Assembly: GCA_016748015.1 (NCBI GenBank)
Contig: JAAOMT010000620.1
Span: 160,940-224,939, forward strand
Reading direction: 5' to 3'
Source of the DNA: Geosiphon pyriformis uo1
Lineage: Eukaryota; Fungi; Glomeromycota
Length of the DNA: 64,000 nt
The position numbers and the translations under genes were made by a program. Positions 1 to 64,000 of the stretch are shown one piece after another. The notes under the pieces were generated by a model. The model was not told the DNA's origin. It saw only the letters and a list, made by a program, of their open reading frames with translations, and did not search any database. Numbering within the stretch: the first letter of the stretch is position 1; every line of letters starts with the position of its first letter.

Positions 1-592
1 CTTTTACATCAATGTAATAAATATGTATCTAAGTGTATTAGTAAAATTTGTGTCTTGTTCATTGTATTATTACGAAATTTCAAATTCCCATTTCCCTTCT
101 GCTCTGTTCTCTTATGTTCTGAAATATTAAAAATAAAAATTTAGTTCTGTTTTTTTTAAAAAAAATTTTTTTTTTCAAAGGAATTATCATGTAATTAAAA
201 TTTAGAAAGCTTTGAAAAGATTAAAAATATGAAAATTATGTTATCCCATCAAGAGATAGACTGAGAGAGATATATTAACATCTTAAAAAGATTTTTAATT
301 CATATATACATGCTTTTTCCAATTCAAACAAATAAAAGTTGATCGAAATGTTCAATTTCTTAATAGGTATATTTACAAATTAAAACGGGATACATTTGTA
401 ATTTACAATTAAAAATTTTTGTAGTCTAATGTATCCCATGATGCATAATTCTTTAAATTCAATTAAAATCTTTTGTAAAAATGTTGTTTTCACTTTTAAA
501 CTTATCGTATTATTAAGAAAGATAAATAAATTAAATGCAAATTTTTTCAAAGCTTAAACAATGAAAAATAAATATAAAAATCTAAATCTGTC

Positions 593-630
<38 letters not shown>

Positions 631-1035
631 TGCAAAATTATTTAATGAAATTCTATTAATATATTGTTATGTTTTTTATAGTCAAAAAACATAAAAAAAA
701 CAATATTAAAATATTTCAAAAACCTAAATTGACTAATAATTAAATTTGTGTTAAATTTTTTTTGGAATTAAATTATAATGTTGTGTTCTGAATTACAAAT
801 TTGTCCTGATTAACAATTGAGATATGTAGTTTTGTGATCAAAATCAAAATATTAATCATTTTCCAAAAATTAATTTTAAATTCTAACTATTTTTCTATTT
901 AATTTGATTTGATTTGATTTGATTTGAGACACAAAATGAAGATTAATTCTTGGAAAAAATTTTAATTACAACTTTTATTAAAGATAAAAACACTTAATAA
1001 AAAAATCGTCAAATCAGAATATTTTTGGTTTTATT

Positions 1036-1066
<31 letters not shown>

Positions 1067-3580
1067 ATAAAATACATTGAATAAACAACTATTATTTTTG
1101 TTTAATAGCTTTTAAAAAATTTACTAAAGAACAATTCTACTTTTTTACACATATATTAATGAATTATAGTAAAACCAATCTTTGAAATTAACATTCAAAC
1201 AGTTGTTAATTACAAATTAAGAAAACAGGCAAAAACTGTTTACAATAGACAAAATTAGCTATTAAAAGAATAAAAAAATTATTAAAATTTAACAAAAAAA
1301 TTCGATTATTACTTTTAAAAATAAAATGGGGAAAATATTAAAAAAAAAACATTTGACAAAATTAAGTAGAATACTAAGCTTCTCCGTAACGATAAATATT
1401 ATAGCAAATTATTTAAATATGTTATTATGCAACAGATAATTTTTATTAAAGCAATCATTAAAAGTTCAGGTTCAAAGTATAAAATTAATATAAATTAAAA
1501 ATTATCAAAGAATTATTATTTTAAAAATTTTTAATGAATAAATGTAATATTTTATAACAATATTATTATTACATATATATTATATATCAAAAATTGAAGT
1601 TGAAATTAAATTATAAAAACGTTTAATTTAATAATGAAACAGCTTAAAAACAACTTTATTATTGCTTTCAAGATTTGAAAAGTTTCTAAAATAAAAAATA
1701 TTTATCAGGTTTATAAAATTTCATTTAAAATATACTTTACAATTATATTTTTTTTTGTTTATCAATTTCAATTACAGATAACTATATATTTTTTATATGT
1801 TTTCATTTAGCATTGACATTATATTTTTTTCACAATATTTAAAGTCTCAATCCTCAAATAACGGTTTAAAGTTATTTTGTGACAAAATAAAGCATTTTCT
1901 TGAGTGATTTATCTGCTGAACTTTGTATCTGCTTCAATTAAACACTTATGGTTCCGAACAGCTTTCAGGTAGCTGCATAATTAGTTCTTTATTCGTTCCA
2001 AACCACAATTCATCAAAGAGATAAGATTTCATGTCGAAATCATATTGGAAAACAAAGAACATTTAGAATAGACAGTTTGAGTATTTTGAGTTAATGCATC
2101 AATATTTTATTTTGCAAGAACTTTACAGTCTTTTTCTTTTCGATAGGATTTTGCCATTTTGTTATCATCCTTTTCTGGATTCCTCACGAAGCCCCAAAAA
2201 TTGAGCAATACAGAGTAACAGGTATAATTTTAAGACCACTCGGCGGATGGCAATTAAGAAATAATTATTTTTCTGCAACTTGAACCATTCCAAGCTTTAA
2301 TGGTGATGTTAAAGATCTCAAATGTTTCTATGTATGATCTGTTTTTAGCTCGAGAGCAAGGCTAATAAGCCGCTTCGCAATAAACCAATAATTAGATTTT
2401 AGGTTAAATAAAAATTAATGAGATCAATGAATTATGAAAATGTAATAAAAATATCCCCATTCTCCCTTTCCATTTTATCATATTAATTGATATTATGATA
2501 GTACTCGGATATGAAAGTGGCCCCTAATTAATCTATTATATTATATTATAAATACACACATATTTTACCATGTTTTTTAGCCAATATTTAAACCTCAACA
2601 TTTTAAAACAAAAGATTGATTATTTTATGTCTTATTTCAAAATCATTGATTTGTTTTTTTGAATATCGAGTTAAGATAAAGAATAAAACAACTTTCAACT
2701 GCCCAATAAATAAGGTCATTCATTCTTATTTAATAATCTGAGAACTTAATCTGGCAAAGGTTTAAGACCACCCATTCTCATTCACAATCTCTACGAATTC
2801 TTAAGTTACAAAAACTTTTAGTTTATCCAAAGTATAAATTTTCTACCTTTAATATTTCAAAAATAATAATATATAATTTTTTAATAAGAAAACGCTTTAC
2901 AGTCAATAATCCTCACACTCGAAAATAGAGGTAAACTTCTTTTAAAAATGAAACTATATTTTTAAACATGAATAAAAAATCAACTCCTCCCTCAAATTGA
3001 TTTTGTCGATTTCAATTAAAACTTGAAATTCATCGATTGTGTACATAGAATGCTTTAATCCATCATTGCTAACATAATCAAACACCAAACCCAACTCTGA
3101 AAAGGCCTTTTACATTAAAAAAATGCAAAAAGCTTATCATTTGTAGAAAATCAACTGGGACGCGGGGTGGTTCAAATAATTTACCAAATAAATTCAGCTC
3201 AAAGAAAATCTTAAGGTTTTCAATGATTATTTAGACGACGAAAAAAAACTGCCCTGTTATATTTTCAGGCTTTTTGTTTTTTTTCTCAATGAAAACATTC
3301 AATTTTAAAATTTAGATAAATGATCAAGTTTGAAAAATTGAAGCTTAAACTAATTAATTTAAAACAAAAAAATATTTTAAGAAAAATATCTCTTTCGAAT
3401 TGTATTCTTACTCATTTTTTTAAATTCTTTATTAGATTCACCTTTTTAAATTCATTTTTAAATGTATCGCTAAGGAATTTTGGGTTATCCCTTAATTTAA
3501 GTTTATTTATTGAAAGTATTCTAAAATTATAATATGAAGTTTATATATTTATAATCAATTAAAAGCAAAAAATTTACTAT

Positions 3581-5029
3581 TTAACCATGTTCAAACCCTT
3601 GAAAATCAATATTTTCAAATCCCTCACAATTATTCATCAAAATCCCAAAGTAAGGACCTTGGTGCACAAAATCTTCTGGAACATCGCTGAAAGTTTGGCT
3701 GCCATTGCATATCTATCGATTAAGCAAACGCCAAAAAAAATTAAGAATTTCATGTTTCAAATATGATTACATTAAAAGAGTAACACTTACTTGACTCTCG
3801 CGATCAATTGCCGCTGCCCTACAAACATAATACTCCTCCCTTATATTATTATTATTATTATTATTATTATTATCCTCGCAGTTACAATCATTTGAAATTG
3901 GCTTAATCCATATCTCAGGATCTGAATGTGCCATCATTCCTTGAATACCAATAGGGAAATGAGGAACATGATCATTGCCATGAGTGACTCTAAGGATCCT
4001 GCTTTTATTAAGGTTGGTAGATCTTGCGAAACTTGGGTTTCCGACTCTTGGGGCGCCAAATGTAATCACCTGAAAGGGCATCAGTTTGTATAGTATGCCT
4101 AGATCCTTTTGAATTTGAAACAATTGGCCTACTAATGTTGCATAAGCTAAGAAATTGAAAGTAGTTCATTAGCTGGGATGTTATCTCTTGAAGATCAAGA
4201 CTATAGAATTTTCACTGAAAATACAAACCACCACCAACAGCATGCCCTATAAAATAAATCATGTCGACTTTAACCCTTTCGATTGCAAAAACATTATCAA
4301 ATTTTTGAATTATAAGAGGCCACATATACAGAACATCTTCCAGCCATTCTTGGTCTACTAAATTAAGAGTTTCAGACTCAGTTTCGAAATCTGGATGCTT
4401 AAATGGGACGAGTTTTGGTTTTCTTGAAATCCATTGTGATTTTGTCAATGTCTTAAAATGTGTTTTCAAGAACGGGTTAAAGTAGAGTCAAAGAAATTTG
4501 GGTTGAAATAATAATCAAGAGAAAATTTTCCGCGATAGTTTTTCAAACGTTAAATACCTTTCCTTTAAAGTAGATAAAAATATTTGAGGATGAGTGAGAA
4601 TTAGTCATAAAAACTCCTCCATGTGCTTTAAAAAGAGAATTTATAATTAGAATGTAAATCAATAGAAACAATATCAAAAGATCTTTTTTCTCATAATTTA
4701 CCCACTACACCATCTTTTCTAGCCAGTTCTCCAAAAATATTTTTTTGTGGCATGCAGTAACCATAATTTGCTATAGCTGCAAAGGATCGAAGACCCAGAG
4801 CTAGGCTCTTGGTTGAAATAATCGCTTCTTTTAATATGTGGCGAGGTATTCCTATATGGGTGAAGAAGTAGTTTAAATCGGACCAAATATTATCGTTTGT
4901 AGAATTGACTTGGTCATATTTTGATGCAAAATATTTCTCGTTCGAATTTGAAATTTCAAGATTCTTTGCAACAATAAAAAAGCTACCAAGAAATATCAAG
5001 AACAAATTCACGAAAAATAAAAATTTCAT
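3581..5029 (-). CDS. Secreted class-3 lipase-like protein, copy A (nucleophile Ser replaced by Ala); 5 exons, ~368 aa
   Basis: Hand-spliced GT-AG exons 5029-4702, 4625-4558, 4451-4229, 4146-3791 and 3712-3581 give an open frame. It has a signal peptide (MKFLFFVNLFLIFLGSFFIVA). Motifs IFIYFKGK, GHAVGGAYA, TFGAPRVGN, NDHVPHFP and FVHQGPYFG align with Rhizomucor-type lipase motifs IYIVFRGS, GHSLGGA, TQGQPRVGD, RDIVPHLP and DHLSYFG. Confidence 0.9.
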
Positions 5030-8000
5030 TCTTTCTCACAGAAAATTGTATTAATGGATTAACCTTTTATTGTTATCGAAATGATTATTTTTGGTTATGA
5101 AACAAAAATCGCATAAATCGCCCCTGATTGGAGCATATATACTAACGATGATGATGATTGCAAAATTTATGGGCGATTACCATTTTAAGGATTTTATTTT
5201 AAAGTTTACCATGTTTTGCATCTTAAATTTTTGATTATAGACCAGTTTCATCTTAAGGCTAAATTTTGGTTTTTAATAGCGAATATATTATAGTAAAATA
5301 ATCTTATCAATTACTGAAAAAGTGAGTTTTTGAAATGTTGACTTTTTTAATTCATTTTTATTTTTAAAATTATCTTTTTTTTATAAAATAATAAATGATA
5401 GACCACACTTTTATTTTTATTTTATAATTTTATGTGTAAATTTAGGTTTAGAAAGTAACAAAAATTCCAAAGGGAAACTATTAAAAATTTAAAGCTTAAT
5501 TTTTTTGGCCAAATGCTTTGCCTTTAATGTCTTTGAAGATTGTAATATGTTTCAGATTAATTAAATTCCAATTCTAGACTCTTCATTGACTAATAATAAT
5601 AACCAAAAAATTAAAGCAAACAAGCTTCTAAAGATATTTTTTAAAAATTTGTCATCTTAGAACAATAAGAAAGCAGAAAATTACTATTGATTAAACGTGC
5701 TACAAATAAATATAATACTTTATTTATAAATAATCTAAATAGTTTATCAAGATTATTGGAAGTGGTAAATTTTAAGCTAAATGAGATTTGTTGCAATTTT
5801 AATACTAGAATTACTATATTAAATAAAACATGTCAAATAAAAAAATAATTAAAATGTTAGTAGATATTTTGCCATTAATAAATTATTTGCATTGTATATA
5901 TTGTAGGTGTTTAATAGTTTTAATCGCATTTAATTTTATACTCATTATTAAAGCTAAGTTATATATAGTTAAAAAATGGAATAAAGTCAGTGGCTTTTGG
6001 TACTAATTATACAATCCTGTGTAATCGATTTGCAGCTAATTTTTTTTGGTCACAAACTGTAGTAAGGAATTCAAAGAAAAAGTCAGGCCACAACCCATCA
6101 TTCAATGTGGTGGGTCATACTTCATTAACTTATTGGCTTTTCTTTTTAATGTTATCATGTTATTTATGAAAATATAGCTGAAAATTAATTTATAGTAATT
6201 TTGAAAAAAATGACTTCTTGAAATTTTATTAGGATTAAAAAAAGTGTTTTAAAACTGATATCAATTTATTCATTATATATTAATTTTTTTTTATTCTTGC
6301 GTTCAAATTGAACATTGAAAAATTACAAATATTGATTCTGTTATCAAAGCCGCCTTTTTCACGCCTAAAAATTTTCTCAGGCATGAATTTAAATTTGGTG
6401 TTTAGAATCAAACACATTATGAATAAAATTATTTTATATTTGTATTGATTGTTCTCTTTTAGAATGAACATCTTTTTTATTATATAATTCAGGTTCAAAT
6501 GTTTTAATGACTCTGGATAAATTTCTCGGTCAATCTCAAGGAAAATTAATCTATTAGAGAAAATTTATAAGTATATTGGTCATGGATATTTAAATTCCAA
6601 AAAAGATTTATATTGTTTCTTATCAACCCTTAAAAAATATATATTTAATGACTATGAGCATTTTATTTTAACTATTTTTGAATATCAATGACTATTGTTA
6701 TTTTTGAATGATCTATAAAATTTATAATTTTTTATATGTTTCAAAACAATGTCAGTTTCAATAATTTTCAGCCTAATAAATGATATAAACAAAAAATAAG
6801 ATACAAAATCTCAAATAGATAATTTGCTTTGAAAAATTTTAAGCTTCTAAGGAGTTTTATTAATTAGCAAATTAAGCAAGAGTGTTGAAGATAATTAATT
6901 TGATTTATTAAGAAAGCTTTGAGTTACAAATTTTGGTTTCTACTGAACATAAATTAAACTATAGTAACAATAGAGAGAAATAATTTTGTTTCCTTTTCAG
7001 AACTTTAAGATGTGAGTAAAAGAAACACTAAAGCTAAAAACAAAAATTATAGGCATGTTCAATAGGTTTATTTTGCTATTGTTGAGGTTAATGAATGAAA
7101 TTAAAAAATAACTTGGTTTTTAATATAGTGAGTTATTTAGTCTTAAATATTAAAATAGGCATAAAAATATTTTGGTTTAGAATTTTAGACAAAACTACAT
7201 TTTTGGTCTCAAAAGACAATGAGAACTTTACTATTGTCCATGATTTTTTTGCTTTTGCTTAAAATATTGAATCTAATAAATCCCAATTCAATGAAAAAAG
7301 TATTTTTACAATTAAATTCTTTTCGTATGGCAAACTTTTCTATTATTTTTACAGACATTCAAGCATAAGGATAAACAATAAAAACTATCAAAAACTTTTA
7401 TTTCAATTGCTTGGAATACCCATTAGGGAAGAATAAGTTATTTAATAGTCATGTTTTATAGCTTTTCCTATTATATATAACCAAATTAATATTTAGGATG
7501 TCACCTTAGGAAAGAAAAATAAAATGTTTTTCTCCCATTTGTGAAGCAAGTTGGAAAAAAGAACATTTAAAAAAAAGTACTTATAAAATCTCCTCAAATT
7601 GAGAAAATATTTTGTTGAAAGTTTCGATTTGAACATTTCAATTTATTAGGACTTCTTTACTCTCTTATTGATGATGCAATGAGATTAGTAAATAGATAAG
7701 AATTTTGCTTTGAAAATTTTGACAAAGTTTTCGTCAATATTGACATATTTCTTTTGAAGTACTATAATCTTCTAGTGACTTGTATCACTTATTTTCAAAC
7801 AAAACTTTTGCCAAGGATTATTGGCCGAACTGGAAATGAAGCCTTGGAAGGTTCCCAATAATTTGCTTATTGAATGAGTTCATATCGAATTAAATCAAGA
7901 GCACCAATAATTTTAATATTCCTGATTCATTTATTCTTTTACAATTCATCAAATATGAAATTTCTTAGTATGGCTAAGAAATCATGAATTAATAATACAA

Positions 8001-8357
8001 AATTCGAATATAAATTAGGAGATATAATAATTTTCGAAAAATTTAATTGATTTTTAAGTTATTCTAAAATTTTGCGAATCTTTTATTTTGATTCTGTTGT
8101 CCAGAAAAAGAAAGTCTTTCCTTTACATATTTAAATATTTCCAAATTTTAAAAATAAGGTATTTTTGCCTTCTTGTTTATGATTAATTGAGAAATTAGCT
8201 TTGATTACAATTATGCCAAGTTACCTCTAAGCGGTGATGATCTATATGAGGCAAATTATTAATTTTTCTGCAGTGGGTTTATCATCTTTCAGGGGGTATA
8301 AAACATAAATAGCTTTCTTTTTAAGATATATTATTTTAAGCTTCTTATATCTTATCA

Positions 8358-9843
8358 ATGGCATCCCAACAACTCTTTCACACTTTATCTCACGATATTG
8401 GGAACTTATTGAATAATCATAATTTTTCTGATGTTAGGATTGTTGTTGGCAAAGTGCCTGATATTAGAACTTTTCATGTTCATTCACAAATTTTAGCAGC
8501 AAGATCCTCGTATTTTGCTATAGCCCTCTTTAGTAATTGTGTTAAAAGAGAAAATAACACTATCGTTCTTTCTAAGCCTAATATATCACCCCATATTTTT
8601 GAGATGATTCTTAGGTGATTATATTTTATTTGCTTGATATTTCTAATGATAACTATTTAAAAATTTTGTTTTATTTAGATACATTTATAGTGATGAAATC
8701 TCTCTTAATGAACACGGAGTACTTAAAATCTTAGAATTGCTTATTGCTGCTGACGAGTTTATTCTAGAACACCTTATTGACCACCTTGAGGATTATCTGG
8801 TTGAACACCATGCAAAAGAGTTGGAAGAAAATTTTGCCACTTTTCATGAGACATCTTTTATGCATCATTCGTTCAAAAAGCTACAAAAATTCTGCACTGA
8901 AATAGCTATCAACGATCCAGCAGCAGTCTTAAACTCTCAAGATTTTACCTCCCTTACTGAAAATGCTCTTTCTTCAATTTTAACCCGAGATGATCTAAAT
9001 ATAGAAGAATCTGAACTATGGGAAAAAATTGTGGAATGGGGAGTTGCTAAATTTGATCCAAAAATTCAGATGAATGAAGTTCTTAACTGGACAGATGAAA
9101 ACTTTAGCGCCTTTAAAGAATCTGTTGAAAGGCTTCTACCTTTAATCCGCTTCTTTAACATATCTTCAGTTGACTTTTATCACAAAGTAAAACCATTTGC
9201 GAGAATTTTACCTGGAACCTTATATGAAGATCTTTTACATCATTATCTCGTACCCGGTAGTCATCAAAAGTCTGTAGACGCTCAGCCATTACGATTAAAT
9301 GTTGATTCAAAGCTTCTTCAATTGCATGATATAAAACAGCTTGATCATTGGGTTCAAGGCAAAGACGAAAGCACTCCTCTTCAAAACAAACTTGCAAATG
9401 ATTTTAAATTACTACTTCGAGGCAGTCGGGACGGATTCTCACCAAATGATTTTCATCGGTTATGTGATGGAAAAGGAGCAACAGTTACTGTAATCAAAGT
9501 CAAAGGGACTGGTCAACTTATTGGTGGTTATACCCCAGAATCTTGGAACTCTTTAGGTTCATATATTAATGGAAAGGGAAGTTTTATTTATTCCCTTGGA
9601 GATGGCAAAGCTCAAAATGCTAAACTTAGTAAATTTGTTAAAGGAAGTGGACCTCTTGGTCATAAAAATCATGGGCCCCAATTTGGCACTAATATTCGAA
9701 TTTATAGTAATAATTTTCAATCTATTCCATGCAGTTGTAAAAAGGAATCAGATTATGAGCACACTATAATGCCTGGGTCAGAAAATAAAATGGTAGAATT
9801 TTTATTTGAAGAGTATGAGGTTTTTCACATCATTAAAAATTGA
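8358..9843 (+). CDS. BTB/POZ-BACK-TLDc domain protein (family expanded in Glomeromycotina), 2 exons, ~473 aa
   Basis: Exons 8358-8614 and 8679-9843 (GT-AG) join in frame (ILR-YIYS). BTB: FSDVRIVVG..FHVHSQILAARSSYF. BACK: RDDLNIEESELWEKIVEW..LLPLIRF. TLDc: FKLLLRGSRDGF..FHRLCDGKGATVTVIK..GGYTP..GPQFG..EEYEVF. Confidence 0.92.
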
Positions 9844-10493
9844 ATATGCTGTATCTTTTTTATCAAATTTAAAAAACAATTACTTTTTGATTGAAAAATA
9901 ATAAAATTTTTTTTTTAAAATGTATTATAAAAAAGAAATTAAATCAATCTTTTTAATCTGATAAAAATACCAATTACAACTCTTTTTTCTTTTTATAAAT
10001 TTTAAATTCTGTTCCTAATTAAAATTTTGTCAGTTTACTTTAATAAGATTTTTTAAATTGCAAATATATATATATATATATATATGTATAAATGCATCAA
10101 TTATCTTTAGTCCTTTGAAAAATTTTGGTAAATTTAAAAGTTAAAAATTAATTACCTTGGTAAATATAAATATTGCACATCTTTTCCGTTTTTTTATAGT
10201 GAATGTGATGTCAATTATAATATCGAATAGAACCAACATGTTAGAAATGACAAAAAAACTATTACCCTAAATGAATAAAATTTAATAAAATATTCGTTTA
10301 ATTTTAAAACTTTTAATAATAATTATCACCATCCGTATATATATACACTATTTAGCTGTAAAAAAAATTAAAAATACCTTTGGATTTTTCTTTTTTCCTA
10401 TAGAATATAAAGTTATTAATATTAATGCAGTAATAGCAATTGCAATTAACTTGAATTCGTTTTCTTGGCTAAAGAAATAGTGTAAGTATTAGG

Positions 10494-10494
<1 letters not shown>

Positions 10495-10536
<42 letters not shown>
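10495..10536. repeat. (GAT)n trinucleotide microsatellite
   Basis: Perfect GAT run, inside an apparent intron of the pseudogene. Confidence 0.95.
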
Positions 10537-10537
<1 letters not shown>

Positions 10538-11034
10538 TAATTTAATAGAAATCAAAAATTTTGAAGATTAAAGCATGATCACTCACGTTTAACTTCGAAT
10601 CCGTAAACATCATCTAAAAACCCCATATGTGAATAAATGCTAATGGAGGTCATTTGAAATTTCCATGGGATTTCTAGGAATCACTTGTTTTAAGTAATTT
10701 GAGGTCGTAATATTTCCCAGCCTGATGATGCTGATTTCGATTTATCCGTCTTATGATCAATGTATTCCTTTCAACTGGAATGGTTAAAGCTAATTGGTCT
10801 TTAAATTATCATAAAAAATTTATTGTTATTTCCACTTTCGGTGAAACTCAAGGTTCCGTTTTGATTGAGACGCAAAAGTCCAATAAGTGTGGCTTAAAAA
10901 TCAATGACAATCATTATGTATTTTAGTTAGATAGCGACATTTAAAATTTTCTAAAAGAGAATAAACAATAAACCTTGGTTACCTGCATGTTTGCCCTCTC
11001 GTTTTCTTTGCTCTAAAGGATTCGATTCAAAGGA

Positions 11035-11238
11035 AATGAACGAATGAACGAATGAACGAACGAACGAACGAACGAACGAACGAACGAACGAACGAACGAA
11101 CGAACGAACGAACGAACGAACGAACGAATGAACGAAGGAATGAATGAATGAATGAATGATCGAACGAATGATCGAACGAGTGAATGAACGAATGAATGAT
11201 CGAACGAGTGAATGAACGAATGAATGAACGAACGAACA
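11035..11238. repeat. Compound (GAAC/GAAT)n tetranucleotide microsatellite, ~200 bp
   Basis: Directly visible; it explains the spurious SFVR-repeat ORFs on the minus strand. Confidence 0.95.
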
Positions 11239-14200
11239 AATCAATAAATAATTAATATGTATGAAATTAATTCCCATATAGCAAAAATAAGTACATTTAC
11301 AATTTACCTGTTTAAAATTACCAAATATTTTTACAAATTCCCTTGATAGCTTTATTGAATTGTGCATCTTTCACAAAATTATTCTTGACGACGATAAAAT
11401 AATTTTTATCCAGTTGATTAAATGTGATTTTTAATACTTCCACTATAACGGTTTTCTTATCCAAATCCATACGACAATTTCTTTCCAGATATATTTTACT
11501 TCGAAATCGGTTCAGTCTCATTTTTCTTGATAAATAGAAATATTATTATTGGTTACTGAGATTTCGTTTGAAATAAGTGATTATTATTTCGCGCCGACCC
11601 AATGAAATTTGCTTTTTACGAAGAGGGGAAGTAGTTTCGATAAAAGAATTTTCATAACCAATGTCAATTCAAATGAAAAATATTAATGAAAAACATAAAA
11701 ATCCACAAAAACACCACATGTCATTCAAATCTTATCTTTTCTTGAAAAATATGGTAAATTCTTGGAAAATAGTTTCTCCCAATGTAGCAGCCGAGAAAGT
11801 ATTGTTTTTTAAGGTGATCCACATAGATTTTGAATTCTGTGAAACATTTCATAATCAATGCGTTTTCCATATTGGTCATCTAAATATTATATTCAAAATA
11901 TCCGCATCGTCCGATCTATTGATTATAGTCAATTGCCCGCTATAAGGCAATTGATATCTACTTTGTTCTTAGCCAGATTACTTATCGTGTCATATCTTAA
12001 TACTAGACCACTTTTAAGAAATGATATATTTTTCAGTTCCAAATTTCTTTTCTAGGAAACAATAATAACCCAAATTATCCGTTTGAACACTACATTTCAT
12101 AATCCACAATTTATTTGCATTCCTATTGATCGAATAGAAAATGAGGACCCAAAATAAACTGTTCCTGGATCCAAAAATGTGACATATACGGGATATTTTG
12201 TCATGTTTCTACTGAAGGAATCATAAATAATATATATGCAAACCCAAAGCCTCCTTCAGTTGTGACAAAAGAGTAATTCGATGTTAAATTTCTTTTTAAA
12301 TCAAAGCTTTTTAGGACTAAAGATTGTATTGATTTTTTCATTAGATTTAGTTCTACAAACAGTGTAAATTGAATGTTTAAGATTATTGAGGTTCATATTA
12401 AAATATTTTCAAATCTTATATTTATAAACTTACGATGCATTATAAATAGTCCACACTATCATGTCATCCTTCGACTGTATATAATTCGAGATAAAAATTT
12501 TCTCTCCTTGAATATTATTTCTTAGATTATCTATCTGGTTTGAAAATGCAAATCAGTTTTTAAAAATAGCCTTTTGAAGAGCTTATCAGGGTCATCATTA
12601 AAGATTAAGATTCAAATTAGGTAAGAAAACATTTAATAAAGAATCCATTGTAAACTGTGTTTTATATAATTTTCTCATTTGCAAACCTTTTTTTTAGAGA
12701 AGTAGAAGTTCATTTGTAGTATGATTCGAACAATTAACTTGAAGGTTTCGAAGGGTTTTGATTTATATACTCTCAATAATTCAAATAAAATTTTGACCCC
12801 ACTAAATCCTAATCATTGAAGAAATTTTATTAGGTTAAAAATTTCAGCCTATTTAAAATAAAAAAGTGAATACTAGTTTAGAAATGAAATGCAATGCAGT
12901 TAATCAATCATTTTTCACCTTATAATTAATTCATATTTCATTAAATTTCAATTTTTTAAACAGCTTCTTTTTACTATTTCTAATAAGAAAATATCTAAAA
13001 AATTATTTAGTATTCCTTTTCTGTTGAATTTTTATTTTTCAAGTATAATTTTTAAATTCCTAATCTTCCTACTCCTGATACTCCGACTAATGCGGAAGGA
13101 AATAGAGTTATTGACCTTACTGAGTATAAGTCTAATATTCAACACAATTTAACTCACGAGACAATATTAAAAAAAACTTTCGCTCATTGACGAAGAAAAA
13201 AGTATATTTCTTTCCGGTAGTATTATGTTTTGAATGAATGTGTCCTAAAAAAAATTGGTGGTTGCAAGTTAGGTAACGAAAAATTATAAGGATTACCATT
13301 TAAGATTATATTTTACCAAATTAAAAATTTTGATTGCCCTTTAAAATAATTGCAAAATAGATGATGAAATCTATTCTCCCATGAAAAGAAATGAGTGAAA
13401 ATTTTAACGATTAAAAACTTTAAAAAGTCTTAATCCAAGATAAATCTAATAATTAGCAAAGAAAATATAATCTAGAAAGCTCACACTTCTCAAGTTAAAC
13501 TTGACATTAAAAAGCCTTTCAAAATAGTGTGATAAATCCAGACACCGACTAGAAGATATTTCACACTAAATGAATATAATTATTTTAATCCTGAATTTTT
13601 AATTAAAAATAAAAGACCATTGTGAATATCCTGAATATTTGAACACAACTAATTGATTTTGAAAAAAAAATTTCTAACCTTATTAATTCTTTCCTTATTT
13701 TGAATAAGTATAAAGCATAAGCATACTCATATTTTTTTATAAAATTTTTCAAGACAAACTATATTATTGTTATTCTTTTGGATCTTATTTCCATGATAAA
13801 TTGAAATTTGCAAAAAATTGAAAATAAACATTGAGAAATAATTTAAAGAAAATATCTAAACCTTTCAATAAAATTTGAAAAATTTTTTTATTAAAAGATC
13901 ATTTTTTTAAAGTTTTTATTATATATATTATGATTATGATCATAAATTTTTTTTAAAAGCTGAAAATAAAAACTATAATATGATATATTATTTTTTATCT
14001 TGATAATCAAAATTTAAAACAAGTATTTTGATTGTATTATAAATTAGAAAAGCTTTTTTAGAATAATTTCATTTATGCATTTTGATAATGAATGTGAAAA
14101 TACTGTTTTTTTTTTGAAAAATAAGAAAAATATATTTATATATTTGATGCTCTACAATAATAATTATTAATTATAAATAGCATTGTTTATAAATTTACTT

Positions 14201-14269
14201 AAATTTAGAGATTATCTCTTGGAGGTTTTTATACATTCTACTGAAAAATTGATTTTTTAAAACGGTTTC

Positions 14270-15680
14270 AATACATGGTCATATTTAGACCGGCTTTCAA
14301 TTCCAGCAAATTTTTCAGCAGCAGTCGCAAAACTATTTCACTACTTTTATTATTCCCTGGCCTTTTTAATTGGTCATTCCAAGATTAAAATTGCAACTTT
14401 TCATCAGAGACCGATATCCTCTACTGCCTTTATTAAATTATTGCTCCCAATTTTTATACATTTCACTATTGAGCAGCAGTAGCAACCTGATACCATTCCA
14501 CTGGCTCTTTAAAGATTGACTCCAATTCATACATTAAACCTTGTCTGAATTACGCCATTGTATAATCTTGTTTAGCAGCAGACCGATACTACTTTACCGT
14601 CTCTTCAAATGATTTTTCCTCTTGTTTATTTTATACATTTATTTTACCCCATTTTTGCAGCCTTCTGGGGAATTTTTTTGATTGCTTCAATCTCTTCTTT
14701 AACGTTGAATATAGTCGGACGATCTGTTATAAATTTTTATTCCAAAGTTAAAAGTTGAATTATTTTACCAGTTTGCTTACCATTGATATTTCCTGTCTAA
14801 CAATTTTTATAAAGCTGAACATAAGAAGTATTTAACCGATCTCCTATTGCAGTTTTGAAAATTGCTAAACAATTTTCTCTTAAACCTGGGCATGATCGTT
14901 CACACAGTTTTGAAACGGAGGACAACCACTTCCAATTTCACATTACAACAAGAACCTCAATGAATATGTACCGGAAACTGCTGTATGTCTATATGTCTTA
15001 ATGTTTTATCAGACCAGTGAGGATGGACTATTCCAAAGACTTTTTAATCCAAAATCGCTCTATCATCATTTATGAGTAATGAGGTGATAAAAATTAGTTA
15101 ATAAAAATTCAATCCTTCTACTCATCAAATATCTATCCTTTGGGATTATATCTAGGCCAGTTTTAAATTTTTCATCAGTTTCGGTACAGTTGAACGGTAG
15201 TCAGTCTGCTTAAAAAATCTCAAAGAGCGTTTCCGTTTGCTGCATATTGCAACACAAGGACCAAATCTCCATTCGTTTCTCTAATGGAACATAATTTCAA
15301 TATCATATTCTCATTGAAAAATTAAAAAGCAATTATTCATATAAATCTCTTAAAAACCTTTTTGGCCACTTCAAAAGGTTTTATGATTTTTATCAGTCAG
15401 CGTTCGTAAAGTTTTTCTCTTCAAAATATATTTGGGATTATTGAGACAAAAAAAGATATCTAATAAAATACCTTACGCTTGAAATTTCTTTTCTCTTGAG
15501 GTGTGTTCAATCTGAAAATTTGGTTTCAATTCCATTGCCTTTTATTTACCAAGCCTTTCTTGTTCAATAAAAGTATACTGAACAAAATTTATTGATGTTT
15601 TAAAAAGTTCCATCTTAAGATTCGAGCAAAATCTAATTTAGAAAACGATAACTTTTTAGATTATTCCCATTTTTGGGCTA
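14270..15680 (-). pseudogene. Decayed TKL protein kinase plus Sel1-repeat gene
   Basis: Minus-strand remnants in order: ETNGDLVLVLQYAANGN, DFG, EIGSGCPPFQN, YVQLYKNC*TG, DRPTIFNVKEEIEAI, then Sel1-like VK*YRSAAKQDYTMA*FRQGLMYEL and VEWYQVATAAQ. Many stops and indels; boundaries approximate. Confidence 0.72.
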
Positions 15681-16835
15681 TTATTTATTGCAGCTACCCC
15701 AATTTTTGATACACGTCAAGCCAAGGTGGAATAAAAATCTCACGACGACTGATATCTAATGCAGAAATAAGGTTCAAATCATATTTTTATTCTTTTATTA
15801 TATAATATTATTAGACTTTAGAAAGTAGATTTTTTAATAAATTTTATTGAGTATTGCAACACTTTCAAAAATTTATTTAACTTTATTAACCACACTGATC
15901 CAACAAAGTTTTTTAATGAAATTTGATTTTTTAAAATGCTTAATTGATAAAAATCATATTACAATATTTTTATTTTAAATAAAATTTCTGCTATAAATTT
16001 ATTGATAATTTTTGATTAGAAAAATAGTTGTACATTTTATGCTTTCAAAAGTTATTAATTGGTGTGTTTTTTCAAAAAAAAACTTTTGCATATATTTTCA
16101 TTTAAAAATATGTCATTAACTGTTTTCCAATTTATGAGAGACTTTCAGAAAGAAGATCCAATAGCTATGAAAAATTTTGGATTTTTTTACAATACTTACA
16201 TATATTACAAAATAATCTATCGAAAACATTTGTTAAGATAAATAAAAGGTTTTCACTAAACTTTTATCATAATGGTTTACAAAATAAAAATTATTAAAAC
16301 TCTTGAAATAAATTAGAAATGAGATTCTATTATGGAATTCTAAAGCATAAATTTTAAAAGTAATTAACCTTTGAACTTCAAGAAAAGATCTTTTTAATTG
16401 GTGTAGAGACAGTCTAAAAAGATATTAATTTTCAAGATTCAAATTTACGTTTTTTGGTTTCTTCACGAGTGAATTTAAAACGATACATGAATTATTGAGT
16501 TTTTTTCAAATTGAAATAATTAATAAACTTTCATTTAGTGGTCAATAAATGAATATTTGCATAATCTATTATGAAATTAAAAATTAAAAACTCTTCTTTA
16601 ATTATCAGGGATTAATCATAAAAATTTGACTGAATATTTTTCATTGGTTTTAGCTAATTAAAAAACCTTTTTATTTTTAAATCAAAATATTAGAATAAAC
16701 CCAGATATTATCATCGTCTAATATATATGACCTATTCCAGGGTCGATTTACGCTATTTTTGTTTCATAACCAAAAACAATCATTTCGAATAACAATAAAA
16801 GGTTAATCCATTAATACAATTTTCTGTGAGAAAGA

Positions 16836-18275
16836 ATGAGATTTTTATTTTTCGTGAATTTGTTCTTGCTATTTCTTGGTAGCTTTTTTATTGTTGCAAA
16901 GAATCTTGAAATTTCAAATTCGAACGAGAAATATTTTGCAACAAAATATGACCAAGTCAATTCTACAAACGATAATATTTGGTCCGATTTTAACTACTTC
17001 TTCACCCATATAGGACCACCTCGCCACGTATTAAAAGAAGCGATTACTTCAAAAAAGAGCCTAGCTCTGGGTCTTCGACCCTTTGCAGCTATAGCAAATT
17101 ATGGTTACTGCATGCCACAAAAAAATATTTTTGGAGAACTGGCTAGAAAAGATGGTGTAGTGGGTAAATTATGAGAAAAAAGATCTTTTGATATTGTTTC
17201 TATTGATTTACACTTCTAATTATAAATTATGTTTTTAAAGCACATGGAGGAATTTTTATGCCTAATTCACACTCATCCTCAAATATTTATATCTATTTTA
17301 AAGGAAAGGTATTATTTAACGTTTAAAAATCACCTTGGGAAATTTTATAAAATTTTATTTGATTATTATTTCTACTTTAACCCGTTCTTAAAAACACATT
17401 TTTAGACATTGACAAAATCACAATGGATTTCAAGACAATCAATACTCGTTCCATTTAGACATCCAGATTTAGAAACAGAGTCCGAACCTTTTAATTTGGT
17501 AGATCAAGAATGGCTGGAAGATATTCTGCGCATGTGGCATCTTATAGTTAAAGAAATCGATAATGTTCTTGAAATGAAAAAGTTTGAAGTCAGCAAGATT
17601 TATTTCATAGGGCATGCTATTGGTGGTGGTTTGTATTTTCATTGAAAAATTCTATAGTCTTGATCGTTAAGAGATAACATCCGAGCTAATGAAATACTTT
17701 TAATTTCATAGCTTACGCAACATTAGCAGGTCAATTGTTTTCAATTCGAAACGATCTTGACATAATACACAAACGGGTGCCCTTTCAGGTGATTACGTTT
17801 GGTGCCCCAAAAGTCGGAAACGAGTTTTTCGCAAAATCTACCAACCTTAATAAAAACAGGCTTATTAGAGTCACTCATGGAAATGATCATGTCCCTCATT
17901 TCCCTATTGGTACTCAAGGAATAATGTTTCATTCAAATCCTGAGCTATGGATTAAGCCAATTTCAAAGGATTGTAACTGCGGGGATAATAATAATAATAA
18001 TAATAATAATATAAGGGAGGAGTATTATATTTGTAGGGCAACGGCAATTAATCGTAAGAGTCTAGTAAGTGTTACTCTTTTAATGTAATCATATTTGAAA
18101 CATGAAATTCTTAATTTTTTTTTGGCCTTTGCTTAATTGATAGATATGCAATGCCAGCCAAACTTTCAGCAATGTTTCAGACAATTTTGTGCACCAAGGT
18201 CCTTACTTTGGGATTTTGATGAATAATTGTGAGGGATTTGGGGATTTTTATTTTCAAGGGTTCGAACATGGTTAA
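16836..18275 (+). CDS. Secreted class-3 lipase-like protein, copy B (Ser replaced by Ala); 5 exons, ~367 aa
   Basis: Exons 16836-17163, 17241-17308, 17406-17628, 17712-18064 and 18144-18275 give an open frame with a signal peptide. Motifs GHAIGG (GCT at 17616-17618), TFGAPKVGN, NDHVPHFP, FVHQGPYFG. Confidence 0.9.
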
Positions 18276-19253
18276 ATAGTAAAATTTTAGCTTTTGCTTG
18301 ATTCCAAAATATAAAAAATTAAAATTTTATCGTATTATAATTTTAGAATACTTTCAATAAATAGCAATACATTTAAAAATGAATTTAAAAAGGTGAATCT
18401 AATAAAGAATTTAAAAAAATGAGTAAGAATATAATTCGTAAGAGATATATTTCTTAAAATATTTTTTTGTTTTAAATCAATTAGATTAAGTTTCAATTTT
18501 TTAACCCTGATCGTTTATTTAGATTTTAAAATTGAATGTTTTAATCGAGAAAAAAACTAAAATGTCAGGGCAATTTTTTCTCATCGTTTAAATAATCATT
18601 TAAAATCTTTAAAATTTTCTTTGAGCCAAATTTATTTGATAAAATTATTTGAAACACTCCTTTTTTATTGGTTTTCATTAAGATTAAAAAATTTAAATAA
18701 GATTCACTAGAATTACCTCAAATTTTTGAGTCAAACATTATAATTTTAGAGTTTATTGATTTTTTTATTATGTTAAATCTATCTTTTATCAAGGCTTATC
18801 ATTTTAGTAAATGATTGATAGAAAAAAAGTAATTTCATTTCTATTTAAAATATTGAACTATGAAACCCTTTTTTGTTAGTTAAAGGTTTTTTTTCTAACT
18901 TTGCCTTTTGATTAGCAAGCATATATCATATTTTTCTAATAATTATATTTAATCTTAAAAATATTAAAAAAAATTATTTAATATAAAATACAATTTTTTT
19001 TTAATACATAATTCCATGTAATTTTGGGATTTTTCTAGAATATAAAAAAGGGTTAATGAAATGATGGGCAATCAAGATTATCATGAAATCACATTTTTCT
19101 CGCAAAAAATTGAAAAACAAAAAGCTATCCCTGCCTCTTTTCTGTGTGTTTGTAGCTGATATTTATCAAATTATAGAAACTTAGTTTCATTTCAAAACCA
19201 AAATCATTTATTCAATTTTTAAACAAAAATGTTTCTCATAACTTAAATTTAAA

Positions 19254-20675
19254 ATGTGGTTTTTTAAAAAATTTCTTTTGATGACTTTTTTAAATTTTTT
19301 AATTGTTGCAAAGAATTTAGAAAATTTAAAAAGAGAAAATATTCAACTCAAGTCAAATTTGAATCATAATTTTTTGGGATTAACTATAACTAACAATAAT
19401 TTCTCACATGTAAATCAAATATTTTCCGAATTATTTCCACCTTTTAAATTATCGAAACGAAGGATCTCATCGCAAAGCTTAATGGTTTTAAGTTTTCCTT
19501 TCTACGCATTCATAGCAAACCATGGTTATTGTACGCCAGAGAAGAACATATTCGGAAAAGAGATTGAAAAAGAAGATGTAATAGGTACATTGTAACGAAA
19601 TCATCATTTTTTAATCAAGTTTTATTATTCTATTTATATAAATTTTTAATTTAAAGCACATGGAGGAATTTTTTTTGCCGAACCGAATCTTCCATTTTTA
19701 CGGTCAACAATTTTTATATATTTTAAGGGAAAGGTAAACTCATAAATTCCTTATTTTGAAATATTTTTCTAATCTAAATCCTCTGACACTGCTAAAAACT
19801 TGAATTTAAACAAATTTTAGACATTAACAAAATCAGAATGGTTATCAAGAGAACCAATACTCGTTCCATTCAGATATCCAGGATTACAACCCGAACATTC
19901 TGCGTTGGTAGATCAAGAATGGTTACAAGATATTTTGAAAATATGGCCAGTCATTATTGAAAAGATTTCCATGTTCATCGATAAATTTGGGCAATTACCA
20001 ATTGACGATATTTATTTAATTGGGCATGCTATTGGTGGTGGTGTGTATATCAATTCCATTTTTTCATATAGTTTTTATCTGCAAAAAATATTTGAAATAA
20101 TTGTAAAAAATTCACTTTTCTTTATAGCATACGCAATATTAGCAAGTCAATTATGGGAAATTTATATTAAAAAATTAAGTAACATCCATCCTAAATATGA
20201 GCAGATTTCACTTCGTGTAATAACATTTGGTGCTCCAAGGGTGGGAAACAAACATTTTGCCCGACTTACCAACCGTAATATAAACGAGAATTATCGAATA
20301 ACCTATGGAAATGATCATGTTCCACATTTTCCTATTAATATTCCAGGAATAATGGAACATTCCAAAAATGAGATATGGATCAAGCCAATTGAGAATAACT
20401 GTGATTGTGATAATTGGGGAAATAACAAAACTGAGCTTGTTGATGAAGCAGAATATTATCTATGTTATGGAAACAATCAGGTAAATTAAAATACATGAGC
20501 TTTTTTCAGAAATAGTTTTAATATTCAAACTTTATTCCAATAGGACTGTAATAATGGTCAAAGTTTAGAAAATATTGCAGATAATTTTATCAATCGAGGA
20601 CCTTATTTTGGTCATTTGATGGGTGAATGCCAGGGATTCCAAGCATTTAATTTTCAAGGATTTGATAAAAAATAA
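19254..20675 (+). CDS. Secreted class-3 lipase-like protein, copy C (divergent; Ser to Ala, and His to Asn at the putative catalytic His); 5 exons, ~370 aa
   Basis: Exons 19254-19584, 19657-19733, 19821-20040, 20128-20480 and 20544-20675, with the same intron positions as A/B/D. Motifs GHAIGG (GCT 20028-20030), TFGAPRVGN, NDHVPHFP, and FINRGPYFG in place of FVHQGPYFG. Confidence 0.88.
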
Positions 20676-21503
20676 TAATTTGAATATAATTTAAATTGCG
20701 ATCCAAATTGGTCTCGATTAAATATTAAGACTAAAATTTATTGGAAATTTTTTTTTTGAATTGAATTTCTTTTCCCTTTAAACACTAAAAAGGAGCAAAT
20801 TATTTCTAGCTTCCAATGTGTATACTTTTTGGTAATCAAAAGAAATCTTTGATTAGTAAACTTGAAATTCAGAGAAAATTTATTGACTCAAGTTGAGCAT
20901 TAGAGATCTCCATGACTTGAATGAAAAATGTTTAGGTTTTAGCATTGATAAAATTTTCCATTTTAAAAAAGTTTGCATGTTATAAATTATGTTTTTTGGT
21001 TTACCCATTCCACGAACGGCGGGATGATGATAATATCAAACTGACAAATAAAAAATGCAATTGCCTTTCTCTGAATTTCACTTTGCAAGCACATGATTTT
21101 TTACCCCAATTATCCCACTGCTTTATCAAGTCTTTTACCCTTCTTTTTACATTTTGGAGGTTAATTGTGTGAACTTATCTTTTCGCAATCTCAAATTGTT
21201 CATGTAGATGCAAAGACGAACAATGTGTTCAATATTATGTTCTCTACACCTTTAAAGGGAGAATATCATATGTGATGCCTTCCAAATTTCTTTTCATTCA
21301 ATCTAACCAAAAGACTTAAAGAAAAAGAAAAGAAAGGGAATTTACAAATTCAAATTAAATCAGAATACAAATGCCAAGATTAAATGAAAAAATATAAACA
21401 GAGCCATCCACTTGAATTTCACAGAGCTGTTTTTGCGTTTTCTATACCGAGACAAACTTCCATTCATTAATTTTGCAATTGTAAGTGAGCTTGTCATCCG
21501 ACA

Positions 21504-21782
21504 TTATTTTGTAAGGAACAAGCCAACTATTATTATTCCTCTTTTTTTCCCAAATGCACAAGCACATTTATCATTACCCAGAATTAGTGTAGGCTTATAA
21601 CAATGTGTAGTAAGCAGAATATTTTCTATCTTCTGACGTTTGCAACTAACTGCTGTTGCTTTTCTCTTGCATTTCTTACCCATTTTGACGTTTTCTTCGA
21701 TGGTAGGCAGCTCTTCTCTTTTGGATTCTGTGAATGAAGACAGTATTAATAGCAAGAATATTGTGAAAATTTCATATTTCAT
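21504..21782 (-). CDS. Candidate small secreted basic Cys-containing protein (~92 aa), possibly truncated
   Basis: ATG at 21782; signal-peptide-like MKYEIFTIFLLLILSSFTES followed by KR; 5 Cys, Lys/Arg-rich. No homologue recognised. Confidence 0.4.
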   Translation of the reverse strand: MKYEIFTIFLLLILSSFTESKREELPTIEENVKMGKKCKRKATAVSCKRQKIENILLTTHCYKPTLILGNDKCACAFGKKRGIIIVGLFLTK

Positions 21783-22851
21783 TGTTGAAGAAACCACAAA
21801 TTTTTTGGAATTGAGGGTACACAGGGTGGTACCACAATAGAATCATTTATCTGTACATATTTTTGTGAATAAGTAAAATAAATACTATATTCATTATTAT
21901 GTAAATCATTTAACAGTTTTAATAGTTACAAGTCAACAAGAGCGATATGCATTACTAAACAAATTAATTAGTATTTTTATTAATTCATCGATAAAACTTT
22001 AAATAAAAATGAATTAGCATATGTTCTATTCTAATTATTTATGAAAGTTATCCAAAAAAAATTTCAGTATAAAATTATAAGAATCATTAAAAATAAGAGA
22101 ATCATTAAAAATAAGAGAATAGATAAATTTGGCTTGAAATTTATAATTTTTTTTAAAAAAAATTTTGTCTGTTTTTATTCTTTTAATTAATTAATTTAAT
22201 TTAGAAATCATTCATTTTATCAAATTAATTTTTCCATGTTAAAAAATAGAAATATTAAAAATAAACTAAAAATTAATTTGATGAATTAAATTATTTTATA
22301 AATATGTATTTGTTTTAAATAACTAATTTTCAATTATTATTTCCTATTTTTAAAATTTCAAATAAAAAAACCTTTATACTTTATTTTTTATGTAGGATTT
22401 TTCTAATCACAGATAATCTAAGCCGCGATCGGTAATCATTTTATTGATACTTGTGGCTGAAGTGTTAACTTAATGCTAAGCAAACCAGTGCCAAAGAACT
22501 AAGCCTTCTCGTTTTCAACAGATTGTTTTCAAGTGGGAGATTTTCAATGACATCAAAAATCATACAAGCCACCTAAATAAAATTATGTGAGGAAGAGGGA
22601 AAGCTTTCATTTATACTCTCTTTATTAATTATTTAAGCTTTGTTCCTTGAAAGTTGATGATTTCTGCCTTATCGAATAATTTGAAGTTTGAATTATATTT
22701 AAATAAATTAAAAGAGGGATTCAAATATTAAAAGGAAAATTTTATGATTGGTATCAGACGGCAGTCAAAAACTGGGACTTGACAACTTTTATTTTTTGTG
22801 TGAAGTAATATAATTTGATTTCTTTAATAAATTTTAATAATTTACAAAAAT

Positions 22852-23820
22852 ATGATACAAAAATTTCAAAATTCAAGTTATTCACGTTCAAAGTTTTATA
22901 TATCTAAAAATATTTTATTCAAATCCATTATTCATTGTTTCCCATCACTCTTCATAATATTACTATATCTTCTCATTTGCACTATCTTTTACCCACAACC
23001 TTTAACCGCACAAAGAGCATCATGTAATGATAGAAATGATTGTAAAAAAGGGCAAGAATGTCGATATTTTTCAAACACATCCCTCAACTCAAATTCAGAT
23101 AGCATCTTGATAACAGGATATCAACAATGTGTATGGCCATGTAAGGCTTCCATCACATGTCCAGGAAATAGTGATTGCATTTCTGGAATTTGTCAAGAGG
23201 GTGACGATAAACAACAAAATCTCGATCCAAATTTCAAAAACAGCATCTCTAATTCTACTGATATATCATCATCATCATCATCATCATCATCCGAATATGT
23301 GGAACCAGCGACAGTCAAAGATCATTCGTTTCAAACTATTTTTTTCATTTTCATAAGTCTTGTCGTGGCTTCTGGTCTAGGATTTTTTATATATTGGTTC
23401 CGTCGTCGTCAAATGCGTATTCATCGATTTCATACCCTTGTCAACACTGCGCGAACTTCAATTATTGAGACAGGTGGAACCACTGGATCTGAACGTACTG
23501 CAATGGAAGAACAACGAAATGAAGGTATGCCTTTTTTGAATCTTCCTGCTGGTATGTCTCATGACATTATCGATCGAACTTCGTTAGATGAGGTGGTACG
23601 ACAAACGACCAACACTTCTCATGAAACCATCCGTGTTGGAGTGGTTAGCACCGGGGTTGCTATTCGTGGTGATTTAGATGAGTCAGGAGCGATGGAGACT
23701 AACGTTTATGTAGATAACACCATGCCAGAGCATCCTAATCAAAGTACTGATTCTATTGATATGGCACGGGAGGCAGTTTTGTCAGTTGAACATGAACCCT
23801 ATAAAGATCTTGACAATTAA
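22852..23820 (+). CDS. Single-pass membrane protein with Cys-rich ectodomain (sensor/receptor-like), 322 aa
   Basis: Intronless ORF with an N-terminal hydrophobic segment, 8 clustered Cys (CNDRNDCKKGQEC...C and CKASITCPGNSDCISGIC), a Ser-rich stalk, a TM segment (IFFIFISLVVASGLGFFIYWF) followed by RRR, and a low-complexity cytoplasmic tail. Confidence 0.8.
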   Translation: MIQKFQNSSYSRSKFYISKNILFKSIIHCFPSLFIILLYLLICTIFYPQPLTAQRASCNDRNDCKKGQECRYFSNTSLNSNSDSILITGYQQCVWPCKASITCPGNSDCISGICQEGDDKQQNLDPNFKNSISNSTDISSSSSSSSSEYVEPATVKDHSFQTIFFIFISLVVASGLGFFIYWFRRRQMRIHRFHTLVNTARTSIIETGGTTGSERTAMEEQRNEGMPFLNLPAGMSHDIIDRTSLDEVVRQTTNTSHETIRVGVVSTGVAIRGDLDESGAMETNVYVDNTMPEHPNQSTDSIDMAREAVLSVEHEPYKDLDN

Positions 23821-25445
23821 AGGTAAGGATTATTAGAGATTCTGAAATCTAACAATATGGAAACAAGTTTTAATATTCAAAATTCCTTTTTAACTTTAAT
23901 TATTTAGTGTTCAAATTATCTGTCAAAAATTCTGAAATAATTTTTTATTATTATATTATCAAGTATTAATATTGATGATTAAAAACAAGACTCACAAGTT
24001 GTTATTTCCCAAAACAAACTCTTCAATTTTAAAAATTCTAAATTTTATTATCATAAATTGTAAAAACTTCAGTGATTAATAAAATACAAATTTTGTAAAT
24101 AACACATTTGTTTATTTCATATTAAAAGTTGATAATTTTAAATTTTGATTTTTTCTATAGCTTTTTAATATATTTCAATAAATTCTTTAAAAAAAGTGCT
24201 TACCACCAATTTATTTAATAGACAGCTCGAATAAATAATGGAACTTGATTTAATTAAATAAATAAATAAATAAATTTGAGTATAAAGAGTATATTTCTAA
24301 GATTTCTTTTGAATTTTAAAATGATTTTATAAGCAATTCCACAACAATGGACAATCTCGTAAATTTTTAGCTTTTCCTTCAAGTTCAATTATTTATATAT
24401 TGATTTCGAAGCATAATACAAACGTCTTTTTTTGTATTTTTCAAAAACCATTGCATAATTTCCGGTACTTAACACACCTTTGATACAAAAAATGCAATAA
24501 AGCTATTTTAAATATGAAACAAAATAACGAGTTAATTTCAATTGCTTAATGTTAGATATTAAAGATTGAAGGTCTAAATTTAAGCTAGTCAAAAAGTTGG
24601 ATAATCTGAAATAGACCATCAATCATAAATAAAAATACTCTGGAACCCATTTCTTAAATAGATTTAAGTTGCATATCTTTGATGAAATTATTAAAGTTGG
24701 ATAATTCAGTTTTGTGCAAATTGAATAAACAAAAATCAGGTTTGGAATTTAAATTCCTTTTCACTTTTAAAGTTAGCAAAACTTTTCTAAACTTTCACCA
24801 AAATTTTGTAAAATAAATAGTTTTGTAAAAAGTTTAATTATTTTATTAATTTTAAATTTCCAATCATTTTTAATGGTTTTGCTTGATCAATTTCAACCAA
24901 TATAGATTAAAATTTTATAAATGGTCAGAAAATTGTAAATAAAATACCTTTTTCGTTTTATATACAACAATTTTTTTGGCAAATAATAATATATATAATT
25001 TTATTTTCAAAATGTATTATTTAACAACATATTAAATTGCATTAATTTTATATCATATTACACATATTTAAATGATAATTTTTTATATTTTATATATTTT
25101 TTCTTATATATTTTCTTTTATATTGTGTGATAAACAAAACTATTACTTTGTGTCCTCAATCAAAAAATTTTGGTTGTCCAAGATAATTTTTACCATTTTG
25201 TAATTTTTTTCTCAAAAATAATCTCTTTTTCGAAATGTTTATAGAGAAAATTCCCAGTTACACAAAATTTAATGGATATTTTTTCTTTTTGACAAATCTT
25301 TATAAAACGAAAACTACAATCTTCTATTGGTTCATGCAGTTATCGCCAGGGGTGCTAAATCAGAAAGTTCTAGCAAAAATTAATTAGATATAACAGGCTA
25401 TAAACACATTTTAACAAAGATCTGGTAGATTGGTTTGTAAAAACT

Positions 25446-27076
25446 ATGACACTAACATTACTTCGAAAAATTTTTCAACGACAAAATATAAACCTCCAAA
25501 GACATATTATACTGATAAATAAACCACAACGTTTAGCATATTCGAGTACTAAAGATAAAATTTTTGAATACGAAAAATGTACTCCATGTAAACACAAACC
25601 AAAGCGTGACGAATGTGATCGTTTAGAGTGGTGTGGTCAATGTGCTTACAACTTCTCCCAAGAGAAAATTCCTAACTATCTTAGCAATGATCCTATCATT
25701 GATAACTTCATTAAAGATATGCAGCTTCAATCAACATCTCGGAATGGATTTATTCACTGGATACCTTTTAAAAATTTTGAGAATAAAGAATTTTTAGGTA
25801 ACGGTGGTTTTGCAGAAGTATTCTCAGCGACTTTAAACAATTGGCCTTGCATCGGATTCAAGAAAACTGTTGTGAACCCATTTAATATCGATGAATGGAG
25901 CAATAAAAGTGTTGTTTTGAAAATCATGAAAAATGGTCACAAGATTAGTAAAGATTATCTCAAACAGGTATTAAAATTTTTGGTCATTTATTACCACAAA
26001 GCTTTATTTCAAAATATATAACTTCACTAAATTATATTTTATTGAGGTTGAACCCACAATCAAATATAATTTTGAAATCATGAGATTTTATGGGTTTACT
26101 CAGGCAAGCTATCTCGATCGAATGATTATTTGGCTTGGCATATGAAATAAGCTTATTTAACTTTTTGAATTAATAATTTAAGGATCCAGACACCGGAAAC
26201 TATGCCATGGTCATGAAAAAATACAAAAAAGACTATCGTAGTTACCTTAAAAATCCACCTCGAATAGATTCCTGGCGCGAAAGATTCTCTAAACTACAAT
26301 ATATTGCAGATCGTTTAAGAAGCATTCATGATGCTGGATATATTCACTGCGATTTTCATACTGGCAACCTCTTTTATCAGAATTATCGATTAGGTCGAAT
26401 TGGGATCTGTGATTTTGGAATGTGTAAACCAGCAAATTATGATTCGTTAGCCACAAATATAACAACAATTTATGGAGTGCTCCCTTATGTTGCTCCTGAG
26501 GTTCTTAAAGGCCAACCGTATACAACTGCATCTGATGTCTACAGTTTTGGTATAGTGATGAATGAAATAGCCTCTGGTTATGCTCCTTTCCATGACCGCA
26601 ATTATGATGCTAGTCTTTATCACGACATTATCAAGAATGGCCAAAGACCACTCATTACAAAGGGAACACCTGAAGCAATCAAGAAATTAATCCAAGATTG
26701 TTGGCACACCGATCCAAATGAACGGCCAAATCTAAAGGATATTGTGATGCACCTTAGACAATTGGAATTATATCAAATAAAGGATATAGAAATTTACAAA
26801 CAATTTAAAGTGGCCGATAACTGGGAAAAGCTCAATTCACGATTGACCGGATACTACTTTAAAAAGGAAAGAATTTTCAGCCAACCAATTATTTCTTATC
26901 CTACTTCTTATGCCACTGTTAATTTGGATAATTCAAATCTATCAACTAATTCAGGTTTTATATTCTATATTTAAATTCTTTCATTAATTTTTTACCAGTG
27001 TATAAATTTTAACATATTCTTATTTTTACTAGTTCCGATTACTATTTTATTGGAAAACGCAAAAGAAAATCGATAG
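25446..27076 (+). CDS. Tyrosine-kinase-like (TKL) protein kinase, non-RD, with N-terminal CxxC..WCxxC segment; 4 exons, ~464 aa
   Basis: Exons 25446-25967, 26047-26103, 26183-26954 and 27033-27076 (last exon less certain). Motifs GNGGFAEV, VVLK, FYGFTQ|DPDTGNYAMVM, HCDFHTGN, DFG, YVAPE, DVYSFG, CW..DPNERP. Confidence 0.9.
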
Positions 27077-27399
27077 GCGATTAGGATTTTTCCTTCATTT
27101 TCGTTTCATATTATATCATATCCTAACATATATACAGATTTTAAATTTTTACAAATTTGTTATAATTTTCTTGTTAGAAATTAAAATACTATAAACATGT
27201 CAAAGATCCAATTTTTAAAATAATATTATAAATATTAATTTGTTGCAGATTTTTGAGCAATAATTTGATTCAAAACTGTGGCTTATAATAAAATAAATTG
27301 AAGATGACATGTTAAAACCAATAGCTAATCTTGAAACAATAATTTATTGTTTTTAATTAATTTTTTTATAATTTATTTATTTCAAGAAAAGTTTTTACA

Positions 27400-28900
27400 T
27401 AAAAGCTTTTTAAAAGTCAAAACTTTGCAAGATTTGTTTTATTATTTTAAAAAATTTTTTAGGTTTTTTATATAATTATTATAAAAACAAACTACTAATA
27501 TTAAAATAATTAAAAAAAATAATTTATTATATCTAATTTAACTATATTTATATACTTATAAAAAAACATATTTTTTACATATTATTAATTATTTAAACCA
27601 GTTAAAATTATTTTACAATACTGTATAATTTAATATATATTTATTTATTTTGCAATTTTTAAAATTAATATAATAGCTTTTATTACTTAAAGTATTTATT
27701 ATTATTATTATTATTAAAACTTTTATATTATAATTAACTTATTTTATTATTATTAAAATTTATTTTATATATATTTTCAAAAACATAATATAATTAATAA
27801 ATAATTCACATTTTAATTTTTTGAAAATAATATTTTTTTATCAAATTTTATAACCATAATTATTAACAACAAAGAAAAAAAATTATTTAAAAATTATCAT
27901 AGACTTAACAATTTTTAACATGGTAAAAAAAGTAATTTAATTTTGATAAAATAATCAAAAAATTTTAAAATGTAAAGTCTATATTGTTTTTAATTACCAA
28001 TTTAAAACCAACAAAACTATATAACAATTAAAATATAGTTTATATATAAGTTAATTTTATTTTTGGAAAAACATCAAGATAAAAGCCAACCAATCAAAAA
28101 TTTTTAATAAATAATAATAATTTTTTAGCTCTTAAAAATTATTGTTGAAAAATGTAATAACATTAAATAAAAATAATATTGCTTTAATGTTTATAACATT
28201 AATTAAATTTTTAAAATTGGTAATAATATTAAATAAAAACATGTTTTAAAATGCAAATTGTTTATTTTTTATAATAAATAATTAATCAGAAATAATTACA
28301 GTAAATAACACAGCCAAAAGGTAATTTTTGTTTATTTTATTACATGTATTATTGCTATTATTGTCCAAATTAGAAATATTTTTATTGTTTACAACCAGTT
28401 TTTTAAAATTGATAAAACAGAGCTGGTAAAAAAAGTAATTGAATCGAAGCTACTTTTTCTAAAAAAAAAGCAGATTAACAATAATATTAAAGTTTTTAAA
28501 AACACAAAGCTGTCGTTTTGAAAAATACAAAAAAAAATCTTTGTTAAAAATATTAATGATTATTAATATTAGTAGTTTTAGGCCATTTTATTTTTTCTAG
28601 TTATTTCAAAAATAATAGTAGTTGTAGTAATTATTGCAAAAATTGTTAAAAACTTTCAGTGAAAAAAAAAAGTATTTAATAATAACTAAAGATTCTTTTA
28701 AATTTTATTATTTAATAAATTGGTATTTTATTACAATTTTGTAAAGATTATCAAGCCACATAAAATCAATATAATATAATATATTAAATTTTGTGTTTCA
28801 ATACATTTTAATATCTGAAAGGTCTGTTCAACTATATTGATATAATTTAACCTTATATTAGCTAGATCTGTTAAAAAAAATACAGTATTAAAACTGTTTA
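27400..28900. repeat. Very AT-rich, C/G-depleted segment, probably a heavily decayed repeat
   Basis: Composition only: few G/C and almost no CpG. No motif could be identified. Confidence 0.35.
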
Positions 28901-29817
28901 TTCAATTATATATATGAAGAAAATATCCATTAGATTAACTTATTTTCAAATAATAGTAATAAAAAATAATTTTGATGCTTTGGAACTGAATTAAATTTAT
29001 TCTAAAGCGAGGTCAGTCAACAAAATTTCCTAATGATTGAATAAATCTTAAAATTTTATTTTTTCATCGAAAAGGTGATATCAGGCTCAAATTTTCTAGT
29101 GTCAAAATTAGACTTTGCTATATATATTTAAAAGCAAAGCCAAAAAATTATAAGAGTTGTTTTAAAATTCATTTTGGACGAATCTATAAGAGAGGCCAAA
29201 AAATTTAGAGAATTGTCATCTGGACGATTCAAAAGAATTTTCCTCAGAGATTAGATTAGAAATATTATTATTACCTTAAACTAATATTTAGTAATTAACT
29301 TGGACGCGAGTAGTTCAAATAATTAGCTAAACAAATTCGGTTAAAAGAAAATGGTAAAATTTTCAATGATTATTTGAACGATGAGAAAAAATTTTCCCCA
29401 ACATTTTTTCAAGCTTTTTGTTTTTTTCTCGATTAAAATATTTAATATAAAATTCACATACACGATAAAGATTGAAAAATTGAAGTACAAACTTAATAAT
29501 TTAAAGCAAAAAATATTTCAAGAGAAAAGATTGGTTTAATTCAAGATTAAAATTCACAGACTAAAATTATCTTTTTATAGAAAAATATCCTTTTCAAGTA
29601 TAAGGAAATATAACTTTCGAATTGTATTTTTACTCAATATTTTAAACTCTGTCATTTTATACATAGATTTGACCAATTTATTAGATTCCTCTTGTTAAAA
29701 TACATTATCAAAATGTAATGTTAAAGAATTTCGGATTATACCTTAATTTAAGTTTATTTATTGAAAAGCATTTCAAATTATAATATGACAAAACCTCAAG
29801 TTTTCAAATTTTACTAT

Positions 29818-30079
29818 CTAAATATTTTTGAACCCTTGAGAACCAAATTTCCCAAATTCCTCACAATCATTCATCAAAACCCCAAAGTAAGGACCTTGGT
29901 GCACAAAATTGTCTGAAACATCGTTGAAAGTTTGGCTGGCGTTGCATATCTATGGATTAAATAAAGCCAAAAAAAATTAAGAATTTCATGTTCCTAATGT
30001 GATTACATTAAAAGAGTAACACTTACTAGACTCTCGCGATCAATTGCCGCTGCCCTACAAATATAATACTCCTCCTTTA

Positions 30080-30121
<42 letters not shown>

Positions 30122-31305
30122 CATTATCCCCGCAGTTACAATCATTTGAACTTGGCTTAATCCATAGCTCAGGATTTGAATGAAACATTGTTCCTTGAAT
30201 ACCAATAGGGAAATGAGGGACATGATCATTTCCATAAGTGACTCTAAGGATCCCCCTTTTATAAGGGTTGGTAGATTTTGCGAAACTTGAGTTTCCGACT
30301 CTTGGGGCACCAAATGTAATAACCTGAAAGGGCATCAGTTTGTATAGTATGCCTAGATTTTTTTCAATTTGATATAATTGGCCTGCTAATGTTGCATAAG
30401 CTATGAAATAAAAGTATTTCATTAGCTCGAATATCATCTCTGAAATCAAGACTATAGAATTTTTCAATGAAAATACAAACCACCACCAACAGCATGCCCT
30501 ATAAAATAAATCTTTTTGATTGCAACCTTTTTCAATTCAAAAGCATCATCAAATTTTTGAATTATAAGAGGCCACATATACAGAATATCTTCCAGCCATT
30601 CTTGATCTACTAACATAGAATTTTCAGACCCAGTTTCTAACATTGGATGCTTAAATGGGACGAGTTTTGGTTTTCTTGAAATCCATTGTGATTTTGTCAA
30701 CGTCTGAAGATGTGTTTTTAAGAACGAGTTAAAGTAGAGTGAAAAAATTTGGTTTGTAGTAATCAAAAAAGACTTGAGATAATTTTCTAATATAGTTTTT
30801 CAAATGTTTAATACCTTTCCTTTAAAGTAGATAATCATATCTGAATCTGCTATAATTTGATGAGGGTCATTCACAAAAAATCCTCCATGTGCTTTAAAAG
30901 AAGTTTTATATTTAGAAATTTTAATTAATTGAAATTTCAATAAACGATTTTAAAATTTTTCTTTTCTCATAGTTTACCCACTACGTCCTTTTTTCCAACC
31001 ACTTTTCCAAACATATTTTTTTGTGGCATGCAGTAAGCGTAATTTGCTATAAATGCGAAGAGTCGAAGATCTTTAACTAGCCTGCTTTTTAAAGTAATCG
31101 CTTCTTTTAATACAGGACGAGGTAATCCAAAATGGGTGTAAAAATAGTTTAAATGGGACCAAATATTATCGTTTGTAGAATTGACTTGGCCATCTTTTAA
31201 TGCAATATATTTCTCGTTTGAATTGGAAATTTCAAAATTCTTTGCGTTAATAAAAAGGCTGCCAAACAGTAGCAAAGAAAAGTTTAGAAAAAGTAAAACT
31301 TTCAT
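29818..31305 (-). CDS. Secreted class-3 lipase-like protein, copy D (Ser replaced by Ala); 5 exons, ~377 aa
   Basis: Exons 31305-30978, 30891-30815, 30703-30481, 30400-30027 and 29949-29818 give an open frame with a signal peptide. Motifs GHAVGG (codon 30491-30493), TFGAPRVGN, NDHVPHFP, FVHQGPYFG. Confidence 0.9.
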
Positions 31306-34300
31306 TCTTTCTCATAAAAAATGTAGAGGATATTGGTAGATTGATTTTATTGATATTCGAACAAAAATGTGATTAATCGACCCTGGGATGGGGGCGTATA
31401 TTAAATGATGATGATTTTGATGATACAAATTTATCTCCTAGACTATCAGATTATGCTATTAATTAAAGTTCAATAAATTTTTACCGCAAAATATTGATTT
31501 TTAGGAAGATCATATAATGGATTAATCACTAGTAACTCCGAAGATCAATTGTTTTAATTATATGCGGCCATCAATCTGGAAGCTTTAGATTGTGTTTGAT
31601 TTTCCAGGAGCAAAAATTTTAGCCTAGTGTGCAATACTATTTGTGATCGTTAAGTTAATTCATGATTAAAAATCTTGATCTTTATTCTCTGGATATTCTT
31701 AGATTTTGTTGGATCGTTATTAAGAGAAGAACGATTGGTTTCCTTGCATTTGTAATTTTGGATTAAAGAAGAAAACAATAAATTTATCGAATTTCACGAC
31801 GATTATTATTTTAACTAGACAATGAACATCGCCTTAAAATGTTACCATATTTTGCATATGAATTTTTTGTTTATAGAAAAAAAAGCGGTGTTTTAAGCAT
31901 CAAAATCTTTTAATCTTGTCCATGAGTTCTTAAAACATTTGACTTTTTAGTTTCATTTATATTTATCAATTATTTTTCAAGTTGGGTTAAATAGTGTATT
32001 TATGTATAAATTCTAATTGTTGAAAAATAAATAAGGGGTGATTATATGATTTTAATCTTAATATTTCTATTTAAAAACAAATGGTTTTTTTAATTAGCTA
32101 TTTATTTTAAAAATATCAATGCAAAATTTAATCTTCAATATTAAAAACTGATTTATTAAAGTAAACCTATTGGATTGACCTGGTTTTAATAAATAATTTA
32201 AAACCATATGTAAATCTGTATTGGTTAACTAATTATTGTATTTTACAATAATAATGGGTTTTTTTTATTTTTATTGACTTGAATATCAATAAAAATTTAT
32301 ATTTAAAGATAATAATTTTTTTTGAATTTTGCATTTGAGTGTTAACTTTTTATTTATTTTCTTATGTATTAGTAAATAATCTATTACCAGATGATAATAC
32401 TATTAATCAATAATTAAATTTATTAGAGTTTTGATAAAGAAGAAAAAATTTAACATATTAATATTCAATCTTTAATTAATGAATTTTTATTTGTTTGAAA
32501 TTAATTCATTTTATCAATTAAAACCATATTATATCATAAAGAGATTATTAAAGTTGCTAATGTCTAAGGATTTTTAAGAAATTGAAAAAGTTGAAAATAT
32601 TGCAAACATAAAAAAAACTATATTATTATTGATTTGAATAGGGAGATTGTAATGATAAAATAAAAAAATAACTTTATAGCTTTATAGCTTTAATTCAAAC
32701 TTCTTCAATTCTTAAGCCAGTTTCATATATTTTTTAGATTCTTTTAGAATAAACATTTTAAACTATAAAAATATATATAAAATAATTGTTCTTTAAATGA
32801 ATGATGAACATTCATGGCTTTGTAGATTTCTTAATTTAAAGACTCTCTGGTATTAAAATTTGAAAAAAAAATTAGATTTAGTTTATGCCGAATTAGTTTA
32901 GATGAGTTAAATTCTTGCCTTTTCTTAGAAATGTCTCACTCGTTATTTAAGGTAGGTTGTTTATTACTAAAAATTTTTTTGGTTCTTAATCAAAATATTT
33001 TGCTTTATATTTAAAATAGCTTTGTGTAGCTCAATGAGCACTGAATTAAAATTGAGAATTAGGAGTGTGTTTTTGCATAGAGTTAGCTTGGTTTTTTGGG
33101 TGTCAAAAAGTTAAAATTGTTATTGTGATTATTATGCTTGACAATTTTTTATTATGGAGGTGAAAGGTTTTTTTTTTGAATTTGGGTGAAATAATTATAA
33201 TTTTTAAATGGAACTTGGTTGAATTGATTTTGAATTGAAAGGTATTTTCTTTTTATTTTTATTTTGTAACTGATTTGAAAAATATCAAATTATGAATGCG
33301 TTTACAAATGATTTTGAAGTTAGTTAAATAAGGAAATCTTATTAACATTTACGCGAAAATATTTTTGATTATTAGAGTAGAGAATTAGAAAAAGAATATT
33401 ATTTCTCAAGGCAAGATTTTTAGAAACTTGATAATTTATAGCTGTTGGTTAAAAATATAGAATAAAATACTAAGATTATGAAATTCTGCTGTTTAATATT
33501 AAATATATTGAGTTTTTGAATTAAATACTTTTTTCAAACAATTTTACTTTGTCTTTAAACAGTTAAACCACTTAAATTTTTGAGTTAGTTTAATAATGGT
33601 AAAAAGAACAATCATTACTCCGAGTTTAATTTTTGTTTTTGCCAAAATCCTGTATATTTTTATATTCAGAAAAAATTTGATATATATGAAAAATTTACAA
33701 AATTCTTAGAAGAATTTCTTCATATTTAAATATATTGCTTTTTTATCTAGAAATTAAATAATTATAACTTAAGACATAGACTACATAACCCAAACAAAAC
33801 TTTTTTTAGTCAAAATGTTTTTTAAAGTATATTTTGAGTCATTGTTTTTTTTTTTTGAAATATTAGTTGAATTTTTATATAAATAAATATTAAAAATTTT
33901 TGTAATACAACTGTTTATTTATTTATATAATCATTTTAGTTTTTCAAAAAACACATTTTTATAATAAAAGATGCTTGTTTGTTCATTAAATTCAGTTATT
34001 TTTGGCTTTTTAGGTGAAAAAAAATTATTTTAACAAATTAGCAATATAATCAAGTTTAAAAAGCTTGTTGCAAACTGTTTGAACCGTATTTGAAATTCTG
34101 AATGTGTTTTTTAAAGTCATGTTATTGTTATTTTAGCTGTTGTAAAAAAAATAATCAAGTTTTTTGTGGACAATTAGGAGAATAACTAATTTGGATTCTT
34201 TAAGAGTAATAATATAAAATTTAGAGGAATGAAGTAGAAATTCCAGGTAAAATTTCAGCAACATTATCAAAAATTTTTTACAATTTTGTGGTTGGACCCC

Positions 34301-34939
34301 CCAAAAAAGTTTTCAGGAATTTAAAGAGATATTATAATAATTTTTGTACATTCTGTGAAAAAAATGATGTGACTAGAGATTTTTTAATTTAAAACAATTT
34401 TTTTTATAAATTTAAAATTTTACTTATAGATAGAATTTATTTGTATTTTTAATTAATTAAAATAAATATTTTTTAGTTTGTTTTAAGTTTATTAATTAAT
34501 ATTCACATTGATTTGAATTATTTCCAATAGATATATAAAGTTGAATAATATTTTAGATTTAATTTTATGTTTTTTTTTTTTAATTTTTATTAAAATTCAT
34601 TTCTTTTGTTTTAACCAACTTTTTAGTTATTTAGGTGAGAATAAGTGAAATGGTAGTAAATATTATTCATTAAACTTTTGTTACAAAAACAAAAATTCTT
34701 TGAATTAGAAATAAAATATATATATAATATATATTGTAGATTTATACAGTTATTTTTTATATTGATTCTAATCTATTTATTTTAGAAAATAAGCGTGTCT
34801 TTTACTTCAATTCAACATTTTTTTTTCTTTTTATTACTATTTAAATTTTTTTAGTCATGATATTTTATTTTTATCTGTTATTTAGCATCATATTAATAAG
34901 ATTATTCATGACCATGTTGATAAGTAGAAGGCGTATATA

Positions 34940-35314
34940 CAGTCACCTCCGAAATTAACGCCCAAATTTATTTTTTATACAATTTTAAATGTTTATTTGA
35001 TTTATTCTAAACCTAACTTATATACATATAACTTTTTTATATATATAATTAATAGTGTGTTGGCCCTCCATTTGCTTCCAATACTGCTTCAATTCTTTGT
35101 GGCATTGAGTCTACAACCCGTTTCAAAACTGACATATTAAAACTTGACCATTCCTTCTTTAGAGCACTTTTAAGTTCCTCTATAGTTCTTGGAAAGTTTT
35201 CATGTTTTTGAATATTTTCCTTCATTATTTTCCACACATTTTCTATGGGGTTTAGATCAGGAGAACTGGCTGGCCAATTCATAATCTCAATGTTTTTGTC
35301 TTTGAACCATTTTT
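34940..35314 (-). mobile_element. Tc1/mariner DNA transposon, 3' end (transposase C-terminus plus terminal inverted repeat), cut by the assembly gap
   Basis: ORF 35049-35282 reads WPASSPDLNPIENVW...SMPQRIEAVLEANGGPTHY*, the canonical Tc1 DD34E C-terminus. The terminus TA|CAGTCACCTCCGAAATTAACGCCC at 34938-34963 fits a TA target and a CAGT TIR start. Confidence 0.9.
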
Positions 35315-35972
35315 NNNNNNNNNNNNNNNNNNNNNNNNNNNNNNNNNNNNNNNNNNNNNNNNNNNNNNNNNNNNNNNNNNNNNNNNNNNNNNNNNNNNNN
35401 NNNNNNNNNNNNNNNNNNNNNNNNNNNNNNNNNNNNNNNNNNNNNNNNNNNNNNNNNNNNNNNNNNNNNNNNNNNNNNNNNNNNNNNNNNNNNNNNNNNN
35501 NNNNNNNNNNNNNNNNNNNNNNNNNNNNNNNNNNNNNNNNNNNNNNNNNNNNNNNNNNNNNNNNNNNNNNNNNNNNNNNNNNNNNNNNNNNNNNNNNNNN
35601 NNNNNNNNNNNNNNNNNNNNNNNNNNNNNNNNNNNNNNNNNNNNNNNNNNNNNNNNNNNNNNNNNNNNNNNNNNNNNNNNNNNNNNNNNNNNNNNNNNNN
35701 NNNNNNNNNNNNNNNNNNNNNNNNNNNNNNNNNNNNNNNNNNNNNNNNNNNNNNNNNNNNNNNNNNNNNNNNNNNNNNNNNNNNNNNNNNNNNNNNNNNN
35801 NNNNNNNNNNNNNNNNNNNNNNNNNNNNNNNNNNNNNNNNNNNNNNNNNNNNNNNNNNNNNNNNNNNNNNNNNNNNNNNNNNNNNNNNNNNNNNNNNNNN
35901 NNNNNNNNNNNNNNNNNNNNNNNNNNNNNNNNNNNNNNNNNNNNNNNNNNNNNNNNNNNNNNNNNNNNNNNN
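35315..35972. other. Assembly gap (N run)
   Basis: 658 N characters. Confidence 1.
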
Positions 35973-36045
35973 GCATAAAACTGTTTCAAACCATTATGAC
36001 TTGAACCAATTGTTTTTGATTATAATAATTAACAATACTAATTTT

Positions 36046-36074
36046 TTTTCTTTTATTTTTATTTTTTTTATTTT

Positions 36075-36120
<46 letters not shown>

Positions 36121-36121
36121 T

Positions 36122-36196
<75 letters not shown>
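36046..36196. repeat. Long poly(T) tract
   Basis: Directly visible next to the gap; its length may be unreliable. Confidence 0.85.
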
Positions 36197-36200
<4 letters not shown>

Positions 36201-36633
36201 CTCAAAAAGTTTTGATTACGGAAAATTAATTTTTTTCTAATGGTTTGATTTTGTCTTATGTTGAGTAGCTGAAGTTACTCTCTTATTGGAAAATGAATAT
36301 GAATATGAATAGCTTTCATAAAGGATCATATTTTAAATTTTTCAACTCATTGAAATTGAAAATTTGGAAAATATTAATATTATTTAGAAATTTAAATAAA
36401 TATATATATATATTTTAAATATGATTTTATAATTTTATTTTGGTTAACAAAAATATAAAAATACAAGTAAATTAATTCTATTATTTAAAAGTTTGATAAA
36501 CCTAATCCATATCGGGATTGACGTTTGAAGATCAGAAATCCTTTAGAATAAAATTAGCCTTTATTTGTCCACAATCCACAATCCCCAATTTTTTTTTTTT
36601 TTTTTTTTATTAACTCTCCAATTTTATCATTTC

Positions 36634-37605
36634 ATGGAAAATATCACCGAATATTCGAAATCTGAGTTAAAAATCCTATCCATTAATCAGCTTAAAATAT
36701 CTAACTCCATGAAACCCGATTCATCATTAATTCAAAACGATGACTTGGAATTTCTAACAAAGTTTCTTGACTTCTTTCTCCAAATTATGAAATTTCAAAC
36801 TACTGAAGATACAACAAATGACACGATTACCATTCAACGTCTCAAATCTTTTATCATCAATCATAATAAAAATTTGGACTTGGTCATCGAATCGCTTAAA
36901 ACTAATCACAAATCAAATCCTCAATTCGGTTCTTTATTAGCCTACCTTTATGATCTCGGTCTTTCACCAAAAATCAAACTTTTACCACTGAACTTGGACT
37001 CTACTTATCACTCAATCGAGTCCTACAAACTTTATAAAAAATCCGCAAAACATAATGACTCGTTCGCCTTACTACGCCTTTCAATATACTACCGTTATGG
37101 GTTCCCAGAAAATACCGAAAATTTGCGTGAAGCACTAAATTGTCTTGTCAAATCAGCAAGGACCAACAATCATGGTGCCGCTCAAATTTTAGGAAATTGG
37201 TACACATGGGGTGAACTACCTGATCTAGGTATAGATATTAATCCCAAAAAAGCTATATATTGGTATGAGCAACCATCCAAAGCAGGAGATGAAAATTCAC
37301 AATATTTACTTGGAAATACTTATATTTATTTTGGAACTCTCGGCTTTTTACATCAACTATCCCCTTCAAACCTAAAAAATTTGCGAGATTATGAAAGAAA
37401 AGGATATTATTGGCTTGAGAAAGCGGCTACAAAATCACAAGTTGAAGCTCAATTTTCCCTTGCGGGCTGTTTAGCTATTGGACAAGGATGTCAGAAAGAT
37501 ATACATTTATCTATTAAGTGGTATTCGAGAGCGAAATTGAATGGTCATAAGAACATCCAAGCGTATTTGAGTAAATTGTTTAAGACTCACTATTGCAAAT
37601 GGTGA
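36634..37605 (+). CDS. Sel1-repeat (HCP-like) protein, intronless, ~323 aa
   Basis: First ATG at 36634. Sel1 repeats include LYKKSAKHNDSFALLRLSIYYRYG, AQILGNWYTWG..INPKKAIYWYEQPSKAGDENSQYLLG and WLEKAATKSQVEAQFSLAGCLAIGQGCQKDIHLSIKWYSRA. Confidence 0.88.
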   Translation: MENITEYSKSELKILSINQLKISNSMKPDSSLIQNDDLEFLTKFLDFFLQIMKFQTTEDTTNDTITIQRLKSFIINHNKNLDLVIESLKTNHKSNPQFGSLLAYLYDLGLSPKIKLLPLNLDSTYHSIESYKLYKKSAKHNDSFALLRLSIYYRYGFPENTENLREALNCLVKSARTNNHGAAQILGNWYTWGELPDLGIDINPKKAIYWYEQPSKAGDENSQYLLGNTYIYFGTLGFLHQLSPSNLKNLRDYERKGYYWLEKAATKSQVEAQFSLAGCLAIGQGCQKDIHLSIKWYSRAKLNGHKNIQAYLSKLFKTHYCKW

Positions 37606-37789
37606 TTATTCTTACAATTGTCTAAGAATCGAAAAAATTAAATCTACATTTTTGTATTATATTCTTGAAGAAAGTTTCATATTCAAAAATGATTTTCCCA
37701 GTAAATTGAATGAGTAAATTTTTAATAGAGAAAAGAGTTTACCCAATTAAAAATAAATTTTTTCATATATATATATTGTTTAAATTACT

Positions 37790-38259
37790 TTCAATCCTTA
37801 AAATTACCATAAAAATTAATAAAAGTAAAACAACATTAAAAAATAAAAAAAATATTATAATAAATATTATAATAAATATTTAATATAATTTATTTATTAA
37901 CAATAATAAATATAAAAAAATTATAAATAATAAAAACATAAAAAAAAAAATAAAACAATTAAAAATATTAAAAAAACGATTAAATTTGATAAATACAATA
38001 TTATATTATAATAATAATAATAATTTATATTAATAAATTAATTATATTTTTATATTTTTAAAAAAATATTTATAATGTTTTTTATTTTGATTGATTTAAA
38101 AACAATTAAATTAAACTTTTAAATACATATTTATATAAATAAAATTTATTATATAATAATAATTTTAAACAAAATACAAATTAAATAACTTTAAAATATT
38201 AATTATAAAAAATAAAATTTATAAAAAAATAAAGTTGAAATTAAAATTATATTAAAGTA

Positions 38260-38293
<34 letters not shown>

Positions 38294-38760
38294 TAAAAAA
38301 TTGTTTAAATTTAATTTAATTTATATAAATTAAGTATTATTTAATAATTATAATAACTATATATATATATTTTTATTAATAATAAAAACAAAATAACAAT
38401 ATTTTATAAAATTAAAATATATATAAAAAGTTTTTATAATATTATTATTTATTATTTAAAATAAAAAATTATATTAAAAGTTTTTATAATACATAAATTA
38501 AATTAAAACAAAATAAATAAATAATGTAATTTTAAAAATTTTTGAATATATTTAAAATCAAAATTTTTTTTTGTAAAAATTTATATATTATATTATTATA
38601 TAGTTAAAAAAAAAATTTAAATTTTTAATAAAATAACAATAAATGTATTTTTTTTCTATTTTAAAATTTTTTAAAATTTTTTAAAATACAAAACATATTT
38701 TTATTATAAATAATTAAAATTTCAATCTTCAAATATTTAATATCCATTTTAATTATATAT
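37790..38760. repeat. Extreme AT tract (~1 kb almost devoid of G/C), probably a terminally decayed repeat
   Basis: Composition only. Confidence 0.45.
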
Positions 38761-39856
38761 AATAAACTCATAATTATTATAAAAAAGATTTTCTCATTGA
38801 TATTTAAAATTTAATCACAAATGGAAGATTGTGTAATAATTAAGTTCTAGCCCCGTGTCACAAATTTTCTAATGATGATCGGGCTGAGATTCGATATACA
38901 TTCGATCACGCCGCCGAATTAAAGATACTAAATAAGGGAGTATTTTAAAGAGAGTAAATCTTGAACATCAAGCAAAAAAAAAAAACTGTCTTCTTATCAA
39001 GGAAAAATAATCTCACCACATGTTCAAAATTCACCACCAAAATACGCTTAAATAAATAAATTTTTTACATACTATTTTAATTGTTGTTGTTTTTGTTGTT
39101 ATTATTATTTTGTTGTTATTTTTTAAAAATAAATCACGAATCTGCAAAAGTTTTTGTGAATTAATATGATTGGTCCAATATTTCGAACTAAATCATTTTA
39201 AGTTTAAAACTCAAAAAAAAACATATTGACATAAGTATATTTGAAGTTTTTCAAAAAAATAAAAAAAAAAAAAGGGCTTATTATTAATAACAATTTGTAT
39301 ATTTTTGTATTGTTTAAGTTTTTTTTTGCGGTTTGTCAAATTTGTATTTGCTTTTGATATTTTGATACATGTAAGAGGTTTACCGAAATCGGGGGTTATA
39401 GTTTGTAAATCAATTTTTTATAAATAAATCGGGTTAGATACTTTGAATTTTGAGGTTTGTGAAACAAAAATTGCAAATCGTGTGTCACTTTTAATAATGC
39501 TAAAAGTTGAGAAAAGGAGGGGGGGTGGGGGTATTATGAGGTTTAAAATTTTTTTGTCACTAAATCAAAAAATATCCCTCAAAAAATTATCATTTTCCAG
39601 TTTTCCTGAAATATTTCCTGGATATATATTTTAAAATTTAAAGTTTTAATATATTTTTGATTTTTCTAACTATAAAATTTATTTTTCTCTTGAAAAATTC
39701 GGGACCATGACTAAATTTTTTGATTTTTAGCATGATTGATAAAATATTATGTCATTTCTGTTTTTATTTTTCTTTATATGTATATAAAGTTAAACTTCGA
39801 TTCTTAGAACCTGAAAACATTCTTGTTTAGAAATCTTTCACAGTTTATACCAATTT

Positions 39857-39857
<1 letters not shown>

Positions 39858-39917
<60 letters not shown>
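39858..39917. repeat. Poly(A) tract, ~60 nt
   Basis: Directly visible. Confidence 0.9.
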
Positions 39918-39919
<2 letters not shown>

Positions 39920-40584
39920 CCTCCCCATTTTTTCCATCTCTCTATTTATAATTATTATTTTTTCCTGAAATTTCAGGTCTGGTCTCGATTATCAACAGGT
40001 ATTGTGGAAATGGTCGATTATAAAAAATTTTTAACTCTTGATTTTTTTGATTCTATTAATACTTTTCAAGTTTTTATAACAAATCGATCCATTTTTGATA
40101 AGTGATTTTACAGGAATATTTTTAAAATAAAAAAAATTATTATAAAAATACCTTTCTTGGAAATAAATCCAAACCTTTTGGGTGACGTTATACTATTTTT
40201 AATGACGTACAAACCATCTATGTAACCCATTCCCAAAAACAAAGATTATCAATCGACACATCTATTTTCAAATCCAATACGTGACACATAGTATAAAATA
40301 TGAAAATCCCCTTTTTTGAAAAGAGTAAAAATTCCCTAGTATCAAAAAATTGTTACTGTCTGGTAAAACGGAAAAATTTATAATTGATATTACTTACTGC
40401 TTCATGTAGACGTCTATTTTCTTGCGTGAAATTTCATAATTAATTATTTTTATCAGTTATCAATTTGATTTTAGTTACATGTACAAATTTCATTTCCAAT
40501 ACCCATTTATATATATATCTAAAATTTTAATATTTGGGGAAATAGGGTTTTTTTCCTAAAAAAAATAATTTATACCCATTTTCT

Positions 40585-40615
<31 letters not shown>

Positions 40616-41300
40616 TTCATTCATTTATTTATTCATTTCACATGTTACTCTTTTTATTTTTCAATTCATTGGTCTTACCTTTATATTTTATAATATATAT
40701 CATTCACTAATTTATATCTGGTGAAAATTTAAAAACAAAAATATCTTCTCATTAATAGGCTCTTTCAGGCACGCTATTTTATATATATCAGATTTTCCCA
40801 ATATGAATCCTAGGGTATTTATATATTATAAAAAAAATTTCATCCCCCAGAAATCTTTGTGGCGCTCAGAATAAAAACTAATCTCGCAGGAAATACAAGA
40901 ACTTCCTGTTTAGGTCCTTATACACGTTCCACGTTCCCTTGCACTCATTTTAATGAAAACTAAGTTTCAAGGAGGTTTAACGAGGTTAGGAAACTAAACT
41001 TTGAAATATTTCCCCCCCCCCCCCAAACTATCATTTCTACCTTGTTTAATTGTCCGCACTCTTAAGTTGTTTCAAAACACAGATAAAGAAAAAGAAGGTT
41101 GTTGGCAAAATATTTATTTTCGATATTATATTTTGGAAATTTTTTTTACTATATTCCGGTCAGACTTTCCACAAGCCTCTATGGAAAATAATTTTTAGAG
41201 TTACTAAACTTTTCATACAAAGAGTAATAAAAGGTAAAACGAGTTCAGCCTCACAAAATACTTGAACAACCGAAATCTCCCTTCACAGACAACAACCGTG

Positions 41301-43829
41301 ATGCCAATAGAACAAACAGAAAATTCAGTAAATGAGATAGACTCTCTAGCCGTTGTGGATTTAACAACATCACCTCACCATGGTTCTACTCCACTTCCAC
41401 ATATGGGAACCAACTTTGGACTTCTTAGGGTTCGTGTCACTTTAATATATACATATACTCTAAAAAAAATATCAAAATTTCTAAACTTGACCAAAAAATT
41501 TCCCTACAATATGTTTTCGTTATTGCACGATTCTAATCTAACTTAATAAAATTATTATTATTATTTTTATTTTTTTTTCAAAACTTTGAACTCTCTCCCT
41601 CCAGAACGAGGAAAGACTTCAATCAAATGCCGATAATGTATCTCCGGCTCAAATAGGTATCCATACTTTTATAAAATTCCCTTCTCCAACTTCAACAAAA
41701 ACGCCTTCAGAAGCAACCATGAAAGTGCAAACCATTGAAGCCACGAAGAATTCGCCATCAACCACTAATGCCCATCAATTGCCTTCACCTCGATCACCGG
41801 ATCATGCGACATCTCCAGACACAGGGAGCGTTGTGATTCTACTTTTATCGGTACACGATTCAGTCCCTTTCACGAGGAAAGAGCTTCGATTTTCTCCAGG
41901 AATGGAAATGAAAATCGGTCGTGTGAGTGGTAGTCGAAATCAAAGAGAGTCAAAACCTGATAACGGCGTTTTTCTTTGTGATGTCATGTCCAGGGAGCAT
42001 GCCGTCTTACAGGAGATCGATGGCAAGGTAGAGAAGAATCATGAAATTCTCTTTTGCCGACCTTTTACACATTTTGAGAATTGGAATTTTTGTTGATCTA
42101 TCCTGTTTTTCCAATTAGATATGGATAAAGGACATGAAAAGTACTCATGGTACTTTCGTGAATAATACACGTATAGGGGATGGCTCACAGCCTAGTGATT
42201 TGTATCCATTAAGTCACAAGGATGTCATCACTTTTGGACATAGTGTGCGACGTAATCAAAGTCAGTTCATCCTTTCAAATAATTTGCATATATATATATA
42301 TATATATATATTTTCCTTCAAAATTGATCACTAGCTTTTCACCAGATTTGTACAAGCATCTGTCTGCTTACGTTTGGTACCCTTCGCAGAGTGGAGGCCT
42401 CGAGGCGCCAATATATCCTGTTGTCTTGAGCAGAGATATGATTCCCACTATGCCTAACCCGATGCAAAGTAATGGAATCAACAATCACGTACCACGACAG
42501 CGTATCAATATTGCATCGGATTTTAGTAGGATCATTTCAAAAATTTTAATATCTTTACCATGGAAGGACATTTTCTGTAAAATTAACAAAAAAAATTTGT
42601 ATATAGGTAATAATAACGTACCAATCTCAAATCATATTAGTCCAGTTGCCGTTTCCAGGTTTGAGTCAGGAAATGGACGATCTATTCGTGAAACTCGTCC
42701 TCAAGACCAGGATAATAAGTTAGAATCGATGGATGCTGGTTCAAAAGAGCAGGATCACAATAATAATAAGTTCGAAGAAACTCTTCTTGATAAGGGAACA
42801 AGGGCCGACGTAAGGATCCCTGAATTTTAAATAATCAATTAAACTTTTTCATTCAAAACTTTTCCCCTTGCTTATTTTCATATACTAGCAACGGCTGTTT
42901 CAAGGAGCTTCTAAAGAAACTGCAGCCATAAACACTACAATTATAAAAGAGACTTCGAATAATAATAATAATAATAATAATATATTAGATAAAGAGCAGG
43001 TGACAATACTGACCAACCAAGACCAAAGTAAAGCTAAGGAGTTGAACTCTTCGAAAACAAAAGAAGTAACGGTCTCAAACATCAAAGAATTCATATCTAT
43101 GCCGAAAGATCCAATTGCCGTCAAATCTCCAAAAGATTTGATAAATAATGCCAAACAAAAAGAGACTACAACAACTTATTCGAAGACTATGATTGATAAC
43201 ACCTTAATTAGATCAAAAGAAAATGTCTCCTCAAAAATCAAGTTTCCCGCATTTGGAAAGACAAAAGAGCCTATAAGCTTGCGTGACAAACATGATAAGA
43301 ATTCGGTACGGTTTATTTTAAATGCCATGATTTTATTCTTTTCAGAGCTCTCACCCAGTTTCTAACGAAAATATTTTCCATTTTTAACCAGAATAATGAC
43401 GATAAGCCTTCGACCCCAATTAACATAAATGAGCGAGAAAATCGTGAACAACCGCAATTTTCGGGGTCTCTTGATGCACATCAAAGGGAAACCGATAACC
43501 TAATTGAAGATGTTAATATCAACGATTTTTTCCCGCCAACCGGTGAAAGGTCATTGGATTTGACAGTTTCAATTGGGCGAAAACGTATATTTGATCAAAT
43601 GCAAGAAGAAGATGAAGAAGATGATGATGATGATGATGATGATTATAATGATGATGATGATTATAATACTGAAACTACGGAAATGCAAGTGTCTGCACTC
43701 AGAAAAAGATTAGCAGATGCTGAGCGTCGAAGAAAACGTATAAAATGGGAGGTAGCCGGTTCAGTAATTGCTGGGATGATTTTTGGCGCCGTGTCGTTAG
43801 CAGGTGGTGCCGTAGTATTCGGAGGATAA
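41301..43829 (+). CDS. FHA-domain protein with C-terminal tail anchor (Far9/Far10/Vps64/SLMAP-like architecture); 7 exons
   Basis: Spliced FHA: IGRVSGS..DNGVFLCDVMSREHAVLQEIDGK|IWIKDMKSTHGTFVNNTRI..DVITFG. It continues with a long low-complexity middle and an acidic tract, then RRRKRIK and a hydrophobic C-terminus (VAGSVIAGMIFGAVSLAGGAVVFGG*). The GT-AG introns join in frame. Confidence 0.82.
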
Positions 43830-44334
43830 TCTTGGATAATCTTGGTGAACAAAGGTGTCCTGTAATATGCTCATTTTCATCGATATGACCGCAGGCTTGA
43901 TTATTTTGGTGCTACCCTATTCTATTAGATACAAAGGAAAAGATTAGTTTCTTCTTTCCTCTTACCCGTCAAAATTGAATTTTTGAATCTGTCCAAATTA
44001 TCAATGTTTGTTCTGTCCTATTCTCTACTTTTTACAGATTATGATTGGGAGAGACGGATTTAGTAAACTACTAAATGGAATGATAAATGTATATACTACT
44101 ACTATTACAATTGCAACAACAAAAAACAAGCTTGTAAAAAACAATAATCATGTTCATGAGGCTCTTTCATTTCATAGTTTAACGTACCACACATTTAATA
44201 GAAATTCCTGATTAATTCTGATCAAATAAGTCCGGTTTATACATTGAGCTAACCCTTTTGGTCTTGATCCGTTTTTTTTTTTGAGCTGTCAAAATTTCCT
44301 CTACCTCCTTTGGACTTCCTTACTCACCAAAGCA

Positions 44335-45072
44335 ATGTCTGAACGAAGGTCAAGCCCCTCACAAAATACACGCGGGTCACCCTCTTCCACTTCAGGTGAT
44401 AGCAACCCCAACCTAGTACCCTTAGCTGGAACTAATGGCTATGCTAATGGTAGTGGTAGTACCACCTCAGTTCCTTCAACAATGATTTTGCCAACTGCTT
44501 CTGCTGCTATTGATTTACTTCCATATGATTTGATGTTTCCACGAGGGAGTGCAATTTTCACGACTGCTCCAAGAACAACTGCAGGAAGTCCCCCTGTTTC
44601 GACCTTGAACTCCGATTCACGGTTGCAGTATCCAACAACCACGAGTACCTCCAATTACCATAACAATACCAATTACAATAATCCACCGAATACAGCTGAA
44701 AGTAGTTATTATTACATGGAACCCGAAGAAAGCCCAAATAATAATTTTTTAAACATGTATTCGTTGGATAGTGATAGTGACGCTGAAGAACGTGATCAAC
44801 CTTATGAGTTTTTACCTGATAGTGAAAGAGAGGAAAATAATAATGTTCTAGATGCGACAACACAGCGTAATCAGCAGGGAAGTCCATCACTTCCTGATAA
44901 TAATGATTTGAGTAATGTAGGGTCTACTACTGCTCAGGCCTCTTCTGATGCTTCTGCTCCAGGTGATTCTGAGGCTGGTGATGGCGTTGTGACCGCTATA
45001 GCTGATGATGCAAATCCAGTTGTTGTTAACGGTGCTTCTGTTAACATCCCTGACAGAGGTCCAGGTAATTAA
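44335..45072 (+). CDS. Hypothetical low-complexity Ser/Thr/Asn/Pro/Asp-rich protein; 3' end uncertain
   Basis: Long ORF with raised GC from ATG 44335. There is a possible donor (CAG|GTAATT) at ~45064, but I could not join downstream exons confidently. No domain recognised. Confidence 0.55.
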   Translation: MSERRSSPSQNTRGSPSSTSGDSNPNLVPLAGTNGYANGSGSTTSVPSTMILPTASAAIDLLPYDLMFPRGSAIFTTAPRTTAGSPPVSTLNSDSRLQYPTTTSTSNYHNNTNYNNPPNTAESSYYYMEPEESPNNNFLNMYSLDSDSDAEERDQPYEFLPDSEREENNNVLDATTQRNQQGSPSLPDNNDLSNVGSTTAQASSDASAPGDSEAGDGVVTAIADDANPVVVNGASVNIPDRGPGN

Positions 45073-46554
45073 CAGATATGCTACAATTTTTTGCAAGTGC
45101 TCAAATCTTGCGAAACCCCTGCCAAATTCTACTCTTGGGATAAACATATAATCGCCTGGTCGTTTGTGGATTTGTAAAGGAACTACAGGTCCCACACCGG
45201 ATCTCGAGATATCTCCATTCGGTCTCAGTGTGGAGGACATAATGGATGTGGAGAGTGTTTATCCACAACCACAATATGGTGTGAAATTTTGTTGATTGAG
45301 CAAAAATTTCCAATCCATTTTTGAAATAGTTGGTCCCTACATCCCTAGTTTACAGATTTTGTTTTCCCTTAAGAATTTTTTATAGGGTAGTATTTTGGTT
45401 GATAACTTCTAACCAGATTTCTTGTTCCTTATTGGTCGGTTTTCATATGTTCCTTTCTGGATATTACACAATCCCATAAAAATCCGATCGCCTGTCAATG
45501 ATATTGCTTCCTTTGGGGTCATAAATCGGGCAACCACTCTTGAATCATATGATTTATCATATATCACCAACATAACGCTTTCATGGTAATCTGAATTTGA
45601 TTCTGGATATCATCCTTTGAACAGTGGACCATAAAGGCAAGATGGATATATTAAGGCGTCGTGTTCGAGAACTAGAGTATGATGCATGGCAGTTCACAAA
45701 GGAGGGCAACGAATTTGCAAGATTCTAAAGCTATGGTTTTTGAGCCACGATTGATGAATCAAAATAGTAATAAATATATCCTTTTGTTGATTCGCATTCT
45801 TTTATTGTTTGATTACGTTTTATCTTTCTTCAAAGGATCAAATTTCTCTGCTAGGCCCATAAGGCGAAGGTAAATCATAATTTTAATCAAAACGGAACTA
45901 CTTTAAAAAATTTTTATTACCTCAAGAAAACAATCGACGCCATTGAATATTAGTAAGTTTAGTTCATTCATTAATAAGAGACCGTTTCTGCTTTGTATCA
46001 CAATTCAGCAATTATTGATCACTAAAAAATTATAGAACGGCAAAGGTAATGACCATGTGTTATTAGGCCCGGTGAGAGAGAGAGCACCATGATACTACGA
46101 TGTGATACTACGATGCTCAAATTGTGACACTAGCCTCGACCTTACACAATTAAAGGGTGACATTTTTGAAGTTTAAAAATTTTTAACTGGTTGCAATTAA
46201 AAACAAAAAAGTTGTGCAATTTTTTTTTATTAAAAGCTGTAATTGCAAAAAATATTTATTATTATTATTACTATATATATATGCTGATAAAATTATATTT
46301 TTAATAATATATTAATTCATATAAAAGGTTTTCAATTTAAGAAATATATCTTATTTAAAATTATTTTGTAAAAGCAAATTATTAATATATGAAAATTATA
46401 ACTAAAAAATTATACAATTTTGTGTTGTGTAAAAAAAATTTTGATAAAAATTAGTATTCAAAAAATATTATCAATAAAGTAACCCAACATGTTCAATCAT
46501 GCTATTTGAGTAGCAATCATTTTTTTATTTTTCTAATTTTCTTTTTTTGTCATC

Positions 46555-46594
46555 GGGCGGGGGGGGGGGGGGGTGGGGGGGTGTGGGGGTGTGG
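46555..46594 (+). repeat. G-rich tract (potential G-quadruplex)
   Basis: GGGCGGGGGGGGGGGGGGGTGGGGGGGTGTGGGGGTGTGG-like run in otherwise AT-rich intergenic DNA. Confidence 0.7.
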
Positions 46595-47644
46595 AGGAGC
46601 TATACACTTGAAACGAACCAATGACATCTTTTGTCCAAAAAAATTTCGTAATGGTCCTCAGATGAAAGAAATGTTATTGATGATAATAGAACATCTTTAG
46701 ACGCATTTTGACATCCAGTAAAGAAAAAAAAAATGTTAAATTGATTACAAAATGTTATCTAGAAATTTAATCTATTAATTTGATATATATAAAACTATTT
46801 TTACCTTTAAGGTTCCCGAACATACAAAACAACCATCATCATCATCATCATAAATTCGAATGTGAAAAGCTTAATAAAATTTACCTGCAATTGTTCTATA
46901 AAAAAAAAAAAAAAAAATTGTCATGTAATGTAGACTAGCCTGTTGCCAGATTTGTTGTATTGAAAGTGTAACTCGAACATAAGATTTTCAGGTGGGATTA
47001 TAATGGCCGGGAAAATCAATGTATCTTCTTTTTTCAGTGTGGAACAAAAATCGAATTTTGAATATATTTGAAATATTTGAAATAACATGTCACTTGTATC
47101 ATTTTAATAAATCGGGTAGACTGTCATACTGACAGATTTGAAAATTTTCAAAAGAATTAAATTCAAGAGATTATATTGGTTTCACATAATATAGGCTTTT
47201 TTTGTGATTCGCCTTTACATAAATCATCTTTATAAGAAAACTTCCAGTTTGTCATTTTCAAGATTACAAAGTTATTAAAAAGCATTTTTCCAAGCCTTCA
47301 TTATAAAATGTTTGATTCTATTTTGTTTTGCTGCTACAGAATGTATCATGGCTCGTGATTAGTGTATGCCAAAAATATCTTTAAAGTTCTCTATCTTATG
47401 AGTCTTGATATTTTGCTTCCAAAAACTAGAAAGAAAAAAGTTCTAAATATTAAATTCGATTTAGGCGCTCCTCCCCCAATAAATAATTCTATAAAATATT
47501 TTAAGAAATTTACAATGCTAAAGTCTATATGAGAATGATTTTGGATGAGTTTATAAATGCGTAGAAATCTATGCAGAAATAAAAATGGCAGGATATCTTG
47601 AATATCGCGTTCTGGGATAAGAATTGCCGGCAATATCGAAAAGA

Positions 47645-49935
47645 TCAAGTTTCTAAAGGCTCGGTATTTTTCAGTGTCACCCCGAATTTATAATCAAGAT
47701 CCTATAATAAAAATGTATTGTGTAAATTCAATGGTTCAGCAAAAAAGATTTTTATCCGAATAAAGTTTTAGGAAATTTACCAAGAGGATCTTTAACGCAT
47801 TTCGGCTCCTAAGATACCCCAGATCATCAGTTTGAGCAACTGTTCTTATCACTTTTCCAACTTGCTCTTCAGTAGAGTCCCATGGAAACCATCGTTGTAA
47901 TAACTCGTATACCATCAAAGTAGTACCAAATTGAGGTGATGATCTGAAAACGCGAGCAGGTCCTCCTTTAAAGAAAGCCTTAAAGCCTTCTTCCTTATAT
48001 ATCTTTTTGGCACCATCCGTAATACCGTTATATATGGTTTGGCCTTTACGGGCCTCAACTTGAAGACGCGTTTTTATCACATCTGCTGGGGTTGTAAAAT
48101 ATGCGGCGGGCATTCCAGCGATGGCACCTGATAGTAAAAGTTCTACCATTCCCAGCTTATTATCTGGACTTTCTTTGAAAACATCTTTCTTTAAATGAGC
48201 ATATGCTGGAAAGTATATGGCCGAAAATGGGATATCTCGAAGAAGACATGCAGCAACGCCTTTGTACAATCCAACAATTCCCAGCTGCTTTACGATGGAT
48301 ATGGCCGACTTTTTTGGTGTGTTAACGTTGAATTTTAGCTCTTCACCTTGAACTTGCAAACGGATTTTGACAATTTCCAACGGGTTTGTGAATATCTAAT
48401 TGGTCAAAGTTAGACCAGATCAAATTTGAAAAAGGAATATTAGGCTGAAAAATAAATAGAATTTCGTACCACTTGACAACCACCTGCTGCGGAGCCAGCC
48501 AGTATCTCGTTGGACAACGAGATTTGTCCAGTGGCTGGATCTTTGGTCAAGCCTCTGATCAAATCATTTACGGTAAGCTTTATAGCCTTTTCTGGAGCTA
48601 CACCCTTATAATAATCAAATTGATTAATCAATCGGATAATTGAAAAAATGTTTGTGAAAATTCTCAAATTGGTAACACGCTTACCACTAGCTGAGGCCCA
48701 AGACCGCCATAAAGACCTAAGAAACCTTCATTTTTTATAACTTTCTGAAAACAGTCTATACTATTTCGGTAAAGCAATTCGCCGACCACTTTGGATCGTT
48801 GATTTTGCATTCTCGTCTTCACAAGATCGATCGGATAGACCACCGTAGCGCCAACAGAGCCGGCAATTGCACCCAAGGTAAACGAATAAAATTGATGCAA
48901 AATACCCCACCAAACTCCCGTACGCTCTTTGGCAAGTATTGCAGGCTTTACTCTTTGAGGTTTTTGCCATTTCGCATCCAATAATTGGGCAAAATCATTT
49001 AAACTCAAACTTCCCGAAGGATTGCCGAAACCAGCAAAATGAAAGATGATATCAGCTTCTAGTGGGGTAAACAATGAGAAACGCGTAGATTGTGCTGCGG
49101 TGTTTAAGAAATCATTCTTTGTAATTCGGCCATCATTACTCTGCGCGATCGCCTTTATTACAATACGCTCAACCATGTCCATTTGACGAATCACATTATG
49201 AAAAGCGACTACACTCGCATAGCTGATTTTATTACCGGCCGACACGTTGCATAAAGTTGGTAGTTGTTCAATTAGTGAATCCGATAGCTTGTGTCTCGCA
49301 ATGGAAAGAATGATCCTTTTAAATGCATCTGGGCTTATATAGCCAACACGATCCTTATCGTAATATTTGAATTCTTGCCGAAGACGTTCACCTTGTAAAC
49401 CTTTGAGCAGCTGTGAAAACTCTTCATAGGCAAGATCATGTTTTCGGCCTTCGACACCAACATATAGATTTAACCAGTCACAATCAAAGTCAAATGGTAC
49501 GCTATCAGGGCCAAGGTTAGCGGTCAAAATATCTTTAAATTGCTCAACCGATATTTTCCCGGTACCGTTCACGTCAAATAATCGAAACGCAATCTCATAT
49601 TCTGCATCAGGTTTTGACAACATGTTCTCAAACACCACGAAGTCCTGAAACGAGAGGAAACCTTTACGATCAGTGTCTGCGACTCTAAATAAGATCCCAA
49701 ATTGTTCTTTTTGAATTTTTTTGTAATCCTCGCCCGGCGCGATGGCCGCAATGAAATCTTCTTGAGTCATATATTTTTTCCCATCTTTCTCTACAGAGGC
49801 AAACTTTTCGAAGATTAATTTTTGTTCTGCAAGTAAATTTTGTGTACTCGGCTTGCTTTTTAAGATTTCGAGAGAAGAGGACGCAACGACATCCGTTCCC
49901 GCGGCATGAATTGTTCGAAAATTTTTCATCTGCAT
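47645..49935 (-). CDS. AGC1: Mitochondrial Ca2+-binding aspartate/glutamate carrier (Aralar/citrin type)
   Basis: EF-hand N-terminus ([39 protein letters not shown]) and three carrier repeats ([46 protein letters not shown]), plus [14 protein letters not shown]. Exons 49935-48685, 48604-48470, 48395-47781, 47701-47645. Exact start uncertain. Confidence 0.95.
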
Positions 49936-50568
49936 TTAGTATACAACACGCAACGGGGGGAGGGGGAAAGGGTCGAGAAGCGTTTGCGAATTGCCAGTTC
50001 AATTTTTATTAAATCGTAGATGATCTACCATCTGCTTTTAGACTTAACGTAATCGACTATTCAAAGCATAATGGAATGCCCGTACACAAAATTTATTTCG
50101 GCCGATTTGATCACCGACACTATCAACATTCAAAAGGGATTACTACCAAAATAATTTCTAGATATATAGTAATTCTATTATGATTGATAATTTGAATGAA
50201 CCCGAGAATTTCAAAATCGGTCATTTAAAAACGTCTTTTGGTACTTTTATTTATTGAGCGAAATAACTTTGCTGCTTTAGGAAATCAAAAAAGGTTAGTA
50301 GCACAGAAAATGCGCGATGAAATTGCAAACCAAATTTGATCATGTAATTTGATGATTAGCTATCAAGTACACTATAAATAATATAGATTTTAACACCTAT
50401 CTGGATTAAGAAAGTTTCACCGATTGTTGCTGATAATCACACCTGCTACGTAAGATCCATCTCTAAATATTGAAACCGCAAGTTATCTTCAAAGGAAGGA
50501 AGTATCTATAGTAAATTATTAAAAAAGTAAATTAGTCGTTCATATGAAACCACAGAAAATCAATCATA

Positions 50569-52183
50569 TCATGACATAATGACATCTCCATTCTCATCAA
50601 GTATCGGAGGTACGAATAAACCCGAAAAGGCCGCTTGCAAAGCCTTATCATGGATAGTCGCAAGTGAAGAGCCACCAGGTTTATATTTTGGTAATAATTG
50701 GGTGAATCTAATTGAGGTTTTTTTCATTAAGTGCAAAAGGTAACATAAATTACGAAGAAAAATAAAAACCAAAGTAATGGCAAAAAAAGAAACAACGTAC
50801 GGGTCCCAATATTTTTCACGACGTGAGTAAAGTTTCTTCATATCTTCATATGGTGAATCGACAGGATCATCGAGAGGAAAGTTATCATCGCAATCCATAC
50901 CACAATCACCAATACCGCTATCATTCGTTGATAGTGTGGGTGCTTGTAAATATGCTTCTTGGTTCAAAAGTTTTCGCCTATCATTAACAGCTTTTTGTTC
51001 TGCTAATAAAGCTTTAGCGTCTCCCTTTGAAGAGGCCTTTATAATAATTCTTCAATCAGTGGTTGTTTCTTAAGAGATGTTTATTGATATTCAAATCTAT
51101 ACAGTTCACATCAACAAACCAAGGCTTCAATTGCATCAGTCTTTTGCGTTACTTTCAGTAGACGTTCTTCCGCGACTTGACGTTGATAATTTTCCCAACT
51201 GAGCTGCTTTTCTTTTTCTTCCTCTTGTCTTCTTAAATTTAGCTTTCGTTCTTCTTCTCGCTTTATTTTTCAAAATTTAAGATTTAATAGTCATCTTGAA
51301 TAAACTATTATGAAAATCCAACGATAAATTCACAAATGATTATGCACCATCAACTCTTTGTTCCTAGCCAAAGCATCCTGGTTTTGGTGTGCATATTTCA
51401 TAACCTCATCCCTAGTTTTGTCGTATTCAATACCATGGGTCATATTCCAGACTAAAAAAACGACACATTTACATCGATTAATAGTTATAGAAGACATTTT
51501 ATTCATCTCTTTATAACTCACCAAATTCTTCTATCTTTTCTTCGTAATCATTATATTCTCGGAGGCTGTTAAAATCTTCTAACCGTTTGTATATGCTGAA
51601 TTAAATATCGAATGATTAAAATGGTCTAATTTGCATTAAAGAAATTTTGAGAGCGATCTGGCAGAAATTTTGGTCGACTCCTTTCTTGACGATTTAGGTC
51701 GCCATACTTACTGTGATGCAATCCATTTTCGCTGCTTAATTTCTTTTTCCACGAGCAAGTTATCAAAAGTGGGAATTTTAAATCCGATTTTCTTGACAGT
51801 TTTACCACATATTGGACATTTGCCTCCACCTGTGGCAAATAGCCGATCTCTACATGATTCGCACCTAAAAATTGTGAAAATATTTGATGATTATTTATCT
51901 TTACAATTTTCTTTTCGTAGAAAGAACTACAATGCCTCCGAGCATTTCTTCCTACTCACATTTTATGATAGCACTCACTAACCAAAAGAGTCATATTTGG
52001 CGTGAGATACCGAGTGTTCTTGCAGACAGGACACGCCTCATCTTGATCAAAGGCAGCTATTTCTGAAGTGATCGTCCCATTCAAGTTTGCTCCCCCACTA
52101 CTAATATCTTTAGATTCGGACGACCCGTAAAGTCCTGTACGAGAAGAGATGATAGAGGTTGTGAGTGTTCGAGTGGTGCTCAT
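50569..52183 (-). CDS. TFB3: CDK-activating kinase assembly factor MAT1 / TFIIH subunit Tfb3 (multi-exon)
   Basis: RING: CPVCKNTRYLTPNMTLLVSECYHKMCESCRDRLFATGGGKCPICGK. MAT1 motifs: TFDNLLVEKE and EDFNSLREYNDYEEKIEE. C-terminal PGGSS..KALQAAFSGLF. Confidence 0.93.
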
Positions 52184-52522
52184 GACGGTGGTAAGGGATA
52201 TATTAGTAGATAGTTGGAGAGTCTTTCTATTGGCAGGTGTGAAAAGTTGTTTCTGAAAGAGGTGAAATTAATTAATAGCTGTGCAAAACTTCTTCCACCC
52301 CCGGCTTATATATTTCCTTTACCTTTGAATATCTGATAAGTAATGTCTTATCGTCCAATTAGAAATTAAAAATAAACAGTAAAATTAATTGTAACCAATT
52401 ATTTTAGAAAATAGAGTTTTTTTGTTTGCATAATTTGAAAAATTAAATATTAGATTTTACAAAAAAAAAAGATTTAATTTTGGATAATATCAAACAGCCC
52501 CTTCATAAAAAATTATATGCCA

Positions 52523-54308
52523 TCAATACACAGATAATGATAAAAATAAAGGGCTGTTCGTTATCTGAATAAAAAAAAATTGTGCCAATACTTTGATCAA
52601 TAATCCGAAACACATTATAAGAAATGTCGGAAAGTATCCAATATTGAGGAATACTATTTGATTTTTGGGTTTGCCGAGGATTTGATAGAAATTCGAAATT
52701 TCATATAAAAAACCTTGGACAATTGAAAAAACCAACCAATAAAATAAATTAGGAACATAAAGATAATTACCTGAAAGAGCCTCGATATTTGAAGTCAGGA
52801 CTATAATATTAATCAGCCGTGAGTACTCGAGCTCATTATAATCCCAAATAACCATTAATATTAATAGCAACTTTCCAAAACTTGAGATAATAAGAGCCAT
52901 CGTGATATAATTATATCTTTGAAACATAAAACAAATTTTAATTGAGAAATTGGGCATCTGATAAAATATTCATATATCCTGTATTATGTATTATGTTGCT
53001 TACTTTATTATAGCACGTTGATGGCCAATGTAAAAACTGACGGCGAGACGCACTCCGAATTGGAATACGATGAATTCTAAAATCAAGTCCGATTATATTT
53101 AATTGATACCCTAAAAAATTTGAAGGACCCGTATAAAAAATTAAAAATCTTCAATACCTATTACGCAAAGGAAAAGGATATAAATATATCGAATGAACAA
53201 GGGTTGTTCATTAAATGGAAAATATTTGTTTGGATAAGGTTTCTCCAATCGAAACAACTTGATATCTGTGCAGTATAGGAAAATGATCCCCAAGATAAAG
53301 AAAAATGAGAAGTTAAAGTGTAAGATTTCAAAATGAAAATTGAGGGATGAAAATTCTGATCTTAGACTCGTACCCAAAGAATATAAGATAAAGGATACAA
53401 ACATCAAACATAATTAACAAGACTCCAAGTTTAAGGACATTGGGCTATCGGTTTTTAAGGATAAAGAAGAAGAGCATTAGAAAGCCCGAAAGAAAAGCTG
53501 AAGAGATGCGATAAAATTTTCAGATCTTATAATACATCTTTTTCTCTTGTATCGTGAATAAATTCTCTCATAATTTCATTCAACTCTTTCAAATGTTTTT
53601 TCTGTTATTTCTCGAGAAATCTAGTTGTCTGAATCATCTCGTTCGACTAAAGATCCACAATTACAAAATTATTAATCATCCTTCCTCCAAGAAATTTTTG
53701 ATCCCGAACACAGTAGTCTTTAAAATCATCGTTTCCCATAGATCAGTTCAAATAACTGGAACCCTACTGAATACTTTGATTATTAAAAGGTCCCGCTTTC
53801 CAAAATAATCACTCCAAAACTCTTCCTGATCAATATAATCGATCTCAGATATATTAATTACTGCTACTCATAAATTTATTTCGCATCTTCCCATTTCAAA
53901 TCTCTCATTCAAAGCCTCTTATCTACCCAATCAATTAATGTAATTCTCTATTAAAACCTAAAATAATTAAAGAGAAATCTTACATCAATCCCATGGTCCC
54001 GATATTCCAATCGATTAAACAATAAATGCCGATAAACTTGTGGTTTATGTAAGACCATATCGATAAAAATTATCACAAAATCATGTTCAACGTATTTGTC
54101 AACGAACTTCTTGCAATTTTCCTAGGGTGGGAAGAGGAAATTTTGATATCGTTCATTATCAAATCATTTAGTTTATAAAATATTTTATATAGAGGGGATA
54201 TTATTAGTATTTCTGAATACATACACATTGAGTAAGCCGGATATTTCCTTTACTATATTCAGTATAAAGATTTGTTACAGGGTCTCCACACTCAACGCAT
54301 GTTGGCAT
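52523..54308 (-). CDS. ARV1: Arv1 sterol/lipid homeostasis ER membrane protein (7 exons)
   Basis: Arv1 homology domain, missed by the ORF track: MPTCVECGDPVTNLYTEYSKGNIRLTQC|ENCKKFVDKYVEHDFVIIFIDMVLHKPQVYRHLLFNR. TM exons follow, including ALIISSFGKLLLILMVIWDY. Confidence 0.93.
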
Positions 54309-54601
54309 TTTGCTTAAGGATTTCAGCTTAGATTCATTGATAAAGAATGATCTGCCCATGAAAATAATGTCCATCAATAAAGATTTTGAACCTGATATCC
54401 ATAAATCTCCGTTTTGCTATCTATTCATCTGCACCCTTCGCGTAAGCAAGGAAAGAACGCCGCTAAAACATCTCTACGATGTCTTCAATTTTTCCCCGAA
54501 ATGCAGCCATATGCTCAAAAGCAATTTCACTAAAGAAATCATTTAAGGTTATTATTTTTCTGTGAAAAAGAGCCAACATAGCTTGGCTTTGAGACAGGTT
54601 A

Positions 54602-54733
54602 ATACTAGACGGAGTGTCCGAGCGCCACTCTGGGTTTCCTTGGCATGTTGCAATTATTGTGCTCTATTCAACAAAGCATCGATACTAGACAGGGTGTCCG
54701 CGCGCCACCTTGGATTTCCTCGTTGCACTATTG
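54602..54733 (+). repeat. Two imperfect ~55-bp GC-rich direct repeats (period 80 bp) at the left flank of the IS607-like element
   Basis: 54602 ATACTAGACGGAGTGTCCGAGCGCCACTCTGGGTTTCCT..GTTGCAATTATTG and 54682 ATACTAGACAGGGTGTCCGCGCGCCACCTTGGATTTCCT.GTTGCACTATTG. Confidence 0.85.
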
Positions 54734-56140
54734 AGTGTTAACTTTATTTTGCTATCATTTTATCATGAGCTTAACAGCCACCTGCTGGAGTTACGGAAAT
54801 CTAGGCACGAAATGGATAGAGGGAAAGAAGCAACGCGAAACAAAAGAGTGAATTGCGATGCCTTTGACCTCCTCCAATACATTTACCCCGATGATAAAAC
54901 CTTCGACGAGCACAAACTTTCCCAGAATATTCCTACCATCATTCTATTCAACTGCAGAATGCAAGGATAATGAGCAGCTAAATACAGAAAAGAGCTCAAG
55001 AACAAGCAAAAAGTGCGAGACCAGAACCAGGACAACGGCAGCACGCAACAAACGATGAAGCTCGGGAGAAACTCTCACCCATACGTTGCTGGTCAAGTGC
55101 ATCTTAATCACCCTCAGAACCAGTTATTGAGGTGATGGATGGACTTGGCGAGATTTTTTTTAATACCATACTGAGATGGAACGAAAGACGTTATCTTGTG
55201 CTACAGAAGCAAAATGGCATTACGAAAAAATGGTTGAAATCTATGACCTAATAATAATAATGTCTTCTTTTTGATGATGTTTCGGCTATCTGGGGTGAAG
55301 AAAGCCGTTTTATGCTCTTATGAGGTTGCTCTCTGCTCACTCAGGTCATTACATCAAACTATTACCATTTGGGCTCAGAATTTTACATCATCATGTAATC
55401 GCTTTTATATCTATCTTCACACTTCTTTATTGCATGCCTATGCACATCGACAAAAAGTAAATATTTTAATTTTAAAAAGAACTTCTAGGGCTACATTATT
55501 TTTTTATAATAAAGATAAATACATGTTTTGACCTTTACACTTCGAAACTAAGCGCAGAAACAGTATCCGCACAAGATTGCATCTGACTGCAAACTTACAT
55601 ATTTGCGTAAAACCAATGAATAGATGTTTATGAAACGCAAAGACAAGTCCGCGAAATCCAAGCGGAAAGCTTTGTTCAGAAAGTCGCTATTGTCCTGGCA
55701 TTCGTGTACTCCTCACTTGGTATTTCCCTCCAAAGGCGTGGGTAAAATAAGCTCTGGTGACATCGGACGAATAGTTTCCCTGTACAAGTATATGGATGTC
55801 CTCATTTTGAAAAAAGTCAAACTGCCTATCTCTACTTCAAATCGCAAGAAAATCAGGCCGAGAATGCACTACTGGGTACATTACCGTTTCCTTCAATGTC
55901 TGATCCCCAAGGCCAAGGAGTTTAAAGTCCCTATTATCCTCCAAAATGAGGCCCATACATACAAAGATTTGCATCTGGTGCGGTAACATAAAGACCATCA
56001 AAGGCTCCGAAGTGTACAACTCCCAAAATTCTGGGGCTACAACGGACAGCCACTCGGGGCACCCTCCTCTCGTGAGGTCATGCAGGAAATAGTAGTCTTA
56101 CTTGGCAATTTCTAGTACTTCTTATTTATCCATCCGAGAA
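54602..56140 (+). mobile_element. Decayed IS607-type element: serine-recombinase TnpA remnant plus TnpB/Fanzor2 RNA-guided nuclease pseudogene
   Basis: TnpA C-terminus-like: DAFDLLQYI..EHKLSQNIPTIILFNCRMQG**AAKYRKE (54856-54994). TnpB pieces in the expected order: QNQLLR*WMDLARF (~55111-55160), SLHQTITIWAQNF, SDCKLTY (~55582), RuvC-I VAI[D]PGIRVLLTWY (~55683-55723, 1-nt deletion), GVGKISSGDIGRI, MHYWVHYRFLQCL, QNEAHTYK/ICIWCGNIKTIKGSEVYN (Zn finger, ~55942-56020), and a D..RGTLL RuvC-III remnant. Ends approximate. Confidence 0.8.
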
Positions 56141-57121
56141 GTTTAAATTTATAATCTTTATTTGAATAGAGTATTTGAAAAAGTTGATTATTACCAATAG
56201 ATGTGTACATAATTCTGAAAACTTTAAATTTTGTCATCTGTACAAATATTAAGTTTTCTTGAATAAAAATATTATTATCACTGTATATTAAAATTTGTGA
56301 TTACATAGCATATGTTCAATAAAAAAATTTTGATATTTTTTATTATTAATAAATGTTGACAAATGTGATCCAACTATTATTTACAAACATAAAACTTATA
56401 ATAGATACAATTTATGTTTTATTTGTATGTAACTAGTTATTTAAGCCAATTAAGACAATATTAAATATTAAATTTTAGATTTTAATTAATTTACTATTAA
56501 TAAACATGAAATTAATTAATAAATAAATATTTAAAACTTAAATATATAATATTATTTATTATAATATATAAATTTATATAATTAATATATAATTTTTATT
56601 TATAATAGCAAAATAATTAATTTTTAAAATATTCAGTTGGGCTTCGCTCGTAAAATCTCGTAATAAAAAAAAAAAAGTTTTTAAATTATTAATATTTTTA
56701 TGTTAATTTTGTTAATAAAATAATTGTGAAAATTGTTAACTTAATTAAAAATCTTATAAGTAAATATTATAATAGAATTTAGTTTTTTAAAAATATATTT
56801 TTTCTAATTTTATAATTATAATTAAAATAAAAAAACATATTAAATTTAATCTTGATATTATAATTATTTTAAAAAATTCAAAAGTTTTAATAATAAATTA
56901 ATAATTAAGTTACTATTTTTTTCAGTGTTTTTTTTAATAATAATATTAATTTTATATATTTAACACTAATTATAATGCTGAAGTAAAAACTTTTTTTTCT
57001 TTTTCATTTCAATTCCCAAAAAAAAGTTCAGAATTTTAAAAAAAGTTTTTTCTGTTTTACTATTACATATTTCATTATTTCTTAAATACCAAACTCTTTT
57101 GTTGTCAAACTGGCTGTTACT

Positions 57122-58800
57122 ATGAGTAGTTCTAATGCTAAAAAAAAGTCAACCAGAATTGCAGTTTTAAATTCTGTTAGTGATAGTTTAGTTCAAAAGC
57201 AGAAGTTGTTACTTGTCAATATTAAGTATTCTGGTAATAAAGCAGATTTAAGTTTTAAAAATTTAGAGAGGATTGCTGAACAGTTTGTTGGTATGAATAT
57301 GAATAATAATGTTAGTGGTGAAAGTGAAACTCAATTAAATTCTAGAATAAATACACTTAAGACCAAAAAAGTCAATACTATTGCTGCAGTTAGTTTTTTA
57401 ATTAATTCTCTGGTTTATAATATAGATAATAATAATAATATTTCTTTTTCTTTCTGCCTATTTATTTTTTTAAACAAGAAGTGGATTAACTTGAAGATTG
57501 TAAAAACTTAAGTAAAAGTTACTGTCAAGAAGTTATTTGCTTTGAATATTAATTTCTCTACAGTAGAAAACAAATTGGTAATTGTGAAAACTCAGTTAAT
57601 TAAAAAACTTTTTGTAACAATTAATGGTTTTGGAAGGGCCACTACTCTTTTAAAATTTGAAGAGATTATTAAATTAATATTTATATCAAAAATAAACATA
57701 AAAAAGACCGCATTATTGGCCCAAAAAAAGAGAATCAAAATAAACAACAATCTTAAAAGACAGAAAATTAGATCAGATCAGGCTGTGGTTATCAAAAAAA
57801 TTTTTATGGATATGTTAAAAAAAATGATCATTGCTGCAGTATTCAAGTTTGGTCAAATAGTGTCAATTCAATTATAACTGATTGGACTATGACAGAAAAC
57901 TGTGATAAAGTTTGTCAAATTAGGTCAAGCAGATTAGTTGGCAGCAAGATAGTCATTTTTAATCAAAAAAAATTCAGTATATGTAGCCAAAGCTGTGAGA
58001 AATCATAATATTTAGGCATCAAAAAATCATTTTAAGGCACTTTTATTTACTTTGTTTGTAGAAACAACAGCTTATAATTTGAACACTCTTTTAAAAAGAG
58101 CTAGTAAAAAGACTTGTATTATTAATTATTCACTTAAAACTGATAATTAAGTTTGTTATGCTGTAGTTGGTTTTAAATTAGTTAAAAAGTTAGAGTTTGC
58201 TTTTTGCACAGAGCCAATTATTGGTAATATAAAACTCTTATAAACTAGAATGAATTTGGTTTAGTGTAAAAAATGTAAATGTTTTGAGCATTTAGCTCTT
58301 GAATATGATGTATCAAATATGTCTGTCCTGTTTTCTTTAAAATCTTATAAAAAATTTGTCTTAGAGAAAAATTACTTCCAATTTACCAAGTTATATGTAA
58401 AAAAAAGTGTTTTGATCTCTTGTCTTGCTGTTTTTGGTAGCAAATCTTGGGCTTAGATTGTTTTAATTGCTGTCTCTACTAATGTATTTTATCTCAGTTT
58501 TAGTTTTGGTTTCAGGTTGGATTCCTTGAAATTGTCATATGTTAATAAAGTTTCTTTAATTCCTAATAATTATTTGTTAATTGTCACCTACTTGGTCTTT
58601 TTCAAATACTTCTTAGAACTTTTGGCTAATTAAGTATCTGGTATTATATGCAAGCTTAGCAATATGATATTGGTTTTTTTACTCTTGCTTGCTCCTCTTC
58701 ATGAATTAATTAACACAATAACTTTTGAATTAAGTTTAGATTTAGGTATAGTTTTGAATAATTCGAAAAATCTATTTATATTTTTTTTTATAGTTTCTAT
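57122..58800 (+). mobile_element. Decayed non-LTR-retrotransposon-like ORF1/gag remnant 1 (RRM-like region plus CCHC knuckle)
   Basis: One reading frame runs over >1 kb, broken by in-frame stops: AVVIKKIFMDM..IQL*LIGL*QKTVIKF..R*SFLIKKNSVYV..FKALLFTL. Degenerate knuckle CKKCKCFEHLALEY at ~58265-58306. Confidence 0.7.
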
Positions 58801-59079
58801 ACTAAATGTTGTTGACATCTCTTTTTTAAAAAAAATAATCAAAAAAACTGAAAGTTTAAAAAAATAGAAACTCTTTTGTGATTTCTAATAAGATTTTTAT
58901 TGTATTATTCAGTATATTATTTAAAATAGACAAAGATTAACTACTGGCTATATTGCCAAATATAATGTTTTTTAGTAAATTTTTATTGGTTTTAGAAATA
59001 AAACAATAATCTCTTATTAGATTATTTGTTCTTAAAAACTGGGTTAATCAAATAGAAACTGAATCAATTTTTTCTCTAA

Positions 59080-60510
59080 TTTTTGGTGCTGCCACTAATA
59101 ATATTTGAGAAATTATTACTAATTATTAAAAGTTTACTAAATGGGTGGTTTTTATTCTGGTGTTTAGTGCCATTTTTAAGATCAAATTGGCTTATATTAA
59201 GCTATATTTTAGTCTGTACATGATATTTTAAATACAAAATCAATATTAAAAGACAATATAAAACTCTTTTGTATGGAGTTTGCTTCTTAAAAGTCTTTAA
59301 AAACTGTTTTTTTGGTTGAATTTACAAGTTTTGTTTTTTGCTGTTGTTGCACTATGTAATGTGTTTTTAAGTATATTTGCTGTTAACATTAAAACAGTTT
59401 TTAATGTATTTAGTAAAATTGCCTATGTTGTATTAAAGTCTGCTGATATTTGGCAATACATAATTGTTTACTTTAATAAATTAGATTCTGTTTTATCTAC
59501 TTTGAATTATAGGTCAGTTTTAGTAAATAAAAATAGTATTAAAATTTTTTCCTTGGTGAATTAAAATGAAACTATTTTGTTTTATAATAGATTTAAGACC
59601 AAGTTAATTAACTTTTTTTTTGGTTGTATTGTCTTTAAAATTAATAATATAATTTCTCAAGTTGATAATTAAACATGTTTTATTTTTTGTTTTTTTGATT
59701 CTGGTCATTGTTTCTGGTTTGTTTTGATTATATTTAGATCTCAATTTGATTTAAATATTGCTATAATCAAAACTAGTACACTAAAAAAGTATCATATCTG
59801 ATAAGAAACTCTTGACTGTTAATACTGTTTTAAGTGTTAAAAAATGGGTCATCTGGTTATAGACTGTAAAATTTTTCTATTTTCTTTTTCTAAGACTCCT
59901 AAAATATTTGCTTCATATTTTGTAAATATTAAGTCTTATGCCAAGATCTTTGTTTTTTTGAATTTTTTATGTTTTTTCTTTAATGGTTTTTTTTTTTTTT
60001 TAGTGGCTTTTATTTTTTTTTTTGTAACTGTTGCTAATTTTTTGGTTTTTTTTTAATTGGTATTTCTGAAATCCAATTTAATTAAATTATTAACTTTAAT
60101 TAATTTAATTATTAATTATGTTAGTATATTAGTGACTGTATTTAAACAATTTATTAAAAGTGATTTTGTGTTAAGCAGCAAGCTTAAAAACAAGATTAAT
60201 AAGCTTATAATATATTTGAGTGCTTTTAGCAAAACTGTTGATAAGTTAAAAAAAAAGATAGTGTTATTAAAAACAAACTATAGCATGAAAAATATTGATT
60301 TATCTGGTAATTTTGGGGTTTTTGCTGAAATAAGTAATAAAATATTTGGTGAGTTTATAGTACTCTGAAAATTCAAATTTCTTAAGATTAGGTTTAGTTC
60401 TATGAAAACAACTGAGTGGCTTGTTGGATTGGTTTTTAATAGTTTTATTTTGTTTAATATTATTCAAAAGATGTTTACTTTAGATAAGTTTTCTTATAAG
60501 ATAGCAATAT
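59080..60510 (+). mobile_element. Decayed non-LTR-retrotransposon-like ORF1/gag remnant 2 (different subfamily)
   Basis: VVALCNVFL..IWQYIIVYF..SVLVNKNSIKI..FKTKLINF..TCFI, then a CX2CX4HX4C knuckle CFKC*KMGHLVIDC at 59826-59867 and a coiled-coil-like region. Many stops. Confidence 0.7.
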
Positions 60511-60559
60511 AGTATAGTCTAAACTGGCTTAAGTAGCTAATTACATGTAAAAAGTATGT

Positions 60560-62400
60560 GAATTAAACTTAGTTTATTTTAAAGTACTAAGTAGTAATTG
60601 AATCATATTTATTAAACTTAATAAAAAAAAATTATTTTTAATTATTTAATTATAAAATAAAAACTAATTTTAAAGCTTAAAAAATTTAAATTTAAAATAA
60701 ATAAATTTATAAAAAAGTAAATTAAAAATAAAATATTAAATAAATTTTTGCTTTGTAATATTATTAATATATTTTATTAAACTATATTAATAATAAAACA
60801 TTTTTTAATATATAAAAAAATAAGTCTAGAAATTTGTTAAATGATAAAATTGGTTTAAATAAAAAAATTTTAATAAATATTTATATTATTGCTTTAATTA
60901 AAACTATTAAAAAAATATTTTTTAAAATTCATATATGTTTTATTTATTAATATTTTTAATATTAAATTTTTAATATTTTTAATTTTTAATAATTTTAAAA
61001 ATATATTATTAAAACCTTAATAAAAAATACAAAAATAAACACATTTATATGTAAACTTAATTTTATAATTATATATATAAAATAACTAGGTTTTTTTAAT
61101 TTAACAAATCATAATTTTACTGTTTTAATTAAAAAAAAATGTTTTTAATTTTATTAATATTATAATTTATCTTTTTTTAATCAAAAAACTTTAAAAAACT
61201 TGTGTTTAAAACTTATTACTAAATACAATTAAAATTTAAAAAACCAATTTTATTATTTTTAAATTTTTTTTAATTTAATAAATTTTTTATTAAATAAACT
61301 ATTTACAATTTGTGTATTTTTGTAATAATACCAATACAATTTAAAAAAGCTTAAAACTTTTTAACATTAATATTTTATTAATAGCTCTTATTAAACTTTT
61401 ATTAGAATTAAAATATATAATTATATACTTAATTTTTATATACATAACTAAATTATAATTTATAATAAAAGTTTTTTACTTATTAAATTTAAATGTTTTC
61501 ATAAATTATATATATTGGTTTTTATTAATAAATAACTTAATATGTGTTTTTTTTTTAATATTTTGTTTATATTAATTTTAATTATATATATTATATTTTT
61601 TTATAAAAAACAATTACTTAATTAATTTAATTTAATTTAAATTAAAAAATTTTACCATAGTTTTTTGCCAAAAACTAATTATTTGTATTTTAATTAACTT
61701 AATTTTATCAAATTTAAATATCATTAATTATTTAGTTTTTTATAAAGTTTTAATTAAAATTTCTAATTGAATAGCTTTTTTATATTTAATTCAGATATAA
61801 ATATTGTTTTAATAATTTTTTAAGATAATTTTTTATTAATTATTAAAAGATTAATATTTAAAATAAACAAATATTTTAATTTTTTTTAAGGAAAAAAACA
61901 ATTAAAAAAAGAAAAAAAGAATTATATTTATATTATTATTACTACTATTAAGATTAAGTTTACTTAAAAGTTTTATGATTTTTTTAATTATGATTTTGGA
62001 ATTATTTTTGCATTAAAGCTTATTTCTTCAACCAAATATTTTTTATTTATATTTATATTTTATTAATATTATTTATTTTATTTATAAAAAATTGTGATAA
62101 AAATATAAAAAAATTAATTATATTATATTATAAATAAAATATGTTTTTTATAAATTATAATAAACAACTAAATTAATATATTATTTGTAATTTATGTTTC
62201 TTGTAAAAATTTTCAAGATTATATATTTTAAATTTATTTATAAAATAATTAAACTTAATTAATATTATGTATATTGCTTTAAAAATTAAGAAGAATATTT
62301 AAATTTTATATAAAAATTAACTTAATAAACAATTATATTATGAAAAATAAGATCAAAAATAATTTATTATAAATAGAAAAACAAGTTTTTAATGTTAATA
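60560..62400. repeat. Extreme AT tract, probably terminally decayed transposon sequence
   Basis: About 1.8 kb nearly devoid of G/C, contiguous with the retroelement remnants. Confidence 0.5.
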
Positions 62401-63258
62401 TAATATAATTATTTTTCTATAGGAATAGATAAGGATAAAAATATAGAAATAAGAGAAACAAAACATTGGATCAAACAGGTTATTTTTCTTATTAAATGTT
62501 ATGTCAAATAATAACAATTATAATAATCCATCAACAATTCCAAAATCTTGTGCTTTTCACCAATAAATAGTGTAAACAATAAAATTTTAGTATTTTTTAC
62601 CTTCTTTGTGTATATGCATTAAAATCAATGCTAACAATAAATACATGAACTGATATCTACTAATAAAAAATTGAGTAGGCATTATTAAAACTATGATTTC
62701 AAATCGCGATTGGTATAACCCTGATCGTTTATTGTGGGCAGTTTTTTAGCAGATTTCAAACTAGCTAGTTATGATATAATTAGATAAAGCAATGTTCAAT
62801 AAAGATCATTCCTTACCATCATATTATTTGTAGATTTGTTACATTGTGGCGAAAATCTAGATCGGTTATCGCGCTTGATTATCAAAGATAGATGTCTCAA
62901 TTAATTTATAGATATTAAATCAACCTCATTTACTAGACTTGATATAATAAAAAAGATTTTATTGAAAAACAAAGAAAACTCTAATTTCATTCTATCATTA
63001 CCACAAATACCCGTGAAAAATGAAAGAAAAACTTTTAAGTGTTGAAAGTAAAAATGTTCTCGCATGCTAAATACTTTTGAGTGCATGATTTGCACATCTC
63101 ATTGAAGTTGATCTTTGCCAGAAAATTGTTCATGTATGTAGCCGAGGTTTTGCTGCATGAAGTGAATCCTCTATAGCTCAAGAACTATGCTATGCACCCG
63201 AGATTATTCACAAAAATCAATTGTCCAGAAAAACTTCAATCTAAATAAATTCAATAAT

Positions 63259-64000
63259 CTAAGCCAAATGAAATGCATAGTGGGTCATAGTCGCCAATCT
63301 TTCCGCTGAAAAATTCAAGGATAAACGCATAAACTCATTGGCAATTTTGGGTTCTTTATTCAATAATCTCTCGTAGTCAGAAGTTCGCATCTGCCACAAT
63401 ACACAATCACTTTCAGCAAACAACGACGCATCACGTGGTCGATCTGCGAAGAAGCCCAGTTCACCGGCCATTGTTCCAGGCAGTATACTCTCGACAGCAC
63501 GTGGTTGTTCCCCAAACTCTGGTATGTATTGAGCCCTTAGCAAGCCACGTTCAACGAGATAAAGGCAATCAGGAGCATCACCTTGTTGCCAGAGGCGTGC
63601 CCCAGACGGAGCATGAATTTCATGAAAATAGGCAGAGAGTCGAATAAAGAAATCATGGTTTTTATCCGAGATATCTTGAAAAGCTTGTACAAGTAAAGCA
63701 AATGGTTGACTGCTGGGTAGAGTGTTATGTTCTACGAGGACAAAGAATATCAAATGTTAATTAGGTTTGACATGAAATTCTCGAATCCTGTTTGATTTTG
63801 AAGGCCTTATTTACCATCTTGTAATGTTCTACGACCTACAGCTTGAACCAAATTTTGACGTGGTGTAGCGTATTCTGTAATCTCTTTGGGAGGTGAGGGG
63901 TTTCCATTGTGTGGCATCGCTAGTGGTGAAAATCGGTTTATCAATAAATACGTAGTACAAAAAAACAACCAACTCATTGCATACCAAGTTGATTCGCGTT
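63259..64000 (-). CDS. 3' end of a SulP-family transporter with C-terminal cNMP-binding domain (yeast Vsb1/YGR125W-like); partial
   Basis: Exons >64000-63985, 63919-63815 and 63731-63259. Sequence: TPRQNLV..QPFALLVQAFQDISDKNHDFF..LWQQGDAPDCLYLVERGLLRA..ESILPGTMAGELGFFADRPRDASLFAESDCVLWQM..SAERL. The transporter domains lie outside the window. Confidence 0.8.

Follow-up and report, generated by a model that had tools for sequence, protein, structure and literature searches.

Geosiphon pyriformis is a fungus that houses Nostoc inside its cells. Its lineage is devoid of fatty-acid synthesis genes (PMC9453076). In the window analysed here, a stretch of 64,000 nucleotides from its genome, four lipase-like genes (copies A to D) carry Ala where a lipase has its nucleophilic Ser. 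What may a secreted lipase be good for that has lost its nucleophile?

The four genes and their active sites

Each gene has five exons and an open frame (Table 1); the introns are all GT-AG, and their phases (1,0,1,0) and positions are common to the four. An N-terminal hydrophobic segment is seen in every copy, weaker in C, and by this hydropathy heuristic A to D carry predicted signal peptides. Copy C is 48% identical to A/B/D. The duplicated cassette comprises ~130 nt upstream, the intron-containing gene and ~400 nt downstream; over their 5' 450 nt, A and B have been homogenised as if by gene conversion. Public annotation masks this pseudo-lipase family: in the NCBI model of copy A, exon 2 and the signal peptide are missing, and one model fuses B with C. 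Database queries were made with exon pieces or NCBI protein identifiers; joined models were used to align the genes, to run the codon tests and to compare them by local BLAST with the window and with retrieved loci.

Table 1. Positions in the window of the genes, their active-site codons and the duplicated cassette
Feature	Position	Strand	Remark
Copy A	3581..5029	(-)	368 aa; NCBI G9A89_022402
Copy A exons	5029-4702, 4625-4558, 4451-4229, 4146-3791, 3712-3581	(-)	
Copy A nucleophile codon	4239..4241	(-)	GCT (Ala203)
Copy A triad Asp; His	3973-3971; 3664-3662	(-)	both kept
Copy B	16836..18275	(+)	367 aa; first half of NCBI fusion model G9A89_022404
Copy B exons	16836-17163, 17241-17308, 17406-17628, 17712-18064, 18144-18275	(+)	
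Copy B nucleophile codon	17616..17618	(+)	GCT (Ala203)
Copy B oxyanion position; Asp; His	17306-17308; 17885-17887; 18192-18194	(+)	oxyanion position Lys
Copy C	19254..20675	(+)	370 aa; second half of NCBI G9A89_022404
Copy C exons	19254-19584, 19657-19733, 19821-20040, 20128-20480, 20544-20675	(+)	
Copy C nucleophile codon	20028..20030	(+)	GCT (Ala206)
Copy C triad His position	20592..20594	(+)	Asn (AAT)
Copy D	29818..31305	(-)	377 aa
Copy D exons	31305-30978, 30891-30815, 30703-30481, 30400-30027, 29949-29818	(-)	
Copy D nucleophile codon	30491..30493	(-)	GCT (Ala206)
Copy D Asp; His	30227-30225; 29901-29899	(-)	
Cassette, ~2 kb	16707..18660	(+)	
Cassette, other copies	3149-5155; 29293-31416	opposite	

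Exon pieces score 45.8 and 39.7 bits with Pfam Lipase_3 (PF01764), the curated cut-off being 22. The AlphaFold (AF2) model of copy B (pLDDT 88.9, lid helix 75-80) matches the Rhizomucor miehei lipase 3TGL with a Z of 25.8, and fungal class-3 lipases as a group with Z 25.8-26.6 and an rmsd of 2.5 over ~244 residues. As modelled, copy B has the Rhizomucor-type alpha/beta-hydrolase fold with its lid helix.

The catalytic equipment is another matter. G-H-A-[VI]-G-G occurs only at these four places in the six frames of the whole window, and in all four copies FRG[ST] has become FKGK and VHxGF has become VDQEW; six Cys are preserved. The preliminary description had claimed four intact five-exon genes with common intron positions, GCT at the nucleophile, the same motif changes and retained Cys, and had called for the comparison with Rhizomucor lipase; its claims are borne out. 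In the alignment, no family-specific conserved Ser or Cys is found at the elbow that could act as an alternative nucleophile. A, B and D keep Asp and His. Copy C misses two of the three triad residues, Ser and His, and is nevertheless transcribed; its His loss had been overlooked before. The residues present support the view that A to D are lipase-fold proteins which would be incapable of canonical serine hydrolysis.

The pocket appears to have changed as well. By alignment, R81, D104, W107 and Y147 are family-specific conserved switches at lid and pocket positions, and K75 is a further one in the Ala branch. Because lid positions have turned basic, an anionic ligand would fit better than capture of neutral lipid.

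A, B and C are transcribed. Run X2 contains a spliced exon 4-5 junction of A and a stretch of C with introns 1 and 2 spliced out and 0 mismatches; in run X3 intron 3 of B is spliced out. Absence of expression, and Ser in reads or cDNA, had been named beforehand as outcomes that would speak against a pseudo-lipase family. Spliced contigs were found for all three genes, and those over the Ala codon of B and C leave it unchanged, in agreement with DNA contigs; an assembly error at this codon is rejected for the two.

A serine-less family and its selection

In the 109 aligned members of the serine-less clade, the nucleophile column holds Gly 70 times, Ala 24 times and Ser 10 times. The clade is split from Ser-type lipases (108 rows, SH-aLRT 100) and has the signatures GGAYA and GPYFG; A and B fall within a 10-row all-Ala clade with a support of 97. 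At codon level, neither the four copies nor 9 Ala-branch genes contain the Ser. The oxyanion S/T, present in 31/31 aligned Ser-type lipases, is Pro or Lys in most serine-less members, and HxGF is DxEW. The triad Asp is found in 109/109 members and the His in 88/101; the latter is substituted in P0003 and in copy C, which is expressed; the two lie on conserved branches. Identity is only 25-35% across the family and ~25% to active-type Geosiphon lipases. The 10 members that carry Ser do not cluster and are devoid of the FRG[ST]/VHxGF set, so the column acts as one for any small residue.

Gly is basal in this clade, and a path Ser>Gly>Ala is therefore likely. A direct single-step Ser>Ala change as the founding event is disfavoured, Ala being nested in Gly lineages with 8 changes on the tree. 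The amplification proposed in the preliminary description stands. Its count of four genes does not: the family is far larger, mostly of the Ser>Gly type, with Ala derived. What this locus contributes is the order of changes and an accelerated trio, A/B/D.

All members named by a source (75/75) are from Geosiphon, to which the family would be confined according to a survey that left Ambispora and Archaeospora without a direct search; matches in Rhizophagus, Gigaspora and Funneliformis read GHSLG. P0118, a lipase of Logan run ERR6349559 that has no Ser, was considered as a possible outside member and is treated as independent, since it keeps FRGSV and scores low. The ESM Atlas yielded generic class-3 lipases only. 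A literature search that did not include two Geosiphon genome papers found no description of a fungal family of class-3 lipases without the Ser, and nothing relevant on Geosiphon and lipases.

Purifying selection acts on the Ala branch (dN/dS 0.23; 0.225 on the branches outside the trio), in line with the earlier claim of a selected family. A, B and D are young copies. Their average dN/dS, which had escaped attention, is 0.90 (about 0.9-1.0; p=2e-10 versus 0.225 elsewhere), and their dN is similar to intron divergence. A value near 1 had been put forward as a mark of recent pseudogenes; the average does lie there, yet the site-partitioned tests counter pseudogene drift, with dN/dS 0.10 in conserved columns (p=6e-7) and 1.84 in variable ones (p=0.006). 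Random-site models place most sites in the omega=1 class; M1a versus M2a is marginal (p=0.04-0.06) and M8a versus M8 gives p=0.005-0.01, in a type of test that gene conversion can inflate. The trio is free of stops and frameshifts, and 0/20,000 neutral simulations remained stop-free. The 366 intron columns contain 14 indels, the 1134 coding columns 3, each of which preserves the frame. Diversifying selection rather than decay fits this pattern, because conserved and variable sites diverge so widely and the frames are undamaged.

What the proteins may do

We consider A to D to be secreted proteins that bind a ligand without catalysis where fungus and microbe meet, with a probability of roughly 0.5. 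A secreted class-3 lipase would have lost its Ser to Gly at an early stage, whereupon the family amplified; later, the branch of A to D would have changed Gly to Ala. The fold, the lid helix, Asp (with or without His) and a remodelled, more polar and basic pocket could then hold a lipid-like or amphipathic ligand uncleaved, most likely in the extracellular space or the symbiosome. Candidate cargoes are lipids or surface molecules of bacteria, Nostoc or other, which might be recognised, sequestered or carried, with young copies diversifying at variable positions. The symbiotic interface claimed beforehand holds as far as a symbiotic Glomeromycotina host is concerned; a plant-root partner does not apply, as G. 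pyriformis hosts Nostoc.

A bolder version, in which a digestive lipase became a large and diversifying repertoire of secreted non-catalytic binders for cyanobacterial lipids or surface molecules, is possible but doubtful. If true, the repertoire would serve the endosymbiosis with Nostoc in recognising the partner or in acquiring lipid, and A/B/D would be a branch now shifting specificity. The family provides expressible candidates for both tasks, and a secreted Lipase_3 expansion that is mostly catalytically dead acquires a different meaning.

Rather unlikely, the proteins could be of low specificity and, like insect yolk proteins, made in bulk for storage, as lipid carriers or as bladder-wall or matrix material, under birth and death; A/B/D would be recent duplicates under relaxed constraint, the fold alone being selected. 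The trio's high average, its dN close to intron divergence, the prevalence of omega=1 sites and a repeat-rich genome (64%; PMC9453076) suit this idea. It is at odds with variable columns that exceed neutrality, also in M8a versus M8, and with pocket switches conserved family-wide.

Serine-independent catalysis, with the Asp-His dyad as general base on water or bound substrate, we regard as unlikely. Hod, a dioxygenase of the alpha/beta-hydrolase fold, is a model for Asp-His acting without Ser. The invariant Asp and the mostly retained His could mean residual chemistry, particularly at such low identity, and new conserved polar residues lie near the pocket. The His is, however, replaced on conserved branches, the Asp sits in a structural motif, and more than 100 paralogues of a single enzyme are hard to account for; in EDS1, triad residues can be important not for catalysis but for a ligand pocket (10.1101/2021.12.15.472806). 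Just as improbable are decoys or regulators that bind proteins, be it to titrate away defence proteins or inhibitors of lipases, or to partner the few active lipases. Geosiphon retains secreted-type lipases with full motifs (G9A89_019636, G9A89_010118), the surplus of amino-acid replacements at variable positions agrees with an arms race, and lipase domains of the EDS1 family act via protein complexes; a decoy should, however, look like the active enzyme, from which these proteins differ in overall sequence and lid. Recent pseudogenes or an assembly artefact, suggested by the overall dN/dS of A/B/D, are hardly credible; the pseudogene reading was rejected in view of spliced transcripts, verified Ala codons in B and C, constrained conserved columns, intact frames, in-frame indels and the simulations.

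Comparison with known systems

With fungal class-3 lipases (Rhizomucor miehei 3TGL, Rhizopus 6A0W, Thermomyces lanuginosus lipase) A to D share the fold, a lid helix with Trp, a signal-like N-terminus plus pro region, TFGxPRVGN, DxVP, the triad Asp and usually the His. Unlike them, they have no nucleophile Ser, Lys for the oxyanion S/T and VDQEW for VHxGF; basic lid residues, an added CxC and a large single-species amplification further distinguish the family.

The GHAxGG elbow has been made in the laboratory. According to the structure entries, the S146A mutant of T. lanuginosus lipase (1GT6) holds oleic acid and the S133A mutant of Aspergillus FaeA (2BJH) ferulic acid, both uncleaved. A lipase fold can hence hold lipid without Ser, as 1GT6 shows. 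Both are point mutants in which the remaining site is untouched, whereas in Geosiphon the change has arisen naturally, is fixed and goes together with a pocket that appears remodelled.

EDS1, PAD4 and SAG101 use the Lipase_3 fold, in common with A to D (Z 16-19.5), without hydrolysis, and small molecules are the proposed ligands of their pocket (10.1101/2021.12.15.472806). They are not the closest relatives: they are intracellular, few in copy number and equipped with an EP domain, and EDS1 has a full triad. A to D are single domains of ~370 aa with an N-terminal hydrophobic segment, and neither the C-terminal EP domain nor the intracellular location applies to them.

Incomplete triads are also found in venom lipases of Pteromalus puparum and in dipteran yolk proteins, which are proposed binders and carriers of host lipid (PMC7240578). 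Although these belong to the neutral and acid lipase families, to animals and to much smaller expansions, they resemble the family of A to D in being secreted lipase homologues that expanded in one clade.

The four genes and their transcripts

Four genes of the window (copies A to D; table) encode class-3 lipase-like proteins for which a preliminary description had claimed an alanine in place of the nucleophilic serine. The GCT codon within G-H-A-[VI]-G-G is indeed present in all four; the motif occurs nowhere else in the whole window. The accompanying change of the oxyanion motif FRG[ST] of active lipases to FKGK and of VHxGF to VDQEW likewise applies to every copy. The open frames comprise 367-377 amino acids and are interrupted by GT-AG introns of phases 1,0,1,0. 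Each protein has six cysteines, a hydrophobic N-terminal segment and the triad aspartate; A, B and D also retain the triad histidine, where C has asparagine. A, B and D share 70-80% identity, versus 48-49% with C. In-frame AAT microsatellites at 3843-3873 (A), 17985-18010 (B) and 30080-30122 (D) encode a poly-asparagine loop after CxC, which varies from 7 to 15 residues and has low pLDDT in the model of B.

Coordinates of the lipase-like copies and their neighbours in the window
Feature	Position	Strand	Remark
Copy A	5029-3581	-	five exons
BTB/BACK-TLDc protein	8737-9843		ordinary neighbour
Copy B	16836-18275	+	five exons
Copy C	19254-20675	+	five exons
Small Cys-containing ORF	21504-21797		signal-like start; between C and D
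Cys-rich ORF, 322 aa	22852-23820		single-pass membrane-like; between C and D
Tyrosine-kinase-like protein	25446-26974		ordinary neighbour
Copy D	31305-29818	-	five exons
Sel1-repeat protein	36565-37605		ordinary neighbour
EF-hand mitochondrial carrier	47736-49935		ordinary neighbour
cNMP-binding protein	63259-63753		ordinary neighbour

The two ORFs between C and D have no Pfam matches. The stretches 32000-37000 and 57000-62000, with a skewed composition of 10-25% GC and ORF remnants without Pfam matches, are probably decayed repeats.

Copy A is G9A89_022402 of the NCBI annotation, where it is truncated; the contig that carries this gene (JAAOMT010000620.1 of GCA_016748015.1) is 100% identical to positions 1-14917 of the window. 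B and C are merged into G9A89_022404 (P0155, 602 aa; 16836-20675), which misses both signal peptides, drops exon 2 of C and reads through the 87-nt in-frame intron 3 of C. RNA contigs back exons 1-3 of C, and a 5-nt loose end is consistent with splicing of intron 3. The sequencing runs are labelled DNA or uncertain, yet the precise excision of introns points to RNA. In run X3, from a second study, a contig links exons 3 and 4 of B without the 83-nt GT-AG intron; it differs from B by one synonymous change and keeps the alanine codon. A contig of run X2 lacks introns 1 and 2 of C and matches C without mismatch, alanine codon included; another spans the exon 4-5 junction of A, its 11 differences from B all matching A. 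Unspliced DNA contigs of run X1 agree with the codons of B and C. Serine at this codon in reads or cDNA, or lack of expression, had been named as arguments against a selected non-catalytic family; the spliced contigs of B and C show alanine, and splicing is seen for A, B and C.

A serine-less family in Geosiphon

Well over a hundred relatives came from a phmmer search with the exon reference, together with two word searches. Of the 109 members that were aligned, 70 have Gly, 24 Ala and 10 Ser at the nucleophile position, and the oxyanion position is chiefly Pro (42) or Lys (21); the triad Asp is invariant, the triad His present in 88 of 101. All 75 members with a named source come from G. pyriformis. 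A normal GHSLG is seen in the class-3 lipases from Rhizophagus, Gigaspora and Funneliformis, and in G9A89_019636 and G9A89_010118 of Geosiphon itself. Malar et al. are said to have noted in 2021 an excess of Lipase_3 domains in its genome. Six NCBI models (P0011-P0013, P0026, P0027, P0097) contain two or three serine-less domains and may be real tandem proteins or fusions as in G9A89_022404. A 945-aa protein from ERR6349559 (L003:39-2876) with two Lipase_3 domains, GHGFGG and GHGLGG, apparently represents an independent loss of Ser to Gly.

In a quick tree built without the nucleophile column, the family is a single clade (SH-aLRT 100). Gly occupies the deepest branches, Ala requires 8 changes, and A and B fall into an all-Ala clade of ten members (support 97). 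The Ser-bearing members (P0023, P0025, P0045, P0078, P0087, P0127, P0141, P0149, P0153, P0174) sit in at least five separate places, all without oxyanion motifs; they are probably reversions from Gly or Ala. The likely order is therefore Ser to Gly, amplification, then Gly to Ala, with deep forks poorly resolved. Five paralogues of the Ala branch from other contigs share GCT codon, intron positions and signal peptide with the window copies. In P0001, P0156, P0009 and P0003 (L001, L005, L006 and L007, upstream of 10001/6001), in-frame signal peptides lie unannotated 5' of the NCBI start, and the four intron positions are identical to those of the window copies.

A, B and D originated as 2-kb cassettes, introns included, in both orientations. 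Over their 5' 450 nt, A and B hardly differ (13 A- or B-specific versus 79 D-specific sites), an apparent gene-conversion tract between inverted copies; the remainder shows star-like divergence.

Selection and fold

Pairwise dN/dS is 0.43-0.45 against C and 0.86-0.98 within the trio A, B and D, dS being close to intron divergence. Values near 1 had been proposed as the mark of recent pseudogenes. At face value the trio shows them, and further tests were therefore made, with our own GY94 implementations instead of PAML for the codon models; these tests point the other way. Neutral simulations at the observed divergence gave no stop-free outcome in 20,000 (mean 10.3 stops). Indels number 14 over 366 intron columns; the 1134 columns of coding sequence have 3, every one in frame. 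When columns are sorted by conservation across the wider family, trio dN/dS rises from 0.10 at conserved sites (p=6e-7) through 0.88 at intermediate ones to 1.84 at variable ones (p=0.006). In a nine-gene set it is 0.90 on trio versus 0.225 on other branches (p=2e-10). Random-site models are marginal (M1a vs M2a, p=0.04-0.06; M8a vs M8, p=0.005-0.01), and conversion may inflate their values. The trio maintains its fold and changes rapidly elsewhere, by diversifying selection or in part by relaxation.

The predicted structure of B (P0155:14-318, alignment of 140 sequences; pLDDT 88.9, pTM 0.91) resembles the fungal class-3 lipases 3TGL (Rhizomucor; Z 25.8) and 6A0W (Z 26.6); the match to EDS1/PAD4 is poorer (Z 16-19.5). 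The top PDB sequence match of paralogue P0001 is an engineered S146A Thermomyces lipase with oleic acid bound.

A proposed function without catalysis

G. pyriformis is a Glomeromycotina fungus with Nostoc inside (PMC13315312); fatty-acid synthesis genes are absent from its lineage (PMC9453076). Canonical hydrolysis is excluded for A to D, because nucleophile and oxyanion side chain, in C also the histidine, are gone, as follows from established lipase chemistry. Selection, and the transcripts of A, B and C, show that the proteins perform some function. We give non-catalytic ligand binding a probability of about one half. Family-specific conserved switches (R81, D104, W107, Y147) and those of the Ala branch (K69, K75) align with lid and pocket of Rhizomucor lipase, which suggests, from sequence, a retooled binding site, more polar or basic, as opposed to a neutral-lipid interface.

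Bulk or relaxed protein would fit a partial relaxation of the trio, fits the excess of change at its variable sites badly, and is unlikely. Slightly less probable still is serine-independent catalysis, for which the invariant aspartate could speak and against which the His-less copy C speaks; a protein decoy, which would suit rapid change at variable sites better than an altered lid, is rated no higher. Pseudogenes are barely credible in view of the stop and indel tests.

Pseudo-lipases as such are already known; a large secreted class-3 family of them in one fungus was not found described in the literature searched. To it this locus contributes a derived Ala branch, an expressed His-less copy C and the accelerated trio. 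In EDS1, triad residues can persist for the sake of a ligand pocket, and insect yolk and venom proteins are secreted dead lipases that have been put forward as lipid carriers.
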